Assembly: GCA_017509565.1 (NCBI GenBank) | Contig: JAFWPM010000115.1 | Coordinates: forward strand, 8,401-72,400 | Length of the DNA stretch: 64,000 bases | Origin: Kiritimatiellia bacterium | GTDB taxonomy: Bacteria > Verrucomicrobiota > Kiritimatiellia > RFP12 > JAAYLN01 | Direction of reading: 5' to 3' | In this document: piece after piece, positions 1 through 64,000 of the stretch | Layout: the number at the start of each line of letters is the position of its first letter | How positions within the stretch are numbered: position 1 is the stretch's first letter | Notes under the pieces: model-generated | What the model was told of the DNA's origin: nothing | The model's input: the letters and a program-made list of their open reading frames with translations, nothing else | Databases searched by the model: none | Translations under genes and position numbers: made by a program

Positions 1-711
1 GCTCATGTAGGCCGGCGTCCCGTACACGTATTCGGAGCGCGAGGCCGCGGCCGCGCCCGCCTGCATGACGCGGGCGATGCCGAAGTCGATGATCTTGACG
101 ATGCCGTCGTCCGTGATGAAAATGTTCGCGGGGGTGAGGTCGAGATGCAGCACCCCGTGGCGGTGCGCGTGCCCGATCGCGTCGGCGGCGACCTGGATCA
201 GCTGCACGCCGAAGTCCCAGTCGAGGCCGGCCGGCGCGCCGGCGAGCAGTTTGGAAAGCGTCTGCCCCTTCAGCAGCTCCATGATGATCATGTAGCTGCG
301 CCCGCTGCGCTCAAGGTTGTAGATGCGGAGGATGTGGCGGTGGACAAGCGCGAGGTTGACCCGCACCTCGGCCTTCAGCGCGGATAGGGCGGCCGGGTCG
401 AGCACAAGCCTCGGCGAGAGTATCTTTATCGCCACCTCCATCTCAAGGATGTTGTCGAATGCCCGGACTACGCGGCCGGTTCCGCCCTCGCCGAGGACCT
501 CAAGGACCTCATAGCGCGAGCCGACATCCTCAAGCCGGAAGATTTCGCCCCTCTTCGTCGGGCGGTTGATGGCTATCTTCGCGAAGCGCGCCCTCATGGC
601 GGGATCCGCCGCCTCCCGCTCCTGCGCATGGGGCGGGGAAGCCGCGGCGCCGCCCCTCGAGCGCTCGGCCATGATCGCGTCAATCTGCGATTTTCTGACG
701 ACTATCGCCAT
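1..711 (-). CDS. Ser/Thr protein kinase, N-terminal catalytic part; the gene continues past the window start
   Basis: The minus-strand translation from ATG 709-711 reads MAIVVRK...GEGGTGRVVRAF...VAIKIL...HRHGVLHLDLTPANIFIT...IIDFGIAR...GTPAYMS. These are the Hanks kinase motifs (Gly loop, VAIK, HxDLxPxN, DFG, APE-like). It is not in the ORF list because there is no stop in the window. Confidence 0.8.
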   Translation of the reverse strand, partial: MAIVVRKSQIDAIMAERSRGGAAASPPHAQEREAADPAMRARFAKIAINRPTKRGEIFRLEDVGSRYEVLEVLGEGGTGRVVRAFDNILEMEVAIKILSPRLVLDPAALSALKAEVRVNLALVHRHILRIYNLERSGRSYMIIMELLKGQTLSKLLAGAPAGLDWDFGVQLIQVAADAIGHAHRHGVLHLDLTPANIFITDDGIVKIIDFGIARVMQAGAAAASRSEYVYGTPAYMS

Positions 712-712
712 T

Positions 713-1180
713 TCACTCGCCGCCTTTGGCCGCCGGCTGCGGCGTCGGGGTGGTGGCTGGCGGCGTGAAGGCGCTCATGCAGATGGCCTCCGCCGCCAGG
801 TCGCCGTCGACGTAGCATCTCCCCTTTATCTTTACGACATTGCGCTTGAGCTTGAGGATTTCCGCCTCAAGGTCAAGGCGCTCTCCGGGACGCACGATGC
901 GGTGGAACTTCGCGCCGTCGAAGGTCATGAGAATGAAGTTCGATCCGCGCGGGACCATCTTGCCCCTCACGAGGCCGGCGCCGGCGCACTGCGCCATCGC
1001 CTCCAGGAGGATGACGCCCGGGACGATTGGGTTGCCGGGGAAATGGCCCGCGAAGAAGGGCTCGTCCGGACGGAACACGCGATGCCCGACAACGAGCCGC
1101 CCCTCCCTCAGGACGCTCACTTCGTCCACGAAGAGGAACGGCGCGCGGTGCGGCAGGAATTCTTCAATCAGGTTAGGCAT
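713..1180 (-). CDS. fabZ: 3-hydroxyacyl-ACP dehydratase
   Basis: 155 aa with the FabZ hot-dog motifs LPHRAPFLFVDEV, HFPGNPIVPGVILLEAMAQ. Its stop is 2 nt before the kinase start. Confidence 0.9.
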   Translation of the reverse strand: MPNLIEEFLPHRAPFLFVDEVSVLREGRLVVGHRVFRPDEPFFAGHFPGNPIVPGVILLEAMAQCAGAGLVRGKMVPRGSNFILMTFDGAKFHRIVRPGERLDLEAEILKLKRNVVKIKGRCYVDGDLAAEAICMSAFTPPATTPTPQPAAKGGE

Positions 1181-1192
1181 GGGTGCGGGAGG

Positions 1193-2443
1193 CTAGTCCC
1201 TGACTTTCCTTAGGACGAGGACGCCGTTGTGGCCGCCGAACCCCAGCGACCCGGAAAGCGCCACGTCGATGCTGCCCTGGACCCCGACGTTGGCGACGTA
1301 GTCGAGGTCGCAGCCGGCTTCGAGGTCGGGTTCGTCGAGGTTGATTGTCGGCGGGTAGAATCCATCCTTTATGGCCAGCGCGCAGATCAGGGCCTCAAGG
1401 GCGCCGGACGCGGCGATCAGGTGGCCGGTCATGCTCTTGGAGGAGGAGACCTTCATCTTGTAGGCATGGTCGCCGAACGCGCCCTTGAGCATCTTGGTCT
1501 CTATCGGGTCGTTCATCGGCGTCGAAGTGCCGTGGGCGTTGTAGTACTGGACCTCCTCGGGGCGGATGCCGGCATCCTGGAGCGCAAGACGTATGGCGCG
1601 GATGCCCTGCTCGGCGGAGGGGTCCGGCGCCGTCAGGTGGTAGGCGTCGCAGGAGAGCCCGTAGCCGGCGAGTTCGGCGTAGATTTTGGCCCCGCGGGCC
1701 TTTGCGTGTTCGTAGTCCTCCAGGACGAGCATTGCCGCGCCCTCGCCCATGACGAAGCCGTCGCGGGACTTGTCAAACGGGCGCGAGGCCTTTTCCGGGT
1801 TCTCCACGCGGGTGCTGAGGGCGTGGATTATGCTGAAGCCGGCGATGGAGAGCCCGGCTATGCACGCCTCGGTGCCTCCGGTTACGCAGATGTCGCAGCG
1901 GCCGAGGCGCATCATGTCCAGGGCCGAGCCGATGGCGTCGGAGCCTGAGGTGCACGCGGTCATCGTCGTAAGCGCGAAGCCCTTGAATCCAAGCTCCTTG
2001 GATATGTTGGCGGCCGCCTCGTTGGCTATGAGTTCCGGAACGGTCAGCGGCGGTATGCGGCGCGGCCCCTGGTCGAGGAGCTTGCGCAGGGAGGCGTCGA
2101 TGACGTCGAACCCGCCGACTCCGTTGCCGATCGACACGCCGACGCGCTCAGGATCGTAGTCCCTGCCAGCCTCAAGGCCGGAGTCGCGGAAGGCCTGGAC
2201 GGCCGCCGCAACGGCGAACTGCGAGAAGCGCCCCATCTTGCGGGCGCTTTTGGGATCCATCCAGGCATTGGGGTCGAAGTCCTTGACCTCCGCGGCAATC
2301 TTGACATCATAGTCTGTCGTGTCAAAGGAGGTAATGTAGCCGACGCCGCTCTTGCCCGCGCGCACGTTGCGCCAGGTGTCTTCAAGAGTGTTGCCGACAG
2401 GGTTGACCGTCCCCATGCCGGTTATTACGATTCTTCGGTTCAT
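1193..2443 (-). CDS. fabF: beta-ketoacyl-ACP synthase II
   Basis: 416 aa; active-site region TTMTACTSGSDAIG, later HGTSTPMNDPIE and GHLIAASGALE, and a C-terminal GFGGHN, all typical of KAS II. Confidence 0.9.
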   Translation of the reverse strand: MNRRIVITGMGTVNPVGNTLEDTWRNVRAGKSGVGYITSFDTTDYDVKIAAEVKDFDPNAWMDPKSARKMGRFSQFAVAAAVQAFRDSGLEAGRDYDPERVGVSIGNGVGGFDVIDASLRKLLDQGPRRIPPLTVPELIANEAAANISKELGFKGFALTTMTACTSGSDAIGSALDMMRLGRCDICVTGGTEACIAGLSIAGFSIIHALSTRVENPEKASRPFDKSRDGFVMGEGAAMLVLEDYEHAKARGAKIYAELAGYGLSCDAYHLTAPDPSAEQGIRAIRLALQDAGIRPEEVQYYNAHGTSTPMNDPIETKMLKGAFGDHAYKMKVSSSKSMTGHLIAASGALEALICALAIKDGFYPPTINLDEPDLEAGCDLDYVANVGVQGSIDVALSGSLGFGGHNGVLVLRKVRD

Positions 2444-2461
2444 GATGCCTTATATTCTACA

Positions 2462-3430
2462 CTATTGGCAATTTCTTGGCAAATCCCGGAGGCGGGCGAC
2501 AAGGTCGATAGCCTCCGCAAGAAGCTCCGGTTTCCGCTCCGGGGGAGCGTCGCGGTAGCCATCCACGCATATCAGGCGGCCCGAATATCCCATGCGCATC
2601 CCCGGGCACGCATTCCCGCATCCGGCCACATCCGGCCCGTCCAGGCATTCGCCCGCCCAGGCCGGCGCGCCGTCGGTCACCACCACGCGCTTCCCGCGCT
2701 CCAGCGCCTCGGCCACGACAAGCCCGAAGTTCTCGCTGAGCGACGGCAGGACAAGCGCGTCGCACCAGTCCCATGCGCGCTCCTTTCCGTCGCCGGCGGC
2801 ATTTGTGACGATCCGCAGTTCCGCGCCGCGCCGGCCGGGACGCCCCGGCCGCGCGGGGGAGTTGTGGATGCCCGCCGCCTTCTCAAGGTATTCGACGCCC
2901 TTAAGCGGATGCCGGCGGCCCAGGTACAGCAGATGGAGCGGGCGGGCATCTTCGCCGGCCATGGATTGCGCCCGGCCGCAATCGACCGGCGACGGGCCGC
3001 GGGGCAACCTGAAAAAGCGCTTCAAGTCCAGGATTTCAATCCGCCCCGCGCGCGGCTCGAAGGCGCGAATCCAGTCCGCCTCGGCCTCGCATGTCGCGAC
3101 CACTTTCCAGGCCCGCCTGAGAAAATAGCGCTCTATCGGCGCGACTAGGCGCTTTTTCAGCGGGCTTTGCCGCTTGAGATATATTGGCGAGAGGCTCCCG
3201 TGCGTCATGCGGATGAGGCGGCACCCCCGCCCGAGGGTCCTCCAACAGGCCAGCCAAAGGCACGGCAGCCACATTCCATGCACCCAGACCTCGCGGTCCC
3301 CCTCGAATGCCGCGGACTTCCAGTGGCAGGAGTCCGCGACCTCGGCGCCGCCCTGCTCCCCGGCCAGCAGGCGCGCGACCACCGCCATTCCGTTCGCGGC
3401 ATCCCCGGCGCCGGGGACTATGTGCAGCAC
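2462..3430 (-). CDS. glycosyltransferase, GT4-like (group 1)
   Basis: The C-terminal half has the GT-B motifs (NFGLVVAEALERGKRVVVTD). The N-terminal Rossmann begins VLHIVPGAGDAANGMAVVARLL. The likely start is GTG 3428-3430, 3 nt after the upstream stop with GAGG 5 nt upstream. The 396-aa ORF annotation includes an Arg-rich false N-terminal extension. Confidence 0.7.
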   Translation of the reverse strand: MLHIVPGAGDAANGMAVVARLLAGEQGGAEVADSCHWKSAAFEGDREVWVHGMWLPCLWLACWRTLGRGCRLIRMTHGSLSPIYLKRQSPLKKRLVAPIERYFLRRAWKVVATCEAEADWIRAFEPRAGRIEILDLKRFFRLPRGPSPVDCGRAQSMAGEDARPLHLLYLGRRHPLKGVEYLEKAAGIHNSPARPGRPGRRGAELRIVTNAAGDGKERAWDWCDALVLPSLSENFGLVVAEALERGKRVVVTDGAPAWAGECLDGPDVAGCGNACPGMRMGYSGRLICVDGYRDAPPERKPELLAEAIDLVARLRDLPRNCQ

Positions 3431-3435
3431 GCCTC

Positions 3436-4245
3436 TCAAAGCGTCTCCCCCACCCTTGGCCAGGCGCCGAGGACGCGCCCCAGGTTTTCCTGGAAGGTTA
3501 CGCCCTCCAGCGCCATGTTCCGGCATGGGCCGATTTCGTAGCCTTTTCTCGTGTAGAGCGTCTTCAGCCCGAACCCGGCGGCCACTGCGTCCAGCTCCGG
3601 CGTCCCGCGGCCGAATGGCCACGCCAGCCACTTGGGCCTGCGGCCGGTCCACTCCGCCAGAGTCTCCTGGGCCCGTTCGATTTCACCCGCGACTTCCCCG
3701 GCGGGCCTGTGCGGCGCCGAAAGGTGGCTCCAGGTATGGTTCTCAACGGACAGTAGCGGATGCCCGGACAATGAGGCGATGTCCTCCGCCGAGAGGAGGC
3801 TCCGGCCAGGACCGCGGCGCGTGGCGCGCGCGGCCGCCCCCGCCAGCCGCGCGTTGCGCTCGGCCTCGGGCAGCGGGTACCACGAGCGCCAGACTTCCGC
3901 CGGGACGCCAAGCCGCATGGCCTCCTCCGTCCAGACGTTGCCACGGAGCGTCTGGCCGGGGGCGATGAAAACTAGCGCATGGACATTGTATTTCTCCAGA
4001 ATCGGGACGCTCTCCGCCAGCGTGGCCCAGCCGTCGTCAAATGTCAGCCACAGGGAGTCCAGCACGCCGTTGCGCCCCAGCCAGGAGAGAATGCCCTCCA
4101 GCCGGGCGGGAGGGAGCGCATGTACTACCACCGGCAGGCGCCACCCGGCCTTCAGCCGCCCGACAACCCTGCGCCTTGCGCCCGCGAGGGCGTATGCCGC
4201 GGCGACAAGCCATCCTGTCATTCCACGTGCGAGCATTTCTGCCAC
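3436..4245 (-). CDS. polysaccharide deacetylase (CE4, NodB homology domain)
   Basis: LTFDDGWATL ... VENHTWSHLS is the NodB signature. Confidence 0.8.
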   Translation of the reverse strand: MAEMLARGMTGWLVAAAYALAGARRRVVGRLKAGWRLPVVVHALPPARLEGILSWLGRNGVLDSLWLTFDDGWATLAESVPILEKYNVHALVFIAPGQTLRGNVWTEEAMRLGVPAEVWRSWYPLPEAERNARLAGAAARATRRGPGRSLLSAEDIASLSGHPLLSVENHTWSHLSAPHRPAGEVAGEIERAQETLAEWTGRRPKWLAWPFGRGTPELDAVAAGFGLKTLYTRKGYEIGPCRNMALEGVTFQENLGRVLGAWPRVGETL

Positions 4246-5726
4246 TCCCCGACAATTTTGCGTATTGGCCCATTCCTGTCTGTGGCGACCATCTCCACCG
4301 ACAGCCCGCGCGGAAGCGTGTCGAGGACGCGCCGCTCGACGCCCTTCCCTGCTATCCGGCAGCTGAACACCAGCTCCTTCAGCGTATCGGGCGTCCAGGC
4401 CACAAAGCCCACAATCCCGAAATCACCGTATTTGTCATGCGCGGCCACGGCCCTGCACCGGGCGGAGCCGAGCAGCTCCGCGAAGGCGCCTTCGCCATAG
4501 CGGCGGGCGGTCAGCGTCAGCTGGTTCGTCCTCTGGACGAGCTCCCGGCACCTTGCGGCGACTTCTCCGCCGGGCCTGACCTCCACCAGCTCCACCTCCA
4601 GCCCGCTCGCCGCCAGGAACGCCTCGGCGTCCCCGCCGAAGTCGCGCTCAATCGCAAGGCCCCGCCCCATTTCCTCGCGGTACATCCTCCGCCTTGCCGA
4701 ACCCATAGGCGACGCCTCCCGGCAGACATCTTCGACAAACCGCCCCGCCTCCTCCGGGGGCATGACGGCGACCCCGCGGCACTCCTCCGCGACTTCCGCG
4801 CGCTCGTGCCCCGTGTCGTCCACGAAGGCTATTGCGTCCATGCCGATGTTCATCTGCCTGGCCAGGCGCGCAATGGCCACGCTTTTCGCCCCCCAGCCGA
4901 TTTGCGGGTACACGAAGTATTCCTCAATCCCTAGGCGCTTCAGGGCGTCGATTGCCGCGCCGGCGTCGTTCTTGCTTACAACCGAATTGACTATGCCGGA
5001 GGAATCAAGCCGCTTGACCAAATCCACGGCCCAGTCGCGCGGCCTTATCCCGGAGAACCCGTCCTCCGCCAGGGTGCCGTCCCAGAGGGTGCCGTCAAGG
5101 TCCCACGCCACGCACTTCACCATCGGCGGCTTTTCGTCTGTCAGGGCCAGTCCGCGGAAGGTGACGCCGCCGGCCGTCCCGTCGTAGCTAGATATCCTGA
5201 AGAGCGCCCCCTCCCCGACACCGGGGAGCCGCCATTTCACGCTTTCCGGCACCCCGGCGCGCAGGTGCAGGACACGGCGGAACAGCTCGGCCCCGCCGGC
5301 GTCAGCCACGCCCGCGACAAGCGTCTCGTCGCAGGAGGCCAGGCATTCCATCCGCCACACGGTGGGGCTCCTCCCTGTCCGTGCGCACATTCTCGCAATG
5401 CGCCAGCGGAGGCTGCGCCACAGCCTGTAGGCCCGCGGACCAAGGGCGAGCGCGACAGGTTCGGCCACTCCGTTCGCGAGCAGGAGCGCCCTCCGCACCC
5501 ACTCCGGCGCCATGCGCCCGTGCCAGAGAAGTTCAAGCTTCCCCCACGGGCGGAATGAGATTGTCCGCTCGCCGGTCAGGAGCTCGCGGATGCCCTGGCC
5601 GGAATCGGCGGAAAAGCGCCCGCACCGGCCCGTCCTCGACTGGACGTGCCTGGGGCAGCTGGCGTAGCACTCCGGCTCGCCGCACTCAATGCAATGCTCC
5701 TCCCAGAAATCTGCAACCGTTTTCAT
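4218..5726 (-). CDS. FkbH-like HAD-IIIC domain protein with an N-terminal Cys-cluster domain
   Basis: Central KCVAWDLDGTLWDGTLAEDG ... SKND matches the HAD-IIIC/FkbH signature. The N-terminal ~200 aa carry CIECGEPECYASCP (CxxCx4Cx3CP, ferredoxin-like). The C-terminal region resembles the FkbH/acyltransferase-like part. The ATG at 5724-5726 overlaps the upstream stop (ATGA). Confidence 0.7.
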   Translation of the reverse strand: MKTVADFWEEHCIECGEPECYASCPRHVQSRTGRCGRFSADSGQGIRELLTGERTISFRPWGKLELLWHGRMAPEWVRRALLLANGVAEPVALALGPRAYRLWRSLRWRIARMCARTGRSPTVWRMECLASCDETLVAGVADAGGAELFRRVLHLRAGVPESVKWRLPGVGEGALFRISSYDGTAGGVTFRGLALTDEKPPMVKCVAWDLDGTLWDGTLAEDGFSGIRPRDWAVDLVKRLDSSGIVNSVVSKNDAGAAIDALKRLGIEEYFVYPQIGWGAKSVAIARLARQMNIGMDAIAFVDDTGHERAEVAEECRGVAVMPPEEAGRFVEDVCREASPMGSARRRMYREEMGRGLAIERDFGGDAEAFLAASGLEVELVEVRPGGEVAARCRELVQRTNQLTLTARRYGEGAFAELLGSARCRAVAAHDKYGDFGIVGFVAWTPDTLKELVFSCRIAGKGVERRVLDTLPRGLSVEMVATDRNGPIRKIVGEWQKCSHVE

Positions 5727-6790
5727 CTTCCAAGCACCGCGTCAAGCCAGACGGCCGCCCTGGCCGCCGGAGTCCATGCCTCATGGGCCGCCATCGCGCC
5801 GGCCCTCGCGCCGGCCAGGCGGCCGGCGTCATCCGCGAAGCCCCCCAGCGCCGACGCCAACTCCCCGGCGTCCCCGGGGGCGAATGTGGCCCCGCATCCG
5901 AACTGCCCGACGAGCCATTCCGCGCCCATGCCCCTGCTTACGACAACCGGGAGCCCGGCGTGGATGGCGTCGTTCACCCTTATTCCCCACGGTTCGCATA
6001 TCCCGCACGCGACAAAAACGTCCGCCCAGCCATACAGCGCGGGCATTTCCCCGGCAGGAGCCTTCCCTCCCGTGCGCCGGAGTTCCACCCGGCGGCCCCC
6101 CGCGCGCAACGCCGCGACAGCCCTTTCGAGGGTGGCCACGCCCCTGTATGGCGCCTCCATCCCGGTGTGCAGGATTTTCAGCGGCCCGCCGGAGGCGGCC
6201 CGGGAGCCCGCCGCCGGATGGCATCCGCTGTCGTCGCTCGCATACCCGAATGGCACGATTTTTTCCGCAGGCCAGCCAAGCCGGCGCAGCTCCGCGACGC
6301 CGCTCCGCCCGCTTGCGTTCAGAAACAGGTCCGCCGAACCGACGACGCCCCGCACCTTCAGCGGCAGCATCCAGCGGTAGTACAGGCGCTTCAGCATGGC
6401 CTTCGCCCCGACGCACATCGGGCACGGGGCCTCCGCGCTGACGACGACCCTCGTGCCACCGCGCTTCGCCTCCACCGCCAGCCGCCGCCACACGGCCGAA
6501 TTCTGGTAGACGCAGAATACCTGGACCGTCCCGCGCCCACCATGCGCCGCAAGCAGTTCGCGCCCCCTTTCCAGGCTGTCGCCAACCGGGACGGCCGAGA
6601 GGTCTGAGTATTCCCCCTTCGCCTGGCCCTGCGCCTCGCGAAGCCTCCGTACCCCGTCGGTTTCGCCGTATTTCCAAAGGGCAACCGTCACCGGTACGCC
6701 GGCCTGGCGCCGCACCTCGCGGTACAGCGCCATGTTCGAACGGCACTCGCTGTGCGCCCAGATCACTATTTCCCGGACGGCGTCGCTCAT
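5723..6790 (-). CDS. glycosyltransferase (GT-B fold, group 1-like)
   Basis: C-terminal VFVACGICEPWGIRVNDAIHAGLPVVVSRG resembles the GT4 EX7E region. The true start is probably MSDAVREIV (ATG 6788-6790), which overlaps the upstream TGA (ATGA). Confidence 0.65.
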   Translation of the reverse strand: MSDAVREIVIWAHSECRSNMALYREVRRQAGVPVTVALWKYGETDGVRRLREAQGQAKGEYSDLSAVPVGDSLERGRELLAAHGGRGTVQVFCVYQNSAVWRRLAVEAKRGGTRVVVSAEAPCPMCVGAKAMLKRLYYRWMLPLKVRGVVGSADLFLNASGRSGVAELRRLGWPAEKIVPFGYASDDSGCHPAAGSRAASGGPLKILHTGMEAPYRGVATLERAVAALRAGGRRVELRRTGGKAPAGEMPALYGWADVFVACGICEPWGIRVNDAIHAGLPVVVSRGMGAEWLVGQFGCGATFAPGDAGELASALGGFADDAGRLAGARAGAMAAHEAWTPAARAAVWLDAVLGR

Positions 6791-7553
6791 CGTATGATCC
6801 TGTCGATTGCGACGCCAAGGCACCGCACGGCCTTGTGCAGGGCGCGCCGCGCCGGCGCCATGTCCGCGACAAACACCGTGCCGGGGTCGATGGTGTCCGA
6901 ATCAAAGCCGGCGCCGCGCGTGTTCTCGCCGTAGCGGTCCTGCGAGCAGACCAGCGGATTGGCGTCGTAGAGGCCGATGCCGCCAAGCCGCGCGAGCCGC
7001 CCCCAGTTGTCTATTGTCTCGTATGCAGCGGGGTGTTCACTTCAAGAAGGCGCCCCGCGGCTTCGGCGTTCAGGACGTATGCGCTCGCCGCCGACGCGTC
7101 CCGGACCTGGGAAAACGAAAATGGCGCGTCGGCCGGTCCCGGCTCCGCCCGTCCGCCGTATGGGGCGATCAGGAGGACTTTCGGCGCAGCGCCGGCATTC
7201 AGGAAATCCCGCGCCGCATCAAGCATTTCCGGGAACCGCCCCGAAAGTTCGATGTCGTCCTCAAGGATGCAGGCGAAGGGGATTTTCTCCGCGACCATGC
7301 GCCGGTAGACCGACTGGTGCGAAAGCGCGCAGCCTATTTCGCCATCGCGCGCCCGGTAGCCCCTGGCGCACCACCACCTGAACCGCGAGACGGCCTTCTC
7401 GCGCTCCGCCTCCGGCATGGCGCGGCCATCGCCGCCTTCGACGCGCTCGCACTCCAAGCCAAGCCTTTCGAATTGCCGCTCCATGAAGGCGCGGCGTTCA
7501 GGCCGACGGTCGAGGTTTATGTAAAATGCGCGCATTGCGGTGTCTGGCTGCAC
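6787..7553 (-). pseudogene. GT25-family LPS/LOS glycosyltransferase, frameshifted (or sequencing error) near a G4 run at 7030-7033
   Basis: The N-terminal 180 aa (MRAFYINLDRRPERR...GEIGCALSHQSVYRRMV...ACILEDDIEL) are the GT25 (Lic2A/LgtB-like) signature and end at TAG 7011-7013. The other frame continues open from 7041 to TGA 6787-6789 (…ETIDNWGRLARLGGIGLYDANPLVCSQDRYGE…VAIDRIIR). It has normal GC3 codon usage and is ATGA-coupled to the next gene. Confidence 0.6.
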
Positions 7554-7562
7554 GGGAGGGCG

Positions 7563-8312
7563 TCAGCGGCGCAGGAGCCTGTAGCCGAAATTGGCAATCC
7601 ACTCCTTAAACGCCATCGAGTTGCGGAGAAGCGCGTCCGCCGCCGGCCGGAAATCCTTGTAGTCAAGGGGCAGGCCCTGGTTGAGCGACATGTCGTAGTC
7701 GGCGGCGCACGGGACTACGTCGAGGCCGGCGCGGCGGAACAGCAGCAGGGCGCGGCGCATGTGCCACGCGCTCGTCACGAGGATGATTTTGGCGCCGGGC
7801 CCGAACTCCTCCTTTATGCGCCCCGCCTCCTCCTCCGTGTTGCGGGGCGTGTCGTAAATCGAAATGGCCGCCTGGGGGACGCCAAGGTCCACAAGAAGAG
7901 GCACCGTGCTGTCAAGCGTCCCGGCGCCGGTGAGAACCACCCTCCTGGCCTTCCCGGCACGGTACACCCTCGCCCCCTGCCATACGCGGTCGGCCGCGGA
8001 ATACATCTCCGCCACGCCATAGTGCGCGTTGACCGTCATTCCACCGCCGAGTATGAGCACGGCGTCCGCTTCCGGAAGATCGGCCACGGCCACCGTCTCG
8101 CAGGCGTCCAGCGGCTGCGCGAATATCCTCACGGCGCCATTCGTCCCCCAGAACCAGAGCCAAATGAAGGCAAGGGCCGACGCCGCCATGGCGCACTGGC
8201 GGCGCCGGAGCATCCCGGCGGCCAGCGACGCCGCGACAAGCATCAGGCAAACTCCCACGGGACTCGCCACCCCGTCCACGATTTTGTTGATCCAGTATGA
8301 CATCCTACGCAA
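7563..8312 (-). CDS. DUF218 / YdcF-ElyC-SanA family membrane-associated protein
   Basis: N-terminal TM segments, then ILGGG ... ILVTSAWHMRRA, which is the DUF218 core. Confidence 0.7.
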   Translation of the reverse strand: MRRMSYWINKIVDGVASPVGVCLMLVAASLAAGMLRRRQCAMAASALAFIWLWFWGTNGAVRIFAQPLDACETVAVADLPEADAVLILGGGMTVNAHYGVAEMYSAADRVWQGARVYRAGKARRVVLTGAGTLDSTVPLLVDLGVPQAAISIYDTPRNTEEEAGRIKEEFGPGAKIILVTSAWHMRRALLLFRRAGLDVVPCAADYDMSLNQGLPLDYKDFRPAADALLRNSMAFKEWIANFGYRLLRR

Positions 8313-9633
8313 GCGCCCCCACCAGGTTGTGCATGTAGCTGTCGGTCATGCCGACTACGAAGTCAAGCACCACGTGCGCCCACCACGACTTCGGGTAGGC
8401 GAGGTGCCTTTCGTAAAATTCCTCGGACCACGCCAGGTCGATGAGGCGGCGTGAAAGGAAGTCGAGCCCGGAATAGGGCGTCCCGACCTTTCCGAGAAGT
8501 CCGGCGTACTTGTCGAAGAGCGCCGAGAACTCCTGGTAGGCCCCGATTTCGGAGACCACCTTGTGCGGGGTCTTGAACACCACCTTGTACTGGGCGCGCC
8601 AGTCGTCCATGGCCGCCCTGGTGGATTCGTCCACGTTCCGGTCCAGCGGCCCGACCGGGACGCCGTCCATTATTTCGCCGTACTTCTCCCTGAACGCCGC
8701 GGCGAAGGCGTGGACAAGGCGCTCGATGGCCATGGCGCGCAGGAACTGCACCGGGCTCTTTTCCGAAAGCTTCATCTCCGCGGCCATGCCGTCGGGGAAG
8801 AGGCGAAGCACCAGGCGCTTAACGTCGCCCTCCCGCAGCACATGGAGCGCGATTGCGTCCTCCATGTCGGCCAGCAGGTAGCAGATGTCGTCCGCGGCCT
8901 CCACGAGATATGAAAGCGGGTGCCGGACATACCCACCGCCGCGCTTCAGCCCAAGCGCGGACATCGCGCAGTCGAACGCGACGGCCTCTGAGGAGAACGC
9001 CGCGCACTTGCCGGCCCCTTCGGCCTCCGGCGAACCAATCCGGAATGGGTACTTAACACCGGCGCCAAGCGCGGCGAGCGTCAGCCTGAAATAGGAGGAG
9101 TCGCGGAGGTCGGAACGGCTCAGCAGGCGAAACGTCTGCGCGTTGCCGTCGTATAGGCGGAAATCGGCGGCGGCGTCGGGCGGTAGGATGCTGGCGGCCC
9201 CCTCCCCGCCCGCCCACTGGCGGATGGCGAACTCCCCGGCATGGCCGTATGGCGGGTTGCCCAGGTCGTGGGCGAGTGCGGCCGTGCGGACAATCCAGGC
9301 GACGGCCTCGGTCTGCCCCGCGTCAAGTCCCACCTCTGAAACGAAGAACCGGTCCAGTTCGCGCACCAGCGAGTAGGCGACAGTCGAGACTTCAAGGGAA
9401 TGGGTCAGGCGATTGTGGACATAGTCGACGCTTGAAAAGGGGTGGACCTGCGTCTTGCCGGCGAGCCGGCGCGTCGCGGCCGAAAAAATCACGCGGCCGT
9501 AGTCGGCCTCGAACGGGGTGCGAGCAGACGCGGCCGCCGAGGGCCTGGCCTCCGCGACGGCTGCGCCGCCGGCGGCAAGGTCGATTCCTGTTTTCAATCT
9601 CTCTGAGGACAGCAGTTTTTTCCAATCCAGCAT
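8305..9633 (-). CDS. dgt: dGTP triphosphohydrolase-like HD-domain protein
   Basis: RLTHSLEVS ... HDLGNPPYGH ... C-terminal DFVVGMTDSY, characteristic of the dGTPase family. Confidence 0.85.
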   Translation of the reverse strand: MLDWKKLLSSERLKTGIDLAAGGAAVAEARPSAAASARTPFEADYGRVIFSAATRRLAGKTQVHPFSSVDYVHNRLTHSLEVSTVAYSLVRELDRFFVSEVGLDAGQTEAVAWIVRTAALAHDLGNPPYGHAGEFAIRQWAGGEGAASILPPDAAADFRLYDGNAQTFRLLSRSDLRDSSYFRLTLAALGAGVKYPFRIGSPEAEGAGKCAAFSSEAVAFDCAMSALGLKRGGGYVRHPLSYLVEAADDICYLLADMEDAIALHVLREGDVKRLVLRLFPDGMAAEMKLSEKSPVQFLRAMAIERLVHAFAAAFREKYGEIMDGVPVGPLDRNVDESTRAAMDDWRAQYKVVFKTPHKVVSEIGAYQEFSALFDKYAGLLGKVGTPYSGLDFLSRRLIDLAWSEEFYERHLAYPKSWWAHVVLDFVVGMTDSYMHNLVGALA

Positions 9634-9680
9634 GGCAAAGCGGCTCCAAGCACAAGTAAACTATAGCAAAAAAGGCATGG
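9634..9680 (-). promoter_or_regulatory. candidate sigma70 extended -10 promoter for dgt (TTTTTTGCTATAGT on the minus strand)
   Basis: Minus-strand sequence TTTTTTGCTATAGT, about 28 nt upstream of the dgt ATG. It is the same TTTGCTATAAT-like motif seen upstream of the FHA gene, argG and purD. Confidence 0.4.
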
Positions 9681-9800
9681 TGAACGCAAGAAGTCTGTAT
9701 GGTTGGGGTGTGGAAAATTTCAGCGGCATTCGCCGAAAACTCCAACATGCGACGGCATTTGCCTTGCCATGACGAAATCTATGCCATCCGAAACTCCTGC

Positions 9801-9830
9801 TGTCAATAAATTGTCTGTCCCTTTATGCTC
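9801..9830. repeat. 30-bp dispersed repeat, copy R1 (TGTCAATAAATTGTCTGTCCCTTTATGCTC)
   Basis: Near-identical to the copies at 36184, 36384 and 55430/55458. It sits between the GH42 stop and the dgt start. Confidence 0.6.
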
Positions 9831-9881
9831 CACCTCTGCGTCCATGCGTAAGACAAACCTTGGGGGTGTCCCCGTTGCGCC

Positions 9882-12017
9882 CTAGCGATTGACGAACAGC
9901 GCCGCCGTTTGGGGGCGGAGCGTTTTTGGTTCGCCGCCAAACAGCTCCTTCCAGCTCCCCGGAGGCAGGCGCACGGGGAGTTCACATTCTCCGTCGTTGA
10001 CGAGGACGGCGAATCGCATGGTCCCGGTTTCGTCGGTCAGGGTGTCGATGTGCATTCCCCCGGCATCGTCCGCCGCCGCTCCGGCGGACGCAAGAACCGC
10101 CGAAAGGGTATGGCGGAGAAACGTGTCGTCGCCCTTTCCGGTGGCGGCCGTCCCGAGCTGGGTGCCGAAGTAGAACACGGCCCCGCCGGAGGCCGTCCGC
10201 ACGCGCACGGCCACCGGCGCGCCGCCGAACCGTGCCAGCACCTCTCCGCTCGCCGTCGTCAGTTGGGCGAAGTCAAACGCGCCAAGCCCCTTCGCCCCGT
10301 CTGCGGCGTCGAAGGCGAAGAAATCGCTTCCGCAGACGCCGGAACTCCGGAGCGCCTTCGAGACGTCGTCCGCGCCATCCGACGCGACGGCGGCGGTGTC
10401 CGCGGACGGCAAATGGACGGCCGCCGTGGCCTCCTCCTCGCGCACGCCCCACTCCTCCGCAAGGCCATGCCCCGGCACCGCCGGCGAGAAGCGCCCGGTG
10501 TCGGCATCGTATGCGCCCAGGTTCATCTCGGAGAGGATGGTCTTGCCCGCGTCCGCGAAGGCCCTGATGGCCGCCGCGTCCTGTCCGCGGAGATACATGG
10601 CCTGGGGCAGGATCAGCACGTCGGCCGACTTCCCCGCCCCGGCTTCGAGCATCTCCGTGTCGCAGAGGGCGAACGGCACATTGAGCCGGTAGAGGGCATC
10701 GCACCAGGCGCCCAAGCCGTCGTGGTAGCGCTTCACGCCGTTGTAGCGGCAGTAGTGGAAGGTCTCGTTGTCCGCGCTTCGCCAGACGAGGACGCGCGGC
10801 GCGGGGCGCCGGCAGCGCAGGAAGGCCGCGGCGTGCGGCTGGAACGCCTTGGCGAACGCCTCGGCATGACGGACGACCGGGCGGTCGGAGCCGTCTGGCC
10901 GCACCAAGCCCCAAGCCGGGGCCTCGCACCCCAGGACTTCGGGACGGAACTGCCAGAAGAGGCAGCCCCTGATGCCCCAGCCAATCTGCGCGAGCTGGTC
11001 GTGCAGGAAGAGATCGCGCCCGACGATGCGCTGGAAGCTTCCGATGGAGCCGAAGTTGAGGTGCCATTCGGCGTTGTAGTAGAATCGGCCCTGCGCGGCG
11101 GAGAGGCCGGCGGCGCAGGCGTAGGGGCCGCCCGTCATGGTCGATCCGAAGATTTCGCATGACCGAGCGAGCGTGAAGTCGTCCACCGCGACGGCCGGGG
11201 AGAAGGCACCGGTGGCCGTCACCACGTGCAGGTGCGGATGCCTTCCGGGATCGACCTCGCGCAGCAGGTCCAGCCGCCACGCGGCGTCCCGGTGCAGCAC
11301 GTCGCGCTGGAAGGCGCGCCAGTCTATGAAGTCGGAGACGCAGCTGGCCTGGACGGGCGCCTCCACGGCGTCGAAGGACGTGTAGCAGCGCCCCCAGACG
11401 GCGTTTAGCCGCCCGATGGAGCCGTACCGCCTGGAGAGCCACTCGCGGAAGGCGCGCCTGCAGTTCCCGCAGAAGCAGAGCGCGGGCATGGCGTCGTTCG
11501 TGCGGTGCGCCGCCATGCGTTCCGGTTCGTTCCAGACGTCCCATGCGAGAAGCGCGGGCGCGTCCCTGAAATGCTCGAAGGCGGCCCGCGCGAAGCGCTG
11601 GCGCTTCTCCGTCACCACCCGGTGGGAGTAGCAGGGGCCGGGATAGCCGCCAAGCTGGCGGAAACAGGGGGCGGTCGCGCCGACGCGCCGCCCGTCGGCA
11701 TCGACCATCATCGCGTCGGGATGGTCGCGCTCCACCCACTCCGGCATCACGTCCAGAATCAGGTTGAGAATCACATGGAGGCCGTGCCTGGCCGCCAGGC
11801 GCATGAGTTCGTCGAGGTCGTCCCAGAAGTATTCGCCCTCCCGCCGTTCGCTCCAGCGCCACTGGACCCAGAACTTGACAGTGTTGAACCCCTTGTGCCT
11901 CATGTTCGCCAGATCGCCGTCCCAGTTTTCGCGGGCCGGCGTCGGCGCGCGGTAGTATTGCGCGCCGTAGAGGAAGGGAAGCTCGGCCATAGGGGGCCGC
12001 TCGGATGGTAGATTCAT
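9882..12017 (-). CDS. GH42-like beta-galactosidase (GH-A clan TIM barrel)
   Basis: 711 aa. N-terminal YGAQYYRAPTP...GFNTVKF is like the GH42 start, WDVWNEPE is the acid/base region, and the size fits GH42. The family is assigned by motif only. Confidence 0.65.
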   Translation of the reverse strand: MNLPSERPPMAELPFLYGAQYYRAPTPARENWDGDLANMRHKGFNTVKFWVQWRWSERREGEYFWDDLDELMRLAARHGLHVILNLILDVMPEWVERDHPDAMMVDADGRRVGATAPCFRQLGGYPGPCYSHRVVTEKRQRFARAAFEHFRDAPALLAWDVWNEPERMAAHRTNDAMPALCFCGNCRRAFREWLSRRYGSIGRLNAVWGRCYTSFDAVEAPVQASCVSDFIDWRAFQRDVLHRDAAWRLDLLREVDPGRHPHLHVVTATGAFSPAVAVDDFTLARSCEIFGSTMTGGPYACAAGLSAAQGRFYYNAEWHLNFGSIGSFQRIVGRDLFLHDQLAQIGWGIRGCLFWQFRPEVLGCEAPAWGLVRPDGSDRPVVRHAEAFAKAFQPHAAAFLRCRRPAPRVLVWRSADNETFHYCRYNGVKRYHDGLGAWCDALYRLNVPFALCDTEMLEAGAGKSADVLILPQAMYLRGQDAAAIRAFADAGKTILSEMNLGAYDADTGRFSPAVPGHGLAEEWGVREEEATAAVHLPSADTAAVASDGADDVSKALRSSGVCGSDFFAFDAADGAKGLGAFDFAQLTTASGEVLARFGGAPVAVRVRTASGGAVFYFGTQLGTAATGKGDDTFLRHTLSAVLASAGAAADDAGGMHIDTLTDETGTMRFAVLVNDGECELPVRLPPGSWKELFGGEPKTLRPQTAALFVNR

Positions 12018-12080
12018 GGGAACGATGATATCACTTGCCCATGCGTCCCGCTACACCGTTTTGCGCATCGTGGATTTATC
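12018..12080 (-). promoter_or_regulatory. conserved leader/promoter element upstream of the GH42 gene
   Basis: Minus-strand GGATAAATCC..TTTGCGCAAAACGGTGTAGCGGGACGCATGGG..AGTGATATCAT-7nt-ATG. The same pieces recur upstream of the hydrolase at 19551 and the regulator at 36057. Confidence 0.35.
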
Positions 12081-12216
12081 CATTCGAGCAACGAAGCGCG
12101 CCGCCGGACGGGAGGGACGCGCTTCCGCGCGACCACGGTGAGGACGGCGTCTTCCGTTCCCGGCCTTGTATTCGGCGGGTTCCTCGCAAGGGGCGCAAAG
12201 CGAGGCTTCGCTTCCG

Positions 12217-13284
12217 TCATGGAGTTGGCTGCGGAGCAGAGGTTACGAGGACGGCGGCGTTGACCGGATCCCCGGAATACCAGGCGACGAAATGGCGTCC
12301 GCCGGACGAGGTGGAGTTGGCGTTGCCAGAGTCGTGCGGACGCACCTTGCCGCCTTGCGCAAGGATTTCCGGCACTGGCCAGGCCATCGGGTTGGCGGCG
12401 ATGTCGGCGGCTTTCGCTACACGGCGCTTGAGCAGTCCGGGACCGCGCTCGTAGTAGTAGCAGGAGAGGAGTCCCGTCGCCGGATCGAAGACAAGGGAGG
12501 GCGTCGAGGCATTGACGTCCGTGATGTTGGTGCGATGCTTCGTCCAGCTCGCCCCTCCGTCGTTGGAGAGGAGTTGGAGTTGCCCCGCATGGCAAATTTC
12601 AGTGCGGGTGACGGCGAGGATGCGTCCGTCCGGGAGAACGACGGCCGAGGGTTCTGTCGGCCACTCGGACTTCGGCATGCCCAGTTCAACCGTGTGCTGT
12701 TCCCAAGTGGAGCCGTTGTCACGGCTCATGAGCGTTCCCCACGCATTGCGCGCGTCGTCGCAGTAGTTTCCCGCGAACCAAAGAGACATCAGGACTCCGC
12801 CCGGAAGACGGAGGACGTCGGTGATTTGTATGGGCTCGGGGTCGAGTGACGGCGAGGCGACCCTCTCCCAGACAAGGCCGGCGGAAGATCGGTAGAGGCC
12901 GTGGAAAGTGCCGGTGTCCCAGCCTCCGGCTCCCTGCCGGCGAACCCAGAGGAGCATTGCACCGGAAGCATCCAACCCCTTGCCGACGACGCACTCCCCC
13001 CATTCCGGGGAATCCGCCACGCAAACAGGTTCGCCCCACGACGCGCCACCGTCGTCGGAGACGCGGGCAAACGCCCCGCGGGATCCTTCGCCGGTTGAGT
13101 GCCCCTTGCCGCTGCTGTAGGCGCATACGACGCGCCCTCCGTCCAGAGCCTGGACCATGGGCCAGGAGTTGTAGCCGGGACGGTTCTCCACCATGCGGGT
13201 GGGGAACTCGGAGTTGGCGAAGAGGTCGGACGCCGCCAAAGATGCAACCAGGGACATGGAAAAACCGTTCAGGAGCGACGCTTT
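12217..13284 (-). CDS. BNR/Asp-box repeat glycosidase (sialidase-like, secreted)
   Basis: Signal peptide MKASLLNGFSMSLVASLAA. Three Asp-boxes: SDDGGASW, SRDNGSTW, SNDGGASW. No FRIP motif was seen, so sialidase specificity is tentative. Confidence 0.7.
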   Translation of the reverse strand, partial: KASLLNGFSMSLVASLAASDLFANSEFPTRMVENRPGYNSWPMVQALDGGRVVCAYSSGKGHSTGEGSRGAFARVSDDGGASWGEPVCVADSPEWGECVVGKGLDASGAMLLWVRRQGAGGWDTGTFHGLYRSSAGLVWERVASPSLDPEPIQITDVLRLPGGVLMSLWFAGNYCDDARNAWGTLMSRDNGSTWEQHTVELGMPKSEWPTEPSAVVLPDGRILAVTRTEICHAGQLQLLSNDGGASWTKHRTNITDVNASTPSLVFDPATGLLSCYYYERGPGLLKRRVAKAADIAANPMAWPVPEILAQGGKVRPHDSGNANSTSSGGRHFVAWYSGDPVNAAVLVTSAPQPTP

Positions 13285-13401
13285 CATGATTTCAACTCGT
13301 TGAGAACAATGCCTGAGACGCGGCGTACGCCGAAAAGAGGGTGATCCTTGAAAAGCTCTTGACTCGATACGCAAAAATACTAGCAAACCGCCTCGTAAAA
13401 C

Positions 13402-14694
13402 TCAAAATCCTGCAAGGCAGGTCTGTATGTCTGCGTGTTTACCACTAGGGATGCGGCCATTCGCGGAGAGAGCTGGCGGAGGCAATGCCCGCACCGACGC
13501 TTCCGCGCCGCGGATGAACAGGGTGGTTCCTGCCACCCACGGGGCGGCGCCGAGTGTGACGTTCGGGCGGAGATCCATTGTTTCGCGAAGGGCCGACGGG
13601 GCGGGGCCGGGTTCATGGCGCAAGGCGCAGCGCTCCAGCGCGACTCCGCGCACGTTGCCGCCCTCTCCCATGACAAGCCCGGGACTTTCGCAGACAAACG
13701 AGCAGTCGCGGAAGGTCACGCCGTCAATGGTCCCCGCCGCTCCGGCGCCGCTCACGACGAACGGTTCGCCGTTTCCCCACCAGTCGCCGGCGAAGATTCG
13801 CGTCTCGGCCCGCACCCGCTCGAACAGGATGTCCGAAATGGCACCACCGCTTTTTCGCGCGTAAACGCAGACGCCCCGGTTGGTGTCGGCAATCTCGATG
13901 TCCCGGAAAAGGACATGGCTTGCGTTATGGCCCACGCGGATCGCCGCCGAGCGCGAACGCATCCGGCACCGCTCGACGAGGATGTCGCGGCATTCGCCGT
14001 CGGGATGCGTGATGCACGTCGCCGCGAAACAGTCGTCACCGCACGAAAAGTCGCAGTCCCGGACGCGAATCCGGCGCGAGGCGGAGAAATGGACGCCGTC
14101 GCTGTTGGGAATGCGCAGGTTGTTGTCAATGGACACGCGCTCGACCTCAACGTCCTCGCAGTCCGAGAAGGTAAAGGTCCAGCACGGGGAATCGACCGCC
14201 TTGACGTCGTGGATTCGGACATGGCGGCATGAGTCGAAGAAGACGGGTTGCGACGGGCGTTTCCTCACGGGGCAAATCGTCTCGGCGACGAGTTCCGGCG
14301 ACGGATCGGCAAGGACCGCGCCGTTGCGGAAGCGCGGCGGCGCGTCCCAGTCCATGAAGGCCGAGCCGTTGAACCGGATCGTCCCGCCTCCACGGATTTC
14401 CACGTCCTCGGCGCCGAGGGCGAAAATGAGAGAAAGCGTCTCCCCCATCTCGCGGTGGTGAAAGCCGCAGTCGCGGTAGTCGGCGATGTCCGGCGACCCC
14501 TCCAGCACGGCGTCGGGCGCGATTTCGAGGATGGTGCCGGAATGCAGTTCGAGCGTCCCGGACCGGAACGTCCCGCCGCTTAGGCGCACCGCGACGCCGC
14601 GCGGGGCGGCGTCGATGGCGCGCTGAAGCGCCGCCGTGTCAAGCGTCGCCCCGTCGGCGAGCGCGCCGAACGCTCTGGAATCAATTGCGGTCAT
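13402..14694 (-). CDS. GH28-like right-handed beta-helix glycoside hydrolase (polygalacturonase-like)
   Basis: 430 aa with NSDGVHF ... RDCDFSCGDDC ... GHNASHVLFRDIEI, a GH28-type pattern. Confidence 0.65.
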   Translation of the reverse strand: MTAIDSRAFGALADGATLDTAALQRAIDAAPRGVAVRLSGGTFRSGTLELHSGTILEIAPDAVLEGSPDIADYRDCGFHHREMGETLSLIFALGAEDVEIRGGGTIRFNGSAFMDWDAPPRFRNGAVLADPSPELVAETICPVRKRPSQPVFFDSCRHVRIHDVKAVDSPCWTFTFSDCEDVEVERVSIDNNLRIPNSDGVHFSASRRIRVRDCDFSCGDDCFAATCITHPDGECRDILVERCRMRSRSAAIRVGHNASHVLFRDIEIADTNRGVCVYARKSGGAISDILFERVRAETRIFAGDWWGNGEPFVVSGAGAAGTIDGVTFRDCSFVCESPGLVMGEGGNVRGVALERCALRHEPGPAPSALRETMDLRPNVTLGAAPWVAGTTLFIRGAEASVRALPPPALSANGRIPSGKHADIQTCLAGF

Positions 14695-14731
14695 GACAAT
14701 CTCCCGGTCGGGGCTACTGCTTCCAATGCCC

Positions 14732-16264
14732 CTACCGCATCATGATGACAGTTGCGGTCTTGCCGATGCGGAGATTGCCGCCGGAGATTTTGGCGCCAAG
14801 GCTGTTGCCGCCTGCGCCGTTGACGCGCACGGTCCAGTTCTGGATGTTTTCGGGATTGGCGCAGTCGGCGAACGACACCGCGAGCGTGTCTTCGCCGAAT
14901 CCCTCCGCCGTCGGAGTCGCCGTGGAAAGGTCGATGACGCCCGAGGCGGCCAGCGTCGCGCCGCGGAAGGTGCCGCCGCCAGCGCCGTCCGTCACCGCGA
15001 TATGCGAAAGGACGTCGCTTCCGGCAGCCGCGCCGGAAAGGTCGAACGTCGCGCCGGACACGACGCCGACCGCGCCGCCGTCCTGCGTCAGGGAACCGCA
15101 GGAGAGGTTGCTGCCTGAGACCATGAACGAGCCGCCGGAGACGGTCACGGCGGGGAGGTTCGTCGCGACGACGGTCGCCGCACCTGCGCCCACCTTGCCA
15201 AACGACACGTCGCCGCCGACACGGCCGATCTTGAGGTCGCAGTCGCCGCCGTCCGCGCCGACGATGAGCGTCGCCGCCGTGACGGACGAATTTGTCACAG
15301 TTCCATTGAACCCGGGAGTAGCGTCGAACAGCCCATTCACGAGTTGTGTTGTCCCGCAAAGGTCGATGGTGGGGAGAGACCCCATTGATGTTCCTTTGAA
15401 CTCCATACGTCCGGTCTGGGATCCATTAGGAAGGGCGTAGTCCGCCGTCGTTTTGATCATGCAGGCGTTGGAAACGATGGTTTTTCCCGTGTGCGTCCAA
15501 AAAAACTGGTTCGTCGAAGCCGCCAGTTCAAATGCATATAATTTCCCGTTCTGGTGGTTGTAGAATACGACGTCGCAGCTGCCCTGCGTCTTGAATTTGT
15601 TGCTTCCGACAAGCAATTTCTTCGTTGTATTGTTGTTCATATACCATTGACCGACGCCGAAGTTGACCGATGCGCCGTTGATTCCCTCGAAGGCAAAGGT
15701 TGCATTTGCCATTGGATAGAACATCGAGGATGTCCCCGTCGCTACAATGGCGGCTTCCGAGCCGTCGAAAATGACGCGGGCTACGCCATTGGCATACGTT
15801 TGCCACTGATTCACCCATACACGTGAAAAGTCTCCATCGGTTCGCATTCTGCTTTGAATTCGCATGAAATCGTAATATCCAGAAGCATCCTTGACAGCGG
15901 ATCCCCCGATCACCAATTTGTTTGCGTTGAAGGCATCGTTTCCGGTGACAACGACATGTCCCTTGCCCTTGATTTCGCCAACATACAGCGTTGAACTGCT
16001 TCCAGACAAGACTATGTTTCCACCATTCGCTATGGTCAGCGTCGCTTCGGAGTCGGCCTCGCCCGGAAGATAAAGACCCTTGCCCGTTAGCGTGATCTTG
16101 CCGCCGGCCCCGATCGTGAGGTTCGCGTCATTCACGTGGACCTCGTCATACGAAACGTTCTCTGTCAGCGTCGTATCGGACGACACCGTCCAGTCGGCGG
16201 CCTTGGCCTGCCAGACGGACGAGACCGCGATGGCGGCAGCAATGGTTGCGATGCGAGGATTCAT
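14732..16264 (-). CDS. secreted PATR beta-helix protein with C-terminal ...KTATVIMMR tail
   Basis: Real start MNPRIATIAAAIAVSSVWQAKA (ATG 16262-16264, overlapping the upstream TGA). Gly/Thr/Ser/Asn-rich repeats (GGSFMVSGSN, TVSGGS). C-terminus GKTATVIMMR. Confidence 0.7.
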   Translation of the reverse strand: MNPRIATIAAAIAVSSVWQAKAADWTVSSDTTLTENVSYDEVHVNDANLTIGAGGKITLTGKGLYLPGEADSEATLTIANGGNIVLSGSSSTLYVGEIKGKGHVVVTGNDAFNANKLVIGGSAVKDASGYYDFMRIQSRMRTDGDFSRVWVNQWQTYANGVARVIFDGSEAAIVATGTSSMFYPMANATFAFEGINGASVNFGVGQWYMNNNTTKKLLVGSNKFKTQGSCDVVFYNHQNGKLYAFELAASTNQFFWTHTGKTIVSNACMIKTTADYALPNGSQTGRMEFKGTSMGSLPTIDLCGTTQLVNGLFDATPGFNGTVTNSSVTAATLIVGADGGDCDLKIGRVGGDVSFGKVGAGAATVVATNLPAVTVSGGSFMVSGSNLSCGSLTQDGGAVGVVSGATFDLSGAAAGSDVLSHIAVTDGAGGGTFRGATLAASGVIDLSTATPTAEGFGEDTLAVSFADCANPENIQNWTVRVNGAGGNSLGAKISGGNLRIGKTATVIMMR

Positions 16265-19200
16265 GGTGTTGCTCCTTGTGTTTGGATGGATTGCTGGTTT
16301 GGCGTTTGTCTCGCCGGTGTTTCTTCCCTGCCCAGATGGCCAAAGGGCGCGGCGGTCTTGGTGCCGCCGATGCCCTCCGTCCACTCCCGCCACTCGCGGG
16401 GGCCGCCATCCGAGTCGTTGACGAGGAAGTTGAAGCCGAAGGCGCGCGCGTCCGCCTTGAGCGGATAGAGCTCGCGAACCGGTATGGAAAGGTCGAAGGA
16501 GTAGCCAGACGGCGTGCGCCGGAACGCGATCTCCGCGTCCTGGACAACACCCCGGCGCGTGATGTCGTCGGGCAGTTCGGGGGTTGTGTAGTTGCGGTCC
16601 TTGTAGAGGATGTCGCGCCCGTCCGCCGTGCGCAGGAGGCGGAAGGAGGTGAAGTCCGCGCCGTCGTCGCGCGGGTCGATGGCGAACTGGATCGAATCGT
16701 TGAGCCAGCAGTTCTCCGGGCCATCTGGCGGGTCGAAGGCGTCGTCCTCGACCTCGAAGCGGAGGTGCAGGGAAGGCTGCGGACGCGCCGTGGGCGCGTC
16801 CCTACCACTTTGCGTGTGCTCTGGCAGGGACGTTTCCACGAAATGTCCGCCTAATGCCAATCTCGCCGTCGCGCCGGGAATGGCGATCGGCGGGCCGAAG
16901 GCGTCCGTTCCGAACGCGCCCCTGTGGAGCGCCTTGGATGCGGAATGGGTTTCCGAGATTTGCGCCACGGTGATGTCCCGGACTTCAATCGGCGCGCCGG
17001 CGGCCTGCTCCGAGAAGTCGGCGACGAGGACGAGGCGGAGCGTCGCGGCCTTTTCGTCCGCAATGGTGAAGGTGTCCGCGACGGTTTTCCACTCCGGCCC
17101 GGCGCGGCGGTCGCGGAGGCAGTTGAGTCCCTGCTTTCGCGGCCAGAGTTCTCCACCGTCTGCGTCATGGACGGTGACGATGCCGTCGAGGGTGCCGGCG
17201 CCTCGAATCGCGGCGGCGAAGAGATAGGTGTCGCCATAGCGGACGGGGACCGAATGGGCGACGGTCTCGAAGCGGCGTCCGCTCGCGGTGAAGGCGCGGC
17301 GTCCGGGCGGGACGAGGTTATCGCCGAGCGGATGCGTCGTGGCGGCCTCCGCCCGTGCGGCGGCGCTTTGCGCAAGGGCGGCGCGGATGGCGTCCCAGTC
17401 GCCGCCCTCGACATAGCGCGGGCGCGGCGTGGCGGGGAGGGCGAGAAGACCGTCCGCGCCGGGGGCGGCGGGCGACTCGTTGTCCATGAAGTCAACGGCC
17501 GTGAAGGACCCGCCGCCGAGCGTCGCGCGGAATGCGGCCGGGACGGAAAGCGCGTTCCAGAAGACCGTGACGGGCGTCCCGGCGCGGTCGAAGACGTATG
17601 CCTCGCATTCGCGGGTCGAGAGGTCGCCGACGTAGGCGGCGCCTTCGAGGCGGTGCGTCATGGCGCGGTAGGCGGCGAAGGCCGGGAGCGGCGCGCCGCG
17701 CACGTCGTGGAAGGAGTAGGGGCTGCCCTGGATGAAGGGCTGGAAGGCGAAGGTGCGGGAGACGCCGGCCGCCGCGTCGCGGACATGGAGCTTCACCATT
17801 GCGGAAGCGACGGCAAGCGGGCCGCTCCCGCGCTCCGAATGCCAGTCCATGTCCTCGGAATTCACGATGGCGAGGCCGGGGGCGATGGCGTCGCGCAGGG
17901 CGCGCCAGCCCGCCGCCTTGGAGGAGAAGCGCTTCGCGTTGCCGAGGTAGTGGACGCTCAGCGTGTCGAAGTCGGCGACGCCCCCGGCCGCCGCGACGGT
18001 TTCTTCTAGGAAATGCGCGTCAAGCGGGGCGCCGGGATAGACGCGGCACGCGGGGTCGGCGGCGTGGGCGGCGATGTAGGCGGTCTTGAGGTAGGCGGCG
18101 AAATCCTCCGGGCTTCCCGTGGTCCAGAATGCGCTTGTGTAGCCGGGTTCGTTTCCGATTTCCCAGTCGGAGACCCGCCCCCTGTAGCGGGAGACGAGGC
18201 GGCTCACGAAGTTCGACCAGGCGGCGAGGTCCGACGGGGCGGCCATTTTCCAGCGCGGCTCCCCGGTGACGGTGAGTTTTCCGTCCGCCGAAGGCGAGGT
18301 CCAGCGCGGGACGCCGACGACGTTCACGAGGACGCGGAGGCCGTTTTGGGCGGCCAGGTCGAGCCGTTCGTCGAGTCCGTCCCAGACGTCTCGGCCGCGC
18401 TCCGGTTCGCGGAGCGCCCAGCTCAGGTAGTGCAGGCGCGCCCATTTCGCGCCGGCGAGGCGGGCGCGGCGCAGGGCGCGCTCCGTCCTTTCGCGGCGGA
18501 GCGCGGTGTCGCGCAGGAAATAGCCGTCGCCGCCCACGGCGTGGCAGCCGAAGCGCGACGAGTCGATGAAGCCCTCCTCCGGCGGCTCCAGAACGCAGTA
18601 GGAGGTTGCGGCGGCGGCGCACTGGCGTGGCGACGACGCCTCGTCGTCGCGAAAGGCGGCGGAGACGCCGAACCAGCCGAGACGATCCGCGGGGAGCGCG
18701 GCTTCGCCATGCCCGCCCGCGATTTCCGCCTCGCCCCGGAAGACGACATTCGACGCGATGTCGCGCACCTCGTAGCGGACGAACCCCGCATCTGCGTTGG
18801 AGAGGTGCAGCGCAAGGCGGGCGTCGCCGCCGGGACGGAAAACGCCGTCGGGATCGGAGGACGCGATTTCCAGAAGCGGCTGGAACTCCGGCACGACATC
18901 GGATTCGACAAGCGCGATCGAGTCAAAGGTCACGGACTCGTGCTTGCCCGGGGAGACGACGCGGATCGTCGCGGCGTTGCGTCCGGGGGCGACGGGCATC
19001 GCGAAGTCGTAGGAAAAGCGCGGCGGCGAGCCGTCCGCGCCACGCGCGGGGATGTCGTAGAGGCGGCGGCGGCCGTCGGGGAGGGAGATTTCGACCCCGC
19101 CGGGGCCGTTTTCCGGCATGTGGCCGGCGTTGCAGCATTCGACGCGGAGGATGCGGAAACCGGGCGCGGATTCGTCCCAGAAAAGTTCGAGACCCGTCAC

Positions 19201-19551
19201 GACCTCCTCGTCGCGCATGAAGACGCTCTCGAAGACGGAGCAAATCGAGGATGGGATTCGCGACGACGGGAGCGTCGTCGCCACGGAGGGGACGGCAAAG
19301 CGCCATGTATGGGACAGGGCGTCCATCTCGGGGCTGTTCGCGACATCCGGAGCGCTCCCGTATTCCCAGGCCCGGTAAGGGAGGAACCCGGACGGCGAGC
19401 CGTCGGCCTTCCCCAGCCGCCAGATTTCGCCGCCGCGCGCGGACGAGGCGGACAAGGCGAGGAAAAGCGCGAAAGCCGCCGCCGTGAAATCGGCGGCCAA
19501 TTCGCGCCCCAACCTGCGTCTGCGTTGTCCTAGAGGTCCATTCATGCACAC
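16261..19551 (-). CDS. secreted glycoside hydrolase, GH5-like TIM barrel with C-terminal CBM9-like sugar-binding domain
   Basis: Signal-like FTAAAFALFLALSASSA. SDWEIGNEPGY (catalytic NEP). C-terminal DSIQFAIDPRDDGADFTSF...FGFNFLVNDSDGG resembles CBM9. Confidence 0.7.
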   Translation of the reverse strand: MCMNGPLGQRRRRLGRELAADFTAAAFALFLALSASSARGGEIWRLGKADGSPSGFLPYRAWEYGSAPDVANSPEMDALSHTWRFAVPSVATTLPSSRIPSSICSVFESVFMRDEEVVTGLELFWDESAPGFRILRVECCNAGHMPENGPGGVEISLPDGRRRLYDIPARGADGSPPRFSYDFAMPVAPGRNAATIRVVSPGKHESVTFDSIALVESDVVPEFQPLLEIASSDPDGVFRPGGDARLALHLSNADAGFVRYEVRDIASNVVFRGEAEIAGGHGEAALPADRLGWFGVSAAFRDDEASSPRQCAAAATSYCVLEPPEEGFIDSSRFGCHAVGGDGYFLRDTALRRERTERALRRARLAGAKWARLHYLSWALREPERGRDVWDGLDERLDLAAQNGLRVLVNVVGVPRWTSPSADGKLTVTGEPRWKMAAPSDLAAWSNFVSRLVSRYRGRVSDWEIGNEPGYTSAFWTTGSPEDFAAYLKTAYIAAHAADPACRVYPGAPLDAHFLEETVAAAGGVADFDTLSVHYLGNAKRFSSKAAGWRALRDAIAPGLAIVNSEDMDWHSERGSGPLAVASAMVKLHVRDAAAGVSRTFAFQPFIQGSPYSFHDVRGAPLPAFAAYRAMTHRLEGAAYVGDLSTRECEAYVFDRAGTPVTVFWNALSVPAAFRATLGGGSFTAVDFMDNESPAAPGADGLLALPATPRPRYVEGGDWDAIRAALAQSAAARAEAATTHPLGDNLVPPGRRAFTASGRRFETVAHSVPVRYGDTYLFAAAIRGAGTLDGIVTVHDADGGELWPRKQGLNCLRDRRAGPEWKTVADTFTIADEKAATLRLVLVADFSEQAAGAPIEVRDITVAQISETHSASKALHRGAFGTDAFGPPIAIPGATARLALGGHFVETSLPEHTQSGRDAPTARPQPSLHLRFEVEDDAFDPPDGPENCWLNDSIQFAIDPRDDGADFTSFRLLRTADGRDILYKDRNYTTPELPDDITRRGVVQDAEIAFRRTPSGYSFDLSIPVRELYPLKADARAFGFNFLVNDSDGGPREWREWTEGIGGTKTAAPFGHLGREETPARQTPNQQSIQTQGATP

Positions 19552-19640
19552 AATTCTACCATGTCCCCCATGCCCGCGCTACACCACTTTGAGCAAACGG
19601 GATTTATCCGTTTGCGCAGGCGGGGGCGGCGGGCAAGGGC
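19552..19640 (-). promoter_or_regulatory. conserved leader/promoter element (second copy) upstream of the GH5-like gene
   Basis: Minus-strand GGATAAATCCCGTTTGCTCAAAGTGGTGTAGCGCGGGCATGGGGGACATGGTAGAAT-7nt-ATG. The TGnTAGAAT box ends 7 nt before the start codon. Confidence 0.35.
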
Positions 19641-19807
19641 GTGGGGCGGGCTAGTGCCTCGTCCGAAAAATGCGTGGCAATATCCGCCGGACAGGTTTCG
19701 CCAAACGAGGCGTTGCCAAAAGGCGTAGTGTCCCTACGGCGATTGGCAACAATGAAGCATGGCGGAAGTTGGGCAAGGATTGTGTCATGGAGTTTGAGGA
19801 CAAGACA

Positions 19808-21016
19808 CTAGAGCGTGTCGCGGTTTTCGCGGCGCCATTCGGTCATGGTGACGCCCGTCACCTGCTTGAAGAGCTTGGCCAGATGGCTTTCGCGCACGAA
19901 GTTCGTCCGCTCCGTGATTTCGCCGATCGAGAGGCTGCCCGCCGCAAGCAGCGCCTTGACGCGCTCGATGCGTTCGCGGACGATCGCGTCTCGGACCGAA
20001 AAGCCCAGCTTGGCGCGGAACCGTCCTTCCAGCGTCCGCCGGGAACATCCGCTCGCGCGCACGACGGCGGCGACGTCGAGGTTCCCGTCCCCGGCGTTGC
20101 GCCGGACGAAGGCGACTGCCCGCGAAATGGCGGCATCGCTCGTGGCGGCGTAGCCTGTGCTGTCGCGCGTGACGATGCCGATGGGTGGCTGGGAAATGGC
20201 ACACTCGCGGGGCTGGCGACCGGACATGAGGTCGTCAAGCATCGCCGCAGCAATCTGGCCGCGGCGAAAGCCGCCGGTATGGATGCTTGAAAGGGACGGC
20301 ACGGTGGAGTCGCAAATCAGAGGGTCGTCGTCGACGCCCAGAACGGCGATTTCGTCCGGAACCCGAAGACCGGCGAAAAGACACGCCTCCAGCACGTTGC
20401 GGGCCCGATGGTCCGCCGGGGCGAAAACCGCCGTTTCCCGTGGAAGTTCCCTGAGGAAGCGGACCATGCGCTCCCGTTCCGTCGGCCAGTCTCGCTTTTC
20501 TCCGGCGGTGGAGGAATCGAACACCGCGAAGTCGAACCCCCGCTCCGCGAGCGCGTCGCCGAAACCGAGGCGCCGCTCGCGACTCCAGCATTCGACGCTG
20601 GGCAGATCGACGAACGCGAACGAACGGTATCCCCGCGAAACGAAATAGCGCGCCGCCATCGTGCCGATCGCGCGTCCGTCTCGCCGCACATAGGGAATGC
20701 CCCGGAGCGGATAGTCGGGATCCTCCAGTTCCGGCCCCGGTTCCACGAAAACCACCGGGACGCCCAGCGCCGCGATTTCGCGCGCGTCATCGAAGCCGGT
20801 CCTGGAGACGATGATGCCGTCGACCCCCGTTTTGGGAAAATCGGCCATCCTCTCGCCGCTCCAGCGCTCGTCAAAAAGGCAGAACCACTGACCGCTTTTC
20901 CCCACGTGGTCGAGAATGCCGAGAAACGTCGAGCGCTCCGCCTTCCTTTCCAGCGAAAACAGGATTGCGACCTTTTTCGTGCGGTTGTCTGCCATTGTCA
21001 TTGCCCTTTCAAGCAT
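19808..21016 (-). CDS. XylR-type transcriptional regulator (periplasmic-binding-protein-like sugar domain plus C-terminal AraC HTH)
   Basis: N-terminal KKVAILFS ... IIVSRTG ... AVLGVDDD (LacI/PBP-I-like). C-terminal RRTLEGRFRAKLGFSV...HLAKLFKQVTGVTMTEWRR (AraC HTH). The start is chosen at MLERAMTMADN. Confidence 0.75.
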   Translation of the reverse strand: MLERAMTMADNRTKKVAILFSLERKAERSTFLGILDHVGKSGQWFCLFDERWSGERMADFPKTGVDGIIVSRTGFDDAREIAALGVPVVFVEPGPELEDPDYPLRGIPYVRRDGRAIGTMAARYFVSRGYRSFAFVDLPSVECWSRERRLGFGDALAERGFDFAVFDSSTAGEKRDWPTERERMVRFLRELPRETAVFAPADHRARNVLEACLFAGLRVPDEIAVLGVDDDPLICDSTVPSLSSIHTGGFRRGQIAAAMLDDLMSGRQPRECAISQPPIGIVTRDSTGYAATSDAAISRAVAFVRRNAGDGNLDVAAVVRASGCSRRTLEGRFRAKLGFSVRDAIVRERIERVKALLAAGSLSIGEITERTNFVRESHLAKLFKQVTGVTMTEWRRENRDTL

Positions 21017-21047
21017 GGCTGGCCCTCCCTGGACCCGCGAACTGCAC

Positions 21048-22676
21048 CTATGCCTTCTCAATGATCGGGATGTCGATGTTGCGCTTCTTGGAGGAGAAGT
21101 TGATGCCAATCAGCGTCACGGGACGCTTGCCGCCCTTCCACTTGTCGGCGTAGCCGCGCTCGCGGATCTGCCGCATCGCGGCCTCCGGCGATTCGTCGTA
21201 TTTGAACTCGAAGACGTAAACGGCATCCGGACGCTGGACAATGGCGTCGGCGTAGCCGCGCGCAGAGGGGAACTCCGGCGCGGGGTCGGCCCCGAGCATG
21301 GCGAAGAAGAGCTGGAAGTAGCGCTTCGCCTCGGATTCGTTCGCAATCCGCCAGTCCGGAGGAATCTGCGCGTAAAGCGAGAAGAGCATCGTCTCCACCA
21401 CTTCGCGGATGTCGCCGGCGGCGATGAGGCGTCTGGCCCGGTCGATGAGAGTTTCCCAAGAATCGTCCGGGAATCCGAGAATCCGGGAAACGTAGCCATC
21501 GCGCAGCGAATGGCGGATTTCCTCGTTCGGCGGCGCGAGACGGTAGGTGTCGGTGGCGGCGACGCCCTTGTCCTCTGGCTTGTCGGAGTGGAAAACCTCC
21601 TTAATCGTCAAGTAGCCGCTCTGGTAAAGTAGCGCTTCAATGGGTAGCGTCTCGGCGTCGCACACATCGAGTTGAATCGGGCGGACACGGACATTCTCCA
21701 GATCGTCCGGCATCTTGCCGACGGCCTTGATGCGGTTGAAGATGAGGGTCGAGCCGCCGGTAGCCTCCCAGTAACTCTTGAACACACCACCGCCGGGTGA
21801 GAAGAGTTTGCCGAGCGAGACTGGATTCACGACACGCGCTTCTGTTTGCGGTGAAAAGCGATAGCCGTCGAACCATTTGAGAATCTTGTCTCTGGTTGAC
21901 TCAAAGTCCTGACCTAGTTTTTTCGCAAGAGCCTCGACATTCTCGCGAAGCGCACCGTCAATTTCGGAATGCGTGTAGCCAAGGAGTGTTGCGAAGCGAG
22001 CATCGTCCGACAAGTCCGTGAGGTGCGTAAGACCCGAGAAGACCGAGAGTTTCGTGAGCTTTGTCACGCCCGTCATCATCAAAAAGCGGATGACGTCGGA
22101 ATTGATCTTCAGTTTCTCGTAGAAGTCGTGTAGAAGTTTACGAACGCGCTTCAATTCCCCGATGTCATCCAGAAACCCTGCCACCGGCTCGTCATACTCA
22201 TCGACAAGAACAACGATTTTCTTCGTCGGCGAGAGTTCTGCGGCAGCCTTCAGGAATTTGGAGAACTTGCCGGGAATCGTGCCCTTGGAGGGAATGGCGA
22301 GTCCCGCCTGTTCATAAAGTCCATCGACGATTTCCCCAAGCTGCTCCTTGACCTCGGCGTAGGAGTCGCCGTTGGCGTTGGACATCGTGAAGGAATAAAC
22401 GGGTGTCGGCGCAGTCCATCCCTCCCAATCTTCCTTGTCGATCGCCAGCCCCTTGAAAAGGTCCCTCCGCCCCTCGAACATCGCCTGAATCGTGGAGAGC
22501 ATGAGCGACTTGCCGAAGCGGCGCGGGCGAGAGATGAAATACTGGGCATCCTCTTCCTTCCGGGCGAGTTCGTAAAGAATGCCGGTCTTGTCCACATACT
22601 TCGTTTCCTTGCCATTGATCAGGGTCGGGAAGTCGTGGACTCCGGTGGTCAGTTCCTGGATTCTGCGTTTCGCCAT
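21048..22676 (-). CDS. AAA-ATPase_like (PF09820-type) protein with C-terminal PD-(D/E)xK nuclease-like domain
   Basis: KYVDKTGILYEL...YFISRPRRFGKSLMLSTIQAMFEGRRDLFKGLAI is the family N-terminal signature. C-terminal DAVYVFEFKYDESPEAAMRQIRERGYADKW. GC is lower than the neighbours. Start at MAKRRIQELTTG. Confidence 0.8.
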   Translation of the reverse strand: MAKRRIQELTTGVHDFPTLINGKETKYVDKTGILYELARKEEDAQYFISRPRRFGKSLMLSTIQAMFEGRRDLFKGLAIDKEDWEGWTAPTPVYSFTMSNANGDSYAEVKEQLGEIVDGLYEQAGLAIPSKGTIPGKFSKFLKAAAELSPTKKIVVLVDEYDEPVAGFLDDIGELKRVRKLLHDFYEKLKINSDVIRFLMMTGVTKLTKLSVFSGLTHLTDLSDDARFATLLGYTHSEIDGALRENVEALAKKLGQDFESTRDKILKWFDGYRFSPQTEARVVNPVSLGKLFSPGGGVFKSYWEATGGSTLIFNRIKAVGKMPDDLENVRVRPIQLDVCDAETLPIEALLYQSGYLTIKEVFHSDKPEDKGVAATDTYRLAPPNEEIRHSLRDGYVSRILGFPDDSWETLIDRARRLIAAGDIREVVETMLFSLYAQIPPDWRIANESEAKRYFQLFFAMLGADPAPEFPSARGYADAIVQRPDAVYVFEFKYDESPEAAMRQIRERGYADKWKGGKRPVTLIGINFSSKKRNIDIPIIEKA

Positions 22677-22751
22677 ATTGCGCTCCTTGCCGTTTACGCC
22701 TTCAATTCTAGCAAAACGCGGGGCGAAATCCAAGTTGAAACTGTTGAAAAA

Positions 22752-22801
22752 TGTTGCCAATGTGAAAATGTTGCCAATTGCCAATGCCAGCTGCCAATTG
22801 C
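22752..22801. repeat. tandem TTGCCAAT-type repeats (about 5) in the upstream region of the ATPase gene
   Basis: ATGTTGCCAATGTGAAAATGTTGCCAATTGCCAATGCCAGCTGCCAATTGC. Confidence 0.4.
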
Positions 22802-22806
22802 TTTTA

Positions 22807-22859
22807 GCCACAAAGGACACAGAGTTCCCAAAGTCTGTGTGTTCCTTTGTGTTCTCTGG
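22807..22859. repeat. palindromic RPE-like element, intergenic copy E1
   Basis: GCCACAAAGGACACAGAGTTCCCAAAGTCTGTGTGTTCCTTTGTGTTCTCTGG. Its arms are imperfectly complementary (G:T wobble-compatible) and homologous to the in-ORF copies at 35246, 57470 and 59090. Confidence 0.6.
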
Positions 22860-22916
22860 GGCTGCAAAATGGATATTGGCAACATTCAGAAAGGTTGAAA
22901 GGTCAGAGACGGAAGG

Positions 22917-25339
22917 TCATCGTGTTCCGTCCACAAGGACGGAAAGGTTCTGCCCGCGCAGGTAGCGGATGGAGATGTCGTGGCCACGCCAACGGAGATT
23001 GTCAAGGACGAACCAGTCCCACGCCGGATCGGCGAGCGGATCGACGCGGTAGCCGCCCTCGCCGTCTGGGACGAAGCCGCAGAGGCCCGTGACAACGAGG
23101 TCGCAGAAGGAGGAGTGGTTGTAGTCCTTGCCGCGTTCGCGCGGGAAGCGCGCCCGCATCTCCGGGTCGGAACGCATGATGGTCCGCGAAATCCAGTCGG
23201 GCTTGTCGGGGTTGAGGTTTTCGTCGATCCACGGCACGACGGTCCAGCCGTCGTCGCGGTCGCGCGTCCGCTTCTGCTGCGCGGCATACTGCCACATCAG
23301 GAAATCGAAGGCCCGCCGCCCCTCTTCGGACGGATGCGCGTGGAGGTCGTTGGCAAAGGCCGTCAGGGCGATGGAGGTCGCAAAGGGCCAGCTGGGGCCG
23401 TTCCACTGGCATTCGTGCCCCTCGTATGCGATTTTGAAGCCGGGGGCGCGGCGCTCCGGGAAGGTGAGACCGTATTTCGCGGCGAAGCCCTGCGGGTCGG
23501 AGAGCTGCGACCAGTCCGGTGCCACACCGACGGGAACGCCGAAATACCACGGCGCGTAGCCGTGCAGTTCGCGAACGGGATTCAGCGTCCCGTCGCAGCC
23601 TCGCGTCGAGAAAAAGCTCGTTCCAGTGTTCCAGCACTTCTCCATCAGCGCCTTGCGGACGCCCTCCGCCTTGGCCTCGAACTCGTCGGCGAGCGCGTCG
23701 CGGCCCGCTCGGCGCGCGACGGCGGCGATGCACCGAGACTCGCTCCACATGGCGCTGTTCATGAGCGGCTTCCACCCGTTTCCGCCAAGGGAGTATTCGG
23801 TGCCTTCGCGGGAATCGACGGAAAGGAAGCCGCCCGCGCCGTCGCCACCCATGCGGCCGGTGTCTTGCGCAGGCCAAAGCGAAATGCCGTCAAAGCCCTC
23901 CTCCCAGCGGCGGTAGTAGCGGACGGCGTCGTCGAGAAGCCGGACGGGAAGCTCGTCGAGGCCATGCGCTTCGGCGAACTGGCAGCAACCCGTGAAGAGC
24001 CAGCTCGAATATCGCCAGCGATGCTCCGACTGGGGGCCGGCGAGCCAGAAGCGGGCATGGTCCGCAAGATATCTCGGGTCGCGCAGCCAGCGTCCTTCGC
24101 GGAAGTGGTGGCCCGCCGGGCAGACGATTGTGTTGTCCGCACCGCTCCACGAGACCTTGGGCAGGAACTCCGTGACGCGCCACCCGCCGTCCGCGCCCCG
24201 GCGCAGATGCTTGCGGTAGGTCCACCAGCGGAAATAATACGTCCGCTCGATGTCCTTGTCGGGGCAGGCGAAGCGCGGGACGTTCTCCAGCATCCACGCC
24301 TCCGCATCGGCGTTCGGGATCGCGTTCGCGTAGAGTTCCTCGTCCATCGCGTTGAAGCGCCGGACGTAGTCGCGCAGAATCTTTTCCGTGTCGGGCAGGC
24401 GCGCGGGCGACGCTTCTAGGTCGAGTCCGCCGTGGACGGCGCAGCCGACGTATTCGGGGAAGCCGCTGCGGCCGTTGTAGTAGAGGAGCCAGCGGTCGTT
24501 CGCCTCGTCGCGCACGGCGGAGGGCTTGTAGGTCGCGCTGCCGTCCCACGTGCCGAGGTCCGGGGCCACGATGGGGTTCTGGTGAATGCGCCGCCAGCCC
24601 GTCACGCCGTCCTCCGACACGGCCGCGCCGATGCGCGCCGTGTCGATGTCCGAGTAGCCGATGTAGAACATCGCGAAGCGCCCGTCGGGAAGGGGATGCA
24701 CCTCGCAGCCGCCCACGCGGTCGCGGTCCCACGAGTCGCGCGGGCCGTGCGCGAAGACGGGGTTGCCCTCGAACTTGCGCCATTCGAGGCCGTCGGCCGA
24801 CTCCGCGTAGCAGATGACGTTCGGCTCGTAGGTCTCGCCGGCGGCGTACCACATCCGCCAGACATTACGCTCCGCGTCCCAGCGGACGTAGGGATTCATC
24901 ACGGAGAGCTTTTCGCAGTCGGACTCTGGCACCAGAACGGGTTCGCGCCGGACGCGCGCGAAGCGTACGCCGTCTTGGCTTGTCGCGTAGCCGATGCTCG
25001 ACATGCCGCCCGCCTGGCCGGTGTACCACAGGTGCCACACGCCGTCGCGGAAGACGGTGCAGCTGCGGTTGATGTTGTCCTCCCAGCCGCTCGCGGGATC
25101 GGCCTCCAGGCAGACTTCGGGCTCCTGCGACCAGTGGAGGCCGTCGCCGCTGCGGACGAGGGCGATTGCCTTGCGCGGCCGCCAGGAGAAATACATCGTC
25201 CAAGGCGCAGGGCCGTCGCGCACCACGTTTACGTCGAAGCACGTGCCGAGGCGCTCGCCGCCCAAAATCGGGTTTCCTTCGAACTTCGTCCAGAGGCCGG
25301 CGATCGGGCCGGTCCCCTTTTCCATTTCATTGTTCATTC
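22917..25339 (-). CDS. two-domain glycoside hydrolase: N-terminal GH130/GH43-like five-bladed beta-propeller plus C-terminal (alpha/alpha)6 barrel (GH63/MGH1-like)
   Basis: N-terminal FEGNPILGG...WTMYF...WHLWY...FEGNPVF...FAMFYIGYS blades. C-terminal RWWTYRKH...GHECQWNGPSWPFATS six-hairpin-like. Start at MNNEMEKG (about 25339). Confidence 0.6.
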
Positions 25340-26100
25340 TTTGCTTGCCACTCTTGGAGGATGGTCCGCCAGCGGGCCTTGTCAGCGTCGCTTGCGAAGG
25401 GGGCGTGGAACCAGTCCGTTCGGCCAAGCCGGCGGTTCTTGTCCTCGCCCATCGGATGGTAGGGCTCGATGTCAATGCGGACGATGCCGGGCGTCGTCTC
25501 GGACAGACGCCGGATATGGCGTAGCGCCTCGTTCGAGTCGTTCACGCCCGGAACGAGCGGGCACCGCAGGACGACCGATGCTCCGCGCGAGGAGAGAAAG
25601 GCGAGATTGTCGAGGATCGGTTCGGCGGGACACCCCACGAGCTTTTCATGGAGGGATGGCGGCGCCTTGACGTCCCAGAGCCACAAGTTGACGAGAGGCA
25701 GCAGCGCCTCGATGCGTTCGCGCGGCGCATAACCCGATGTCTCGACCGCCGTATGGATGCTCTCCGTCTTCGCGGCGGCGAGAAGCGCGCGTGTGAACTC
25801 GAAGTGCGCCAGCGGTTCGCCGCCGCTGATGGTGAGCCCGCCGCCTGAATTGTCGTAGAAGGCCTTGTCCTTGCGGACGCTTGCCATGACCTCCTCGACG
25901 GTCATGGCTTTGCCGACGATTTCCGGTGGCCCTCCGTTCTCGCCTGCCATCGTCTCCTGCTCGAAGGACTGCGATTCCGGGTTGTGGCACCAGAGGCAAC
26001 GCAACGGGCAGCCTTTCAGAAAAACGACCGTCCGGATTCCCGGCCCGTCGTGGACCGCGAACTTCTCGATGTCGAAGACGATGGCAATTTCGTCGCTCAC
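25327..26100 (-). CDS. glycyl-radical enzyme activating protein (radical SAM, PflA-type)
   Basis: VFLKGCPLRCLWCHNPES (CxxxCxxC), a glycine-rich SAM motif, and a second Cys-rich stretch. GTG start 26098-26100 overlaps the glycyl-radical enzyme stop (GTGA). Confidence 0.85.
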   Translation of the reverse strand: MSDEIAIVFDIEKFAVHDGPGIRTVVFLKGCPLRCLWCHNPESQSFEQETMAGENGGPPEIVGKAMTVEEVMASVRKDKAFYDNSGGGLTISGGEPLAHFEFTRALLAAAKTESIHTAVETSGYAPRERIEALLPLVNLWLWDVKAPPSLHEKLVGCPAEPILDNLAFLSSRGASVVLRCPLVPGVNDSNEALRHIRRLSETTPGIVRIDIEPYHPMGEDKNRRLGRTDWFHAPFASDADKARWRTILQEWQAKNEQ

Positions 26101-28226
26101 GCCTTATGCTCCGTTCGGGCGATGACGTCGTCCCGGATTGATTCCGCAAGCCCGACGAAGTAGGCGGAGAAGCCGGAGACGCGGACGCGGAGGCTCTTGT
26201 AGGCGTCGGGGTTAGCCTTCGCGGCGCGGAGCTCCTCGGCGGAGACGTGGTTGAGCTGGATGTGCAGCCCGCCTTCCCGGAAGTAGGTCTCGACAAGGGC
26301 TACGAGCTTCTCGAAGCTTTCGTCGTCCGTGACGATGCGCTCGTCCACGGAGAGGTTGAGAATGGAGTCGCCGGTCATGATTCCGGTGGGGTCCATGTGG
26401 GCGACAGAGCGCATGAGCGATGTCGGCCCGTCGCGGTCCTTGCCATTCGACTGTCCGCCGCCAAAGAGGAGGGCGCTTCCGAAAACGCGCCCGTCGGGCG
26501 TGGCCTTCGTTTGCGCCCCGAACCAGGCGAAGTGCGCATTGTAGCCGGTAAGGTTGCCGAAGGTGAGCGGATGGCCGAAGAAGTCGGTGCGTCCCTCGGC
26601 AAAAGCCGCGACCGAGCGGTAGAAGCGGTGCGCGACAGAGTCCGCGAGGTCGTCGCCGTTGCCGTAGAAGCGCCCGTCCCGGAGAATCTCCTCGCGCAGC
26701 GCCTCATGGCCCTTCCAGTCCGCATCGAGCGCCGCAAGGAGCGCCTCCATCGTGCAGCGCTTTTCCTCGAAGACGAACTGGCGGATCACGCAGAGCGAGT
26801 CGATGAGGTTGGTGGAGCCCATGAAATGCGCGCACCAAAGGGCGCGGGTGGCGCCGCCCTGCGTCACGCTCGCCGCGCGTTCGATGCAGCCTGACATGAG
26901 GAGGGAGGTCAGCACGTTGCAGTCGCGCGAGCGGAGCATGTTGAAGCGGTTGGAGTAGTCGAGGATCGTCTCCAGGTCGTGGCGCAGCTCCTGCTCGTAG
27001 AGAGAGTAGAAGGAATCGAAGTCGCGGCAGGCGAGGGCTTCTGCGCGGCGTCCGTCGAGGGTACGCACGAGGGAGCGGACGATGTTCACCGTGTTGCCAC
27101 CGAGCGAGATGCCGCCCTGGAAGGCAGGCTCGTTGCAGCCGACCATGATGTAGTCGAAGGCCTCCTTCCATGGCATGCCGCGGCGGCCAGTCATGTCGGC
27201 GATGCGCGGCTCGTCGTTCACGAAGGCGATGCGCTTGTTCCTGTCCTTGCGTTCGGCGTCGAGCATCCGGCGCAGCACGGAGCGCGGCGTGAGTTGGTTC
27301 CAGCGCAGCGAAATCTGCGGGCGGACGAGGTCGGTCTCCATCAGGGATTCGACAATCAGCTCCGAGAGGTCGTTCCAGGCGCATCGGTGGTCGATCGTGT
27401 AGCCGCCGACGACGAAGTGCGACTCCGCGCCCTTGTCGGCGTTTCCCGAACTCGGCGGCGTGTAGCCGTGGATCATTACGAAGAGTTCCTGGAGCAGCTC
27501 CTTTGCGTGGTCGCGGGTGAGTGTGCCGTCCGCCAGTCCGCGCTCGTAGAGCGGCAGCAGATACTGGTCTGGGCGGCCGATGCTGTCTGGCTGGAACTGG
27601 AAGCAGAAGTAGAGGCACTGGACCGCCTCCTCGAAGGTCTGCGCCGGATGCTCGGGGACGCGCTCGCAGTTCGCGGCCATGCGTAGGAGCGCAGCGCGGC
27701 GTTTGGGCGGCGTCGCAGGATCGACGGCGCGGCGGCGGCACTCGGCGGCGTATTGGTGCGAGCGGTTGACGATGCCGCGGATCATCGACTCCAGTCCCGC
27801 GAGAAACTCCAGGCGCTTCATGTCGGACTCGTACTGGCGGCGCGCCCCGACAATCTCCGCGCGAAGTCCGACAAGGCCGATGCGGATCACCTTGCCGAAG
27901 TCGGCGTTGGAGTGCTGCCACTCGAATGTGCAGAGGTTCTCCTGCGGATGCCGATAGTATTTGCCGGCGGCCTCGTAGAAGAAGCGGTGGCCGATGCGCG
28001 GAAAGAGAGGACCCTCGACCGAGCCGTCGAAACGGATCATGCCGACGAGCTCGTTGTCGTCGGAGAAGGCGCATGGCTGTGCCGACATGTACTCAGTCAG
28101 TCTCTTGGCGATGCGCTGAGGATCGGAAAGCTTCTCGTCGAAGGCGTCATAGTCGACCTTGACTTGCTTGGGATAGATGTCGCCCGCGTGTGCGGCGACG
28201 ATGAGGCGTTGGATGCGGTCGTTCAT
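26097..28226 (-). CDS. glycyl radical enzyme, eliminase/dehydratase-type (compact, 709 aa)
   Basis: Cys loop IMVGCNEPAFQGG (GCxEP as in GDH/CutC/HypD-type enzymes). C-terminal glycyl motif LRVRVSGFSAYFVGL. Substrate unknown. Confidence 0.8.
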   Translation of the reverse strand: MNDRIQRLIVAAHAGDIYPKQVKVDYDAFDEKLSDPQRIAKRLTEYMSAQPCAFSDDNELVGMIRFDGSVEGPLFPRIGHRFFYEAAGKYYRHPQENLCTFEWQHSNADFGKVIRIGLVGLRAEIVGARRQYESDMKRLEFLAGLESMIRGIVNRSHQYAAECRRRAVDPATPPKRRAALLRMAANCERVPEHPAQTFEEAVQCLYFCFQFQPDSIGRPDQYLLPLYERGLADGTLTRDHAKELLQELFVMIHGYTPPSSGNADKGAESHFVVGGYTIDHRCAWNDLSELIVESLMETDLVRPQISLRWNQLTPRSVLRRMLDAERKDRNKRIAFVNDEPRIADMTGRRGMPWKEAFDYIMVGCNEPAFQGGISLGGNTVNIVRSLVRTLDGRRAEALACRDFDSFYSLYEQELRHDLETILDYSNRFNMLRSRDCNVLTSLLMSGCIERAASVTQGGATRALWCAHFMGSTNLIDSLCVIRQFVFEEKRCTMEALLAALDADWKGHEALREEILRDGRFYGNGDDLADSVAHRFYRSVAAFAEGRTDFFGHPLTFGNLTGYNAHFAWFGAQTKATPDGRVFGSALLFGGGQSNGKDRDGPTSLMRSVAHMDPTGIMTGDSILNLSVDERIVTDDESFEKLVALVETYFREGGLHIQLNHVSAEELRAAKANPDAYKSLRVRVSGFSAYFVGLAESIRDDVIARTEHKA

Positions 28227-28293
28227 GGTTCGTTGGCTGGTTGGGCAGTTGGTTGGCTGACTAGTGGTTGGTCGTCATCCGCCCTACGTCACC

Positions 28294-29124
28294 TTAGCAC
28301 GGCGAAAGCTGTTCGCCGCCATCGACGCGGAAGACCTGGCCGGAGATGTAGGCGCCGCCAGGGCCACAGAGGAAGACGGCGAGGCGCGCGATGTCGTCGG
28401 GCGTCCCGACATGTTCGAGGCGGCTCAGCCCTGGCGTCGGCTCGACGCGGTCGCCCCCGAAGCGGATGCGCGTCGAGGGCGTGTTGATGTTGCCGGGAAC
28501 GATGCAGTTCACCGGGATGCCGTCGTGGCGGAGGTTCGCCGCAAGGAGCCGCGTGTATTGGTGGACGGCCGACTTGGCGACGGAGTAGGCGGCGAAATCG
28601 CCGCCGCCGGTTTTGTTGCCACCACATCCCGCGATGGAGCCGATGGTGACGATGCGTCCGTCGCCGCGCCCGCGCATGTCCGGGACGACGGCGCGGCAGC
28701 AGAGCATGGTCGTTAGAAGGTTGTGGTCGATGACGGCGTGGACAAAGCTGGTGTCGAATGTGGCAGCGTTGCCTTTCGGCGATTCGGTCCGCAGTGCTAC
28801 ACCGACATTGCCGCCGCCTGCCGCGCAGACGAGGATGTCGATCTTGCCGAGGCTTGCGCGGATTTTCTCCGCGCAGCGCGACACTTCCTCCTCGCGCGAA
28901 AGCTCGCCACAGACGGCGATGCAGCGGACACCGTATTCGCGGGCAATCTCGGTCGCTACATCGTCAACCGAAGTCCCCTCGCCAGAAGAGCGCAGGTTCG
29001 TCTGGTTGCGGCCGGAGATGGCCATGTCGCAGCCAGCTTCGGCTAGCCGTTCGGCAATGCGCCTCCCTATGCCGCGTGACGACCCTGTGACCCACGCGAT
29101 TCTTCCTTGAAGCTCCTTGTCCAT
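28294..29124 (-). CDS. short-chain dehydrogenase/reductase (SDR)
   Basis: TGSSRGIGRRIAERL (TGxxxGxG), NAG-like CAAGGG, and a Y-x3-K region (YSVAKSAVHQYTR). Start at MDKELQGR. Confidence 0.8.
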   Translation of the reverse strand: MDKELQGRIAWVTGSSRGIGRRIAERLAEAGCDMAISGRNQTNLRSSGEGTSVDDVATEIAREYGVRCIAVCGELSREEEVSRCAEKIRASLGKIDILVCAAGGGNVGVALRTESPKGNAATFDTSFVHAVIDHNLLTTMLCCRAVVPDMRGRGDGRIVTIGSIAGCGGNKTGGGDFAAYSVAKSAVHQYTRLLAANLRHDGIPVNCIVPGNINTPSTRIRFGGDRVEPTPGLSRLEHVGTPDDIARLAVFLCGPGGAYISGQVFRVDGGEQLSPC

Positions 29125-29172
29125 GTCACGTTCTTGCTCGTTCTTGTTCGGCTCTTCCGGCGTTTGCACTCG

Positions 29173-31335
29173 CTAGTGCTTTTCAAGTTCATAAAACAGC
29201 GTCGCCGCATCCGGGTCGTAGTCCGTGCGGGCCGTGAAGACGAGCCGCCCGGTCGCAGGATCGCGTTCGACCGGAATTTCGCCAAGGCGGAGTCCGGCGG
29301 TGTTGAGGCGCCACGCCCTCCAGTCGCCGTCCGCAGTAGCAAGAGCGATTTCCGCCGCGCCGTTGCGTGCGAGGTGGGGAAGTCCGCCCCAGTCTTCGAG
29401 AATCGTCAGTTCCGGGTCGCGGTAGCGGACGCCGCTGTTCTGCACGTCGGTAAGGTGCGTGACAAGGATGCGCGAAGATTCGGGAAGGGGCTGGCCGTCG
29501 AGCGACGAGGCCCAGACCGTGGCGGGGGTGGCGGCGAGCGCGAACCGCAGCGCCCCGGCGTCATGCGCGCCGGATTCCGCAAAGCCGCCCGCCGTGCGGG
29601 GGGTGTCGATGAGGAAGGTGCCCGCGTTCTGGTCGATGCGGATCGCGCCGTGGGCTTTCTCCTTGGCGCCAAGCGCGGCCAGGTCGGCCCCGGCCTGCCT
29701 TGAAGTGGTGGAGAGCGTGGCGTGGGGAACACGGACGACGGGGGACGCCCACGAACCCCCGGCGGACACCACCGTCCCCACCTTCGCGTGCCAGCCCGTC
29801 CACAAGAGGGCGGGAAGTTCGCACTTGGGCGCGCCCGTGCGCGGGTCGCGCAGCGCAGACACGTCGAGGACAAGCGGATATTCGGCATCAAGCTCTGGAA
29901 GGTCGCGACGGAGGAAGAGGCAGAGGGCGGCGCGTTCGGAGGCGAGGCCGAGCGGGTCGGCGTTCAGGTTGAAGTAGTCCATCCGCCCGCCTGGCTCCTC
30001 CACGCCTTGGCGGTCGTGGCTCCATGCGAAGCGCCACATGCCGTCCCAGCCCTGAAGCGCGCCGAGCGCGCCCGTCACGATCCCCCCGCAGCCCCGGAAG
30101 CGACCGGGGCCGCTGAAGTTCCACTCCGTAAGGCAGAAGGGCTTGTCCATGAGCCGCCGCCACTCGACATCCCGGCCTCCGGCGCCATAGCCCGCGATCG
30201 GGTTCCTGTTCGGGCAGCTGCTCGGAAGCGACCACTGTTTTTCCAGAAACATAGGGTGATCGACGTAGAAATGGTCGTCCACGAAGTCGAAGTGCGTCCG
30301 CGACAGCTGATACTGCACCGGGTTGTACCACGACGAGAGGTTCGACACCGGGGCGCGGCAGCCGCACTTCTCGCGAACGAACGCCTTGAGGCGCTCGAAA
30401 AGCATCGTCTCGCGCTCGGCGAGGAACATCGCCACCGCACCCGCGCGCCGCCCCTCCGGTGTGTCTCCGGTCGCCTTGAGATCGTCGGGAATTTCGTGGG
30501 GGATTTCGGCGAAGGCGGCATTGCCCGCCTTCGCCGAAATCCACTCTTCCCACGCCTCCCGCACGCATGGGTGGGCGCGAAGCGCGGCGCCGCCCCAGTT
30601 GCCGAGGTTGCCCTCGTTGACGAACGAGAGCGTCGCGAGGGCCGGTTCCCCGGCGAGGCTGCGCCCCGTGCGCGGGTTCACGTGGCACAGGAAATTCTCC
30701 GTCCAGGCGCAGAGGTTCGAGAAGGCCGGTTCCCAGAACGCGCAGAGGATCTTGTAGGTGGCCGCGTTCCCGACGACGCCGTCGCGGTCGATGCCGATGG
30801 CGCGCCACGGCGTGGAATACGAGCGCGAGACGAAGAGATCGGTCGTGAGATAGACGCCCCGCTCGACGCACGCGGCGACGAGGTTGTCTAACTTCTCCCA
30901 CTGCTCCGGCGTCGGCGTGACGTCGTCCTGCCCCGGATAATGCCAGCCGTTGTCCACGATGAGGAAACGCTCGTGGTGGTGGATGCGGAGCGCGTTGTAG
31001 CCCATGCGGACGAGGTTGGCGACGAAGCGGTCAGCCGCCTCGCGCGACGAGGGGAGGTTCGCCTCGTTGCAGAGGTTGACGCCGTAGAAGCGTTGCGGGA
31101 CGCCCGGAATCCCCTCGAACTCAAAGTGGTCGCCGACGGCGATGACCCGTCCGAACTTGCCTGCCGGAGCATGGCGAGGCAGTGCCTCCGTGAAGTCAAG
31201 CGCCGAACCCGGCTCGATCCACGGGTCGAAACGGAGCGGAATCCAGTCCGCCCCGGCCTCGATGGTTATGGGTTCGGCAACGACATTGACGCAAAGGCCG
31301 CAGAGAACAGCGCAAAGGGATGCGGCAAGTTTCAT
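29173..31335 (-). CDS. secreted glycoside hydrolase, TIM-barrel (GH5/GH-A-like), family uncertain
   Basis: Signal peptide MKLAASLCAVLCGLCVNVVA. RFYGVNLCNEANLP and CLTEWNFSGP fit the GH-A-type NEx/TE pattern. Confidence 0.55.
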   Translation of the reverse strand: MKLAASLCAVLCGLCVNVVAEPITIEAGADWIPLRFDPWIEPGSALDFTEALPRHAPAGKFGRVIAVGDHFEFEGIPGVPQRFYGVNLCNEANLPSSREAADRFVANLVRMGYNALRIHHHERFLIVDNGWHYPGQDDVTPTPEQWEKLDNLVAACVERGVYLTTDLFVSRSYSTPWRAIGIDRDGVVGNAATYKILCAFWEPAFSNLCAWTENFLCHVNPRTGRSLAGEPALATLSFVNEGNLGNWGGAALRAHPCVREAWEEWISAKAGNAAFAEIPHEIPDDLKATGDTPEGRRAGAVAMFLAERETMLFERLKAFVREKCGCRAPVSNLSSWYNPVQYQLSRTHFDFVDDHFYVDHPMFLEKQWSLPSSCPNRNPIAGYGAGGRDVEWRRLMDKPFCLTEWNFSGPGRFRGCGGIVTGALGALQGWDGMWRFAWSHDRQGVEEPGGRMDYFNLNADPLGLASERAALCLFLRRDLPELDAEYPLVLDVSALRDPRTGAPKCELPALLWTGWHAKVGTVVSAGGSWASPVVRVPHATLSTTSRQAGADLAALGAKEKAHGAIRIDQNAGTFLIDTPRTAGGFAESGAHDAGALRFALAATPATVWASSLDGQPLPESSRILVTHLTDVQNSGVRYRDPELTILEDWGGLPHLARNGAAEIALATADGDWRAWRLNTAGLRLGEIPVERDPATGRLVFTARTDYDPDAATLFYELEKH

Positions 31336-32948
31336 CGCATGATGACGGTTGTCGCCTTGGGCTTCGTCAGCACTGTCGCGCCGGGTTGCTTCACGAGGCT
31401 GGCGCACGCGAACTCGACCGCGCTGGCGTCAAGCGTCGCGCCAGATGCCACCGTCACGATGCCGTAGGTCGCCGTGTCGCCGGCCAACGTGACCGTGCCC
31501 CCGGCGACCATGAGGTCGCAGGCGTTGGACAGCGCGGCCCCGGACACCGTAAGCGTGCCCGTTCCGGTCTTGACGATATTGACGTGCTCGCCGATCGCGA
31601 CGGTAAACGCAGCGTCGGCGTCGCCATAGCCGAGCGTCAGCGTCGAAACGGTGGCCGCGCTGTTCGAGACAATGCCTGCGCCGGTTGCGCCGGAGAACTC
31701 GGCATCGAATCCGTTCAGATCGAGAAAAGCCCCCTCCGCCACCGTCAGGAGTCCGCGTCCCGGCTTGAACTCGGAATCTGTCACGAGTACGTCTCCGCCG
31801 AGGATGGCGGTCGGCCCCGTGTAGTCGCAGGCGGAGTGTTGCGTAAGTCGATTGAAACGAAGGGTTCCGGCGCCACGCTTCGTAAAGCCGCCGTCGCCGG
31901 TGATGTTGATCTCGCGGTTGCCGGTGCTGCCGCCGCAGAGGGCGCGGTCGACGGCGTTCGACACGTCGATGGGATTTCCGTTGATTCCGACGACCGTCAT
32001 CTTCGGTTCAAAGATGGCGTTGCTCGTACGGCCTCGTCCGCGGACGTAGAAAAGCGGCAGCGACGCGGATTCGCCCGAAGTGTAGGGAACATACGAGCCG
32101 CCATCGAAGCAGATCCGGGAAGAGCCGGCTCCGAAATGCTGGATGCAGTTTGCGCGTAGCCATCCGTTCGACCCCAGGACAACTTCGGCAGTGTCGCTGG
32201 CATTCTCGGCTTGGAAAAGCATCGTGAACGCCCTGCCGTTGTCGAGGTTTGTCCCGCCCGCCGACACGGTGGCGTTCGTGACGCCCAGAAACATCGAAAG
32301 AGGAAAATCGAGCTGCTCGGACTGATAACCAAGGCGCAGCCCCTGAACGCCTGTCAACGAAGCTCTGTCGATCACGGAACCCGAAAACGGCGACACATTC
32401 GCGCCTAGGGCCATGTACACGCTGTCCTCCGTTGTCAACTGCCCGCCGTCATGGAGAGACAGCGTTTTGATTGCCGTGGCACCGTTGCCTACTCCCCAAC
32501 CGGCATTGTAGGCGATTCGGATTGCCGCGCCCCTGCCGATGTCCAAGCTGTCGCAGGAGATGGCTCCTCTGTTTGCGTACAGCCAGCTTGTCGCATTGAC
32601 GCCTTCGGCATTGAAGAACTTCAGCGGAACTCGCATGAAAGATGCCGGATTGGCATTGTTCTTGGCTTCAGACGGGAGATTGTTGATTGAGATGGAATAG
32701 CCGCGTCCAATCAGTTGGAATGGGTTGCTGACCGAAACGGAAGAATCGTATTTGAACATTCCCCCGAAGGTGATGCCGGCGCTGGAGGGGCCATACATCC
32801 TGTCGGCGTAGTAGCCATTCATGGACGTGAGGTCGATCGTGGTTGAATTGCCGACACTCGAGTTGAGTTCGTAGACGGACTGCGCCGATGCGGATATTGC
32901 CAGGGAGAGCGCCGCAAGCGGAGCGGCGACGAGTTTTATCGTCTTCAT
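31332..32948 (-). CDS. secreted PATR beta-helix protein with C-terminal ...KPKATTVIMR tail
   Basis: Signal peptide MKTIKLVAAPLAALSLAISASAQ. GTGTLTVSGAALSN...GGTVTLAG repeats. It ends KPKATTVIMR. Confidence 0.7.
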   Translation of the reverse strand: MKTIKLVAAPLAALSLAISASAQSVYELNSSVGNSTTIDLTSMNGYYADRMYGPSSAGITFGGMFKYDSSVSVSNPFQLIGRGYSISINNLPSEAKNNANPASFMRVPLKFFNAEGVNATSWLYANRGAISCDSLDIGRGAAIRIAYNAGWGVGNGATAIKTLSLHDGGQLTTEDSVYMALGANVSPFSGSVIDRASLTGVQGLRLGYQSEQLDFPLSMFLGVTNATVSAGGTNLDNGRAFTMLFQAENASDTAEVVLGSNGWLRANCIQHFGAGSSRICFDGGSYVPYTSGESASLPLFYVRGRGRTSNAIFEPKMTVVGINGNPIDVSNAVDRALCGGSTGNREINITGDGGFTKRGAGTLRFNRLTQHSACDYTGPTAILGGDVLVTDSEFKPGRGLLTVAEGAFLDLNGFDAEFSGATGAGIVSNSAATVSTLTLGYGDADAAFTVAIGEHVNIVKTGTGTLTVSGAALSNACDLMVAGGTVTLAGDTATYGIVTVASGATLDASAVEFACASLVKQPGATVLTKPKATTVIMR

Positions 32949-33134
32949 TGTTTTCCCTTCGGGATTGTGCTGTTTGCGTTGCGGCGGCCCGCGCGGGCCG
33001 TCCGGCGCCGGGAAGCGCTCCGGGCTATTTCAGGAGACTCCATACGGCACAACACAAGTATAGCACTCCCCCGATGGTTGATTTATACATTCCAATAATA
33101 TTTTTTTCACGGATGCCAGTTGAGTTTGCGCCAC

Positions 33135-34568
33135 TCACTCCCTGCCCAGCAGCTTCGCGGCGGGCAGGATAAAATCAAAATATCCGTCGGCCGGGACTGT
33201 CTTGGCAAGATGCCCGTCATAGACAAGTGCCGTCCGTATCGAGGTGTCGGTCATTCTGCGAAGCACCTTGACCTTTTCGGCGACCTCATCAACGATGCCG
33301 CCATCGATCACCCGCCGCCGCTTGATCTCCACGACCATCATCGAGCGCCTCGTCTGAATGAGCAAATCGATCTGGAGGCCCCGGACGGAGGAGCCGGCCT
33401 TTCGCGCGTATGGCGCGGCCGACAGGACTAGCGACGATTCAAGGCCAAGGTGCGGGAACAGGTCGGGGATATGGGACAGGATTAGGTTTTCAAACTGGAA
33501 ACCGAGCAGCGATTCCCATCCTGGCAGCTGCTCTAGTGACGAAAAGCGGAACAACCCCTCCTCTATGGCAGTCCTCCTCGGCTCGATGGCGTGAAGGTAG
33601 AACCTGGCGTAATTGTCGCTTATGCGGTAGCGTTCAAGCCGGAGCGGCTTGCCCGTCATCGGATTCAATCCGCTTTCCCTTGCGGCGAAGCCCGCCAGCC
33701 GGAGGTCTTTCAACGCCTGCGTGATTGCCCCGTTGGGGACTGTTTTCATGATGGCGGCCAGCTGGGAGGCGGATTTCGGGCCGTCGGCCAAAAGCCGCAA
33801 AACGCGGCCGCGGCTTTCCGTCCGGCGTCCAAGCACGGCGGAGAAAACGTCGTCGAACTCCCTGAAAAGAAGCGCACGGGGCAGGAAACACATTCGGCGT
33901 ATGTTCTCGTCGGCGGAAAGCTGCGGCTTGATTTCCTCGAGATACTTCGGGACGCCGCCGGTAACCGAAAACAAATCGAACAGCTCCCCGGATGACAGCC
34001 TTTCCGCATTCGGACCCAGCATCTTTACGGAATCGGCCAGTGACAGTTCCTTTATCGCCAGGTCAAGGGAATCGCGCCCGACGAACCCCGTATTGTCGAG
34101 TATGTTCTCCGCAATCCACGAGGAAACGCTGCCACACAGGACGAAAATCAGATTGGGGTGCTTCCTGAGACGCTTGTCCCACGCCTCCTTGAAATACCCG
34201 GGGAAATCGGGGCAGTGGCCGCCAAGCCAGGAAATCTCGTCAAGAAGCACAACCGTCCTTGCGTCATTGGGGATGATGCCGTCCAGCTGGGCGAAGGCCA
34301 ATGACCAATTCGAGGCCGACTGGCTATCTCTTTTCGCGTATTCGGCTATTCGTTCGCAGAAATGGCGCCGCTGGTCGGCGTCGGTCACCCCTTTTCTTGG
34401 GGGCAGGCCTTCGATGGCGATGAAAAACTCGGCCGTCCTTGCCGCGAACTCCTCGATCAGCGTGCTCTTGCCTATGCGTCGCCGTCCCCGGCATGTGACC
34501 AGGACGCCGGAATCGCGTCCCCACAAGGCTTCCAGCGCACTCAATTCATCGTCTCTTCCGACAAACAT
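33135..34568 (-). CDS. archaeal-type ATPase (Arch_ATPase/PF01637-like) with C-terminal DUF234 domain
   Basis: MFVGRDDELSALEALW...GRRRIGKSTLIEEF (Walker A) ... VLLDEISW (Walker B) ... C-terminal MMVVEIKRRR...DEV. Somewhat lower GC, and an AT-rich upstream region. Confidence 0.8.
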   Translation of the reverse strand: MFVGRDDELSALEALWGRDSGVLVTCRGRRRIGKSTLIEEFAARTAEFFIAIEGLPPRKGVTDADQRRHFCERIAEYAKRDSQSASNWSLAFAQLDGIIPNDARTVVLLDEISWLGGHCPDFPGYFKEAWDKRLRKHPNLIFVLCGSVSSWIAENILDNTGFVGRDSLDLAIKELSLADSVKMLGPNAERLSSGELFDLFSVTGGVPKYLEEIKPQLSADENIRRMCFLPRALLFREFDDVFSAVLGRRTESRGRVLRLLADGPKSASQLAAIMKTVPNGAITQALKDLRLAGFAARESGLNPMTGKPLRLERYRISDNYARFYLHAIEPRRTAIEEGLFRFSSLEQLPGWESLLGFQFENLILSHIPDLFPHLGLESSLVLSAAPYARKAGSSVRGLQIDLLIQTRRSMMVVEIKRRRVIDGGIVDEVAEKVKVLRRMTDTSIRTALVYDGHLAKTVPADGYFDFILPAAKLLGRE

Positions 34569-34637
34569 CCGTATCTCCTTATTCGCAAATAACGCCAGAG
34601 ATTATACCATGCGGGCGCATTTCTTGCAAATAAAATC

Positions 34638-34736
34638 ATATCTGCTAATTTCGATTTTTACAATTAGCAGATATGAAAAAGGCAAAATATACGCTGAAAT
34701 ATTTCTGCTAAAAAACTTTTTGCATTTAGCAGATAC
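34638..34736. promoter_or_regulatory. two palindromic operator-like sites with half-site TCTGCTAA, in the AT-rich region upstream of the DUF234 ATPase gene
   Basis: 34638-34674 is ATATCTGCTAATT-11nt-AATTAGCAGATAT (perfect 13-bp arms). 34701-34736 is ATTTCTGCTAAA-12nt-TTTAGCAGATAC. Confidence 0.4.
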
Positions 34737-34794
34737 TTTCATCGCTTGAAACCCGCAAAATGCCGCCCTGCTGTCGGCGCTTGGCCTGCCCAAT

Positions 34795-36057
34795 TCACGG
34801 ATGCCAGTTGCGCTTGCGCCACTCGCCCATGGACATCCCGGTGCGTTTTTTGAAGAGCCAGTGCAGCGCGATGTGGGAGCGGAACCCGCAGAAGTCGGCA
34901 ATGGCGCCAATGGGTGTGTCCGTGCGGGAGAGGAGCGTGAAGACCTTTTCGAGTCTGACGTGCAGGATCTCCTTCAGCGCCGAATGCCCCACGGCCTCGC
35001 GGAAGCGAAGGTCGAAGAGCGGACGCGAGCAGCGGAAGCGCTGCGCGAGTTTAGCGACCGTGAGTCCCTCGCAGGCCTCGCGTCGTATGGTCTCCATGGC
35101 TTCCAGGACGAACGGTTCACGCCGCCCGAAACCGCCTGTCGATTCCCGCCGCACGGCAAGCAAAGGCTTGACGAGAATTTCCGCGCCCCGAGTCTCGATG
35201 GAGGTTTTTTTGACAGGATTTAAAAGATTGACAGAATTTTTGTCAGCCACAGAGGACACAGAGTTCACATAGCCTTTGTGCTTCTTTGTGTTCTTTGTGG
35301 CTAAAACATCCCCAATGGCCTTTGCCGCCAGATACCCGGCCAGTTCGTGGTCGATCTGAATGCTGGAAAGCGTCGGGTGTGATGCCTCGCAGAGCACCGG
35401 GTTGCTGTCCACGCCGAGCAGCGTCAGGTCGCGCGGGATGGAGCGGTGGCAGCTCCTGGCCGCGGCGGCGGTTTCCACCGCTGCAAGATCCCCCACCGCA
35501 AAAATGGCGGTGTGGTGCGGAAGGGCGGCGAGCCACCGCGCAAGTCGCGCCTCGCGGAGCTCCTTCGCCTCGTTGCGCCATGGAAGGCGGGAAAACGGCT
35601 TGCCGGACGCGGCGGCAAGCGCGGCGAAGGCCCGCTCGCGCCGGAGCGACCAGCCCCTCCTTCCCGTCGGCCAGGCGAACGGCACTACCGCAAACGCCTC
35701 GGGCAAACCGGCGGAGAGCTCCCGGAAGGCCGCTTCGGCGATGGCCGCGTCGTCGTAGCCCACCCGTACGCCGCGCCCGCCGTAAAGGGTGGGTTCCGCA
35801 TGCATGTAGACAACCGGCACCTCGCCAAAGAGCCTCGGCGGAAGGTCGCGGCGGCCGCAGGAGCAGTCCACGACGCATCCGGCCACGGGCTTGTGCGCGG
35901 CCAGCAGATCGTGGATGGCGTCCGGACGCGACTTTTCTGGCGGCACGACAACAACGTTCCATCGCAGGCTGTCTGCGCATCGCCGCATTCCGGCAAGACT
36001 CGCCGCCTGCATGCGTCCACCCATGCTGGCATCAAGATAGAGTATTGTCGCGCTCAC
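34795..36057 (-). CDS. XylR-type regulator (PBP-I sugar-binding domain plus AraC HTH) carrying an in-frame RPE-like insertion
   Basis: PBP-like N-terminal (ILYLDASMGG...AIFAVGDLAAV...LLGVDSN). C-terminal AraC HTH (LAQRFRCSRPLFDLRFREAVGHSALK). A low-complexity insert ATKNTKKHKGYVNSVSSVADKNSVNLLNPVKKTSI is encoded by repeat E2. Probable GTG start at 36055-36057. Confidence 0.75.
   Translation of the reverse strand: MSATILYLDASMGGRMQAASLAGMRRCADSLRWNVVVVPPEKSRPDAIHDLLAAHKPVAGCVVDCSCGRRDLPPRLFGEVPVVYMHAEPTLYGGRGVRVGYDDAAIAEAAFRELSAGLPEAFAVVPFAWPTGRRGWSLRRERAFAALAAASGKPFSRLPWRNEAKELREARLARWLAALPHHTAIFAVGDLAAVETAAAARSCHRSIPRDLTLLGVDSNPVLCEASHPTLSSIQIDHELAGYLAAKAIGDVLATKNTKKHKGYVNSVSSVADKNSVNLLNPVKKTSIETRGAEILVKPLLAVRRESTGGFGRREPFVLEAMETIRREACEGLTVAKLAQRFRCSRPLFDLRFREAVGHSALKEILHVRLEKVFTLLSRTDTPIGAIADFCGFRSHIALHWLFKKRTGMSMGEWRKRNWHP
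35199..35303. repeat. palindromic RPE-like element, copy E2, in-frame inside the regulator gene (105 nt, 35 codons)
   Basis: Hairpin core GCCACAGAGGACACAGAG-TTCACATAGC-CTTTGTGCTTCTTTGTGTTCTTTGTGGC (35246-35301). It is preceded by TTTTTTTGACAGGATTTAAAAGATTGACAGAATTTTTGTCA, which shares motifs with the island-flank arrays. Confidence 0.7.
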
Positions 36058-36150
36058 TTCAAATCGGGTTCTAGTCCAAGTTGTGTGATTCCGTTTTCAT
36101 GGCGCGAAGGATAACTCGCCATGGTGATGGACAAATGCTACCATTGCGCA
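36058..36150 (-). promoter_or_regulatory. partial copy of the conserved leader/promoter element upstream of the regulator
   Basis: Minus-strand ...GCCATGCGCAATGGTAGCATTTGTCC... It shares the TTTGCGCA / GGTAGNAT / GCTAC pieces with the copies at 12018 and 19552. Confidence 0.3.
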
Positions 36151-36183
36151 TGGCAAAAGTCAAGCGATTCCCTTCAATGGCAG

Positions 36184-36213
36184 TGTCAATAGATTGTGTG
36201 TCCCTTTATGCAC
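36184..36213. repeat. 30-bp dispersed repeat, copy R2 (TGTCAATAGATTGTGTGTCCCTTTATGCAC)
   Basis: Identical to R3, in direct orientation 200 bp away. Confidence 0.7.
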
Positions 36214-36269
36214 TGCCTGACTTATTTCTCATTTGGAATCTCTGGGCGCAGGAGTTTTGGACAGGATTT

Positions 36270-36330
36270 TGACAGAATTGGCAGGATTTTTTGGAACAGC
36301 AATCCTGTGAATCCTGTCAAACCCCCACAC
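36270..36330. repeat. array of GACAGGATT / TGACAGAATT / AATCCTGTC motifs (left flank of the AT-rich island)
   Basis: GGACAGGATTTTGACAGAATTGGCAGGATTTTTTGGAACAGCAATCCTGTGAATCCTGTCAAAC, with nested inverted symmetry. It is related to 38826-38895 and to the left part of E2. Confidence 0.55.
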
Positions 36331-36383
36331 GTCTCGATAGAATGCCTGTGCCCCAACTCTCTATGCCACACGGAAGTTCTCGT

Positions 36384-36413
36384 TGTCAATAGATTGTGTG
36401 TCCCTTTATGCAC
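36384..36413. repeat. 30-bp dispersed repeat, copy R3
   Basis: TGTCAATAGATTGTGTGTCCCTTTATGCAC. Its reverse complement supplies the codons ..KGHTIY-stop of the truncated transposase ORF. Confidence 0.7.
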
Positions 36414-36562
36414 ACTTCACAGCACTCAGGGCATACCGCCGCCTTCTTCGCGTATTCGACGAAGATGTCAACACGCCTCCCCTCCACGTCGAGTTCAACT
36501 TTTGAAACCTCACATTCCTCGCCAACACCAAGCAGAACCGAATAATGCTCGTTCACATCCAT
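36386..36562 (-). mobile_element. ISL3-family transposase, N-terminal zinc-finger fragment (58 aa, truncated at repeat R3)
   Basis: MDVNEHYSVLLGVGEECEVSKVELDVEGRRVDIFVEYAKKAAVCPECCEVCIKGHTIY matches the ISL3 zf N-terminus pattern (LLGL..V..VE......I.V......CP.CG......G). The remaining ~350 aa are absent. Confidence 0.5.
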
Positions 36563-36867
36563 GACTTCATTACCTCTTCCTCTCTATCATAGCATTTCCA
36601 AGCCTCTTTTGCCGTCACCTCTGGCACTAACTTTGGCCTCCCTTCCACAAAAAAATTGGAAGAACCATGAATATAGGCATTAGTTGGCCAATTTGCTCCA
36701 GGACAATATGTTGTTGGGGTAGATGTAAGCATGGAATCTATCTGCCTGGCAATGCCATCAACATCAATTTCACCATTGAAGCACCTTATTCTAAAACCTG
36801 CGTTACCGCGCGAGAAATACAATGATGCCCCAACATGCTTTGCTGCTTCTGCAGAAATGTTTTGCAC
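36553..36867 (-). CDS. hypothetical protein (AT-rich island)
   Basis: 104-aa ORF in AT-rich DNA with no recognisable motif. Its stop overlaps the start of the transposase fragment. Confidence 0.35.
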   Translation of the reverse strand: MQNISAEAAKHVGASLYFSRGNAGFRIRCFNGEIDVDGIARQIDSMLTSTPTTYCPGANWPTNAYIHGSSNFFVEGRPKLVPEVTAKEAWKCYDREEEVMKSWM

Positions 36868-37002
36868 AAGGCAGAAATCCCCTATTCCAACGTATGCCTT
36901 ATATAATGGATAGCAGAGCGTCTATTGGCGCTGAACACATTACTAAATCTTTCAGTAGAGCATATCTTGCTTTTTCCGCATCTTTTGCGAATAAGATGCT
37001 AA

Positions 37003-37308
37003 TTACAGCGTTTTTTCAGTGCCTTTAATGTGTAAATCCTCAACAATGCAAATATCTTTGCCGTCTTCAAGAGGTGAAAAATCGGCATCAGGGAAAAGAG
37101 TCAAAAGCTTTTGGATAATATCTTCCTTTGTGAAATAATCGCACGGATCGTCAAACCTAAAGCTTGCTCTTACGCAATAGTAATCAACCCTCCGCATCAA
37201 CACTTCGTCCATATTACTAGTCCTAAAACCCACCGCTTCAGAAGAAATGCTTGTGGTGGGGCTAAACATAAGTAAAAGAATTGAGGAAATGCTTGGTATA
37301 TATTTCAT
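37003..37308 (-). CDS. hypothetical small secreted protein (AT-rich island)
   Basis: Start MKYIPSISSILLLMFSPTTSISSEA (signal-peptide-like). About 100 aa, AT-rich codons. Confidence 0.4.
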   Translation of the reverse strand: MKYIPSISSILLLMFSPTTSISSEAVGFRTSNMDEVLMRRVDYYCVRASFRFDDPCDYFTKEDIIQKLLTLFPDADFSPLEDGKDICIVEDLHIKGTEKTL

Positions 37309-37325
37309 GGATCGCTCCTCCAAAA

Positions 37326-38645
37326 TCACCTTAAATAGACAAGCGGCACTATACAAATGTCTTCAACGTCGCCAGCATGCGCGGCTTCGGGGCTTGTTGA
37401 TACATCTATGGCTTCTGCAAGGTATAATTCGAGGCTTTCCCCCAAGCATGGACCAGCACAAGCATCGAAAATTATTCCGTTGCATAAGGCAAAAGCATGA
37501 TTGCCAAAGGGAACGCGTAATGGCAAGATTAAGTCTGGATCTACATTTGGGCTGGTGCCATTGCTCATGTAGAATGGATTATTACACAACCCTACGCCCA
37601 CTAAGTTTAACGAGTTTATATACCCAAATGGCGTCATATACAAAAAATACGCTTCAAGCCCTAATGCTGTCGCAAGTGAAACAACTCCGCTTGCTTGATC
37701 ATAACAATTGACGACACTTCCACTTGTTTTTCCAATGTATTCCGATAAGGAAAAGACAGCAGCAGCTGTTGCCGTATAATATAATGGACTGCCGCTTGTG
37801 GTATCATATGTTAACCCATGCCCACTATGCAAATATTGGGTGATTTCCTTCATGGAATTGAAGTCGTTTTTACCAGAGCACCCAGCTGTTTCTATAGCGA
37901 ATGACAAAGCACTGACCCAAGGGTTCTGTGAACTGTTTGCCGTCTGAGTCCATGGCGCTTTGGGATAATCCCAGAGCGTATAAATCACATGGCCGGAAGT
38001 ATGGTCACTAACAAGCCCAAGGGACGACACGTTTAGGCCATCAACTTCACTAAAGCCCCACGTCCATGAATCAACGGATTTGAAAACCGTTGAAGGCGTT
38101 TGCCCCGCTAGTTCAAATTCAACAAATTCGCTGTTTCCTCCTGTAGGCGATGTGCTTTGCGAAACACCGCTAGCAAATGCGACAGACCTTTCCAGAGCAT
38201 CACCCAACGAGCCATTGTCATCATCAGACAGTCCATATATTTTCGCCGAAGATATGGATGACGGGGCTATCGAGAATGAGACCTTGATTTTGGCTACAGT
38301 ATTTCTGATATAGGCAACCGGGTAATTCGACATATCCCTGACATATTCCGGAAGTGGCAAATTTTCGTCATATGCCATCCTTATGTTCAGGGCATCATCA
38401 ATTGCGGAGTCTTGTTTGTAGTTGAACCATATTTTTCTGACTTCAATTTTTACCGCAGTCAACTTCACCTTATCGGAACATTTGAAAATGTCTTTGTTTT
38501 CGCCATCAACATTCTCGTCATATTCAAGGTTCAGCTCGATATCGCGCATTGCGGCGCTTGGAGCGACGCCCTCGACGTAGAGAGTCCCTGGCATCGCCGA
38601 CACCGTGTCCCACGTCTTCGGCAACGTTACTTCATGCGTCCTGCC
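37326..38645 (-). CDS. hypothetical protein, about 440 aa, Cys/His-rich C-terminal region (AT-rich island)
   Basis: Long ORF with AT-rich codon usage. The first ~40 codons lie in GC-rich DNA. Motifs include AGCSGKNDF...YLHSGHG...CNGIIFDACAGPC (possibly peptidase-like, unassigned). The start is uncertain (MGRTHEVT or downstream). Confidence 0.45.
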   Translation of the reverse strand, partial: GRTHEVTLPKTWDTVSAMPGTLYVEGVAPSAAMRDIELNLEYDENVDGENKDIFKCSDKVKLTAVKIEVRKIWFNYKQDSAIDDALNIRMAYDENLPLPEYVRDMSNYPVAYIRNTVAKIKVSFSIAPSSISSAKIYGLSDDDNGSLGDALERSVAFASGVSQSTSPTGGNSEFVEFELAGQTPSTVFKSVDSWTWGFSEVDGLNVSSLGLVSDHTSGHVIYTLWDYPKAPWTQTANSSQNPWVSALSFAIETAGCSGKNDFNSMKEITQYLHSGHGLTYDTTSGSPLYYTATAAAVFSLSEYIGKTSGSVVNCYDQASGVVSLATALGLEAYFLYMTPFGYINSLNLVGVGLCNNPFYMSNGTSPNVDPDLILPLRVPFGNHAFALCNGIIFDACAGPCLGESLELYLAEAIDVSTSPEAAHAGDVEDICIVPLVYLR

Positions 38646-38825
38646 CATGTCCGCCCAGACCTTTATCCGCGAGCCGCCGATTAAGGGGCCGCGGCGTCTG
38701 CCATGCCGGCAGGCGCCGCAAGAGCGACAAACCAATGTTTGAAAGCAGTCATGCGCGAGACTCCCTCCGCAGGGTTTTCAGTCGCCGCCTATTCTACCAG
38801 AACAAAGCCCGCCATGCAAGGGGAC

Positions 38826-38895
38826 GGAGGTTGTCAGGACAGGATTAACAGGATGGACAGGATTCTAGAGACCACAATCTTGTTAATCCTGTCAA
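38826..38895. repeat. array of GACAGGATT-type motifs (right flank of the AT-rich island)
   Basis: TGTCAGGACAGGATTAACAGGATGGACAGGATTCTAGAGACCACAATCTTGTTAATCCTGTCAAAAAAA. A 12-bp perfect inverted repeat GACAGGATTAAC / GTTAATCCTGTC. It ends AATCCTGTCAAA like the left flank. Confidence 0.55.
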
Positions 38896-39056
38896 AAAAA
38901 GGCGACATTTGACATTCGACAGCCGACAACCCAGCCGACATTCGACCTTCCGGCCTTTAAACCTTTGACGGGTCGTTCTTAACGAAACCCTGCACGTTCC
39001 ACGCGGTTGGGATTTGCGGCATCGCCATGCCCGCTACGCACCGGTGGCTTGGACCG

Positions 39057-39674
39057 CTAATATCCCAAATCCTCGTCCACCAGCACAACAAGCATCGGCG
39101 TCGGCCTGGGCCGCCTGTCAAGGACAACAGTCACATTGCAAATCCTGTCCGGCGACGAGCAGTCAGCGCATTCGCCCGTCGCGGCGCAGGGGGTCTTCCT
39201 GCCAAGCCTGCGGCAGTTCGGGGGGCAGGCCTCACGCTTTATGCGCGCGATGGCCTCTTCAACGCCCCCTTCGACAATCTTGTTGCGCCCGACGACGAAC
39301 ACCACTCGCCTCGGCCCGAATATCGAAGCGGCCACGCGGTTCCCGTTGCCGTCGATGTTCACAATCACCCCGTCCGCCGTGAGCGCGTTCGCGCTCAGCA
39401 AAAACAGGTCGCAGCCAAGTTCGCCTCGCATCGTCTCGAGCTTGCGCTCCGCCGGGAGCTCGGGGTCGCCGTGCCAGAACAACGTCTTGCCGGCCGCGCG
39501 GGCCATGGCCTGTATGCCCAGCCCGCCTATAGTCATGGAGCCTCCGAAGCCCACGCTTCCGGCCTTGGCGAGCTCCTGCCTCACGGCGTCGGCCGCTTCG
39601 GCCGATGTCCGGCACACCCGCGTTTCGAAACCGCGCCTGGCCAGCGCCGCCGCCACATCATTCAGCCGCGCCAT
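39057..39674 (-). CDS. LUD-domain protein (LutC/YkgG-like)
   Basis: GFGGSMTIGGLGI ... LLSANALTADGVIVNIDGNGNRV fits the LUD (DUF162) fold signature. The start is chosen at MARLNDV. Confidence 0.55.
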   Translation of the reverse strand: MARLNDVAAALARRGFETRVCRTSAEAADAVRQELAKAGSVGFGGSMTIGGLGIQAMARAAGKTLFWHGDPELPAERKLETMRGELGCDLFLLSANALTADGVIVNIDGNGNRVAASIFGPRRVVFVVGRNKIVEGGVEEAIARIKREACPPNCRRLGRKTPCAATGECADCSSPDRICNVTVVLDRRPRPTPMLVVLVDEDLGY

Positions 39675-40059
39675 CGCCCGCCTCCATGTCGCCGTCGCCG
39701 GGGATTTCGCCCGCATCCTCCATCTTCGAGAGTATGTCGAGGACATGGTCGCCCCTTTCAAGCGACTCGTCAAGCGTAAAATTCAAAACCGGCGTGTATT
39801 TCATGCGGATGTCGCGATTCACCAGCCGCTGGAACTCCTGCCTGCGGGCCTTGACCTGCGAGAGAATGTGCGCCCGGTCCTTCGCCGGGCTGAATACCGA
39901 TATCGCCACATTGGCGTTCCTCAGGTTGCTGGCCACGCTCACGCGCGTCACCGTTATCGCCGCGACATTGACCCCCGAGCCGGCCATTACCACCGGCACG
40001 GCCTCCGCGATTTCCCTGCGTATCAGGCTGTTGAGCCTCTCGATTCTGTCCACTGCCAT
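39658..40059 (-). CDS. rbfA: ribosome-binding factor A
   Basis: MAVDRIERLNSLIRREIAEAV....ITVTRVSVASNLRNANVAISVF is the RbfA KH-domain signature. About 133 aa from MAVDR. Confidence 0.75.
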   Translation of the reverse strand: MAVDRIERLNSLIRREIAEAVPVVMAGSGVNVAAITVTRVSVASNLRNANVAISVFSPAKDRAHILSQVKARRQEFQRLVNRDIRMKYTPVLNFTLDESLERGDHVLDILSKMEDAGEIPGDGDMEAGDGAAE

Positions 40060-40157
40060 TGTTTTCCTCCTAATCTTGCTTTCCTTGCATAGTAGTATAC
40101 CAAAAGAGCAAGTGGCGGGCGACGGCGCAGTTGTAATTTCGCCCCATTTCCCCCTCC

Positions 40158-40170
40158 TTTTGCTATAATA
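40158..40170 (+). promoter_or_regulatory. extended -10 promoter TTTGCTATAAT upstream of the FHA gene
   Basis: TTTTGCTATAATATTGG lies 24 nt before ATG 40194. An AAAGGA ribosome-binding site follows. Confidence 0.45.
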
Positions 40171-40193
40171 TTGGCGAAAGGACGCATGAAGTA

Positions 40194-41492
40194 ATGGAAG
40201 AGACAAGGATGCCGTATCTTGAGGTGACCGCCGGGCCGGACACGGGCAGGCGCTTCGCCCTGCCGGAAGGCGTCACCACAATAGGGCGGTCGAGCGAGTG
40301 CGGGATCGTCCTGAAGGACCCGCTTCTTTCCCGCCGCCACTGCAACGTCACGCGCCACGGCGACGAGATTTCCATTTCAGACCTCGACAGCGCAAACGGC
40401 ACCTTCGTCAACGGCAAGGAGACGAAGACCGCGACACTGGGGGATGGCGCGGAAATATCGATTGGCGACAGCGCCATCAGGCTGGCGGCCATGGCGGAGG
40501 CGCCGTCGGCGGCCGCCGACGGGGCGCCCATTGTAGACCTGGGGCTTGGGACCGGCGGCGGCGACGCCCCCGAAGCGGCGCGTCCGAACTGGCGGCCACT
40601 GCTCTGGGCCGTGGCGGCCGTGGCGGTCGTGGCCACTGCGGCATCGTTCATCCTCCGCGGCGGAACCGGGCCCGAAGAACCCGTAATCACCCAGCCGGCG
40701 GCACCCGACCTCCTCCCGCTCCAGATTGCCTATGAAAAGGTCGAGGCCGACGCCGAAAACATTTTCCGCTACAACATGGAGCTGTCCCCCGACGGGCTTC
40801 TCTCCATCGAAATCGACGACCTTGCCGAAGGCAGGCACGTCAGGAAGGAGGCGCAGATCGCCGAGGAGGGGATCCGGCGCCTCGCCCGCCAGCTGGAGAG
40901 GGCCGGGATGTTCTCGATTGAGACGCCGGCGGCCGGCATTTCCCCAAATGGCGGCCTGACGCGCATGTGCGTCTCCATAGTCGCCGGCCGGCGCGTGGCC
41001 TGCGCCACCGCCGAGAACCGCGCCCCGCAGCCGGCCTTCTCCGCAGTATGCGACACCCTTGAGACATTTGGCAGGAACGAGCTGGGCATCTGGGCCATGC
41101 AGTATCCCACTGAAAAGCTCGTCGAACTCGCGCAGGAGGCCTTTACGCGGGCGCGCAACCTCTTCGACCAGCGGGGGATCGCGCACGGCAACCTCTATCT
41201 GGCCACCAAGTCATGCCAGGAGGCGATGTTCTACCTTGAGACCGTTGAGCCAAAGCCTGCCTTCTTCGCGGAGATGCTGGAGACGATGCAGGAGGCCGGG
41301 GAGGAGCTCTCGCGCCGCTACGGCGAGCAGCGTTTCAGGGCCGACCGCGCAATCAACCTGCGCGAATGGCAGGCCGCCGCGGAGGAACTCAGGATTCTCA
41401 GGGAGCTGATTCCTGACGAGGACGACCAGCGCAATGCCGACGCGACACGCAAGCTCCTCGATGTCGAGAACCGCCTGAAGAGGAAAAAGTAG
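40194..41492 (+). CDS. FHA-domain membrane protein (FHA, then TM, then extracytoplasmic domain of unknown function)
   Basis: The N-terminal ~100 aa (GRSSECGIVLKDPLLSRRHCNV...ISDLDSANGTFVNG) match the FHA pattern. TM segment LLWAVAAVAVVATAASFIL. Confidence 0.75.
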   Translation: MEETRMPYLEVTAGPDTGRRFALPEGVTTIGRSSECGIVLKDPLLSRRHCNVTRHGDEISISDLDSANGTFVNGKETKTATLGDGAEISIGDSAIRLAAMAEAPSAAADGAPIVDLGLGTGGGDAPEAARPNWRPLLWAVAAVAVVATAASFILRGGTGPEEPVITQPAAPDLLPLQIAYEKVEADAENIFRYNMELSPDGLLSIEIDDLAEGRHVRKEAQIAEEGIRRLARQLERAGMFSIETPAAGISPNGGLTRMCVSIVAGRRVACATAENRAPQPAFSAVCDTLETFGRNELGIWAMQYPTEKLVELAQEAFTRARNLFDQRGIAHGNLYLATKSCQEAMFYLETVEPKPAFFAEMLETMQEAGEELSRRYGEQRFRADRAINLREWQAAAEELRILRELIPDEDDQRNADATRKLLDVENRLKRKK

Positions 41493-41512
41493 CGCCACAT
41501 GGCGCATGGAGG

Positions 41513-42907
41513 ATGGATACGATGCCTATTCGAAACGTTTCACCGGCGATGGCCGCGGCCGCGCGGACGATGGCGGTTGCGGCACTTGCCCTGGCCGCCG
41601 GCCCGTCATGGGCCACAAGGCAGGCGGAACCGGCGCTGCCGCCATGCAGGGTTTCCGTCGAGGTTGAGCCGCGGGAGGCGCAGGTCGCGATTGACCGCCG
41701 GCCGTTGGCCGAATTTCCGGGATACGCCTCCGACGGGCAGGGGCGGTTTGAAGTCAGGCTCCCGCCCGGGGACCACTTCGCCGAGATTTCCGCGCCTGGC
41801 TTTGACACGGCGGTTGTCCCGCTGCCGATCCGCGAAGGTGACGGGAACGCCATACTGGCCAGGTCCCTCGAAAAGACCACAGGCCTGGCGCTTCTCCGCA
41901 GCGACCCGCCTGGCGCGACGATCCAGATTGGCGGCGTTTCGTATGGCACTGCGCCGAAACTCATCCGCGACCTCCCGCTCGGCACCTGGCAGGCGACTTT
42001 CGCCCTGCCGGGCTACAAGGAGACGACGATCCAGTTCACGCTCAAGGACAGGACGCCCGTCGCGGCCGACGCCAGCCTGACATCGGACACCGCGACGCTT
42101 GTGATTTCCGCAAGCGTCCCCGGCGCGGAAATCCGCGTGAACGGGGTGGCGCGCGGCAAGGCGCCATGCCGTGTCGAGCGCATCCCCGCCGGCGACATCA
42201 TAGTCGAGGCCTCCGCCCCCGGATACAAGGACTTCCTCCAGCTCGGGAAGGTCGGCGAGGGCGAAACCGCCACGATAGAGGCGCGCATGGAGGAACTCCC
42301 CGCGACTCTGTCGGTGTACTCCCTGCCCGATGGCGCGCGCGTCTACGTGGACGACAACTTCAGGGGCGAGACGCCGCTTGACATCGATGGCCTGGCCCCG
42401 GGCGACCACCGCGTCCGCGTCGAGCGCCCCGGATTCGACCCAATGGCAAGGACGGTTTCGCTCACGCGCGGGAACTCGGCGGCCGAGGAGTTCCGGCTCA
42501 AGGCCAACACGGGGAGGCTTTCCATCACTTCGGTCCCTGCCGGAGTCGCGGTCTATGTCGATGGCGTGAAGCTCGGCGAGACCCCGCCATCGGAGGTCAA
42601 GGACCTTTCGGGCGCACTTGAACTCGACGGCATCGCGGCTGGGACGCGCAGCCTGAAATTCGACAAGCCCGGCTACTATGGCAAAAGCGTGGAGTGCGCA
42701 GTAAGACGAGGCGAAACCACGCTCCAGCGCATTGAGCTCCAGAGGCGCTTCATCCCCGACTACGAAGTCGTGACAGAAACGGGGCCGCACAGGGGCGTCC
42801 TGGTGTCCGTCACAGCGGAAGCGGTGCGCATCGAGACGCGGCCCGGAATAGTGAACGCATACCAGATGGACAAGGTGGTGTCGCACGGCCCCCTGAAGGA
42901 GGAGTGA
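41513..42907 (+). CDS. secreted PEGA-domain repeat protein
   Basis: Signal peptide. About five repeats of the PEGA pattern (PGATIQIGGVSYGTAP; PGAEIRVNGVARGKAP; DGARVYVDDNFRGETP; AGVAVYVDGVKLGETP). Confidence 0.75.
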   Translation: MDTMPIRNVSPAMAAAARTMAVAALALAAGPSWATRQAEPALPPCRVSVEVEPREAQVAIDRRPLAEFPGYASDGQGRFEVRLPPGDHFAEISAPGFDTAVVPLPIREGDGNAILARSLEKTTGLALLRSDPPGATIQIGGVSYGTAPKLIRDLPLGTWQATFALPGYKETTIQFTLKDRTPVAADASLTSDTATLVISASVPGAEIRVNGVARGKAPCRVERIPAGDIIVEASAPGYKDFLQLGKVGEGETATIEARMEELPATLSVYSLPDGARVYVDDNFRGETPLDIDGLAPGDHRVRVERPGFDPMARTVSLTRGNSAAEEFRLKANTGRLSITSVPAGVAVYVDGVKLGETPPSEVKDLSGALELDGIAAGTRSLKFDKPGYYGKSVECAVRRGETTLQRIELQRRFIPDYEVVTETGPHRGVLVSVTAEAVRIETRPGIVNAYQMDKVVSHGPLKEE

Positions 42908-42916
42908 GCCCGCCGG

Positions 42917-43815
42917 CTATATGGCGAGCATCCGGTCGATCGGGGCGCGCGCGAGGCGGATGGTTTCGGCGTCGAGCTCTATGCGCGGCGCCATGTCCCG
43001 CAGGGAGTCGCGGAGATTCTCAAGGGTGAGCTTTTTCATGTTCGGGCAGCGCAGCGGCGGCTCCACCGGGAAGAACTCCTTGCCGGGATTCTCCCTGCGG
43101 AGGCGGTGGAGTATTCCCTCCTCGGTCGCGACGATGAAGGACTTGGCGTCCGACTCCCGCGCGTATTTGAGCATTCCGCCCGTGGACAGCGCGACGTCGG
43201 CGGCCTCGACTGTGGCGACGGGGCACTCCGGGTGAATCATGACGACCGCGCCGGGGTGGGCGGCGCGGGCCTTTTCTATCCGCGCCGGGTCAAGGGCGTT
43301 GTGCGTCGGGCAGCACCCCTGCCAGAGGAGCATCCTGCGCCCGAGCTTCCTTGAAAGGTTGGCGCCGAGGTTGGCGTCCGGGAGGAACATGATCTCCCTG
43401 TCCGCCGGTATCGAGGCGATGACGCGCTCGGCGTTGCCGGAAGTGCAGCAGATGTCAACCGCGGTCTTCGTTGCCGCCGTGGTGTTGACGTAGGCGACCA
43501 TGACCACGCCCGGATGGCCGGCGCGCCAGGCCCTGACAGCCCCGGCGTCGGCCATGTCCGCCATTGGGCAGCCGGCATTCGGCGCCGGGTGGAGCACGAT
43601 GGCGCCGGGCGAAAGGATCTTCGCGGTCTCCGCCATGAAGCGGACTCCGCAGAAGGCGATCACCGGGGCGCGGCATTCCGCGGCCTTGCGCGACAGTTCT
43701 AGCGAGTCGCCGGTGAAGTCGGCGATGTCCTGGACTTCGCCGCGGGTGTAGTTGTGGGCGAGGATTACCGCTTTGCGCTCGGCTTTGAGCGCGAGGATTT
43801 CTTCTTCAAGTGTCA
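42917..43815 (-). CDS. nadA: quinolinate synthase
   Basis: From MTLEEEILALKAERKAVILAHNY...MAET...IHPECP..., which are the NadA motifs. The annotated 491-aa ORF has a false Arg/Pro-rich N-terminal extension. Confidence 0.85.
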
Positions 43816-43941
43816 TGGCGTCGTGTTGTTGGCTGGAGGCGGCAGGCCCGCGCCCGCGCCAACGCGGGCGGTGGATTTCCGCGGGCTTCCGCGCGTTACG
43901 TGGTTGAAGCTGCTGACGTGGGTGGGCATGGGGGCCGGCGG

Positions 43942-44469
43942 CTAGGCGAGGAAGGCGGCGAGGCCGGCGGCGAGCATCAGCGCGCCGATGGCGCGCGCGG
44001 CGTTGTTCCCCGCCCCGCCGAAGCGGAAAAGGGCGTCGCGCATGTAGTAGGGTGAAAAGGTCGAGACCATCCCGGCCACGGCCACGGCGTACATCAGGGA
44101 TACGGTGACGAGGCGCCCGGCCCCCGGCGCGAAGCGCACCGCGGCCAGAACCGGGGCCGGGGCCAGGCACATCAGGGCGCCCAGCGACCGCGCCGCGAGA
44201 AGCGTCCGCATCCACATCCACGAAAGCGGTATCGACACCAGCAGGAACGCAGTCAGGTGGATTCGGAATTTCGAGATGAAATCGAGAGGGGTGTAGTAGA
44301 TAAGCGCGGCGGCCCAGAGGAGGGCCAGCGTGGAAAGCAGCATTCCGGCGGGCCGGCAATCGGGGAAGCCCCTTGCCGCCCGGCGCGCGCACCCGGGAAG
44401 GGCGAGCGCGAAGAGGCCCGGAATGGCGAAGATGCAGGCCGTCGCGAGTTTTGCAGTGTGTTCAGTCAT
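43942..44469 (-). CDS. hypothetical polytopic membrane protein
   Basis: 175 aa, about 5-6 hydrophobic segments, no recognisable motif. It overlaps the miaB stop by 4 nt. Confidence 0.45.
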   Translation of the reverse strand: MTEHTAKLATACIFAIPGLFALALPGCARRAARGFPDCRPAGMLLSTLALLWAAALIYYTPLDFISKFRIHLTAFLLVSIPLSWMWMRTLLAARSLGALMCLAPAPVLAAVRFAPGAGRLVTVSLMYAVAVAGMVSTFSPYYMRDALFRFGGAGNNAARAIGALMLAAGLAAFLA

Positions 44470-45848
44470 TTTTGCTCCTTGCCAATTGCCGCAGCGCGGC
44501 CGGTGATTGCAGCGTCCTCCCCGAAGAGGGTCTGCGGGTTCGCGCGGACGATCCTAACCCGCACCAGGTCGCCAGGCCTGACGCCTTCGGGCGGGTCGAA
44601 AACGGCGATCTTGTTCTGGCTCGTCCGGCCAGACCAGCGTGACTTGTTGCGGAGCGACGGCCCCTCGGCCATCACCTCCGTTTCCCGTCCGACCCACTCC
44701 CCGCCGTTGCCGAGGCCCAGTTCGTCCTGGTCGGCGAGCAGGACCTTGTTGCGCCGGTCCTTCTCTTCCGGCGTGACATCGTCCACTAGGGCCGCGGACG
44801 GTGTTCCCGGCCTCGGCGAGTACTTGAAGATGAAGGAGTTGTCGAAGCGCGCCGCGCGCATCAGCCGGCGCGTTGCCTCGAAATCGTCCTCGGTCTCGCC
44901 GGGGTAGCCGACAATTATGTCGGTTGTAATCGAAATGTCCGGGACGGCGCCGCGGAGGCGCTCCAGCGCGGCGAGGTATTCGCCTGACGTGTAGCCGCGG
45001 CGCATTTCGCGGAGAATCCGGTCGGAGCCGGACTGCACGGGCAGGTGCAGGTGCCGGCAGGCCTGCGGGAGGTCCCTGAAGGCGCGCGCCAGTTCGGCGG
45101 TGCATCCAGACGGGTGCCCGGAGGTGAATCGTATGCGCCGCAGCCCCGGGATTGCGGCAAGCGCCTCAAGCAGCCGCGGGAAAGGCTCGGTGAAGCCCAT
45201 CGGCGATGGCGCCGCGCCGGCCCACACGTCTTCCCCCTGCCGCCCGTAGCGCAGGACGCTCTGCCCGAGCAGGGTGATTTCCCTGACGCCGGAGGCGACC
45301 AGGGCCTTCGCCTCGGCAATCACCTCGGCCGCCGGGCGGCTGTGTTCCGGCCCCCTTACATCCGGGACTATGCAGTACGAGCAGCGGCGGTTGCAGCCCA
45401 GCAGGACGGTGACGAACGCGGCTATGCCCGAAGGCAGGTGGCCGTGCGGGACGTCGAAGTCGGAAAGCTCCCCCGGGAACCAGACCTGCGTCGCGCCGGC
45501 GGCGATTTCGCCGACAATTGACGGGATGTGGCGCGCCGCGCGCGAACCGACGGCGAAGTCGAGCTGCGGGATCCGGCGGAAGAGCGACTCCGCCATCCTC
45601 TGGGCCATGCACCCCATGACGCCGACGACGCGCGACGGCCTCTCGCGCTTCGACTTGCAGAGGAGCCCAAGCTTGCCAAGGGCCTTGTCCTCGGCCTTTT
45701 CGCGCACCGAGCACGTGTTGACGACCACCAGGTCGGCGGAGTCCTCGTCGGGCGCGCGGGCGTATCCCGCGCGGACAAGTTCGGCCGCGACGGCCTCTGA
45801 GTCGCGGACATTCATCTGGCATCCGTATGTGTGGATGAAAAAAGTCAT
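44466..45848 (-). CDS. miaB: tRNA (N6-isopentenyladenosine) methylthiotransferase
   Basis: FFIHTYGCQMNVRDSE...VNTCSVRE. Radical-SAM CxxxCxxC (CNRRCSYC). C-terminal TRAM domain (GDLVRVRIVRANPQTLFGE). Confidence 0.85.
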   Translation of the reverse strand: MTFFIHTYGCQMNVRDSEAVAAELVRAGYARAPDEDSADLVVVNTCSVREKAEDKALGKLGLLCKSKRERPSRVVGVMGCMAQRMAESLFRRIPQLDFAVGSRAARHIPSIVGEIAAGATQVWFPGELSDFDVPHGHLPSGIAAFVTVLLGCNRRCSYCIVPDVRGPEHSRPAAEVIAEAKALVASGVREITLLGQSVLRYGRQGEDVWAGAAPSPMGFTEPFPRLLEALAAIPGLRRIRFTSGHPSGCTAELARAFRDLPQACRHLHLPVQSGSDRILREMRRGYTSGEYLAALERLRGAVPDISITTDIIVGYPGETEDDFEATRRLMRAARFDNSFIFKYSPRPGTPSAALVDDVTPEEKDRRNKVLLADQDELGLGNGGEWVGRETEVMAEGPSLRNKSRWSGRTSQNKIAVFDPPEGVRPGDLVRVRIVRANPQTLFGEDAAITGRAAAIGKEQK

Positions 45849-45857
45849 GACACTAGC

Positions 45858-45902
45858 ATTATACCAAAGTTGCGGACGAAAGCGCGCCCGACTTTGCTAT
45901 AA
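45858..45902. promoter_or_regulatory. divergent extended -10 promoters: TTTGGTATAAT on the minus strand (miaB) and TTTGCTATAAT on the plus strand (argG)
   Basis: Minus-strand box TTTGGTATAAT is at 45858-45868, 9 nt before the miaB ATG. Plus-strand box TTTGCTATAAT is at 45892-45902, about 46 nt before the argG ATG. Confidence 0.45.
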
Positions 45903-45948
45903 TAATTGCCATCATTTTAACCATAAGGATGGTCATATCATGGCACTG

Positions 45949-47175
45949 ACACTGGAATCCCTCAGGGGCTTGAAGGTTGGAGTATGCGTTTCCGGCGGGC
46001 TTGACAGCAAGACGATCGCCAAGAGGTTCACCGAGGCCAGAATTGAAACGGTCGCTTTCACGGCGGACGTCGGGCAGCCCGACGAAAAGGACATCAACGA
46101 CGTCGCCAAGCGCATGGCCCCGTGCGGCGTTGACACCGTCATCGTTGACTTGAAGAACGAGATGGCCGACGCCTGCTTCGACGTGATAGAGGCGCAGGCG
46201 ATGTACGACGGCGGCTACTGGAACTCCACCGGGATTGCGCGCGCCGTGACGGTCAGGGGCCTCATCCCCGAACTCCGCAAGCGCGGGTGCAACGTGCTTT
46301 CGCACGGCGCGACCGGGCGCGGCAACGACCAGATGCGCTTCGAGCGCTACACGAACGTCCTGGCTCCGGACATGAAGGTGTTCGCCCCATGGCGCGACCC
46401 CGAGCTGCTCAAGCAGTTCCCCGGCCGCACCCAGATGGTCGACTATCTCGCGAAGTTCGGCATCGTCGCCTTCGCCGGCGGGAAGAAGAAGTATTCGACG
46501 GACTGCAACCTCGCCGGGCTCTCGCACGAGGCCGAGGACCTTGAGAGCATGGAGACGCCGATGAGCATTGTCGAGCCGACGATGGGCGTGTGGCCCTTCC
46601 AGGCGCCCGACAAGCCGGAACTCTTCACGGTGCGCTTCGAAAAGGGGCGCTGCGTCGCCATCAACGGCAAGGACGTGACGCCGCTTGAGGCGATGCTGCT
46701 GGCCAACAGGATCGGCGGCCGCAACGGCGTCGGCATGAAGCACGCGCTTGAAAACCGCATCATCGGGACGAAATCGCGCGGCGTCTACGAGGCGCCGGGC
46801 ATGGAGGTCCTCGCCTGGGCCCTCCGCTACCTCTACCAGGCGACGATGGACCGCCGCGCCACGCTTCTCTTCCAGCAGCTCTCGAAACTGGTCGCCGACC
46901 AGATTTACGACGGCCGCTGGTTCGACCCCGCCACGCAGGCCGCCCGCGCCGCAATCGGCGTGTTCTCCGCGAAGGCCACGGGCACAGTCACGGTGTCGCT
47001 CTACAAGGGCAACATCTTCTTCGAGTCCCTCAAGGGCTGCGCCGCCTCCATCTACAACGAGGCCGACTCCTCGATGGAGGCCAGCGCCGGCCTGAATCCG
47101 GTCAGCTCCCAGGGATTCGCGGAAATACAGTCCGTCGAGGCCTTCTCGCTCGCGAAGGCCGGACAGATCGGGTAA
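45949..47175 (+). CDS. argG: argininosuccinate synthase
   Basis: MALTLESLRGLKVGVCVSGGLDS (PP-loop) ... GATGRGNDQMRFE ... full-length homology pattern. The annotated 633-aa ORF has a false N-terminal extension. Confidence 0.9.
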   Translation, partial: TLESLRGLKVGVCVSGGLDSKTIAKRFTEARIETVAFTADVGQPDEKDINDVAKRMAPCGVDTVIVDLKNEMADACFDVIEAQAMYDGGYWNSTGIARAVTVRGLIPELRKRGCNVLSHGATGRGNDQMRFERYTNVLAPDMKVFAPWRDPELLKQFPGRTQMVDYLAKFGIVAFAGGKKKYSTDCNLAGLSHEAEDLESMETPMSIVEPTMGVWPFQAPDKPELFTVRFEKGRCVAINGKDVTPLEAMLLANRIGGRNGVGMKHALENRIIGTKSRGVYEAPGMEVLAWALRYLYQATMDRRATLLFQQLSKLVADQIYDGRWFDPATQAARAAIGVFSAKATGTVTVSLYKGNIFFESLKGCAASIYNEADSSMEASAGLNPVSSQGFAEIQSVEAFSLAKAGQIG

Positions 47176-47198
47176 CATGGCTCACGGAGGAAACTTCA

Positions 47199-47660
47199 AT
47201 GATGGAACTTAACTGGACACTGGAGGCGGGCGGCATTCGCTTCGCCATTGTCGTCAGCCGCTTCAACACCTTCATCACGGAACAGCTTGTCAAGGGCGCC
47301 GTGGACTGCATAGAGCGCCATGGGGGCTCCTCCGACCAGATAACGCTGGCGCGGGTGCCAGGCGCCAACGAGCTCCCGCTCGTCGCCGACCGCCTCGCCG
47401 CCTCCGGCAAGTTCGACGCTGTCATCGCCCTTGGCGCGGTAATCCGCGGGGCGACGCCGCACGCCGACCTCATCAACAGCCAGGTTTCGAAGTCGCTCGC
47501 GCAGGTGTCGGTGGCGCGCGGCGTCCCGGTGATCAACTCGGTGATCTGCGCCGACAACATCGAGCAGGCGATCGAGCGAGCCGGGACAAAGGCCGGCAAC
47601 AAGGGCTGGGACGGCGCCCAGGCCGCGATGGAGATGGCGACGCTGTGCAGGAAGCTCTAG
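47199..47660 (+). CDS. ribH: 6,7-dimethyl-8-ribityllumazine synthase
   Basis: FAIVVSRFNTFITEQLVKGA...DAVIALGAVIRGATPH..., the lumazine synthase signature. Confidence 0.9.
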   Translation: MMELNWTLEAGGIRFAIVVSRFNTFITEQLVKGAVDCIERHGGSSDQITLARVPGANELPLVADRLAASGKFDAVIALGAVIRGATPHADLINSQVSKSLAQVSVARGVPVINSVICADNIEQAIERAGTKAGNKGWDGAQAAMEMATLCRKL

Positions 47661-47704
47661 GCGGCGAAGGCCATCATGTGAGGGACTCCAGGCGGTTTGG
47701 CAAA

Positions 47705-48268
47705 ATGTCGGAGGGTGAAAATACCGCGGCCAGGCGCACTGTGCCGCACAGCCTTGACGGCACGATTCGGCGCCGCAACTCGCGCGAATGGGCCCTGCAA
47801 ATGCTGGTGGCGCTCGAAATGGCCCCGCCCGAGGATTCGCTGGAGGAATTCTTCCCTACTTTCTGGGAGTTCGAGCGCGACATCATCCAGGATCTGAACA
47901 CCGACCCGACTAACGCGCTCAGGAGTTTCGACGGCGAGGCGGCCAAGCCGCACCGCGCCTTTGCGGAAAAGCTTGTCGAGGGCATCAGGGCGCATCTCGA
48001 CGAAATCGACGCCCGCATCGAGGGCTACCTTGAGAACTGGACGCTCCAGCGCATCGGCAGCGTGGACAGGAACGTCCTCCGCGGCGCCTTCTACGAGCTT
48101 TTCTTCATCAACGAGACCCCCCCGGCAATCATAATCAACGAGGCCGTGGACATCGCGAAGTATTTCAGCACCCGCGAATCCGGGAGATTCGTCAACGGCA
48201 TTCTCGACAGGGCCGCGAAAAGCCTTGGCAAACCACTTCACTTCCAGGCGGACGCCCCGAAGTTCTAG
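47705..48268 (+). CDS. nusB: transcription antitermination factor NusB
   Basis: RRNSREWALQMLVALEM...VDRNVLRGAFYELFF...FVNGILDR. The conserved ribH-nusB gene pair. Confidence 0.8.
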   Translation: MSEGENTAARRTVPHSLDGTIRRRNSREWALQMLVALEMAPPEDSLEEFFPTFWEFERDIIQDLNTDPTNALRSFDGEAAKPHRAFAEKLVEGIRAHLDEIDARIEGYLENWTLQRIGSVDRNVLRGAFYELFFINETPPAIIINEAVDIAKYFSTRESGRFVNGILDRAAKSLGKPLHFQADAPKF

Positions 48269-48436
48269 CGGTCGGCGGACTTGCGGCCAGTTGAAGGGCC
48301 GGCGCCGTCGGCCGGCATCCGGGACATCCACCCGCAGCGGCTCCGGAGGCCGCAGCAAAGGCGCCCTCCCCCGAAGGCGGCAGGCGCCGCCAAGGGGCGC
48401 AAGGCGACATTCTATCATGCACGTTTCCACAAATAT

Positions 48437-48445
48437 GCTATACTG
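48437..48445 (+). promoter_or_regulatory. extended -10 box TGCTATACT 6 nt upstream of the purD ATG (leaderless geometry)
   Basis: AAATATGCTATACTGGAAGC then ATG. The spacing puts the transcription start at or next to the start codon. Confidence 0.4.
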
Positions 48446-48450
48446 GAAGC

Positions 48451-49728
48451 ATGAAAATACTGGTTGTAGGCGGAGGCGGACGCGAACACGCCATTCTGTG
48501 GAGACTGTCCAGGGACGGCGAGGCGCATGAACTCTTCGCGGCCCCCGGGAACGGCGGGACCGCCGGCATTGCCACCAACGTCCCGATAGGGGCCGAGGAC
48601 ATTGGCGGCATCGTGGCATGGGCCAAGGCCGAGCGGCCCGGCCTCGTCGTCGCCGGGCCGGAGGCGCCGCTTTGCGCGGGCCTGGCCGACAGGCTTGCCG
48701 AAATCGGGATCCCGGTATTCGGCCCGAAGCAGGCGGCCGCCCGCATGGAGGGGAGCAAGCAGTTCGCCAAGGACGTGATGAACGCCGCCGGCGTCCCGAC
48801 GGCCAAGGCCATGACCTTCACCGACAGCGCCGCGGCAATCAAGGCGCTTCCATCGTTCGGGCTTCCAGTGGTGATCAAGGCCGACGGCCTGGCCGCAGGC
48901 AAGGGGGTTGTAATCGCCCAAACGGCGGCCGAAGCCGAGGAAACCGTCCGGTCGATGCTTGACGGCCACCAGTTCGGCGACTCCTCGGCCTCGATTCTAG
49001 TGGAGGAGTTCCTCGACGGCGAGGAGGCCTCGATCCTGGCGCTGGTCGACGGGGCCGACATCGCCATCCTCCCCGGGGCGCAGGACCACAAGCGCGCGCT
49101 CGACAACGACCAGGGGCCGAACACTGGGGGCATGGGCGCCTACTCGCCCGCGCCGGTCGTCACCCCCGAAATTGAAAAGTTCGCCCTTGAGAACATCTTC
49201 CGCCCGACTGTCGCCGAACTCAAGCGGCGCGGCATAGAGTACCGCGGCGTCCTCTACGCCGGCCTCATGATCGGCCCGAAGGGCGTCAACGTCCTTGAAT
49301 TCAACTGCCGCTTCGGCGATCCCGAAACCGAAGTCATACTTCCGCGCATAGGCGGCGACTTCGCCCAAATCCTGCTTGACTGCGCAAAGGGGCGCCTCAC
49401 GTCGCCGATATCCGTCCGGACGGAGGCGTGCGCGACCATCGTAATGGCAGCGCCGGGCTACCCCGGCAAATACCCGAAGGGCCTGCCAATCGCCGGCCTC
49501 GACGCCGCCGGGGCGGTCCCGGGCGTAACGGTCTTCCACGCGGGAACGGCGCTGAAGGACGGCGCGACGGTCACAAGCGGCGGCCGCGTCCTCGCCGTCA
49601 CGGCGCTCGGAAACACCCTGCGCCAGGCCGTCGACGCCGCATACGCCGGTGTCCGCGCCATAGGCTTCGACGGCGCCCACTACCGCACGGACATCGCGCA
49701 CCGCGCCTTCGCAAGGGGGGCGAAATGA
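48451..49728 (+). CDS. purD: phosphoribosylamine-glycine ligase
   Basis: MKILVVGGGGREHAI ... ATP-grasp motifs ... 425 aa. Confidence 0.9.
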   Translation: MKILVVGGGGREHAILWRLSRDGEAHELFAAPGNGGTAGIATNVPIGAEDIGGIVAWAKAERPGLVVAGPEAPLCAGLADRLAEIGIPVFGPKQAAARMEGSKQFAKDVMNAAGVPTAKAMTFTDSAAAIKALPSFGLPVVIKADGLAAGKGVVIAQTAAEAEETVRSMLDGHQFGDSSASILVEEFLDGEEASILALVDGADIAILPGAQDHKRALDNDQGPNTGGMGAYSPAPVVTPEIEKFALENIFRPTVAELKRRGIEYRGVLYAGLMIGPKGVNVLEFNCRFGDPETEVILPRIGGDFAQILLDCAKGRLTSPISVRTEACATIVMAAPGYPGKYPKGLPIAGLDAAGAVPGVTVFHAGTALKDGATVTSGGRVLAVTALGNTLRQAVDAAYAGVRAIGFDGAHYRTDIAHRAFARGAK

Positions 49729-50180
49729 TCTACGACACGATTGAAAGCATAGGCATCTACCGGTCTTCGATACCGAACTTAGACGCAGTGCGCGAATTTC
49801 TGGCCTCGGACTTGGCGGCGCTGCCAGACGGCAAGGTGGCAATCGACGGCGACCGGGTCTTCGCCACCATCTCCACCTACGGGACGAAACGCCTTGAGGA
49901 CGGCGTGTTCGAGGCCCACAGCCGCTATGCCGACATCCAGCTGCTCCTCGACGGCGAGGAACTCTGCGGAGTAGTGCCCGGCGCGGACTGGCTGAAGGAA
50001 ACCATAGCCTACGACCCCGCCAGGGACATCAGGTTCTTCGCCAGCCCGCCGTCATTCGCGCGGATCACGCTCTCGTCCGGACTATTCGCATTCTTCGGCG
50101 CGCGCGACGCCCACATGCCCGGCATCGCGGTCGGCGCGATGGGCCGTGTCCGCAAATGCGTAATCAAAACCCTCATCTAA
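49725..50180 (+). CDS. YhcH/YjgK/YiaL (DUF386) family protein, NanQ-like sugar anomerase/epimerase family
   Basis: MIYDTIES...FEAHSRYADIQLL is the family signature. The ATG overlaps the purD TGA (ATGA). Confidence 0.65.
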   Translation: MIYDTIESIGIYRSSIPNLDAVREFLASDLAALPDGKVAIDGDRVFATISTYGTKRLEDGVFEAHSRYADIQLLLDGEELCGVVPGADWLKETIAYDPARDIRFFASPPSFARITLSSGLFAFFGARDAHMPGIAVGAMGRVRKCVIKTLI

Positions 50181-50197
50181 GCGCACTACCAGCCATG

Positions 50198-51304
50198 GAA
50201 CTATCCGTCTTGATCCACAACTTCGACATCCCCGGCCAGCTCGTGACGGTCATCCCCATCGGCGGTGGCAACATCAACGACACGTTCCTGGCCATATTCC
50301 GGAACGCCTTCTCCGAGACCCAGGTTATCCTGCAGAGAATCAACGACAAGGTGTTCCCGAAGCCAGAGGTGATCATGGCGAACATGCACCTCATCACCCG
50401 CCACGCGCACCAGAAGCTGGCGAAGGAGATTGAGACGTCGGACCGCGTCTGGCAGCTGCCTAAAATCATCCCGACGCGCGACGGCAAGGATTTCTACCGC
50501 TGCGAAGACGACGGCTCCTACTGGCGCGTCATCACCAAGATCGCCTCCGCCACGGCCTTCCCCACGACGCAGGGGCCGGAGCACGCGGCCGAGTGCGGCG
50601 CCGTTCTTGCGCACTTCCACTGGCTTGTCTCGGACATCGACCCGACGCTGCTCGCAAACCCGCTGCCCGGCTTCCACATCACGCCCGGCTACATGGAGCT
50701 CTACGACAAGACCCTGGGCGACAAGTCCGCCCAGGCCCGGCTGACGACCTCCGTGGAGGCCCGCCGTCTCGCGAAGATGATCGACGAGCGCCGCGATTTC
50801 GCCTCCACCCTGGCGAGGGCCATCGCGAACGGCGAAATCCAAAACCGCGTCATGCACGGCGATCCGAAGATCACGAACATAATGATCGACGACTACACGG
50901 GCAAGGGAACAGCCATAATCGACCTCGACACCGTTGGCCCCGGACTTGTCCACTACGACTTCGGCGACGCCATACGCTCGATTTGCAACCCCGCCGGCGA
51001 GGAGGAGATGAACCTGAACAAGGTCGTCTTCGACATGGATCTGTTCGAGGCATTCGTCCGGGGCTACCTGCACTACGGGAAGGCGTTCCTGACCGAAGCC
51101 GACCGCGAATACCTCTTTGACTCCGTAAGGCTCATCACTTTCGAACTTGGGCTCCGCTTCTTCCAGGACTACCTCGCGGGAAGCGTCTACTTCAAGACGA
51201 AGTCGCCGACGCAGAACCTCAACCGCGCAAGGGTGCAGTTCCGGCTCTGCGAATCGATAGAATCGCGCGAGCGGATGATCCGCGCCGCGCTGGGGAAATG
51301 GTAG
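50198..51304 (+). CDS. N-acetylhexosamine 1-kinase-like aminoglycoside-phosphotransferase-fold kinase (NahK-like)
   Basis: GGGNINDTF..., HGDPKITNIMID, AIIDLDTVGPGLVHYDFGD, FFQDYLAGSVYFKTKSP track Bifidobacterium NahK motif for motif (HNDTKLNNILMD / IIDLDTIMPG / FLADYLEGDIYF). Confidence 0.7.
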   Translation, partial: ELSVLIHNFDIPGQLVTVIPIGGGNINDTFLAIFRNAFSETQVILQRINDKVFPKPEVIMANMHLITRHAHQKLAKEIETSDRVWQLPKIIPTRDGKDFYRCEDDGSYWRVITKIASATAFPTTQGPEHAAECGAVLAHFHWLVSDIDPTLLANPLPGFHITPGYMELYDKTLGDKSAQARLTTSVEARRLAKMIDERRDFASTLARAIANGEIQNRVMHGDPKITNIMIDDYTGKGTAIIDLDTVGPGLVHYDFGDAIRSICNPAGEEEMNLNKVVFDMDLFEAFVRGYLHYGKAFLTEADREYLFDSVRLITFELGLRFFQDYLAGSVYFKTKSPTQNLNRARVQFRLCESIESRERMIRAALGKW

Positions 51305-51309
51305 GCGCG

Positions 51310-52485
51310 ATGCAAGGTGCCAGAGAGGAGAGCGGCGGCGACGCCGCATGGTACTTCACGCCTTCGGGCGCCAATGCGATTGGCCCGGTGGGCATTGACG
51401 AAGTCCGCGCCGCGGTCCTTGACGGGCGCATCGCCCCAGACACGGCAGTATGGAACCCCAGCTACGGGCAGGAGTGGCGGGCAGCGGGCCTTGTCGCCGA
51501 ACTCGCCGGGACATGGCGTGAAATGGAAAGGCGCCGCGTGGCCGGAATAGCGGCCACGGCCGCCATCGGGACCAATCCGCCGCGGCAGGCGTTCGCAGAA
51601 TCCGCCCGCCTTGTCGCCGCATACCTCCTGCACCCCTTCTCGATAGGCGCGTGGCTGTCCCTTGCGCTCTGCAACCTCATGGCGGCGTCGCGCATGGTGG
51701 TGGGAAGCGGCGACGGCCCCGTGGCGTGGCTGGCCACGACGTCCGACGGCATGTCCTCCCCCGGGGCCTTCGCGGCGGCAATCTTCCGCTACCTCCGGAG
51801 CTGCGCCAATGAAATGTTCGACCCGCAAATGCGGGTTTCCTGGCTGGCCCCCGCCCTCGTCTACGGAATCTTCACGGCCTACATCTGCGCCCGCGGCCAC
51901 ATGCTCCTAGCCGGCAAGGCGATATTCCCCGAAGAGGGTCTCGGCGACCTGTGGCGCCGCGGCGCCGGGCGCATCTCAACCCTGGTCCGCCTGTATTTCT
52001 CCCTTGACCTGATTTTGAACTTCGGCTTCTTCCTCCTTGTCCGGCAGTTCCTCGACGCTGGCGGCATGCTGCGCGGCGACCTTGCCCCCGCCGACCTCAA
52101 GGCGGCGCTCGGCAACGGCGCGGCCCTGCGATGGCTCGTCGGCGCAGCGCTCCTCGTCGGCGCCAGCGAGTTCGCGAGGGCATTCGCTTTCCACTTCGCC
52201 GAACCGCTAGTGTTCCTCTGGGGAATACCCGTCTCCACGGCCCTGCGCCTTTCCGCCGGAGCCGCCCTGCGCCAGCCGGTGCGCTTCGCCGCCTTTTTCA
52301 CAATCGTCATTGCGAGCCGCGCCGCATACCTCGCCATCGCGGTTTTCGCCGCGCTGATGCTCCCCCCGGCCGCAATGCTCCCGGCGGCAGTGATAATCCT
52401 CCTGCCTTTCGACTTCCTCATACGGGTGTTCGGGACGCGGTTCATCGCGCCCCGCCTCCCAGATGATGCGGACTCCGGCAATTGA
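51310..52485 (+). CDS. membrane protein with N-terminal DUF4339 (GYF-like) domain
   Basis: WYFTPSGANAIGPVGIDEVRAAVLDGRIAPDTAVWNPSYGQEWRAAGLV, then several hydrophobic segments. Confidence 0.5.
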   Translation: MQGAREESGGDAAWYFTPSGANAIGPVGIDEVRAAVLDGRIAPDTAVWNPSYGQEWRAAGLVAELAGTWREMERRRVAGIAATAAIGTNPPRQAFAESARLVAAYLLHPFSIGAWLSLALCNLMAASRMVVGSGDGPVAWLATTSDGMSSPGAFAAAIFRYLRSCANEMFDPQMRVSWLAPALVYGIFTAYICARGHMLLAGKAIFPEEGLGDLWRRGAGRISTLVRLYFSLDLILNFGFFLLVRQFLDAGGMLRGDLAPADLKAALGNGAALRWLVGAALLVGASEFARAFAFHFAEPLVFLWGIPVSTALRLSAGAALRQPVRFAAFFTIVIASRAAYLAIAVFAALMLPPAAMLPAAVIILLPFDFLIRVFGTRFIAPRLPDDADSGN

Positions 52486-52531
52486 CGCCCCCGCATGGCA
52501 TTCGCCACCATGGCAAGCAAATTCACCGCAA

Positions 52532-53597
52532 AATGAAGAAAATCGGTATCGGTATCATAGGATGCGGCGTCATAGCGCCGACGCACGCCGAATCATACGC
52601 GCTCGACAAGAACGTAAGGCTCGTTACCGCCTGCGACGTTATCCCTGAACGCGCCAAGGCCCTGGCGGAGCGCTTTGGATTCAAAGGGACGGCCACGGAC
52701 GCCGCCGACGTGTTCGCGGACCCTGGGATTGACGCCGTCAGCATCTGCACCCCGCACTTCAACCACGCTAAGCTGTGCGAGGCCGCCCTCGCCGCCGGCA
52801 AGGACGTGCTATGCGAAAAGCCAATCGCCAACACCCGCGCGGGCCTCGCGCTCGTCAGGAAGGCCGAGGCCAAATATCCGGACCGGATATTCTCCGGCGT
52901 TTTCCAGCACCGCTACAACCCCGTCTTCAGGGAACTCCGGCTCCTTGTCGGCGAAGGCGCCTTCGGGACAATCGCGACGGCCGCCTTCCACAACCGATGC
53001 CTGCGCACGGATTCCTACTACAGCGCAGATTCCTGGCGCGGGACAAAACGCTATGAAAACGGCGGCGTCCTGATCAACCAGGCAATCCACTACCTCGACA
53101 TCTTCCAGTGGACAATGGGCGGCATCGACTCCATAGCCGGCGCCTCAATGGCAAACCGGACCCACCAGAACTCCATCGAGACCGAGGACACCATAGCCGC
53201 CACAGTCCTTTTCAAAAACGGGGCGATCGGCACAGTCGAAACGACAAACTCCGCCATCATCCACTGGGACACGATGCTTGAAATCACGGGCAGCGACGGC
53301 TTCGTGTCAATCACCGACGGCAACATCGTCAGGATGGAGTTCTCCAACCCCGCCGCCGCAAGGCGCATGAAGGCCGCGCAGAAGGCCCACGACGCCCGCA
53401 ACAGGAAGGTTGACGGCGTCGGGCGCTCATACTACGGCCTTGGGCACCCGTCGCAAATCGCCGACTTCCTCTCCTGCGTCCGCAGGCGCGGCCGGCCATT
53501 CGTGACCGCATCCGACGCCAGCGTCGCCGCCGAACTCGTCCTTGACATCTACCAGGCGGCCGCAAGGCGCGCGAAGAAGGCCCCGGCAAGGGCCTGA
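52532..53597 (+). CDS. Gfo/Idh/MocA family NAD(P)-dependent oxidoreductase
   Basis: MKKIGIGIIGCGVIAPTHAE ... CEKPIA ... the characteristic N-terminal Rossmann and EKP motifs. Confidence 0.85.
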
Positions 53598-53643
53598 CAC
53601 CGGGGGCAGGGCCGGCGCCTTCCACCCGCAAACACCTTCGACC

Positions 53644-54615
53644 ATGGTCTCGAACGCAACGGTTACCGCTAATTCCGCGGAAGACGGAATGCGCCTTGAC
53701 CTCTTCATCATGGCGCATTTCCCAGGCGCCTCGCGTTCCCAGGTCCGCGACGCGCTTTTGCGCGGCGACGTCCTTCTCGGTGGCCGCAAGGCCGGCAAGG
53801 GCGCGAAAATACGCGCCGGGGACATTGTCACGGTCGCAGCGCTGCCGGAGGCGCCCGACAACCACGTCAGGCCGGACCCGTCGGTAGCCCCGCGCATTGT
53901 CTACGCCGACGCCGATCTGGTTGCGGCCGACAAGCCGGCCGGCATGCCTGTCCAGCCCCTGTCCGCCGACGAGGGCGGCACCCTCGCGGGCGGCATGGTT
54001 GCGCTATATCCGGCCCTTGCCGACGTCGGAGACGAGCCGCTGATCGCCGGCGCGGTCCATCGCATCGACGCAGGCACATCCGGCCTCGTCATCTTCGCGC
54101 TCACCGCCCAATCGTTCTCCGGCATGCGCAGGCAGTTCGCCAACCGCGAAGTCGCAAAGAAATACCTTGCGCTCGTCGAGGGCCATGTCGCCCGCGGCGG
54201 CGCGATAGCATGCGAACTTGCGCACACCCCGCGGCTGGGCTTCTGCCGCATGGCCGAATACGCCGCCCTGCCGGCTCCGGACAGGGCCAGGGCCAGGCCG
54301 CTATTCGCAGAAACCAGGTTCAGGCCTCTCCGCCAAATAGGCGGAAGGGCGCTTCTGGAAGTTTCGATCGAAACCGGGGTCACCCACCAGATTCGCGCGC
54401 AGCTCGCGCTTTCCGGCCATCCAATTGTCGGCGACCGCACCTACGGCGGCGGCGACGCCTCCGGGCTTGCCCCGGAAAACTGCTTCTGCCTGCACTCCCT
54501 CTCCGCAAGATTCCGGCACCCGGTCTCCGGAGAATGGATGGACATCGCGACCCGGCCGCCCGCGTGGGCGCGGCAAATCCAACCCCATGCCCAAGGACAA
54601 CGGAATGGCAATTGA
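53644..54615 (+). CDS. RluA-family pseudouridine synthase (RluD/RluC-like, with S4 domain)
   Basis: S4-like N-terminus (RLDLFIMAHFPGASRSQVRDALLRGDVLLGG). Catalytic HRIDAGTSGLVIFA (HRLD..TSG motif). Confidence 0.8.
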   Translation: MVSNATVTANSAEDGMRLDLFIMAHFPGASRSQVRDALLRGDVLLGGRKAGKGAKIRAGDIVTVAALPEAPDNHVRPDPSVAPRIVYADADLVAADKPAGMPVQPLSADEGGTLAGGMVALYPALADVGDEPLIAGAVHRIDAGTSGLVIFALTAQSFSGMRRQFANREVAKKYLALVEGHVARGGAIACELAHTPRLGFCRMAEYAALPAPDRARARPLFAETRFRPLRQIGGRALLEVSIETGVTHQIRAQLALSGHPIVGDRTYGGGDASGLAPENCFCLHSLSARFRHPVSGEWMDIATRPPAWARQIQPHAQGQRNGN

Positions 54616-55375
54616 ATTCATCCAATCGAAATGCGTGAAATGCGGGCGCTGCGCCCAGGTGTGCCCTTGCGGCGTAATCGGGATGAAGGACGGCCAAATG
54701 GCCGCAATACGGGAAAAGAACTGCATGGGCTGCCGACACTGCTTCGGAGTCTGCCCTGCCGGGGCCATTGTTTTCGATGGCGAAATCCCGGTCCCGGCAT
54801 CGGCGGCGAAACTTCCGGATCCTGAGGAGGTGCTCGCGCTCATGGAGCGCCGCTACTCCTGCCGCGAATACAAAAACGAGCCGATTTCACCGGACAAACT
54901 CGCGATGCTGCGCCGCGTGCTTGACTGCTCGCCGACAGGCTGCAACAGCCGTGGCTGCAAATATGCGATACTTGCGACGCCAGAGGAAACTGGCAAGTTC
55001 CGCGATGAGCTATACGAGCGGCTTGCGGCGCTGCCGCCCGACGTGGTGAAGGCCGACGCCACATTGCGGACCCTGGCAATCATGCGCCGCCGCGGTGGCG
55101 ACCCGATTCTGCGCGGCGCGCCCGGCGTAGTTGTCGCGTGCTACGAGGCGACGGCGGCTACCGGATACGTTGACGCCGTGATAGGCCTGTCGAAATTCGA
55201 GACGATGGCCCAGGCCCTTGGCCTCGGGACTTGCTGGTGCGGGTTCCTCGCGAACTCAAGCGGGACGCTATGGCCAGGGCTCCCGGCTGAACTGGGGCTG
55301 GGCGCCAACCTGACAACCGCGTACGCCATGCTATTCGGGGAGAAGGCCTTCGGGTACGCGCGGCCGTGCCGCTAG
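54605..55375 (+). CDS. ferredoxin (2x[4Fe-4S]) fused to a nitroreductase-family domain
   Basis: CVKCGRCAQVCPC and CMGCRHCFGVCPAGA clusters, then a nitroreductase-like region (RRYSCREYKNEPI...). Ribosome-binding site AAGGA 7 nt before ATG 54605. Confidence 0.7.
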   Translation: MAIEFIQSKCVKCGRCAQVCPCGVIGMKDGQMAAIREKNCMGCRHCFGVCPAGAIVFDGEIPVPASAAKLPDPEEVLALMERRYSCREYKNEPISPDKLAMLRRVLDCSPTGCNSRGCKYAILATPEETGKFRDELYERLAALPPDVVKADATLRTLAIMRRRGGDPILRGAPGVVVACYEATAATGYVDAVIGLSKFETMAQALGLGTCWCGFLANSSGTLWPGLPAELGLGANLTTAYAMLFGEKAFGYARPCR

Positions 55376-55429
55376 CGGCCGCGCATAAGGGGACAGACAA
55401 TATGTCGGGAGGCAGGTAAAACAAAGAAT

Positions 55430-55486
55430 GAGATAAGATGTCTGTCCCTTTATGCACACTGTCAATAAGATGTCTGTCCCTTTGTG
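55430..55486. repeat. two tandem copies (R4 partial, R5) of the 30-bp dispersed repeat
   Basis: GATAAGATGTCTGTCCCTTTATGCACAC then TGTCAATAAGATGTCTGTCCCTTTGTGGAT. R5 overlaps and provides the GH78 stop codon. The upstream GGGACAGACA (55390-55400) is complementary to TGTCTGTCCC. Confidence 0.65.
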
Positions 55487-58080
55487 GATATGGCATGAAT
55501 GCCGGGACCGAATTCGCGGGGCGGGAGGCCGGGGGCGATCACGGTTGCTGATGTGCCGCGCGGGATTGTGAAGCGCCATGTCCAGGTTGCGCCGCCATCG
55601 CCATAGCGCCAGGCGCTTTCGATTTCGCCACATGGCGAGCGGTGGCGCGCCGTTACGTGGCCGACGCGCCGGTCCGGCAGCGGCGCAAGGATGAAGTGGC
55701 GGAATCCCGGGTTCCCCGGATCCTCGCGTATCCCAGCCATGTGCGACATCATCCACGCGAAGACCGCGCCGTATGCGTAGTGGTTCAGCGAATTGCCGCC
55801 CGCCCCGGGATGGAGTCCGCGTTCGCGGCTGTAGGCGTCCCAGCGCTCCCAGACCGTGGTCGCGCCCTGCACGACTGGGGACAGCCAGGACGGGCATTCG
55901 CGCTGCAACAGCAGCGAGTAGGCGAGGTCGGGCGCGGCGGCTTCATCTGAGAGGACGTCAAGAATCATCGATGTGCCAAGAAAGCCGGTCTGGAGTCGGC
56001 ATCCGTGGGCGCGGATGTTTTCAAGCAGGGCGTCGCGCGTGGCGTGGGCCGGAGCCGGGTCGAGAAGGCGGAGGCGGAGCGCGAAGAGCGCCGGAGTCTG
56101 CATGCCGCGGAATGGACGGAGGAGGAGACCGTCTGCGGGATCCACGAAGTTTTCGCGGATGTACGCGAGCGCGCGGGTGGCCATGTCGGAGTATTTGCGG
56201 GGCGCAGTGGCCCCGCGCCACGAGACTGGGGGCGCGGGGGCCACGCATGGAGATGCTTGGGGCGCAGAGGCCCGTGCCATCTCCGCCATCATGCGCGCGT
56301 CCATGAGCCAGTGGCAACACCCGAGATAGCGCCACAGGAGCAGGGCGTCCGGTTTAACCGGCGGGACGTTTTTCACCCCGCCGACATAGGCGCGTCCGCT
56401 GCATGTCTCCAGCGCTTCGAACGAAAGCCAGTCGGCCCACTGGTGTTCCAGGGCCTGCGGCGAGGCGAACTTCATGTTGTCCACAAGCGCGACATACCGC
56501 TCCATGGCGTCCCAGTTCTCCTCGACAATGCGACGGTCGCCGAAGTGGCGCCATACGGTGTATGGGACGATTACGCCGGCGTCGGCCCATCCGAACTGGT
56601 GCTCGTTCGCGCCGACGCGGCCCGGCGGCGCGACGCCCGGGAATCCGCCGTCGGGGTTCTGGCTGTCGCGCATGTCGCGCATCCACTTGCGCAGGAAGTC
56701 CCGGACATCGGCGTTGTAGCAGGCGGCCTTGGCGAACACCTGCGTGTCGGCCGTCCAGCCAAGGCGCTCCGCGCGCTGGGGGCAGTCAGTCGGGATCGAG
56801 AGGTAGTTCGAGCGCTGGCTCCATAGGATGTTCGAGACAAGGCGGTTCAGCTCCGGGACGCCGGTTTCGAGATGCGCGGTCTCGGCGTCGGCGTGGATGG
56901 ACGACACGGGGATCCAGCGGACACGGCGTATTTCCACCGGGCCGTCGGCGGCGACGGAGAGGTAGCGGCCCCCGAAGTACGTGAACGACGGGCGGTGGCG
57001 CTCCTCTCCGGCGCCGGCGAAGGTGTAGCGCAGCAGCGAGCGGGCGCCGAGGTAGTTGGAGGTGTAGGCGGAGCCTTCCGGGCCGTCGCAGCCGCGCGAC
57101 TTCGCGCCGTTGCCGTCGTTGAGCAGTTCGGCGGGCCGCGCGGAGAGGGTGGTGCCACGCTGCGCCGAGAAGACGAACTCCGGCACCGCCGCGCAGTTCT
57201 GCCCGAAGTCGAGGACGAGCGTTTCGCCGGGGATTATTGCAATCGGCTGCAATCGGCTGCAATCGAACACAGTCGTTTTTACTACCGTGCCGAAGTGGCC
57301 GGCGTCGGCGCCCGTGACGCCGCGCCAGGCGTAGGCCGCGACGGGGGCCATCGCGAGGTCGTGGCGCAGCGCGACGCAGGGCCCCTCCATCGGGACGATG
57401 GCGCCGGAGAACTCGGTGTTTTCGACGGCTGGCGAAAATGATTTTCCAACGCGGAGACGCAGAGACGCGGAGTCCGCAAGAACCTTGTGCCTCTTTGTGT
57501 TCTTTGTGGCCAAAGATTCCCTCCATGACGGGGCAAGCCGCGCGTCGTAGTCCTCGCCGTCGTAGATGCCGGCGCGCAGCACGGGGCCGGCGGCGCCGGA
57601 GGCGAGCCAGGTGGCGTCGGTGCCGACGCGCGTCTCGGTGCCGTCGGGGTGGCGCAGTACGAGGACGGCGCGGAATGCCGAGCGCTTGCCGCGGAAGAGG
57701 ACGACGCGGTCGCGCCACCACCCTGAGGAGACGTATGCGCCGAAGCGGTTTTCCTCGCCTGCGCCGGTGCGGATGAGGCGCGTGATGTCGTAGCGGAAGG
57801 CGTGGCGGGTCTTGGCGAAGTGCGTGTAGCCGGGCTTGAGGAAGTCGTCCGCGCCGACTTCGGCGCCGTTCGCGAAGGCGCGGAAGACGCCGAGGCCGGT
57901 CATGTTCCAAAAGGCCCCGGCGACGGGCTTCCCGTTGCGCACCGTCTTTTCGAACCAGGCGGTGCCGTCCTCGGGCTCGCGCTTGCCGGCGTAGGGGTCT
58001 TCGTCAGGACTGCGCACGGGCGAATCCGCCGCGCTTATCCAGATGGAGCCGTCGAAGTCGGAGTGGCGTGGGCTTTTCAT
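55462..58080 (-). CDS. alpha-L-rhamnosidase (GH78) with an in-frame RPE-like insertion and repeat-derived C-terminus
   Basis: IPTDCPQRAERLGWTADTQVFAKAA is the GH78 signature, and the protein is 872 aa. The insert LATKNTKRHKVLADSASLRLRVGKSFSP is encoded by E3. The last six codons plus stop (KGQTSY) come from repeat R5. The ATG overlaps the upstream TGA (ATGA). Confidence 0.85.
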   Translation of the reverse strand: MKSPRHSDFDGSIWISAADSPVRSPDEDPYAGKREPEDGTAWFEKTVRNGKPVAGAFWNMTGLGVFRAFANGAEVGADDFLKPGYTHFAKTRHAFRYDITRLIRTGAGEENRFGAYVSSGWWRDRVVLFRGKRSAFRAVLVLRHPDGTETRVGTDATWLASGAAGPVLRAGIYDGEDYDARLAPSWRESLATKNTKRHKVLADSASLRLRVGKSFSPAVENTEFSGAIVPMEGPCVALRHDLAMAPVAAYAWRGVTGADAGHFGTVVKTTVFDCSRLQPIAIIPGETLVLDFGQNCAAVPEFVFSAQRGTTLSARPAELLNDGNGAKSRGCDGPEGSAYTSNYLGARSLLRYTFAGAGEERHRPSFTYFGGRYLSVAADGPVEIRRVRWIPVSSIHADAETAHLETGVPELNRLVSNILWSQRSNYLSIPTDCPQRAERLGWTADTQVFAKAACYNADVRDFLRKWMRDMRDSQNPDGGFPGVAPPGRVGANEHQFGWADAGVIVPYTVWRHFGDRRIVEENWDAMERYVALVDNMKFASPQALEHQWADWLSFEALETCSGRAYVGGVKNVPPVKPDALLLWRYLGCCHWLMDARMMAEMARASAPQASPCVAPAPPVSWRGATAPRKYSDMATRALAYIRENFVDPADGLLLRPFRGMQTPALFALRLRLLDPAPAHATRDALLENIRAHGCRLQTGFLGTSMILDVLSDEAAAPDLAYSLLLQRECPSWLSPVVQGATTVWERWDAYSRERGLHPGAGGNSLNHYAYGAVFAWMMSHMAGIREDPGNPGFRHFILAPLPDRRVGHVTARHRSPCGEIESAWRYGDGGATWTWRFTIPRGTSATVIAPGLPPREFGPGIHAISTKGQTSY
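57431..57511. repeat. palindromic RPE-like element, copy E3, in-frame inside the GH78 gene (81 nt, 27 codons)
   Basis: CCAACGCGGAGACGCAGAGACGCGGAGTCCGCAAGAACCTTGTGCCTCTTTGTGTTCTTTGTGGCC. The right arm is identical to E2 (CTTTGTGTTCTTTGTGGC). Confidence 0.7.
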
Positions 58081-60659
58081 TTGAGGATGGCAAGGTCCTT
58101 CACAAAGAGCGAGCAGCGCGTCCCGCGCGGGTTCGCGCCGATGCGGATCGCCCTGACGGCAGCGGTGTCAAGTCCGGGCGGGAGGAAGACGCGGCGCCGC
58201 TCCCACGCCCCGGTCGGGGCGTCGTATGGGATGAAGACATCGGGGCGGCCGTCGCCATAAACGAGCATCACGTACTGCGACTTGAAGTCGTTCTCCACCT
58301 TGTCCTGCTCGCTGCGGATGTCGAACTCGATGCGCCGTGCGCCGGCCAGGCTTTCGCCGGGCGCGAGATCGCGGACAGGGTACATCCAGCGGTCGGATGC
58401 GGCGCTCTCCCAGGACGCGTCGAAGCGGATGGCGTCGCCGGAGACGGAGATTCCCTGCGCGTCGCCGGAGGAGTTGCGGCGCCAGAGCGCCGGGTCGCCC
58501 CACGGCAGCCCCACCCGCTCGCATGTGGCGACGAAGTCCTTCTCGAAGAGGAGGTTCATCGCGAGGCGGGAGACCGGGCGGCCGCCGAAGGCGCCGGAGA
58601 GGACGAGGGCGGAATCCGGCGGCGTTTCCGCCGCCGCGCCGGACTCCCGGCTGACTTCGCAGTCGAAGACCGCGGGGCCCTCGGTGTATGGCGGCACCGC
58701 GAAAGGCGCGGCGGGGAGGCCGGAGACGGCCGCGCCGGAGGCTTCGACGACGCCCGTCTTCACGGAGTCGGAGAAGTTCCAGACCTCGATTGCGGCGCGG
58801 CCGGCGTCGCCCTTCACAACGGCGATGGTCTTGCGGCCTGAAATCTCGAAGTCCTCGCGGCTTGGCCGGATGCGCAGGACGATGGAGAGATCCTGAACGG
58901 ACGGCGCCGCCTCGGCAAAACCGGCATTGGAACGGGGGACGATTGCCGGCTCAAGCCCGCCGAGGCCCGAGAGGAAGGAGGGGAAGCGCGTGGCCGGGAG
59001 GGCGAGCGCGCCGTTGGCGTCAGGCGCCACCGTTGAGACGCCGCCGCACATGTCCACGAGGCGGAACGTTTCCTCACGCGGAGTCGCAGAGGCGCAGGGA
59101 TTTTTTGCCTCGCCCTGTGCCTCTGTGCCTCTGTGTGACATTCCTGGAACGGCAAACCGCCACTCACGCGCGTAGTCGGGTTCGGCGGGGACGACGCCGT
59201 CGCGGGCCGTGTCCACGGGCGATTCGCTCCAGAAGGCGACGGTCTGCGAGCCGTCGGGCTGCGCGTAGAGGAACGCGCGGATGCCGGTCGGCGCGTCGAG
59301 CGCGCCGAGAAGGCGCGCGGAGCCGAGCTCGCGGTTCATCGTGGCGAGCGCGGAGAATACCGGCTTCACGGTGCCGTCGCGGCGGATGACGCCCCAGTCC
59401 TTGCGGCCGCCGCGCTCGTCGTAGGCGCCGAAGACGAAGAAGAAGGACCGCTCCACGCCCTCCATCTGGAAGGATATCTGCGCCTTGGCGCAGCATTCGG
59501 CCTGGATCAGCTCCTGATCCGGCGAGTGGGCCTTGCGCCCCTCCATGACGCCGTCCTTTTCCGGCAGGCCCTCAAGCTCCGTGCCGAATTCCGTGACCCA
59601 GACGGGCTTGTTGGCCGCGCCGGCGGCGGCGAGCTTTTCGCGCACCAGGCGGAACGTCCCGGCATGCTTCGAGACGGGGACGTAGGTGTGGTAGTTGAAG
59701 ACGTCAAAGTAGTCGGCCGCGCCGTTCGCGAGGAGGGCGTCATGGTATGGCGAACTCTGCGGCGGCAGGCTCAGCGCGCCGTTCAGCACGGTGACGCCGG
59801 GATTGCCGGCCCTGAAGCCAAGCGCGGCGACCTTAAACGCGGCGGCATAGTCCCAGACCGGCTCCGGCGCGAAGGCGAGATCCGGCTCGTTCCAGAACTC
59901 CCAGTCGTCCATGCAGTCGCCAAAAGCCGCGGCGGCGCTCCGGCAGAATTCGTAGAGGGCGGGGATGTCGGTGGGGAGGCGTCCGGCAGGGAGCGCCCAG
60001 GCGGGGGAGTCGTGGAACATCCCGGAGACGCCGATGCCGAGGGCTCGGAGCATTTGCGCGTTGGCGAGGTAGCGGCCGAAGTCGGGCGGCGCGTCGCCGG
60101 AGGGCTGGACATGGCGCCAATGGAGGCGGTCGCGCACATGGCGGAAGCCGGCCAGGCTCAGCAGGCCGGCGACGGTGCGCTCCGTGTCGCCGCCGTTCCA
60201 CGGGCAGAGGAAGGCGCCGCGCCGGGAGATAGAGGAAAGGGCCGTGTCGGCGGCGAAAGGCCCCCCCTCCGCCCCCCTGCCGGGGGGGACGTGCGCGCTC
60301 GCAGAGCGCGCACCTTCACTGAGGCTTGCAAGAGTGGCGAGGATTTCATTGCCGTTGTCCGCTTGCTGCTTTCCGATCATCCGCCAGTAGCCGGCGGGGA
60401 GGGGCGGGAGGGTGGCGCGGCCGTCGGCGTCAAAGGCGCCGGAGAGGCCGGTGTCGCGGCCGCGCCAGTCAACGATGCGCCATGCGGCGCCAGGCTCGCC
60501 GCCACTTGCCGAGACCGCCGCGCCCTCGGAGGCGGCGTGGCCGGGGGCGTCAAGGACGACACCAATGGGAGGGCCGGCCTCTGTGCCGGCCGCAGAGGCC
60601 GCTACGGAGCGCAGCCCTCCCGCCGCCACAAGCGCCAGGCACAATGCAAGCCGCTTCAT
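58077..60659 (-). CDS. secreted glycoside hydrolase (GH-A clan TIM barrel, GH5/GH39-like) with in-frame RPE-like insertion
   Basis: Signal peptide MKRLALCLALVAAGGLRSVAASAA. DDWEFWNEPD and KPVWVTEFG (acid/base and nucleophile-type motifs). The insert SHRGTEAQGEAKNPCASATP is encoded by E4. Confidence 0.65.
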   Translation of the reverse strand: MKRLALCLALVAAGGLRSVAASAAGTEAGPPIGVVLDAPGHAASEGAAVSASGGEPGAAWRIVDWRGRDTGLSGAFDADGRATLPPLPAGYWRMIGKQQADNGNEILATLASLSEGARSASAHVPPGRGAEGGPFAADTALSSISRRGAFLCPWNGGDTERTVAGLLSLAGFRHVRDRLHWRHVQPSGDAPPDFGRYLANAQMLRALGIGVSGMFHDSPAWALPAGRLPTDIPALYEFCRSAAAAFGDCMDDWEFWNEPDLAFAPEPVWDYAAAFKVAALGFRAGNPGVTVLNGALSLPPQSSPYHDALLANGAADYFDVFNYHTYVPVSKHAGTFRLVREKLAAAGAANKPVWVTEFGTELEGLPEKDGVMEGRKAHSPDQELIQAECCAKAQISFQMEGVERSFFFVFGAYDERGGRKDWGVIRRDGTVKPVFSALATMNRELGSARLLGALDAPTGIRAFLYAQPDGSQTVAFWSESPVDTARDGVVPAEPDYAREWRFAVPGMSHRGTEAQGEAKNPCASATPREETFRLVDMCGGVSTVAPDANGALALPATRFPSFLSGLGGLEPAIVPRSNAGFAEAAPSVQDLSIVLRIRPSREDFEISGRKTIAVVKGDAGRAAIEVWNFSDSVKTGVVEASGAAVSGLPAAPFAVPPYTEGPAVFDCEVSRESGAAAETPPDSALVLSGAFGGRPVSRLAMNLLFEKDFVATCERVGLPWGDPALWRRNSSGDAQGISVSGDAIRFDASWESAASDRWMYPVRDLAPGESLAGARRIEFDIRSEQDKVENDFKSQYVMLVYGDGRPDVFIPYDAPTGAWERRRVFLPPGLDTAAVRAIRIGANPRGTRCSLFVKDLAILK
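59079..59138. repeat. palindromic RPE-like element, copy E4, in-frame inside the hydrolase gene (60 nt, 20 codons)
   Basis: CGCGGAGTCGCAGAGGCGCAGGGATTTTTTGCCTCGCCCTGTGCCTCTGTGCCTCTGTGTGAC. The left arm is homologous to E3, and the arms are complementary. Confidence 0.65.
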
Positions 60660-60673
60660 GAAAACCGGCGCCG

Positions 60674-63256
60674 CTACCGCAACACCATCACGAAGGCGTT
60701 GATGTGGCGGAGATATACGCCGTTGCTTTCGTATTTGACCGCCCAGTCGTCCGGCCAGTCTGCGGCAAGCTGGAACTGCCCGGTGTACTTGCTCGTCGTG
60801 ATGCGGTAGAAATTATTTGCGGCGTTCTTGTCAAACGTCGAGGGGTCGGCCATCGAGAGCGTGATGCCGGAGATGTCCTGGTTGTCGGAGTATGGGCCGG
60901 AGGTACCGCTGAAGGCCACCTTGCCGCAGCCCGTCGCGTCGCCGGCGATTTCAAGCGTCGCGTTGGACAGGTCGCAGGTTTCGTAGAAGGTTATCGTGCC
61001 GCCGATGCTCGGCGCGATCCTGCCGTTTACGACTACCTTGCCGCAGTAGTTGAGAGTGCCGCTGCCTTCGATTCCGCCGAGCGTCGCCGCCGTGCGGGTG
61101 TGATTGGCTTGCTTCTCGGCGTCAGTGTTGCCCGTTCCGTCGTACTTGCAGAAGCCGACTTGGCCGCCGTTCCTCAGAACGAGCGTCGTCCCGGCGGGGA
61201 GCAGGTTGTCGCCTCCGCGCTGCTGGAGGGCGGCACCATCGACAGTCGTCGGGCCGTTGTACGAGCAGGGAACCATCAGGATCGCGGCGCCGGACGAACC
61301 TGTCCTCCGCACGATCATGCCGCCGTCAGGAACGCCCTCCGTGGCTGTGACGAGCGGCTTGCGCCACCAGATGTTCTTCCCGTTGGAGTTGTCCAGCACC
61401 GCACCGCCCGGACCGACCGCGAACTTGACGCCTTCCCACTTGGCGTAAGTTGGCGACGTGAACAGTGCGTCGTTCCCGTCTGCGCTTTGGATCGCGCCGC
61501 CGTCGAAGAGGAACGTCACGTCGATGTTGTTGGAATCGTTCGCCCACAAATACAGCTGCTTGACGCGGAGAAGCCCGCCGGTCGCCAGACGGGCGACCGT
61601 AGGCCCGCCAGTCACATTCTGGCCCATGCGGAAATTGCCGACTTCCAGGACGCCGCCGTCCCGTATCGTGGTGAGACTGGCGCTACCGTGCGCGTTGCAC
61701 CAGTGGGAGTTCGGCATCGAAACGGTGCCGCCGCAGATGTCCGCGTGGCCACCGCTTTGGATGGTCGCATAGCTCGTGCCGGTCTGCGGGGCGAGAATCA
61801 GCGCGCCGTCCTGGACGGCGAGGTTGCCCGTGACGTGGATCAGGGCCGTGTCGGAACCCGTGCCGCTGACACCGGAAGTCACGCGCGTGACGCCGCTCGT
61901 CACTTCGAGATTGCCGGCGACGACCAGCCTCCCGACGTCGTTCGTGCGGTTTTCGCCAGGGCCGATGACCGTGGTTCCGGCGTAGTCGCCGGGCACTTGG
62001 ACGTATGTGTTCGTCGGATAGTCCAGTCCGCCGACCGCTTCGCCCTTGATTTCGCCGCCGATCACGAGCTTCGCATTCTCGGCCGCCGCGACGATGAAGG
62101 GCTTCCCGTTGGCAATCGAGACATTGCGGTTGGGGTTGACTGCAAGCGTCGGGGTTGTGGAATTGTATTGGGCGTAGAGAGTGTGGTTGGCACCTGTCAC
62201 GAAGATGTTTGCCTCCGGCGTCTCCGGGACGGCCCCGAAGACCGAGTCGCCGTATGCCGGGTTGACCTTGAGCATTGCACCGCTGCTGGACTCAAGCCAT
62301 ACGCCGCCGTTGAACGCAGAACCTTGTGCATACCACTGCGGCGAGCCTTTGCCGAGGAAATGGACGCCGCCGTCCTTTTCGCCAGCACCGGCGCCGCTCC
62401 AGAAGGCGGGCTGGACAATCGTGTTCGCAACGTCGGTGCTGATGTAGCATCCCCCGGCACAAACAGTGGGGGAGACCGTGTTTTCGCCCCATGTCGTAGT
62501 CAGGCCATTGCCGAAAAGGTTTCCACCGGCGTTGGATGCGTAAAGGATGCCTCCGTCAAACCAAATCCGTCCGTAATAAGCGGAGTTGGCATCCAGGAAG
62601 AACTGCTTTGCCAAATGGACGGCGCCACCCCTGTTCAGGCGGAGGCCCGTCGTTTCCTTTACGGCCTGGATGCCCCGCGTACCGCTCGACGCCGGACGGA
62701 TGTAGTTCGCCTTGAGGATGCCGCCCTCGCCAACCACGACCTCGCTGCCGCCGGAGCCGACGCCGCCGTGTGCGATCATGAAGTTGGCGCCAAGGCCGGT
62801 GGCGTCGAAAGTCGCGTTCGTGATAGTGAATGTTCCTCCGCGGAAATTCGCATAGCTACCGCCGCCGAACGAGACTTGCGCCCCGCCGTCGATGAGGATG
62901 GACTGCGCGCCTGTCTCGCTCTCCATGACGCACGAGCCGACGCCAGTGCCCGTCGCGGTCGAGTCGGAGATCGTGGTGGAGCCGCCGGAGATGTGGAGCG
63001 AACCGGCGGAGACGCGCAGACGCTTGAGCGAATTGGCGCCATTCAGTTCGAGCGTGCCGTCGCCGGTCTTGACGGTGGCGGAGGTCTCCGTGACGCCGGT
63101 GTGCGTGTCGGTGGCGCCGGCGGCGACGTCGTGCGTGTCCGCGAGCGCCGCCGGTGCGGCGGCGAGCATTATCGCGGTCGTGGCGATCAAGTAGCGTGAA
63201 GTCTTCATTGCGGTTCCTCGTTTTGGGTGCTTGACAATGAGTGTGGCCGACGGCAT
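60674..63256 (-). CDS. secreted PATR beta-helix protein (860 aa) with C-terminal hydrophobic-Arg tail ...INAFVMVLR
   Basis: Signal peptide MKTSRYLIATTAIMLAAAPAALA. G/T/S/N-rich beta-strand repeats (GGTITFYETCDLSNATLEIAG etc.). Confidence 0.7.
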   Translation of the reverse strand: MPSATLIVKHPKRGTAMKTSRYLIATTAIMLAAAPAALADTHDVAAGATDTHTGVTETSATVKTGDGTLELNGANSLKRLRVSAGSLHISGGSTTISDSTATGTGVGSCVMESETGAQSILIDGGAQVSFGGGSYANFRGGTFTITNATFDATGLGANFMIAHGGVGSGGSEVVVGEGGILKANYIRPASSGTRGIQAVKETTGLRLNRGGAVHLAKQFFLDANSAYYGRIWFDGGILYASNAGGNLFGNGLTTTWGENTVSPTVCAGGCYISTDVANTIVQPAFWSGAGAGEKDGGVHFLGKGSPQWYAQGSAFNGGVWLESSSGAMLKVNPAYGDSVFGAVPETPEANIFVTGANHTLYAQYNSTTPTLAVNPNRNVSIANGKPFIVAAAENAKLVIGGEIKGEAVGGLDYPTNTYVQVPGDYAGTTVIGPGENRTNDVGRLVVAGNLEVTSGVTRVTSGVSGTGSDTALIHVTGNLAVQDGALILAPQTGTSYATIQSGGHADICGGTVSMPNSHWCNAHGSASLTTIRDGGVLEVGNFRMGQNVTGGPTVARLATGGLLRVKQLYLWANDSNNIDVTFLFDGGAIQSADGNDALFTSPTYAKWEGVKFAVGPGGAVLDNSNGKNIWWRKPLVTATEGVPDGGMIVRRTGSSGAAILMVPCSYNGPTTVDGAALQQRGGDNLLPAGTTLVLRNGGQVGFCKYDGTGNTDAEKQANHTRTAATLGGIEGSGTLNYCGKVVVNGRIAPSIGGTITFYETCDLSNATLEIAGDATGCGKVAFSGTSGPYSDNQDISGITLSMADPSTFDKNAANNFYRITTSKYTGQFQLAADWPDDWAVKYESNGVYLRHINAFVMVLR

Positions 63257-63348
63257 CGTGGATGCGCGTTACGGATGCCATTATTCTACAAAAAAGCGAG
63301 CGCCAAATGCGAACTTTTTATGAAAGTTTTTTGAAGCCCGCCTTCGAG

Positions 63349-64000
63349 CTACAGGAGATTGGCCTTGCGCCAGTCGCGCAACGAAAGCCCCGTCCTCTCC
63401 TTGAAGAGCTTCTGCAGGGCCCGGTCGGAGCGGAAGCCGCAGAAGGCGGCAACCGCGCCGATGGGGAAGTCGCGGCGGGAGAGCAGCGAGCGGGCTGTCT
63501 CCATCCTGACGTTGATGATTTCGTCGAGGACGGAGCGTCCCATTGCCTCGCGGAAGCGGCGTTCGAAGAGGTTTCGCGAACAGTCGAAGCGCGCGGCCAG
63601 TTCGCGCGCGGTGAGGCCGGAGGCGGCCTCGCGCCGGATCATGGAGACTGCGTCGATGACGCGCTGGTCGCGGCGGCCGGAGCCGCGCGTGGATTCCCGG
63701 CGCTGGACAAGCAGCGGGCCGAAGAGTTCGGTGCGTGCGGCGCATGGTGGGGGAAGGCCGGCGGCGCGCGCGGAAATCTGCTCGGCCAGCATCCTTGCGG
63801 CGATGAAGCCGGTGCGCTCGAAGTCGAGCTTGACGGATGAAATCCAGGAGTCGGAACCGTCGAACAGCCGGTCGAAGCCGTCCACGCCGATCAGGGTCGC
63901 CGAGCGCGGGATGTTCCGGCCGCAGGCGTGGAGGGCCGATGCTGTCAGCCATGCGGTATAGTCGTTGACGGCGAAAATGGCGCAGTGGGGCGGCAGGGTG
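63349..64000 (-). CDS. XylR-type regulator, C-terminal part (AraC HTH); the N-terminus lies beyond the window end
   Basis: LTARELAARFDCSRNLFERRFREAMGRSVLDEIINVRMETARSLL...FCGFRSDRALQKLFKERTGLSLRDWRK. It is paralogous to the C-termini of the 19808 and 34795 genes. The upstream part resembles the PBP-like domain. Confidence 0.7.
   Translation of the reverse strand, partial: TLPPHCAIFAVNDYTAWLTASALHACGRNIPRSATLIGVDGFDRLFDGSDSWISSVKLDFERTGFIAARMLAEQISARAAGLPPPCAARTELFGPLLVQRRESTRGSGRRDQRVIDAVSMIRREAASGLTARELAARFDCSRNLFERRFREAMGRSVLDEIINVRMETARSLLSRRDFPIGAVAAFCGFRSDRALQKLFKERTGLSLRDWRKANLL

Follow-up and report, generated by a model that had tools for sequence, protein, structure and literature searches.

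Correia elements (CREE/NEMIS) of Neisseria, RUP and ERIC-like miniature transposable elements (MITEs) are built of non-coding units of ~100-150 bp with terminal inverted repeats of 20-26 bp; they are intergenic, often lie past gene ends, fold into long hairpins once transcribed, may have promoter-like hexamers at the termini and give rise to length variants through internal indels. In all these respects they resemble the repeat described here (R), which was studied in a 64-kb stretch of a gut Kiritimatiellae genome (the window). Correia elements, however, duplicate a TA target, reach hundreds of copies and have a defined host range, whereas for R no duplication was observed, most copies are solo ends and the sequence is not similar. 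REP, REPIN and BIME sequences are like R in occurring at gene 3′ ends as short extragenic singlets, tandem clusters and hairpin-forming inverted doublets, but the REP unit is palindromic and preceded by a conserved tetranucleotide, while R is asymmetric and no RAYT was found in the window or the fetched loci. Ends of the Tn7, Mu, IS21 and Tn402 type contain an asymmetric site of ~20-30 bp, directly repeated within one end and inverted at the other; their counterparts in the window are the contiguous R5 and R4 (32 nt), R3 and R2, 200 bp apart, and the inverted R6, and many R copies have 5′-TG at the outer terminus (G|TGCATAAAGGG). This likeness is architectural only, and the R unit differs in measuring ~110 bp, with transposition genes absent between or near the ends. 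Integron attC/VCR-type sites, finally, are similarly species-typical, hairpin-forming units of ~60-140 bp, set in one orientation at ORF 3′ ends and sometimes holding the stop codon. R, in contrast, has neither RYYYAAC/GTTRRRY cores nor a cassette array, and its copies are spaced 19-26 kb apart among housekeeping genes. An attC identity was rejected, as the doublet ends GCGCATAAG...CTTTATGCAC lack the RYYYAAC...GTTRRRY cores, and protein-family scans of the window and fetched loci detected no IntI.

R is 20-30 bp in size and dispersed over three intergenic loci of the window (table 1). The initial annotation had recognized a genuine repeat but counted five copies, where there are six, and placed the start of R5 at 55458 instead of 55460. 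A search for the 30-mer with up to three mismatches returned the copies at 9801 (three mismatches), 36184 and 36384 (both exact), with 0 expected from shuffles. The 17-nt core TGTCTGTCCCTTTATGC additionally detects R4 (55439), R5 (55471) and an inverted copy on the minus strand (55383-55399), giving six matches in the window against 0.04 expected, and an nhmmer profile of R found the same six and no others in the 64 kb. A chance origin is rejected on these figures. Five of the six copies share one orientation. R4 lacks the TGTCAAT head and the outer end of R5 is degenerate (TTTGTGGAT), while the similarity between R1 and R3 extends inward to 52 nt in total (to 9778 on the R1 side; long unit of R3, 36360-36411). 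On one side, similarity stops abruptly past TTTATGC(R)C; on the other it decays gradually or, in R1 and R3, continues, a pattern that fits the terminus of an element and its interior. The only symmetry is a 4+4 nt CAAT..ATTG dyad, restricted to the window subfamily and absent from the conserved core.

Table 1. Coordinates of the R copies and associated features in the window.
Feature	Position	Strand	Description
R1	9801-9830	+	solo copy; 27/30 identical to R2
R2	36184-36213	+	solo copy
R2-R3 spacer	36214-36383		170 bp; nested GACAGGATT/AATCCTGTC hairpin array at 36260-36322
R3	36384-36413	+	identical to R2 (30/30)
ISL3-family remnant	36422-36667	-	left inverted repeat, 5′ untranslated region and first 47 codons
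R6	55381-55403	-	inverted copy, 'GACAATAT' end type; minus strand reads ATATTGTCTGTCCCCTTATGCGC
R6/R4 doublet spacer	55404-55429		32 nt longer in strain L030
R4	55430-55457	+	'GACA(A/T)nTTAT' end type
R5	55460-55489	+	tandem copy, 32 nt after R4; left-type end
GH78 alpha-L-rhamnosidase	55462-58080	-	full length; only the variable C-terminal tail overlaps R5

An inverted arrangement is found in the gap between the convergent nitroreductase and GH78 genes, where R4 and R5 had been located and where R4, R5 and R6 indeed lie between the two stop codons, R6 beginning 6 nt past that of the nitroreductase (55373-75). The stem of 10-11 bp previously noticed near R4 reflects a real pairing, but its partner is the sixth, inverted copy and the stem measures 17-19 bp. 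R6 and R4 thus pair as a 76-bp inverted doublet, whose folding energy lies between -29 and -36 kcal/mol (z between -4 and -5.3). The doublet is found in all strains; that of strain L030 (98%), 108 bp long, differs only by a 32-nt spacer indel, which indicates stable doublet ends around a variable interior. Furthermore, an unrelated metagenome contig of 49% GC (L024) carries an independent doublet of 129 bp and an extra third copy. Its orientation is that seen in the window (GGGACAGACA first, TGTCTGTCCC second), and both of the asymmetric subterminal signatures recur there (left, TTTATCyC; right, CGACATAT). Stems are 17-20 bp throughout, with z about -4 to -5 in the window and L030 and -2.6 in L024. 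Among the three window loci, only that of the R6/R4 doublet has a short unit enclosed by terminal inverted repeats.

The GH42 gene (stop at 9882) and an HD-domain gene (start at 9633), both on the minus strand, are separated by 249 nt; R1 occupies this gap, upstream of the HD-gene operon at a distance of 168 nt. R2 is 127 nt upstream of the start of an AraC/Peripla_BP_3 regulator gene (36057), with a predicted TTGACT-17-TAGCAT promoter, outside R, shortly downstream. The direct pair R2/R3, 200 bp apart around the hairpin array, is as first described, and the right 24 nt of the intervening spacer belong to the long form of R3. R3 borders a low-GC island (43-50% versus 65% GC) with a toxin-like gene and the ISL3 remnant; a profile search of the window found no second R at the opposite island edge. 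The remnant aligns at the DNA level with ~90% identity to a copy on L049/L050, and homology stops after ...CCTGAGTGC (CPEC), 8 nt short of the outer (GCAC) end of R3. Its 58-aa ORF (36386-36562), ending ...CIKGHTIY*, has no Pfam match, and the proposed ISL3 identity is upheld by this alignment and by an 86%-identical 68-aa protein recorded as PF14690 (ISL3 zinc ribbon). R itself is not an ISL3 end, since the left inverted repeat seen in the 90% copy and present at 36667 (TGGTTCTTCCAATTTTTTTGTGG) is unrelated to it, and no inverted R is found in the window upstream of the ISL3 transposase start. A large transposon spanning R2/R3 to R6 was also rejected, the interval carrying argG, nusB, ribH, purD and similar genes.

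Beyond the window, the core ATTGTCTGTCCCTTTATGC is also intergenic in other PVC MAGs. Exact 19-21-mers, (T)AAAATTGTCTGTCCCTTTATGC, occur in three of them, in intergenic regions, at non-orthologous sites and with one to three copies per locus; the PVC MAGs with matches include RGIG10146 JAGCUY01 (Kiritimatiellae), CAZNKC01 (Verrucomicrobiaceae) and CAZOVY01 (Brevifollis). Exact matches in 185,579 species genomes number 14, near the ~17 estimated by chance, and of these the PVC subset alone is convincing. Across phyla 19-21 nt of R are identical; conservation in other taxa does not extend to the TTGACA part. In a Verrucomicrobiaceae MAG (L008a) a copy of R directly adjoins an RND pump gene that breaks off at Pfam profile position 204/1021, with no more than ~30 nt between the cut gene and unrelated DNA; there the gene adjoins the presumed inner side of R, whereas the ISL3 remnant of the window lies 8 nt from the outer side. 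Another copy (L014) adjoins toxin-antitoxin and Abi-type genes. 'BNR-like' fragments beside the L008 copies were unconfirmed by Pfam and dropped as evidence. Of the two alternatives raised with the repeat itself, a mobile sequence and a conserved orthologous site, the observations go against the second: R is missing from the 21 kb around GH78 orthologues (~66% identity) and sits at non-orthologous positions elsewhere in PVC genomes, as would a piece of a sequence that is mobile or prone to rearrangement. The structural variation between strains that had been suggested as a check was not seen, R being present at all three loci in ~20 same-species contigs, with the 32-nt spacer indel as the only difference. 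No empty site was found among these contigs, and the relatives with GH78 orthologues at ~66% identity are not syntenic with the window. Comparison by eye of the sequences flanking the copies and both doublets revealed no consistent direct repeat as target-site duplication, the exact termini being uncertain. Searches of IMG/VR, INPHARED and PLSDB gave no relevant matches, the hits being coding sequence of unrelated phages, and a phage or plasmid origin was rejected. No tRNA, tmRNA or Rfam family was detected as the identity of R: no window match reached the Rfam gathering score, and only chance-level sub-threshold hits fell near R. The literature returned unrelated primers only for the motif.

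The reading that we tentatively prefer, at somewhat less than even chances, is that R is the repeat at the termini of a miniature, non-autonomous transposable element and occurs both in doublets and as solo ends. R would be a MITE-like, non-coding family, sporadic in PVC bacteria (Kiritimatiellae, Verrucomicrobiota), whose complete unit would be an inverted doublet of 76-129 bp made of a left end, G(T/C)GCATAAAGGGACAGACA(A/T)nTTAT..., a short spacer and a right end, ...CGACATAT(AT)TGTCTGTCCCTTTATGC(A/G)C. R6 and R4 would form such a unit and R5 an additional, tandem left-type end, while R1, R2 and R3 may be left-type ends made solo by rearrangement, or extra internal transposase-binding copies. 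The element, geneless, would depend on a transposase supplied in trans from another locus; none with R ends was found in the window, the fetched loci or viral contigs. It would occupy intergenic gaps, and the doublet hairpin directly past two convergent stop codons could stabilize or end both transcripts, as with REP and Correia elements. The units are indeed non-coding, small (30-129 bp) and dispersed, with six copies at three loci in 64 kb and others in PVC MAGs; the analysis covered ~76 kb of the source genome. The copies that abut cut genes (ISL3 at codon 47, RND at 204/1021) and the doublet ends conserved in the window strains and in the independent L024 also point to a MITE. Against it, four of the six window copies are solo, unlike the products of simple MITE transposition; simple insertion accounts for only one of the two junctions (ISL3, RND); no target duplication could be made out; exact matches in species genomes are few; and ~20 same-species contigs show neither an empty site nor a presence/absence polymorphism. 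Most likely, R is a real but ordinary case, a previously undescribed repeat of a familiar kind. If the MITE reading is right, it would be the first small mobile repeat family described in Kiritimatiellae and Verrucomicrobiota, which are known almost solely through metagenome bins, and such repeats break assemblies and mark rearrangement points. The understanding of any pathway is left unchanged.

It is possible, although unlikely, that R is instead the att-like core site of a site-specific recombinase or of another sequence-targeted recombination system, with events between two R sites leaving a single compact R at the junctions, which would explain both the truncations on either side and the R2/R3 pair. 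R can indeed be compact, as in L008a (≤ ~30 nt), and R2 and R3 are identical over 30/30 positions while the other copies differ, as expected of attL and attR from one event; the position of R3 at the edge of the low-GC island with its toxin-like gene and ISL3 remnant, the single orientation of five of the six window copies and the toxin-antitoxin/Abi-type neighbours in L014 agree with this as well. However, R lacks the dyad symmetry typical of tyrosine or serine recombinase cores, beyond the 4+4 dyad of the window subfamily; no integrase or recombinase gene was found near any R copy; the other edge of the island carries no R; the 26-kb and 19-kb intervals between copies consist of housekeeping genes; and the conserved left and right types of doublet end are a better fit to transposon ends. 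A Xer/dif-type core was rejected in particular, as GTGCATAA resembles a XerC arm with no matching inverted arm within R. Resemblances to the NrdR box, dif, attC and IS481/IS256 ends likewise failed against the core conserved across taxa.

Rather improbable is a regulatory module, in which an operator or activator site, joined to a -35 box, would have spread intergenically as a 'mobile promoter'. On the minus strand R reads GCATAAAGGGACAsACAATyTAT-TTGACA, followed in R1 and R3, 17-18 nt on, by TGG-CATAGA, like an extended -10. The inner ends of R1, R2, R3 and R5, each with a perfect TTGACA, the conservation of TTGACA-N17/18-TGGCATAGA in R1 and R3, the location of R1 and R2 upstream of the HD operon (168 nt) and of the AraC-type gene (127 nt, near the predicted promoter), the tandem (32 nt) and direct (200 nt) spacings reminiscent of multi-site operators and the CAAT-NN-ATTG dyad of the window subfamily speak for it. 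Yet a consensus scan (-35 and -10 hexamers 16-18 nt apart, with A2 and T6 required in the -10) detects no sigma-70-type promoter at any of the copies, CATAGA having no T at position 6; an intrinsic terminator is not called at R either, R1, R3 and R4-R6 give no hit at all, and the sole minus-strand candidate in the R2 region is the TTGACT-17-TAGCAT promoter. R4, R5 and R6, between convergent stops, have nothing to drive, and the direction of the motif in L014 and L008c is wrong for the adjacent genes, an inconsistency of orientation with the window that argues against a primary role as promoter or terminator. Moreover, what stays identical across phyla is the other 19-21 nt, without TTGACA, and the gene truncations at R are left unexplained.

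More doubtful still is the idea that R is an asymmetric site of ~25-30 bp for an undescribed system of targeted recombination or transposition, shared horizontally among PVC bacteria and acting on R itself, not on a larger element; such a system would leave a single R at deletion or fusion junctions (ISL3, RND, and R2/R3 at the toxin island) and would now and then alter the final codons of adjacent genes. Least probable is a REP/REPIN-type family, with inverted doublets mobilized by a RAYT (an IS200-like Y1 transposase) and singlets that have decayed: the single R unit is not the imperfect palindrome that defines REP, the scanned ORFs of the window and fetched loci give no Y1_Tnp match and the two doublet ends are of distinct types, against which stand the intergenic positions, often just past gene ends, the combination of singlets, a tandem pair and a hairpin-forming inverted doublet of 76-129 bp, and the fact that no target duplication was identified, as Y1 transposases would lead one to expect.

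R had originally been proposed as the terminus of an element inserted into coding sequence. Of this, the mobile-like behaviour is supported, with R3 8 nt from the cut in ISL3 at codon 47, while an interruption of GH78 is not. The GH78 assignment is borne out by Pfam, and the gene ends ...STKGQTSY* (stop TGA at 55462-64), R5 supplying its last ~7 codons and the stop. Pfam coverage and a C-terminal alignment show the Bac_rhamnosid_C domain and the conserved ...PG..P.E...G.H.I end intact; past that end homologues carry unrelated tails of 3-8 residues, 8 in the window GH78, which was not interrupted. The common ending K-G-(Q/H)-T-(S/I)-Y-stop of the GH78 and ISL3-fragment ORFs is present as described, but its six codons do not betray a common insertion mechanism. 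The reverse complement of R has TGA and TAA in frames b and c, so that an ORF entering from the GCAC side stops inside R in two of three frames; thus, GH78 and the ISL3 remnant share a short tail, and two ORFs in the same frame at R are about a 1-in-3 event. The shared tail is genuine but trivial, a side effect of stops in an AT-rich repeat within a 65% GC genome. An ATPase_2 gene lies beside R in the window and also in L009 (the two are 48% identical); this was judged coincidental. Repeats of this kind do create spurious or altered ORF ends, such as the 7 residues added to the rhamnosidase tail, and the 58-aa 'hypothetical protein' ending in R3 stands in public databases.

The dispersed repeat (R) described in the initial annotation is real: the 30-mer matches at 9801 (three mismatches), 36184 and 36384 (both exact), where shuffles are expected to give none, and its 17-nt core, TGTCTGTCCCTTTATGC, also occurs at 55439 and 55471 (plus strand) and, inverted, at 55383-55399, making six occurrences in the window against 0.04 expected. 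Exactly these six copies, and no others, were returned by a profile search of the window. Of the coordinates first proposed, the start of R5 is corrected from 55458 to 55460 and R4 is without the TGTCAAT head; the 10-bp stem seen there is in fact a sixth, inverted copy (R6) that forms a 17-19 bp stem with R4. No copy is present in the further 8.4 kb to the left of the window. Proteins of the window match MAG proteins that carry the label Kiritimatiellae. Several ENA and Logan metagenome assemblies include contigs with identical genes, and R lies at the same three places in all same-species contigs compared.

Features of the window (coordinates on the 64,000-nt stretch) and loci of other genomes carrying R
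Feature	Position	Remark
R1	9801-9830	
R2	36184-36213	
R3	36384-36413	
R6	55381-55403	inverted
R4	55430-55457	
R5	55460-55489	begins 2 nt past R4
R6, 26-nt spacer, R4, R5	55381-55489	86-nt gap between convergent stops (nitroreductase, GH78), nearly filled by three R copies
GH78 (alpha-L-rhamnosidase)	55462-58080 (-)	
ISL3 left end, 5' leader, 47 codons	36422-36667 (-)	~90% DNA identity to L049/L050 copy
~75-nt palindromic unit, AGCCACAAAGGACACAGAG...CTTTGTGTTCTTTGTGGCT	22796-22870, 35235-35309, 57464-57521	second repeat family
Nested-hairpin arrays, GACAGGATT / AATCCTGTC units	35205-35230, 36260-36322, 38840-38900	
Low-GC island	36100-38900	43-50% GC; window overall ~65%
L008		Verrucomicrobiaceae; three copies within 8 kb
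L009, L014		Kiritimatiellae RGIG10146; PVC pattern matches
L012		Brevifollis; PVC pattern match
L024		metagenome scan, 49% GC; three copies

Similarity among all copies stops sharply after TTTATGC(A/G)C, and on the other side fades gradually or goes on; R1 and R3 have 52 nt in common (GCATAAAGGGACAsACAATyTATTGACA...TGGCATAGA). R6 and R4 form an inverted doublet, and in a strain with a 98% identical GH78 (L030) the same three copies are kept, the R6 core being perfect and the spacer 32 nt longer; thus, the ends are conserved and the interior is variable. When 185,579 species genomes were scanned for the exact pattern, 14 loci matched, close to the roughly 17 estimated by chance; four of the 14, in three PVC MAGs, are intergenic, and their identity runs past the pattern to (T)AAAATTGTCTGTCCCTTTATGC(R)C. 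Two of the three L024 copies make a 129-bp inverted doublet arranged as R4/R6, and doublet folding gives z of about -4 to -5 (window, L030) and -2.6 (L024). The subterminal signatures of the window and L024 doublets are GACAATTTATCCC versus GACATyTTATCTC on the left and CGACATATATTGTCTG versus CGACATATTGTCTG on the right, so that the two hosts, distant from each other, share two end types, 'GACAATTT' and 'GACAATAT', which are paired as the left and right terminus. This pairing is the strongest argument for a small element with distinct ends.

R may therefore tentatively be read as the terminal repeat of a miniature non-autonomous transposable element, on the grounds of the sharp outer boundary, shared interior, two end types and small inverted doublets with variable spacers, together with the patchy cross-phylum distribution and nearness to gene truncations. 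The hairpin behind the two convergent genes may, by analogy with REP and Correia elements, serve as a transcript end or stabiliser. The weaknesses of the miniature-element reading are that most copies are solo and that truncated genes adjoin R on both its outer (ISL3) and presumed inner (RND) side. No autonomous partner was found in the window or fetched loci, no empty site in same-species contigs, and no consistent direct repeat by eye at the copy flanks, the exact termini being uncertain. Transposase, integrase and Y1 transposase genes were absent near any copy in protein-family scans of the window and other loci. Truncation on both sides keeps alive an unlikely alternative, a compact recombination site, which would likewise account for R2 and R3 being perfectly identical where they border the low-GC island. 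A regulatory 'mobile promoter' is slightly less likely still: R1 and R3 contain TTGACA-N17/18-TGGCATAGA, and R1 and R2 lie upstream of operons, but this explanation fails at the convergent locus, the promoter scan calls none, and other taxa do not conserve the TTGACA part. Least likely is a REPIN, R not being a palindromic unit.

The R family is undescribed; the kind of element that it would represent is already known. Comparison with Rfam, with tRNAs, phages and plasmids, and with the literature yielded nothing. Orientation relative to neighbouring genes varies: the window copies run antisense to the minus-strand genes that flank them, in L014 there are plus-strand genes both before and after the motif, and in L008c it lies 9 nt past a natural stop. 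In L008a it directly adjoins a gene for an RND pump, truncated at Pfam position 204/1021. In the L008 MAG, copies occur at junctions with gene fragments (1-216 and 6165-6373), namely the pump gene, truncated near residue 204 with support from Pfam, and short pieces of ORFs resembling N-/C-terminal parts of secreted BNR-like proteins, to which Pfam gave no support.

The 58-aa ORF that ends within R3 has no Pfam match; its best plasmid tblastn matches are ISL3 transposase N-termini (E 5e-3 and up), and an 86% identical 68-aa protein, recorded as PF14690, runs on ...CPECGELAGLHDSLAERTWRHLDTM. Aligned with the L049/L050 copy, ISL3 homology ends directly after CCTGAGTGC, followed by 8 nt (TGTGAAGT) and R3. 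By this alignment, the fragment initially annotated next to the repeat is real and cut beside R3. R is not an ISL3 terminus, the ISL3 inverted repeat (TGGTTCTTCCAATTTTTTTGTGG) being unrelated. The related copy (L049 381-587, L050 346-552) is interrupted in frame by TAG after codon 68 (RHLDTM*FET...) and, as read, is also a pseudogene or dependent on read-through.

The initial annotation also took the shared ORF tail as a sign that an element had inserted into coding sequence. The minus-strand reading of the repeat is GTGCATAAAGGGACACACAATCTATTGACA, with frame a open (VHKGTHNLLT), b CIKGHTIY* and c A*; as two of three frames stop within R (entry from the GCAC side), two ORFs both in frame b are unremarkable and the tail is incidental. 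GH78 retains all four rhamnosidase domains (Pfam) and aligns with nine homologues (63-67% identity) up to ...PG.pPrEf.pG.H.I, beyond which each has its own 3-8 residue tail (STKGQTSY in the window). Domain coverage and this alignment rule out truncation by R: the conserved C-terminus is complete, and R would have replaced at most the last few non-conserved codons and the stop. What survives of the mobile-element proposal is a mobile or rearrangement-associated end beside truncated ISL3. Orthologue loci (~66% identity) have neither R nor synteny.

An ATPase_2 (PF01637) + HTH gene (33135-34568) adjoins AraC and R2; its counterpart in RGIG10146 (L009 2181-3617; 48% identity) is beside an R copy, and that in GCA_016648615.1 (contig of P0003) directly follows GH78, which suggests that the gene itself moves around.

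The ~75-nt family has one intergenic copy and two in frame within coding sequence, like Rickettsia palindromic elements, which are likewise inserted in frame in genes. One unit adds ...ATKNTKKHKGYVNSVSS... to the linker of an AraC-type regulator, whose paralogue has a 26-aa gap there; another (LATKNTKRHKVLADSAS) lies in the variable GH78 linker, where homologues have other repeat-like inserts. A 26-nt inverted pair (35205-35230/38875-38900, 92% complementary) brackets the AraC N-terminal half, R2/R3, the ISL3 remnant and the low-GC island. The island holds a gene for a 440-aa protein, then a 101-aa ORF; the former has no Pfam match, its homologues including DUF4150/PAAR-like fusions and 'transglutaminase-like' names, and the island is probably an orphan toxin/immunity-type pair, horizontally acquired, beside the ISL3 remnant. 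Tandem TGCCAAT-like units form a short array at 22750-22800, and contigs of this species from two other assemblies end ~0.7 kb beyond it (~23450-23500), suggesting a repeat-driven assembly break nearby.

Follow-up and report, generated by a model that had tools for sequence, protein, structure and literature searches.

The window (the whole stretch of DNA analysed, 64 kb) covers a locus of an uncultured rumen bacterium in which a control region of about 75 bases is common to the starts of two sugar-degrading gene units. The two copies are referred to as site A and site B (Table 1). Site A heads a gene for a GH42-like beta-galactosidase, at the start of which the sequence ATGAATCT(A/T)CCATC is conserved among orthologues; an exact look-up of the protein returned no record. 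The first gene of the site B unit codes for a large glycoside hydrolase with a signal-peptide-like N-terminus, the orthologues of which in two relatives (L021 and L022) carry a CBM9 domain. The genes between the sites are probably co-transcribed from site B, as suggested by their common strand and the short gaps between them, and nothing resembling a terminator was detected from the BNR gene to site A. The proteins encoded at the locus are thus of the GH42-like, GH28, BNR and GH/CBM9 types.

Directly upstream of site B lies the gene for a XylR-family regulator. Its N-terminal part matches Pfam Peripla_BP_3 (E = 9e-31) and its C-terminal part HTH_18 (5e-16) and HTH_AraC (2e-9). A phmmer search of the PDB aligned residues 13-400 colinearly with residues 25-409 of E. 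coli XylR (4FE7/4FE4, E = 3e-42), so that domain build and full-length similarity both identify the protein as XylR-type. A further protein of the XylR type is encoded in the window (34795-36057); it is only 30% identical to this regulator and has other recognition helices.

Table 1. Genes and control elements of the locus (positions in the window)
Feature	Coordinates	Strand	Remarks
GH42-like beta-galactosidase gene, 711 aa	9882..12017	minus	Pfam PF02449, E = 4e-36; headed by site A; predicted leaderless start ATG 12017
Site A, extended -10 box TGATATCAT	12025..12033	minus	7 nt (12024-12018) before ATG 12017
Site A, promoter-proximal half-site TGCGCAAA-ac-GGTGTAGCG	12049..12067	minus	TGCGCAAA 12067-12060, GGTGTAGCG 12057-12049; at the -35 position
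Site A, promoter-distal half-site TGCTCGAA-t-GGATAAATCC	12072..12090	minus	TGCTCGAA 12090-12083, GGATAAATCC 12081-12072
Genes between the sites: 553-aa unknown protein, GH28, BNR/sialidase-like protein	12217..16393	minus	Pfam
Large secreted glycoside hydrolase gene, ~1094 aa, clan GH-A TIM barrel	16261..19545	minus	Weak Pfam GH42/GH39 matches
Site B, extended -10 box TGGTAGAAT	19553..19561	minus	7 nt (19552-19546) before ATG 19545
Site B, promoter-proximal half-site TGCTCAAA-gt-GGTGTAGCG	19577..19595	minus	TGCTCAAA 19595-19588, GGTGTAGCG 19585-19577
Site B, promoter-distal half-site TGCGCAAA-c-GGATAAATCC	19600..19618	minus	TGCGCAAA 19618-19611, GGATAAATCC 19609-19600
XylR-family regulator gene, 402 aa from ATG 21016	19808..21016	minus	Pfam; GGGAGGG precedes the ATG; directly upstream of site B

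Sites A and B have a 44-bp core with the consensus TGCKCRAA-n-GGATAAATCC-n4-TGCKCAAA-nn-GGTGTAGCG. In the window, the core is followed at both sites by 15 nt, the box TGnTAnnAT, 7 nt and the ATG, and GGATAAATCC begins exactly 64 nt 5' of the ATG. When the register is set by the ATG, the two sites are identical at 46 of 70 positions, which ranks first among the 64,343 pairs of ATG-upstream segments from the window (mean 22.0, standard deviation 4.0, runner-up 41). Pattern searches and mismatch-tolerant searches of the window detected no additional copies within the 64 kb.

A first-pass annotation had placed such an element in front of three genes. For the GH42-like gene this is borne out, with all blocks present before ATG 12017. 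A copy also precedes the gene annotated as GH5/CBM9, the start of which had been set at 19551; this is an in-frame GTG two codons upstream of the true ATG 19545 and lies within the predicted promoter. The partial copy claimed for the regulator gene starting at 36057 could not be recovered: alignment and pattern search revealed neither GGATAAATCC nor GGTGTAGCG nor the pair of boxes in this region, which has a canonical promoter (TTGACT-17-TGgTAGCAT) and only a chance ATGCGCAA. GCATGGG, listed there as a conserved block, is out of register between sites A and B and missing from orthologous B sites, while the extended -10 box ending 7 nt before the ATG is seen at both window sites.

In each copy, a pair of half-sites forms a direct repeat with 23 bp (roughly two helical turns) from start to start, on the same strand in every version. 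A half-site is composed of the 8-bp box TGCKCAAA, 1-2 bp, and a GG-rich box (GGATAAATCC in the distal, GGTGTAGCG in the proximal half-site). About one helical turn separates the 8-bp box from the GG-rich box of its half-site, which is what one AraC-type DNA-binding domain with its two helix-turn-helix units would lead one to expect. The orientation of the boxes is partly ambiguous (several read TTTGCKCAAA); TGCGCA itself is palindromic, so that their direction is indicated by the adjoining A-run and by the GG boxes. Between the distal and the proximal GG box there is only a weak resemblance, and their distances from the 8-bp box are unequal by 1 nt.

The end of GGTGTAGCG is separated from the -10 hexamer by 18 bp in all versions. 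The proximal half-site therefore lies where an extended -10 promoter (TGnTAnnAT) would have its -35. A consensus scan detected no sigma-70 -35/-10 pair at site A or B, and neither site has a usable -35, as is typical of class II operators with a proximal half-site at a weak -35. The fixed 18-bp distance and the missing canonical -35 would also suit a promoter element read by RNA polymerase itself (an alternative sigma -35 or an UP-like element). This we regard as distinctly improbable: the leaderless or extended -10 promoters of purD, the miaB-like gene and the gene at 36057 have neither GGTGTAGCG nor the boxes, the conserved block extends to -73, beyond any sigma contact, and the element changes with the neighbouring regulator paralog. 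A sigma-54 reading of GG...TTGC was rejected, as read from the sequence, since 13 nt separate the GG and GC dinucleotides and 10 are needed. An intrinsic terminator at the sites was likewise rejected; the sole terminator-like hairpin is located within a 158-bp insertion upstream of site B.

Site A is conserved in five related genomes or contigs. Its orthologues keep the TGnTAnnnT pattern (TGCTATAGT, TGATATAGT, TGATATCGT, with variation at the n positions) and the 7-nt spacing. It is not universal, because an orthologue in L004 with a GH42 protein of 86% identity has no intergenic region and no element. Across contigs with regulators of 68-96% identity, the 44-bp core is 77-95% identical, and the intergenic DNA around it is no more alike than by chance. 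For site B, the core is identical at 34 of 44 positions to that of L021 and at 36 of 44 to that of L022, and the flanks at 8/60 and 20/60 (chance level).

This pattern bears on the view that the similarity between A and B is a relic of recent duplication or gene conversion and has no common regulatory function. In the window, site B shares GCATGGG and ATGAAT with site A, both of which are missing from B orthologues, and in L018 an A-type module that extends over the first five codons (MNLPS) precedes the gene of another, signal-peptide protein. Against this, the A/B similarity is limited to blocks that are conserved among orthologues down to a regulator identity of 57%, with randomised flanks, and this points to purifying selection instead of recent copying. 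A mere relic is thus very unlikely. It is even harder to credit a role for the block within the transcript, as a structured RNA leader (riboswitch or attenuator). It does contain short palindromes (GGAT..ATCC and TTTGCGCAAA), but the covariance models of Rfam 15 gave no match with E <= 1 in region 11800-20000 on either strand, GGATAAATCC changes to AGATAAAAGA, GGATAAAGCG or GTGTTAAAAA without compensatory pairing, and downstream of the block comes a conserved -10 box which is only 6-7 nt away from the site A start codon.

A version of the element is found beside the regulator gene in every fetched relative with a regulator identity of 57-96%, an association across species as expected of an operator and its cognate regulator. 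Element and regulator are arranged in tandem in the window, L012, L020, L021 and L027, and divergently in L022, L028 and L030. The target genes vary among the relatives (the GH/CBM9 gene, an 871-aa unknown protein, and others), and the sole neighbour common to all eight contexts is the regulator gene, be it tandem or divergent. A paralog with 54% identity (UBA6982, L031), from one of the genomes that have the element, is accompanied by the cognate variant GTCGCAAA-tc-GGAAAATTT...GCCGCAAT-tc-GGGGTCGTT, which has a period of 22 bp and has the -10 hexamer at the same 18-bp distance. In the recognition helices, the residues shift together with the operator variants (CSRRT/RES to CSRRY/RDS to CSRRY/RPS). 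At regulators of 48% (L033) and 40% (L034) identity, no convincing cognate site was recognised.

The occurrence of the element in other genomes was analysed by scanning 185,579 species genomes strictly for the pattern GGATAAATCC-N14-GGTGTAGCG alone; by our own calculation, about 4 matches are expected by chance. All seven matches from Kiritimatiellia also have both TGCKCRAA boxes, although these are not required by the pattern, while none of the six matches from other phyla has them. Three related rumen MAGs each have a strict copy of the A type and another of the B type, and a fourth has an A-type site alone. The anticipated recurrence upstream of CAZyme genes throughout the genome thus reduces to orthologues of sites A and B in four related MAGs; the element is not a genome-wide CAZyme motif.

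We consider it likely, from the sequence comparisons, that A and B are copies of one promoter-operator module and that the adjacent XylR-family regulator acts as an activator which switches on both transcription units of a locus for the degradation of a pectin/galactan-type glycan. The effector sugar is probably not xylose. A sugar-bound regulator dimer would contact the 44-bp core with four helix-turn-helix units and recruit RNA polymerase, as do E. coli XylR at xylA/xylF and AraC at I1-I2. Activation, as opposed to repression, is inferred from the operator position only.

The core might also be the operator of another transcription factor, either a global carbon regulator or another AraC/XylR-type paralog. 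Site A is 7.5 kb away from the regulator gene and is therefore assigned to this regulator only through the common motif; the partly palindromic TTTGCKCAAA boxes are expected for some dimeric factors; and many XylR-type paralogs with similar DNA-binding domains occur in these genomes. We nevertheless judge this to be unlikely, given that the regulator gene is the one constant neighbour and that the operator variants follow the changes in its recognition helices. A global factor is further disfavoured by the low number of strict copies, at most two in each of the four MAGs. The suggestion that the element is an operator for the abundant XylR-type regulators is therefore retained in part: it is operator-like and fits the regulator adjacent to site B, but it cannot be assigned to XylR-type regulators generally, as the second such protein in the window, with its low identity and different recognition helices, illustrates.

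AraC at araI1-I2 of pBAD and the class II activators RhaS and MelR bind tandem direct half-sites, the proximal of which overlaps the -35. The arrangement at sites A and B is alike, with tandem direct half-sites each of which would be read by a domain with two helix-turn-helix units, and the proximal one at -35. As in araC-araBAD, the divergent regions of L022, L028 and L030 also hold the regulator's own promoter. The ligand-binding domain differs, being of the PBP type here and a cupin in AraC, as does the period (23 bp compared to 21 bp at AraC I1-I2), and there is no sign of an O2-like distant site.

E. coli XylR resembles the regulator in combining a LacI/GalR-type sugar-binding domain with an AraC-type double helix-turn-helix. 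Its sites consist of two direct repeats adjoining a weak -35 (PMC3561964), and the IA and IF operators at xylAB and xylFGH correspond to sites A and B in having two direct repeats per operator with a weak -35 alongside, and in that a single regulator serves two promoters of one locus (PMC3561964). The E. coli consensus (gaAa-a-a-AAT) is unrelated to the sequence described here, and the core is longer (about 44 bp with a 23-bp period, compared to about 37 bp; PMC3561964). The promoters are 7.5 kb apart and in tandem, whereas those in E. coli are 360 bp apart and divergent, which makes the DNA looping proposed for E. coli XylR unlikely here (PMC3561964). The promoters also differ from those of E. 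coli XylR in being of the extended -10 type and, in the window, leaderless. The element is real and conserved, and most likely a gene switch of an ordinary type that leaves the view of how such regulators work unchanged.

At sites A and B of the window, the -10 box lies within the range of 6-8 nt upstream of the ATG and no Shine-Dalgarno motif intervenes. By this geometry, transcripts would begin at the ATG or 1 nt before it and would be leaderless. The same type of spacing occurs at unrelated genes: TGnTAnnnT is found 6-9 nt before the ATG of purD (48451) and of the miaB-like gene (45848), the starts of which were fixed by alignment to the N-terminal Pfam domains, and leaderless-type spacing is also found at the regulator genes in L022, L028 and L030. 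A TAnnnT hexamer occurs 6-9 nt before 14 of 275 ATGs near ORF starts, compared to 8 of 1167 internal ATGs (counts that include orthologous duplicates). Because it recurs at purD, miaB and regulator genes, the spacing characterises the lineage rather than the operator.

The leaderless spacing of site A is kept in all five genomes or contigs. At orthologous B sites, 12-26 nt follow the -10 box, and 30-45 nt in more distant relatives; the two most distant of these (L028 and L030) have an AAGGA or GGAGG Shine-Dalgarno motif between the -10 and the start. Leaderless geometry, predicted by the first-pass annotation together with the element, thus holds as a spacing at both window sites and at unrelated genes but is not part of the element. 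In L012 and L020, 19 nt more than in the window separate the site B -10 box from the ATG; as judged from this alignment, the 7-nt spacing of window site B is attributable to a lineage-specific 19-nt deletion. Gene conversion from A to B was rejected as the origin of the leaderless start at site B, since the -10 region AGAATTG is that of the B lineage and a simple 19-nt deletion suffices.

The spacing corresponds to that of group C in GeneMarkS-2 (Actinobacteria and Deinococcus-Thermus), where a Pribnow box is located 6-8 nt before the start of the first genes of operons without a Shine-Dalgarno motif (PMC6028130). Internal genes of this group keep Shine-Dalgarno motifs (PMC6028130), to which the GGGAGGG before the regulator ATG 21016 corresponds. 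The host differs, being a member of Kiritimatiellota (PVC group), and PVC phyla are absent from the main text of that paper (PMC6028130). The only paper found to mention both Kiritimatiellae and leaderless mRNAs has the class at 63 in its anti-Shine-Dalgarno table, which we take as the percentage of genes using Shine-Dalgarno motifs; in the literature searched, no transcription-start data for Kiritimatiellota were found. We propose only tentatively, the case being slightly short of evenly balanced, that leaderless initiation is common and hitherto undescribed in rumen Kiritimatiellota and that, at the same time, operator, -10 box and start codon form a portable cassette. Such a mode may serve housekeeping genes (purD, miaB-like), XylR-type regulator genes and glycan-degradation units. 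As for such a cassette, the module in L018 precedes the gene of a different, secreted protein, and the 19-nt deletion in the window turned a leadered site B promoter into a leaderless one.

No experimentally characterised transcription factors were found for Kiritimatiellota. For a glycan-degradation locus from an uncultured rumen member, a testable operator motif and a regulator-target pairing are now at hand. The fixed layout (two half-sites of box and GG box, 18 bp, -10 hexamer) could seed the reconstruction of regulons for the many XylR-type paralogs of these genomes, and the recurrent spacing of -10 box, 6-9 nt and ATG bears on start annotation. The gene caller behind P0001 missed the conserved leaderless ATG and chose a start 9 codons further downstream.

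Two sites on the minus strand share an upstream element, one (site A) preceding the GH42-like gene (ATG 12017) and the other (site B) preceding a large glycoside hydrolase/CBM9-type gene (gene B, ATG 19545). Their common layout is TGCKCRAA-n-GGATAAATCC-n4-TGCKCAAA-nn-GGTGTAGCG, followed after 15 nt by an extended -10 box (TGATATCAT or TGGTAGAAT) that stands 7 nt from the ATG, with exactly 64 nt from the start of GGATAAATCC to ATG in both cases. Ungapped and in register, the sites agree at 46 of 70 positions, the top value among 64,343 pairs of ATG-upstream segments from the window; the mean is 22 (sd 4) and the second-highest value 41. The companion GG boxes lie about one helical turn from the two direct 8-bp boxes, and the proximal half-site (8-bp box plus GG box) sits where a -35 element would be expected in an extended -10 promoter that has none. 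Judged by sequence, this is a real, conserved promoter module with a predicted regulator-binding site of a familiar type.

The order of genes around the two sites is listed in the table. Among named organisms, Candidatus Colisoma equi (Kiritimatiellota) has the homologue closest to the GH42-like protein, and the nearest DNA relatives are cow and yak rumen MAGs labeled Verrucomicrobia or Kiritimatiellae.

Genes around sites A and B, in minus-strand order
Feature	Coordinates	Strand	Position
XylR-family regulator	19808-21016	-	first, followed by site B
Secreted glycoside hydrolase, ~1094 aa	16261-19545	-	directly after site B
553-aa protein, function not assigned		-	after the ~1094-aa glycoside hydrolase, before the GH28 gene
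GH28		-	between the 553-aa protein and BNR/sialidase-like genes
BNR/sialidase-like protein		-	last gene before site A
GH42-like beta-galactosidase	9882-12017	-	after site A
HD-domain protein		-	after the GH42-like gene, end of the locus order

The first-pass annotation had placed the element at three starts (12017, 19551, and, in part, 36057), two of which correspond to sites A and B. Position 19551 proved to be an in-frame GTG within the predicted promoter of gene B. No further copy was found in the 64-kb window, and upstream of 36057 all blocks are absent; a canonical TTGACT-17-TGgTAGCAT promoter is present there instead, ahead of a second XylR-type gene. A 22-codon ORF (MASYPSRHENGITQLGLEPDLK) lies 12 nt past this promoter, and its TGA stop overlaps the GTG start of the second regulator in GTGA; this arrangement (36054-36140, minus strand) suggests translational coupling. 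A pure polymerase or sigma element without a regulator site is unlikely to explain sites A and B, as the blocks are absent from other promoters in the window and the conserved stretch reaches -73.

The regulator adjacent to site B carries Peripla_BP_3 and AraC-type helix-turn-helix domains and aligns end-to-end with E. coli XylR (4FE7; E=3e-42). Contigs with relatives of this regulator were retrieved independently of the motif. In every fetched relative with 57-96% identity, the intergenic region adjoining the regulator gene contains a version of the element, either downstream in tandem arrangement (related contigs L012, L020, L021, and L027) or upstream in divergent arrangement (L022, L028, and L030). 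The target genes vary (e.g., the GH/CBM9 gene, or an 871-aa unknown protein in L028). The boxes drift in an orderly manner, GGATAAATCC to AGATAAAAGA, GGATAAAGCG, GTGTTAAAAA, and AGGAAAAAA in the distal and GGTGTAGCG to GGTGTATTT in the proximal GG box, while the CGCAAA cores do not change, the period stays at 23 bp, and the proximal GG box keeps its 18-bp distance from the -10 hexamer. A 54% paralog (L031, 5258-5316, minus strand; genome UBA6982, also the MAG of L015 and L019) has a cognate variant of unchanged architecture, GTCGCAAA-tc-GGAAAATTT...GCCGCAAT-tc-GGGGTCGTT-18-TACGAT. Because this variant and the start codon called for the neighboring 975-aa gene overlap, that start was probably placed too far upstream. 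The predicted recognition helices shift in step with the operators (CSRRT...RES to CSRRY...RDS to CSRRY...RPS). For regulators at 48% and 40% identity, no recognizable cognate site was found. The initial proposal of an operator for XylR-type regulators can be retained when narrowed to the neighboring regulator; the second XylR-type protein (34795-36057) is only 30% identical to it and has different helices. That the operator serves some other transcription factor is improbable; such a factor would have to account for the invariant adjacency to this regulator's gene.

We searched 185,579 species-representative genomes with the pattern GGATAAATCC-N14-GGTGTAGCG, in which the middle box was left open on purpose. 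Seven of the 13 matches, all with both TGCKCRAA boxes, come from a group of four related rumen MAGs: three of these have one A-type and one B-type site each, and RGIG10146 has an A-type site only. The other six are from unrelated phyla and lack the boxes, consistent with the approximately four expected by chance according to our calculation. The expected recurrence upstream of CAZyme genes genome-wide was therefore not observed; the matches point to a local two-site regulon.

At site A, five genomes or contigs retain the core, have a TGnTAnnnT box, and place ATGAATCT(A/T)CCATC 7 nt after that box, whereas the DNA beyond the core on the upstream side is rearranged among them. The 44-bp core of site B matches L021 (regulator 72% identical) at 34/44 and L022 (68%) at 36/44 positions, compared to 8/60 and 20/60 in the 60 nt upstream. 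This footprint pattern contradicts a duplication remnant as the source of the A/B similarity, which we regard as very improbable. Even less credible is a structured RNA leader, given the lack of any Rfam match at E<=1 across 11800-20000 on either strand, the non-compensatory base changes, and the location of the block upstream of the -10 box.

A sugar-bound regulator dimer would contact the 44-bp core with four helix-turn-helix units and recruit RNA polymerase. AraC acts in like manner at I1-I2. E. coli XylR sites (~37 bp) consist of two direct repeats beside poor -35 elements (PMC3561964); the arrangement of a dimer on direct repeats next to a weak -35 is alike, being predicted for sites A and B. 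In the divergent arrangements, the distal half-site lies a short way upstream of the -10 box that serves the regulator gene itself (L028), which suggests autoregulation. As the stretch from the BNR gene to site A showed no intrinsic terminator, site A may be an internal, co-regulated promoter.

The leaderless geometry predicted for the element is genuine in the window but does not define the element. Two housekeeping genes appear to have leaderless-type starts by the same reading: purD (48430-48453, plus strand; TGCTATACT 6 nt before ATG 48451, pinned by a Pfam N-terminal alignment from residue 1) and a miaB/rimO-like gene (45848-45875, minus strand; TGGTATAAT 9 nt before ATG 45848, fixed by a Pfam alignment from residue 3). 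Such spacing also occurs at the regulator genes of L022, L028, and L030 and at several other genes in related contigs. In the related DNA compared, which includes some orthologous duplicates, a TAnnnT hexamer lies 6-9 nt upstream of 14/275 near-ORF-start ATGs versus 8/1167 internal ATGs. In yak-rumen MAG RGIG10146 (L018, 6788-6875), an A-type module with the first five codons (MNLPS) precedes a different gene, whose product carries a signal peptide and shows homology to parts of the L006 and L001 proteins, not to GH42. The module's ATG is supported as a working start codon because the signal peptide (MNLPSSLLTATLLAAS...) can begin nowhere else; the arrangement suggests promoter-cassette shuffling.

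Internal genes have Shine-Dalgarno (SD) motifs (e.g., GGGAGGG before ATG 21016), and some first genes, such as an argG-like gene, are leadered with an SD-like motif upon direct sequence reading. In site B orthologues, the distance from -10 box to start is 26 nt (L012, L020, L027), 12 or 24 nt (L021), and 6 or 24 nt (L022), and in more distant relatives ~45 nt with AAGGA (L028) or ~30 nt with GGAGG (L030). Compared with L012 and L020, the window has a 19-nt deletion here, leaving only 7 nt between the -10 box and the same ATG. Leaderless spacing is thus probably no part of the operator-promoter module; leaderless starts appear to hold for the window as a trait of the lineage. In the literature searched, Kiritimatiellota were covered by neither a study of transcription starts nor a report of leaderless mRNAs. 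One survey's table of anti-SD classes lists Kiritimatiellae at 63, which we read as the percentage of genes using SD. The GeneMarkS-2 paper (PMC6028130), the main text of which does not mention PVC phyla, describes a Pribnow box at 6-8 nt as a signature in Actinobacteria and Deinococcus-Thermus, the same spacing as seen here at sequence level. The public call P0001 for a 95%-identical GH42 orthologue (L001, 5722-5749) begins nine codons further downstream than the conserved leaderless ATG, probably a systematic error in calling the starts of such genes.

Several repeats were encountered in the window. A ~75-nt palindromic repeat, AGCCACAAAGAACACAAAG...CTCTGTGTCCTCTGTGGCT (22796-22870, 35235-35309, 57464-57521; predicted hairpin -26.7 kcal/mol, z-score only -2.1), has its second copy inside the second XylR-type regulator ORF, where it corresponds to a ~32-aa in-frame insertion (LATKNTKKHKGYVNS...) that no other XylR-type protein in the alignment has. 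The third copy, within ORF 55462-58080, encodes the same peptide start (SLATKNTKRHK). These in-frame insertions resemble those of Rickettsia palindromic elements. A 30-nt module with a perfect TTGACA at its end, GCATAAAGGGACA[GC]ACAAT[TC]TATTGACA, has five intergenic copies, two of them tandem and overlapping (9790-9828, 36173-36211, 36373-36411, 55417-55487, minus strand); it could represent a small repeat family or else a promoter or operator that the members of another regulon share. Site B is separated from the stop codon of the regulator gene by a ~158-bp insertion (19650-19807), missing from L012 and L020 and with no second copy in the window or the related DNA compared. It has CTAG on both flanks, contains hairpins, and holds the region's only terminator-like site (GGCGGATATTGCC plus T-run).

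Follow-up and report, generated by a model that had tools for sequence, protein, structure and literature searches.

Judged from sequence, the last seven residues of a set of exported proteins from uncultured rumen and gut Kiritimatiellae are an undescribed motif. We derived its consensus, [G/A/P]-[T/F/L/M]-x-[I/L/V/M]-Φ-[V/I/F/L/M]-[R/K]-COOH, from 170 distinct tails of about 190 homologues in Kiritimatiellae MAGs and metagenomes; these non-redundant tails represent the three families encoded in the window (the 64,000-nucleotide stretch of DNA analysed here) and their relatives. Searches against Pfam and NCBIfam models give nothing for the tail, either with whole proteins (NCBIfam, E <= 0.01) or with isolated C-termini (E <= 10), and we found no paper in the literature describing such a seven-residue tail. 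The tail reads as a short recognition or docking peptide that may be read in trans and route or tether its carriers at the outer membrane or cell surface, a proposal to which we give a little less than an even chance.

Three minus-strand genes of the window encode the tail, and translation gives exactly the C-termini that the preliminary description had assigned to them. The consensus offered there, K-x-A-T-x-V-I-M-(M)-R, was too specific and gives way to the general motif above. The proteins and their C-terminal features are as follows.

14732..16264, minus strand: tail protein 1, 510 aa, ending ...ISGGNLRIGKTATVIMMR (last residues GKTATVIMMR)
14735..14755, minus strand: seven-residue tail of protein 1, A-T-V-I-M-M-R, followed by the stop codon at 14732-14734; it has synonymous differences from its orthologue at the related locus L010
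14735..14926, minus strand: C-terminal module of protein 1, the last 64 aa (...NWTVRVNG...ISGGNLRIGK plus the tail), defined by alignments and profile search
31332..32948, minus strand: tail protein 2, 538 aa, with a signal peptide, a beta-helix and marginal PATR repeats, ending ...QPGATVLTKPKATTVIMR (last residues KPKATTVIMR)
31335..31355, minus strand: seven-residue tail of protein 2, A-T-T-V-I-M-R; its TGA stop and the next gene's ATG start overlap as ATGA
60674..63208, minus strand: tail protein 3, 844 aa, with a signal peptide and a long right-handed beta-helix, ending ...DWAVKYESNGVYLRHINAFVMVLR (last residues HINAFVMVLR)
60677..60697, minus strand: seven-residue tail of protein 3, A-F-V-M-V-L-R, followed by the stop codon at 60674-60676
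60677..60868, minus strand: C-terminal module of protein 3, the last 64 aa (...YRI...YTGQF...DWPDDWAVKYESNGVYL plus the tail), defined by alignments and profile search

Proteins 1 and 2 are identical (100%) to P0001, the hypothetical protein IKH04_04890 of a Kiritimatiellae bacterium MAG, and to P0049, respectively. All three proteins have Sec-type signal peptides (that of protein 1 is MNPRIATIAAAIAVSSVWQAKA, with cleavage before AD); because a lipobox Cys is present in none of them, they should carry no lipid anchor. Among the roughly 37 likely genes of the window, the tail occurs in these three only, which are also the only beta-helix proteins, and it is absent from five other signal-peptide proteins of the window, GHs included. 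The C-terminal modules of proteins 1 and 3 and of the long family-2 forms are homologous. This W-x-V module is missing from protein 2 and its short relatives, which keep the tail.

The tail is strongly constrained in position and length. Across the 170 tails, the last residue (-1) is R in 81% and K in 11% (92% together) and aromatic in about 4%, position -2 is hydrophobic in 98%, position -4 is aliphatic in 96% and position -7 is G, A or P in 98%. A run of 3-5 hydrophobic residues is followed by a single basic residue at the very end, and the alternating hydrophobic residues have the pattern of a sheet strand. None of the 170 tails extends beyond the last position, and the last eight alignment columns contain no indels. 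When 1.84 billion proteins were searched exhaustively with a profile, each of the 100 true matches ended no more than one residue from the last residue of the protein. Conservation of the tail is close to that of an average stretch of folded core: among 7-residue windows it ranks at the 32nd-42nd percentile. The tail persists in nearly all full-length homologues of the three proteins, including 13/13 for protein 1, and it is still kept at 31-33% identity between homologues. Codon comparison with orthologues reveals synonymous differences within the tail, so it is the protein that is under selection. The tail that the preliminary description had proposed to look for in orthologues is conserved there, strictly C-terminal and fixed in length.

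Much of this conservation could reflect common descent, since a single beta-helix superfamily accounts for most carriers: the protein searches recovered 132 carriers of 440 aa or more, and their N-terminal parts fall into one BLAST-linked component. The tail is also found on at least four proteins that are not beta-helices, with a signal peptide visible in three.

Non-beta-helix carrier: protein with 2x(DUF2341+LamG)
Non-beta-helix carrier: purple-acid-phosphatase-like protein, two orthologues
Non-beta-helix carriers: a 697-aa protein and a partial 695-aa protein, both of unknown type

A Pro-rich or polar linker precedes the tail in the phosphatase-like and LamG proteins. We estimated the chance rate of a strict regular expression for the motif at 1.7e-4 per internal position. 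Among 259 non-redundant ORFs in 412 kb of related DNA, 23 terminal matches were observed against 0.044 expected; for independent carriers outside the seed set the count is 4 against 0.044 expected (P = 1.5e-7). Similar endings are also present in a few alternative-frame ORFs.

Structure models place the tail outside the predicted monomer fold. AlphaFold predicts protein 3 (pLDDT 91) as a right-handed beta-helix that closes with a hairpin (W823-E828 / G831-H836) and is followed by coil at 837-845 (pLDDT ~62). Protein 2 (pLDDT 89) is likewise predicted to be a right-handed beta-helix, with its last strand at 525-528 and coil at 529-538 (pLDDT 54). In both models the final 9-10 residues are unpaired and of low confidence, directly after well-predicted strands. 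A tail predicted to be free of the folded protein looks like a sorting or docking tag, although low AlphaFold confidence is no proof of a free terminal strand because pairing in an oligomer is possible. The best PDB fold matches of protein 3 are autotransporter passengers (Ag43, TibA, EspP and pertactin), among them the self-associating Ag43. Trimeric tailspikes are also among the fold matches of the carriers.

The three proteins had been labelled PATR proteins, a label that holds in part. Protein 2 reaches 22.2 bits against TIGR02601 (cut-off 19.85) and 17.7 against PF12951, below the Pfam gathering score of 27; proteins 1 and 3 match neither PATR model, and PF12951 is present in some of the proteins homologous to 2 and 3. 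In other lineages, PATR homologues finish with PEP-CTERM (L025, L035, L036 and L042) or with a barrel ending FSFSF (L040), and the Kiritimatiellae-like homologues carry the tail in that same place. A conserved terminal tail that lies outside the predicted fold, is found on non-homologous exported proteins and stands where relatives have PEP-CTERM or a barrel would look like a portable tag.

Comparison with known C-terminal signals upholds the earlier statement that the tail is too short for PEP-CTERM or an LPXTG-type anchor and unlike a T9SS CTD or an autotransporter barrel; no model for any of these matches it. PEP-CTERM is alike in placement, closing the chain of Sec-exported PATR-type beta-helix proteins in PVC and other bacteria, and shares the order of a signature, hydrophobic residues and a basic residue. 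PEP-CTERM, however, spans about 25 residues and combines a PEP motif with a helix that crosses the membrane and a cluster of Arg/Lys, none of which is found in the seven-residue tail. The last 40 residues of the window proteins and their homologues contain no PEP motif, and neither TIGR02595 nor a related NCBIfam model matches the whole proteins or isolated C-termini. The tail has 3-5 hydrophobic residues and one R/K where PEP-CTERM has a TM helix of about 20 residues and then several Arg/Lys, and it was rejected as a member of that class; with neither an LPXTG-like motif nor a TM helix, it was rejected as a sortase signal as well.

The T9SS CTD is strictly C-terminal, occurs on glycan-degrading and adhesin proteins, and ends in a hydrophobic strand with a basic residue at its close, after a strand of the G-x-Y type. 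Known from Bacteroidota and related phyla, it folds as a beta-sandwich 70-100 residues long, whereas the tail has seven residues, is predicted to lack a fold and ends protein 2 without any accompanying domain. We rejected this assignment on the lack of any match to TIGR04183 or the type-B CTD, the absence of a domain between the beta-helix of protein 2 and its tail, and the unpaired tail in both models. The OMP beta-signal read by the BAM complex resembles the tail in its fixed C-terminal position, alternating hydrophobic residues, constrained last residue and presumed beta-augmentation. That signal is the last strand of a barrel and ends in an aromatic residue, usually Phe, in contrast to the Arg/Lys ending of the tail; it was rejected for want of a terminal aromatic residue as a rule and of a barrel, the modelled carriers being soluble beta-helices. 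Type Va autotransporters share a passenger-like right-handed beta-helix, here predicted, and may share PATR repeats, which are marginal in protein 2 and without a match in proteins 1 and 3. This class was rejected because the chain stops 9-10 residues past the last helix strand, with no 12-strand PF03797 barrel. PDZ-domain and pilus-chaperone ligands are short, extended C-terminal peptides recognised through the free carboxylate and by strand addition; the known bacterial examples end in a hydrophobic or aromatic residue, not Arg, and no partner of this kind came to light here.

Most tail carriers are autotransporter-passenger-like beta-helix proteins in glycan-utilisation gene clusters. The three window genes lie in separate clusters, each headed by a hybrid regulator.

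19808..21109, minus strand: PBP-like (periplasmic-binding-protein-like) and AraC-HTH hybrid regulator, heading cluster A
34795..36057, minus strand: PBP-like and AraC regulator, heading cluster B
63349..64000, minus strand: 3' part of a PBP-like and AraC regulator, heading cluster C

Cluster A comprises a GH-like gene (16261-19551), tail protein 1, GH28, BNR and GH42, an arrangement repeated at locus L010. Cluster B contains an ATPase, tail protein 2, an exported 744-aa protein of unknown type, an SDR, a glycyl-radical enzyme with its activase and an MGH1-like GH, and cluster C contains tail protein 3, an exported 860-aa GH-like protein and an alpha-L-rhamnosidase. At locus L012 the cluster C regulator is complete (391 aa) and lies directly upstream. 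No SusC/D-like or TonB-dependent receptor genes were found in the glycan-utilisation clusters examined. The organism encodes BamA, and no exosortase was seen in about 85 kb of this genome (the window, L012 and L014). The co-occurring sortase or processing protease that the preliminary description suggested looking for did not emerge: neither the window nor some 410 kb of related loci yielded a candidate for either, or for a receptor. In five representative carriers an ECF sigma domain at the N-terminus and a TM helix are fused to the beta-helix and tail, and fusions of this kind occupy the usual place of the AraC-type regulator in GH clusters. If translated as one chain, such a fusion would keep its tail in the periplasm, which fits docking and not an outer-membrane export signal.

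In the docking explanation, carriers would be exported to the periplasm by Sec, exposing a free seven-residue strand with its terminal carboxylate. A common putative envelope component would bind this strand, most plausibly by beta-strand augmentation, with a hydrophobic face at -6, -4 and -2 and a last residue that is basic and rarely aromatic. Binding would route or tether the carrier at the outer membrane or cell surface, so that the tail would do the job performed on similar passenger-like proteins elsewhere by PEP-CTERM, an autotransporter barrel or the T9SS CTD. We infer recognition in trans, beta-augmentation and a purpose in surface sorting or tethering. The sorting- or docking-tag idea of the preliminary description is partly supported, by a terminal peptide that lies outside the predicted fold and ends non-homologous exported proteins; neither a receptor nor a processing enzyme came forward at the loci examined.

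More tentatively, the tail could define a new class of C-terminal sorting or tethering signal, [G/A]-[T/F/L]-x-Phi-Phi-Phi-Arg-COOH, needing neither TM helix nor folded domain. A dedicated putative envelope receptor of rumen and gut Kiritimatiellae might read it through strand addition, to display or dock the glycan-capturing beta-helix and other exported proteins of polysaccharide-utilisation clusters. LPXTG, PEP-CTERM, GlyGly-CTERM and the T9SS CTD each led to dedicated machinery and are now routine predictors of surface proteins. Abundant in rumen and gut and for the most part uncultured, Kiritimatiellae degrade polysaccharides, and the tail may bear on how they expose or organise glycan-binding proteins. 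If the proposal is true, it would supply a simple sequence rule predicting a defined subset of exported proteins, a handle on the receptor through phylogenetic profiling or peptide pull-down, and a signal much smaller than any described C-terminal sorting domain.

The tail could alternatively be the last strand of a C-terminal cap that pairs between subunits, by strand swap or donor-strand complementation, in dimers, trimers or fibres and with no sorting role. That most carriers are related beta-helix proteins, with trimeric tailspikes and self-associating Ag43 among the fold matches, is consistent with such pairing; a beta-hairpin precedes the tail, its alternating hydrophobic residues suit a sheet strand, and intermolecular contacts would be invisible to AlphaFold monomer models. 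We nevertheless consider it unlikely, as short family-2 proteins without the module and non-homologous proteins without the hairpin share the tail (after a linker in the phosphatase-like and LamG proteins), and C-terminal extensions, which none of the 170 tails has, would be tolerated if the strand served packing alone. As an oligomerisation strand only, the tail would be a family feature of modest interest. Somewhat less probable again is a ligand for a PDZ-type envelope protein in proteolysis or signalling, for example a protease of the tail-specific (Prc/Ctp) or HtrA family that governs turnover. FecR-like anti-sigma factors undergo site-1 cleavage by Prc-type proteases, and beta-augmentation is the mode in which PDZ domains recognise C-terminal strands. 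In the sigma-fused forms that replace the AraC-type regulator, regulated proteolysis begun by such an enzyme could activate the glycan-utilisation cluster. The motif suits this reading in being a hydrophobic peptide that is free, fixed in length and always terminal. A terminal Arg/Lys is atypical of known bacterial PDZ ligands, however, which favour a hydrophobic last residue; most carriers have no sigma domain and no PDZ protein was seen near the tail genes.

A degenerate or miniaturised form of a known tripartite signal (PEP-CTERM/exosortase, LPXTG-like or GlyGly-CTERM-like) would explain the PEP-CTERM-equivalent place on PATR proteins and the succession of small motif, hydrophobic residues and basic residue. 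We regard it as very improbable: PEP, LPXTG and GG motifs are all missing, there is one basic residue and no cluster, isolated C-termini match no NCBIfam or Pfam model even at the permissive threshold, and a hydrophobic run of only 3-5 residues is unable to span a membrane. Chance or compositional likeness, or an inert family-specific ending, is strongly disfavoured and close to negligible. The motif is short, hydrophobic residues and Arg are common in a genome of 65% G+C, and a few alternative-frame ORFs end similarly, as mentioned above; set against these are the excess of terminal matches over expectation and a tail retained between homologues of 31-33% identity, free of length variation and present on unrelated exported proteins.

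Three minus-strand genes in the window encode proteins that share a seven-residue C-terminal ending (the tail), [GAP]-[TFLM]-x-[ILVM]-Phi-[VIFLM]-[RK]-COOH, with positions -7 to -1 counted from the C-terminus. Translation confirmed the C-termini claimed for the three open reading frames in the preliminary description.

Tail proteins in the window (translated ORFs)
14732..16264, minus strand: tail protein 1, 510 aa, C-terminus ...ISGGNLRIGKTATVIMMR
31332..32948, minus strand: tail protein 2, 538 aa, C-terminus ...QPGATVLTKPKATTVIMR
60674..63208, minus strand: tail protein 3, 844 aa, C-terminus ...DWAVKYESNGVYLRHINAFVMVLR

All three begin with Sec-type signal peptides that have Ala-x-Ala-like cleavage sites and lack a lipobox cysteine. 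The tail-type ending is absent from all other genes among the ~37 likely window genes examined, including five other signal-peptide proteins (1096-aa and 860-aa GH-like proteins, a BNR protein, a 744-aa unknown and a PEGA protein). The closest protein matches of the window, which has a G+C content of ~65%, are hypothetical proteins in Kiritimatiellae MAGs recovered from ruminant gut. The "PATR" label originally given to all three proteins fits only in part: protein 2 passes TIGR02601 (22.2 bits, cut-off 19.85) but falls short of PF12951 (17.7, cut-off 27), and proteins 1 and 3 themselves match no PATR model in Pfam or NCBIfam scans, although PF12951 is present in some protein 2 and protein 3 homologues.

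One homology search per protein (families 1, 2 and 3, numbered by query) recovered 13 homologues for protein 1 and 35 and 47 for the other two, down to 31-33% identity. Nearly all full-length homologues retain the same kind of tail, and the loss from orthologues that had been named as evidence against a shared signal is thus not observed. Positional preferences were compiled from 170 non-redundant tails.

Residues at each tail position
-7: G 64%, A 27%, P 7%
-6: T, F, L or M
-5: variable
-4: I, L, V or M (96%)
-3: mostly I or V
-2: V, I, F, L or M (98%)
-1: R 81%, K 11%; remainder Q, Y, F, W, L or E

Positions -6, -4 and -2 form a strictly hydrophobic face, and residues of the types seen at the end (Arg, Lys and aromatics) tend to prefer the interface between membrane and water. 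Across the final eight columns the alignment is indel-free, and not one of the 170 tails continues beyond position -1. Conservation of the tail columns is about average for the folded part of these proteins (32nd-42nd percentile of seven-residue windows). Orthologous genes differ synonymously within the tail codons (for example GCA/GCG, ACT/ACC and CGG/CGC/CGA), and the constraint therefore acts on the peptide and not on the DNA. A DNA-level constraint such as translational coupling to the next gene was rejected, since both spacing and codons vary among genes and orthologues. The genes are packed closely: tail protein 2 shares its stop with the following start codon (ATGA, 31332-31338), a 14-nt gap separates tail protein 3 from the next ATG (60659-60676), and the start of tail protein 1 overlaps an upstream GH-like gene (16261-16264).

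In families 1 and 3 and in the longer family-2 proteins (870-910 aa), the tail closes a common C-terminal module of 60-100 residues with the pattern ...Y-K-I-v...y-x-G-x-F...W-x-V-x-Y/V...G-x-Y/L-L/V...tail. Protein 2 and other short family-2 proteins lack this module, and their helix (...G-G-T-V-L-P-x-P) runs directly into the tail. When 1.84 billion cluster representatives were searched exhaustively with the module profile (alignment A2), only 127 proteins reached E <= 1e-3, 119 of them new relative to earlier searches. We left out 19 of the 119 because they are unrelated repeat proteins in which the profile matched weakly and partially at several places. The other 100 are genuine and full-length, and in all 100 the match ends at, or at most one residue from, the protein's final residue. 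The exhaustive search thus indicates that the module is rare, narrowly distributed and strictly terminal. A scan of genome contigs gave only 6 loci.

AlphaFold2 models built from family alignments predict right-handed beta-helices for protein 3 (pLDDT 91, pTM 0.84) and protein 2 (pLDDT 89, pTM 0.87). In the protein 3 model the final two strands span W823-E828 and G831-H836, and residues 837-845 (INAFVMVLR) have no secondary structure, with confidence falling to ~62. In the protein 2 model the final strand covers 525-528 and is followed by coil at 529-538 (KPKATTVIMR; pLDDT 54), the last three residues falling below 50. The conserved run of five hydrophobic residues is thus left unplaced in otherwise confident models, which as predicted is unlike an ordinary buried terminal strand. 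Foldseek comparison of protein 3 with the PDB ranked the autotransporter passengers Ag43, TibA, EspP and pertactin at the top, followed by PL6 lyases and phage tailspikes, all with low TM-scores; the tail proteins contain no beta-barrel domain.

The N-terminal parts of 132 carriers of at least 440 aa from the protein searches belong to one BLAST-linked beta-helix superfamily. Related sequence totalling about 410 kb (from GTDB genomes, JGI metagenomes and homologue-encoding contigs, with loci numbered L0xx) also showed the tail on other architectures.

Tail carriers of other architectures
L005:2292-4478: tandem DUF2341 + LamG protein, signal peptide, C-terminus ...RENSDATLISIR
L002:1462-3186 and L043:1698-3416: two orthologous purple-acid-phosphatase-like metallophosphoesterases, signal peptide, ...EKPNEPPTPF[D/G]VSIR
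L018:4867-6960, minus strand: 697-aa unknown, signal peptide, ...SRGMQIIFR
L048:2-2089: 695-aa partial unknown, N-terminus missing, ...TTGFVMMIR

A polar or proline-rich linker precedes the tail in the LamG and phosphatase-like proteins. Matched with a strict regular expression, the motif has an internal frequency of 1.7e-4 per position; at this rate 0.044 terminal motifs would be expected in 259 non-redundant ORFs, and 23 were present, four of them on carriers that are independent, non-seed and non-beta-helix (Poisson P = 1.5e-7). The tandem domain of the 697-aa carrier in L018 also occurs N-terminally in a 1011-aa PATR beta-helix carrier (L048:19474-22509, minus strand; 24% identity over 279 aa), and domains have therefore been shuffled among tail-bearing proteins.

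A metagenome scan with family 2 also retrieved PATR proteins of other bacteria, whose endings provide a comparison with established signals. Those of other lineages end in PEP-CTERM (L025, ...VPEPASLAALGLGALALLRRRKGSKG; L035, L036 and L042) or, in L040, in an autotransporter barrel (...NFSFSF), whereas Kiritimatiellae-like PATR proteins (L017, L028, L029, L031 and L041) end in the seven-residue tail. The tail therefore sits where comparable passenger-like proteins of other lineages have known sorting or anchoring devices. As the preliminary description had proposed, it is nonetheless unlike these devices, lacking the defining features of PEP-CTERM, LPXTG, the T9SS CTD and autotransporter barrels, as well as those of the OMP beta-signal. 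Neither Pfam nor NCBIfam (release 20.0) has a model that covers it, judged on the three whole proteins and on isolated C-termini, and full-text literature searches found no description. The earlier suggestion of an undescribed sorting or docking tag is partly supported: the ending is undescribed, and its sorting or docking role is putative.

The three genes lie in minus-strand glycan-utilisation clusters (A, B and C for proteins 1, 2 and 3) of the same layout. At the head of each is a hybrid regulator in which a periplasmic-binding-protein-like (sugar-binding) domain is fused to an AraC HTH.

Hybrid PBP-like + AraC regulators
19808-21109, minus strand: head of cluster A
34795-36057, minus strand: head of cluster B
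63349-64000, minus strand: head of cluster C

Among the structural genes, the one for the tail protein comes first or second, and downstream genes encode exported or cytoplasmic glycoside hydrolases, including GH42-like, GH28, BNR, alpha-L-rhamnosidase and MGH1-like enzymes. The same arrangement occurs in L007, L010, L012, L043, L045, L049 and L050. The hybrid regulator was noted in L007, L010, L012, L043, L045 and L050 as well as in the window, often followed by an ATPase_2/AAA_14-type ATPase gene. Kiritimatiellae thus appear to reuse one design of polysaccharide-utilisation locus, and no SusC/D-like genes were seen in it. From this recurring context, the tail proteins are probably glycan-binding or glycan-capturing components. 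Cluster B additionally encodes a glycyl-radical enzyme (PFL-like + Gly_radical) and a radical-SAM activase (25327-28226, minus strand) between an SDR and an MGH1-like GH, suggesting anaerobic radical chemistry on a sugar-derived substrate.

A co-occurring sortase or processing protease had been suggested as something to look for, and the window and flanking or related loci offered no candidate: a search there for a sortase, protease or receptor met only regulators, ATPases, GHs and housekeeping genes. Genes for sortase-like enzymes, PDZ proteins, outer-membrane proteins or secretion components do not recur beside the tail genes, and a common receptor domain among the large exported co-encoded proteins was sought with only weak GH-like similarity emerging (16261-19551 versus 58077-60659). 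The organism does have a diderm envelope with an outer membrane, as shown by a BamA homologue with POTRA repeats and Omp85 (800 aa; L014:15780-18182) that lies ~5 kb left of the window start and adjoins fatty-acid synthesis and glycosyltransferase genes.

Among the 50%-identity cluster representatives with the module, five (P0129, P0152, P0161, P0164 and P0197) are in-frame fusions: an ECF sigma-70 factor (regions 2 and 4), TM helix, Pro/Ser linker and internal signal-peptide-like segment precede the PATR beta-helix and its tail. One (L047:9867-12572, NCBI assembly GCA_016282515.1) lies among GH127, alpha-amylase-like and rhamnosidase genes, in a cluster with no regulator among its called genes. 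Such a fusion could be either a one-chain sigma/anti-sigma/sensor or a gene with a nested second start. If it is made as one chain, the tail must act on the periplasmic side, which fits docking reachable from the periplasm or regulated proteolysis and argues against a pure outer-membrane export signal.

We tentatively favour, at somewhat under even chances, a docking or sorting peptide: the tail would be a short linear motif recognised in trans, and a common envelope component would bind it by strand addition. This reading is preferred because the tail is conserved, of fixed length and at the free carboxylate, with one strictly hydrophobic face and a last residue that is Arg or Lys and rarely aromatic; because it lies outside the predicted fold; and because it occurs on several architectures, whereas other exported proteins encoded in these clusters lack it. 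A strand for self-association of the beta-helix proteins is an unlikely alternative, weakened by the non-beta-helix carriers, the short forms without a module and the complete lack of C-terminal extensions.

The sigma-factor fusions make attractive a role as ligand for a PDZ-type protease or signalling step, which we nevertheless consider slightly less probable again than self-association. A degenerate PEP-CTERM-like signal conflicts with the tail's length, with the missing motif and with the lack of HMM matches and is very improbable, and a chance or inert ending more improbable still. Returning to docking or sorting, we regard with some doubt the possibility that the tail is a sorting or tethering signal of a genuinely new class. 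The tail is in any case a robust, undescribed C-terminal signature of exported proteins, narrow in distribution and carrying a clear testable prediction.

Elsewhere in the window, which contains no tRNA genes, genes for an FHA-domain protein and then an exported protein containing CarboxypepD_reg and four PEGA domains (40194-42907, plus strand) are apparently unrelated to the glycan clusters. An island at 36100-40100 (51% G+C against ~65%) contains a 469-aa ORF (37326-38735, minus strand) without a Pfam match or obvious signal peptide; its C-terminus, ...CIVPLVYLR, is tail-like but lacks G, A or P at -7.
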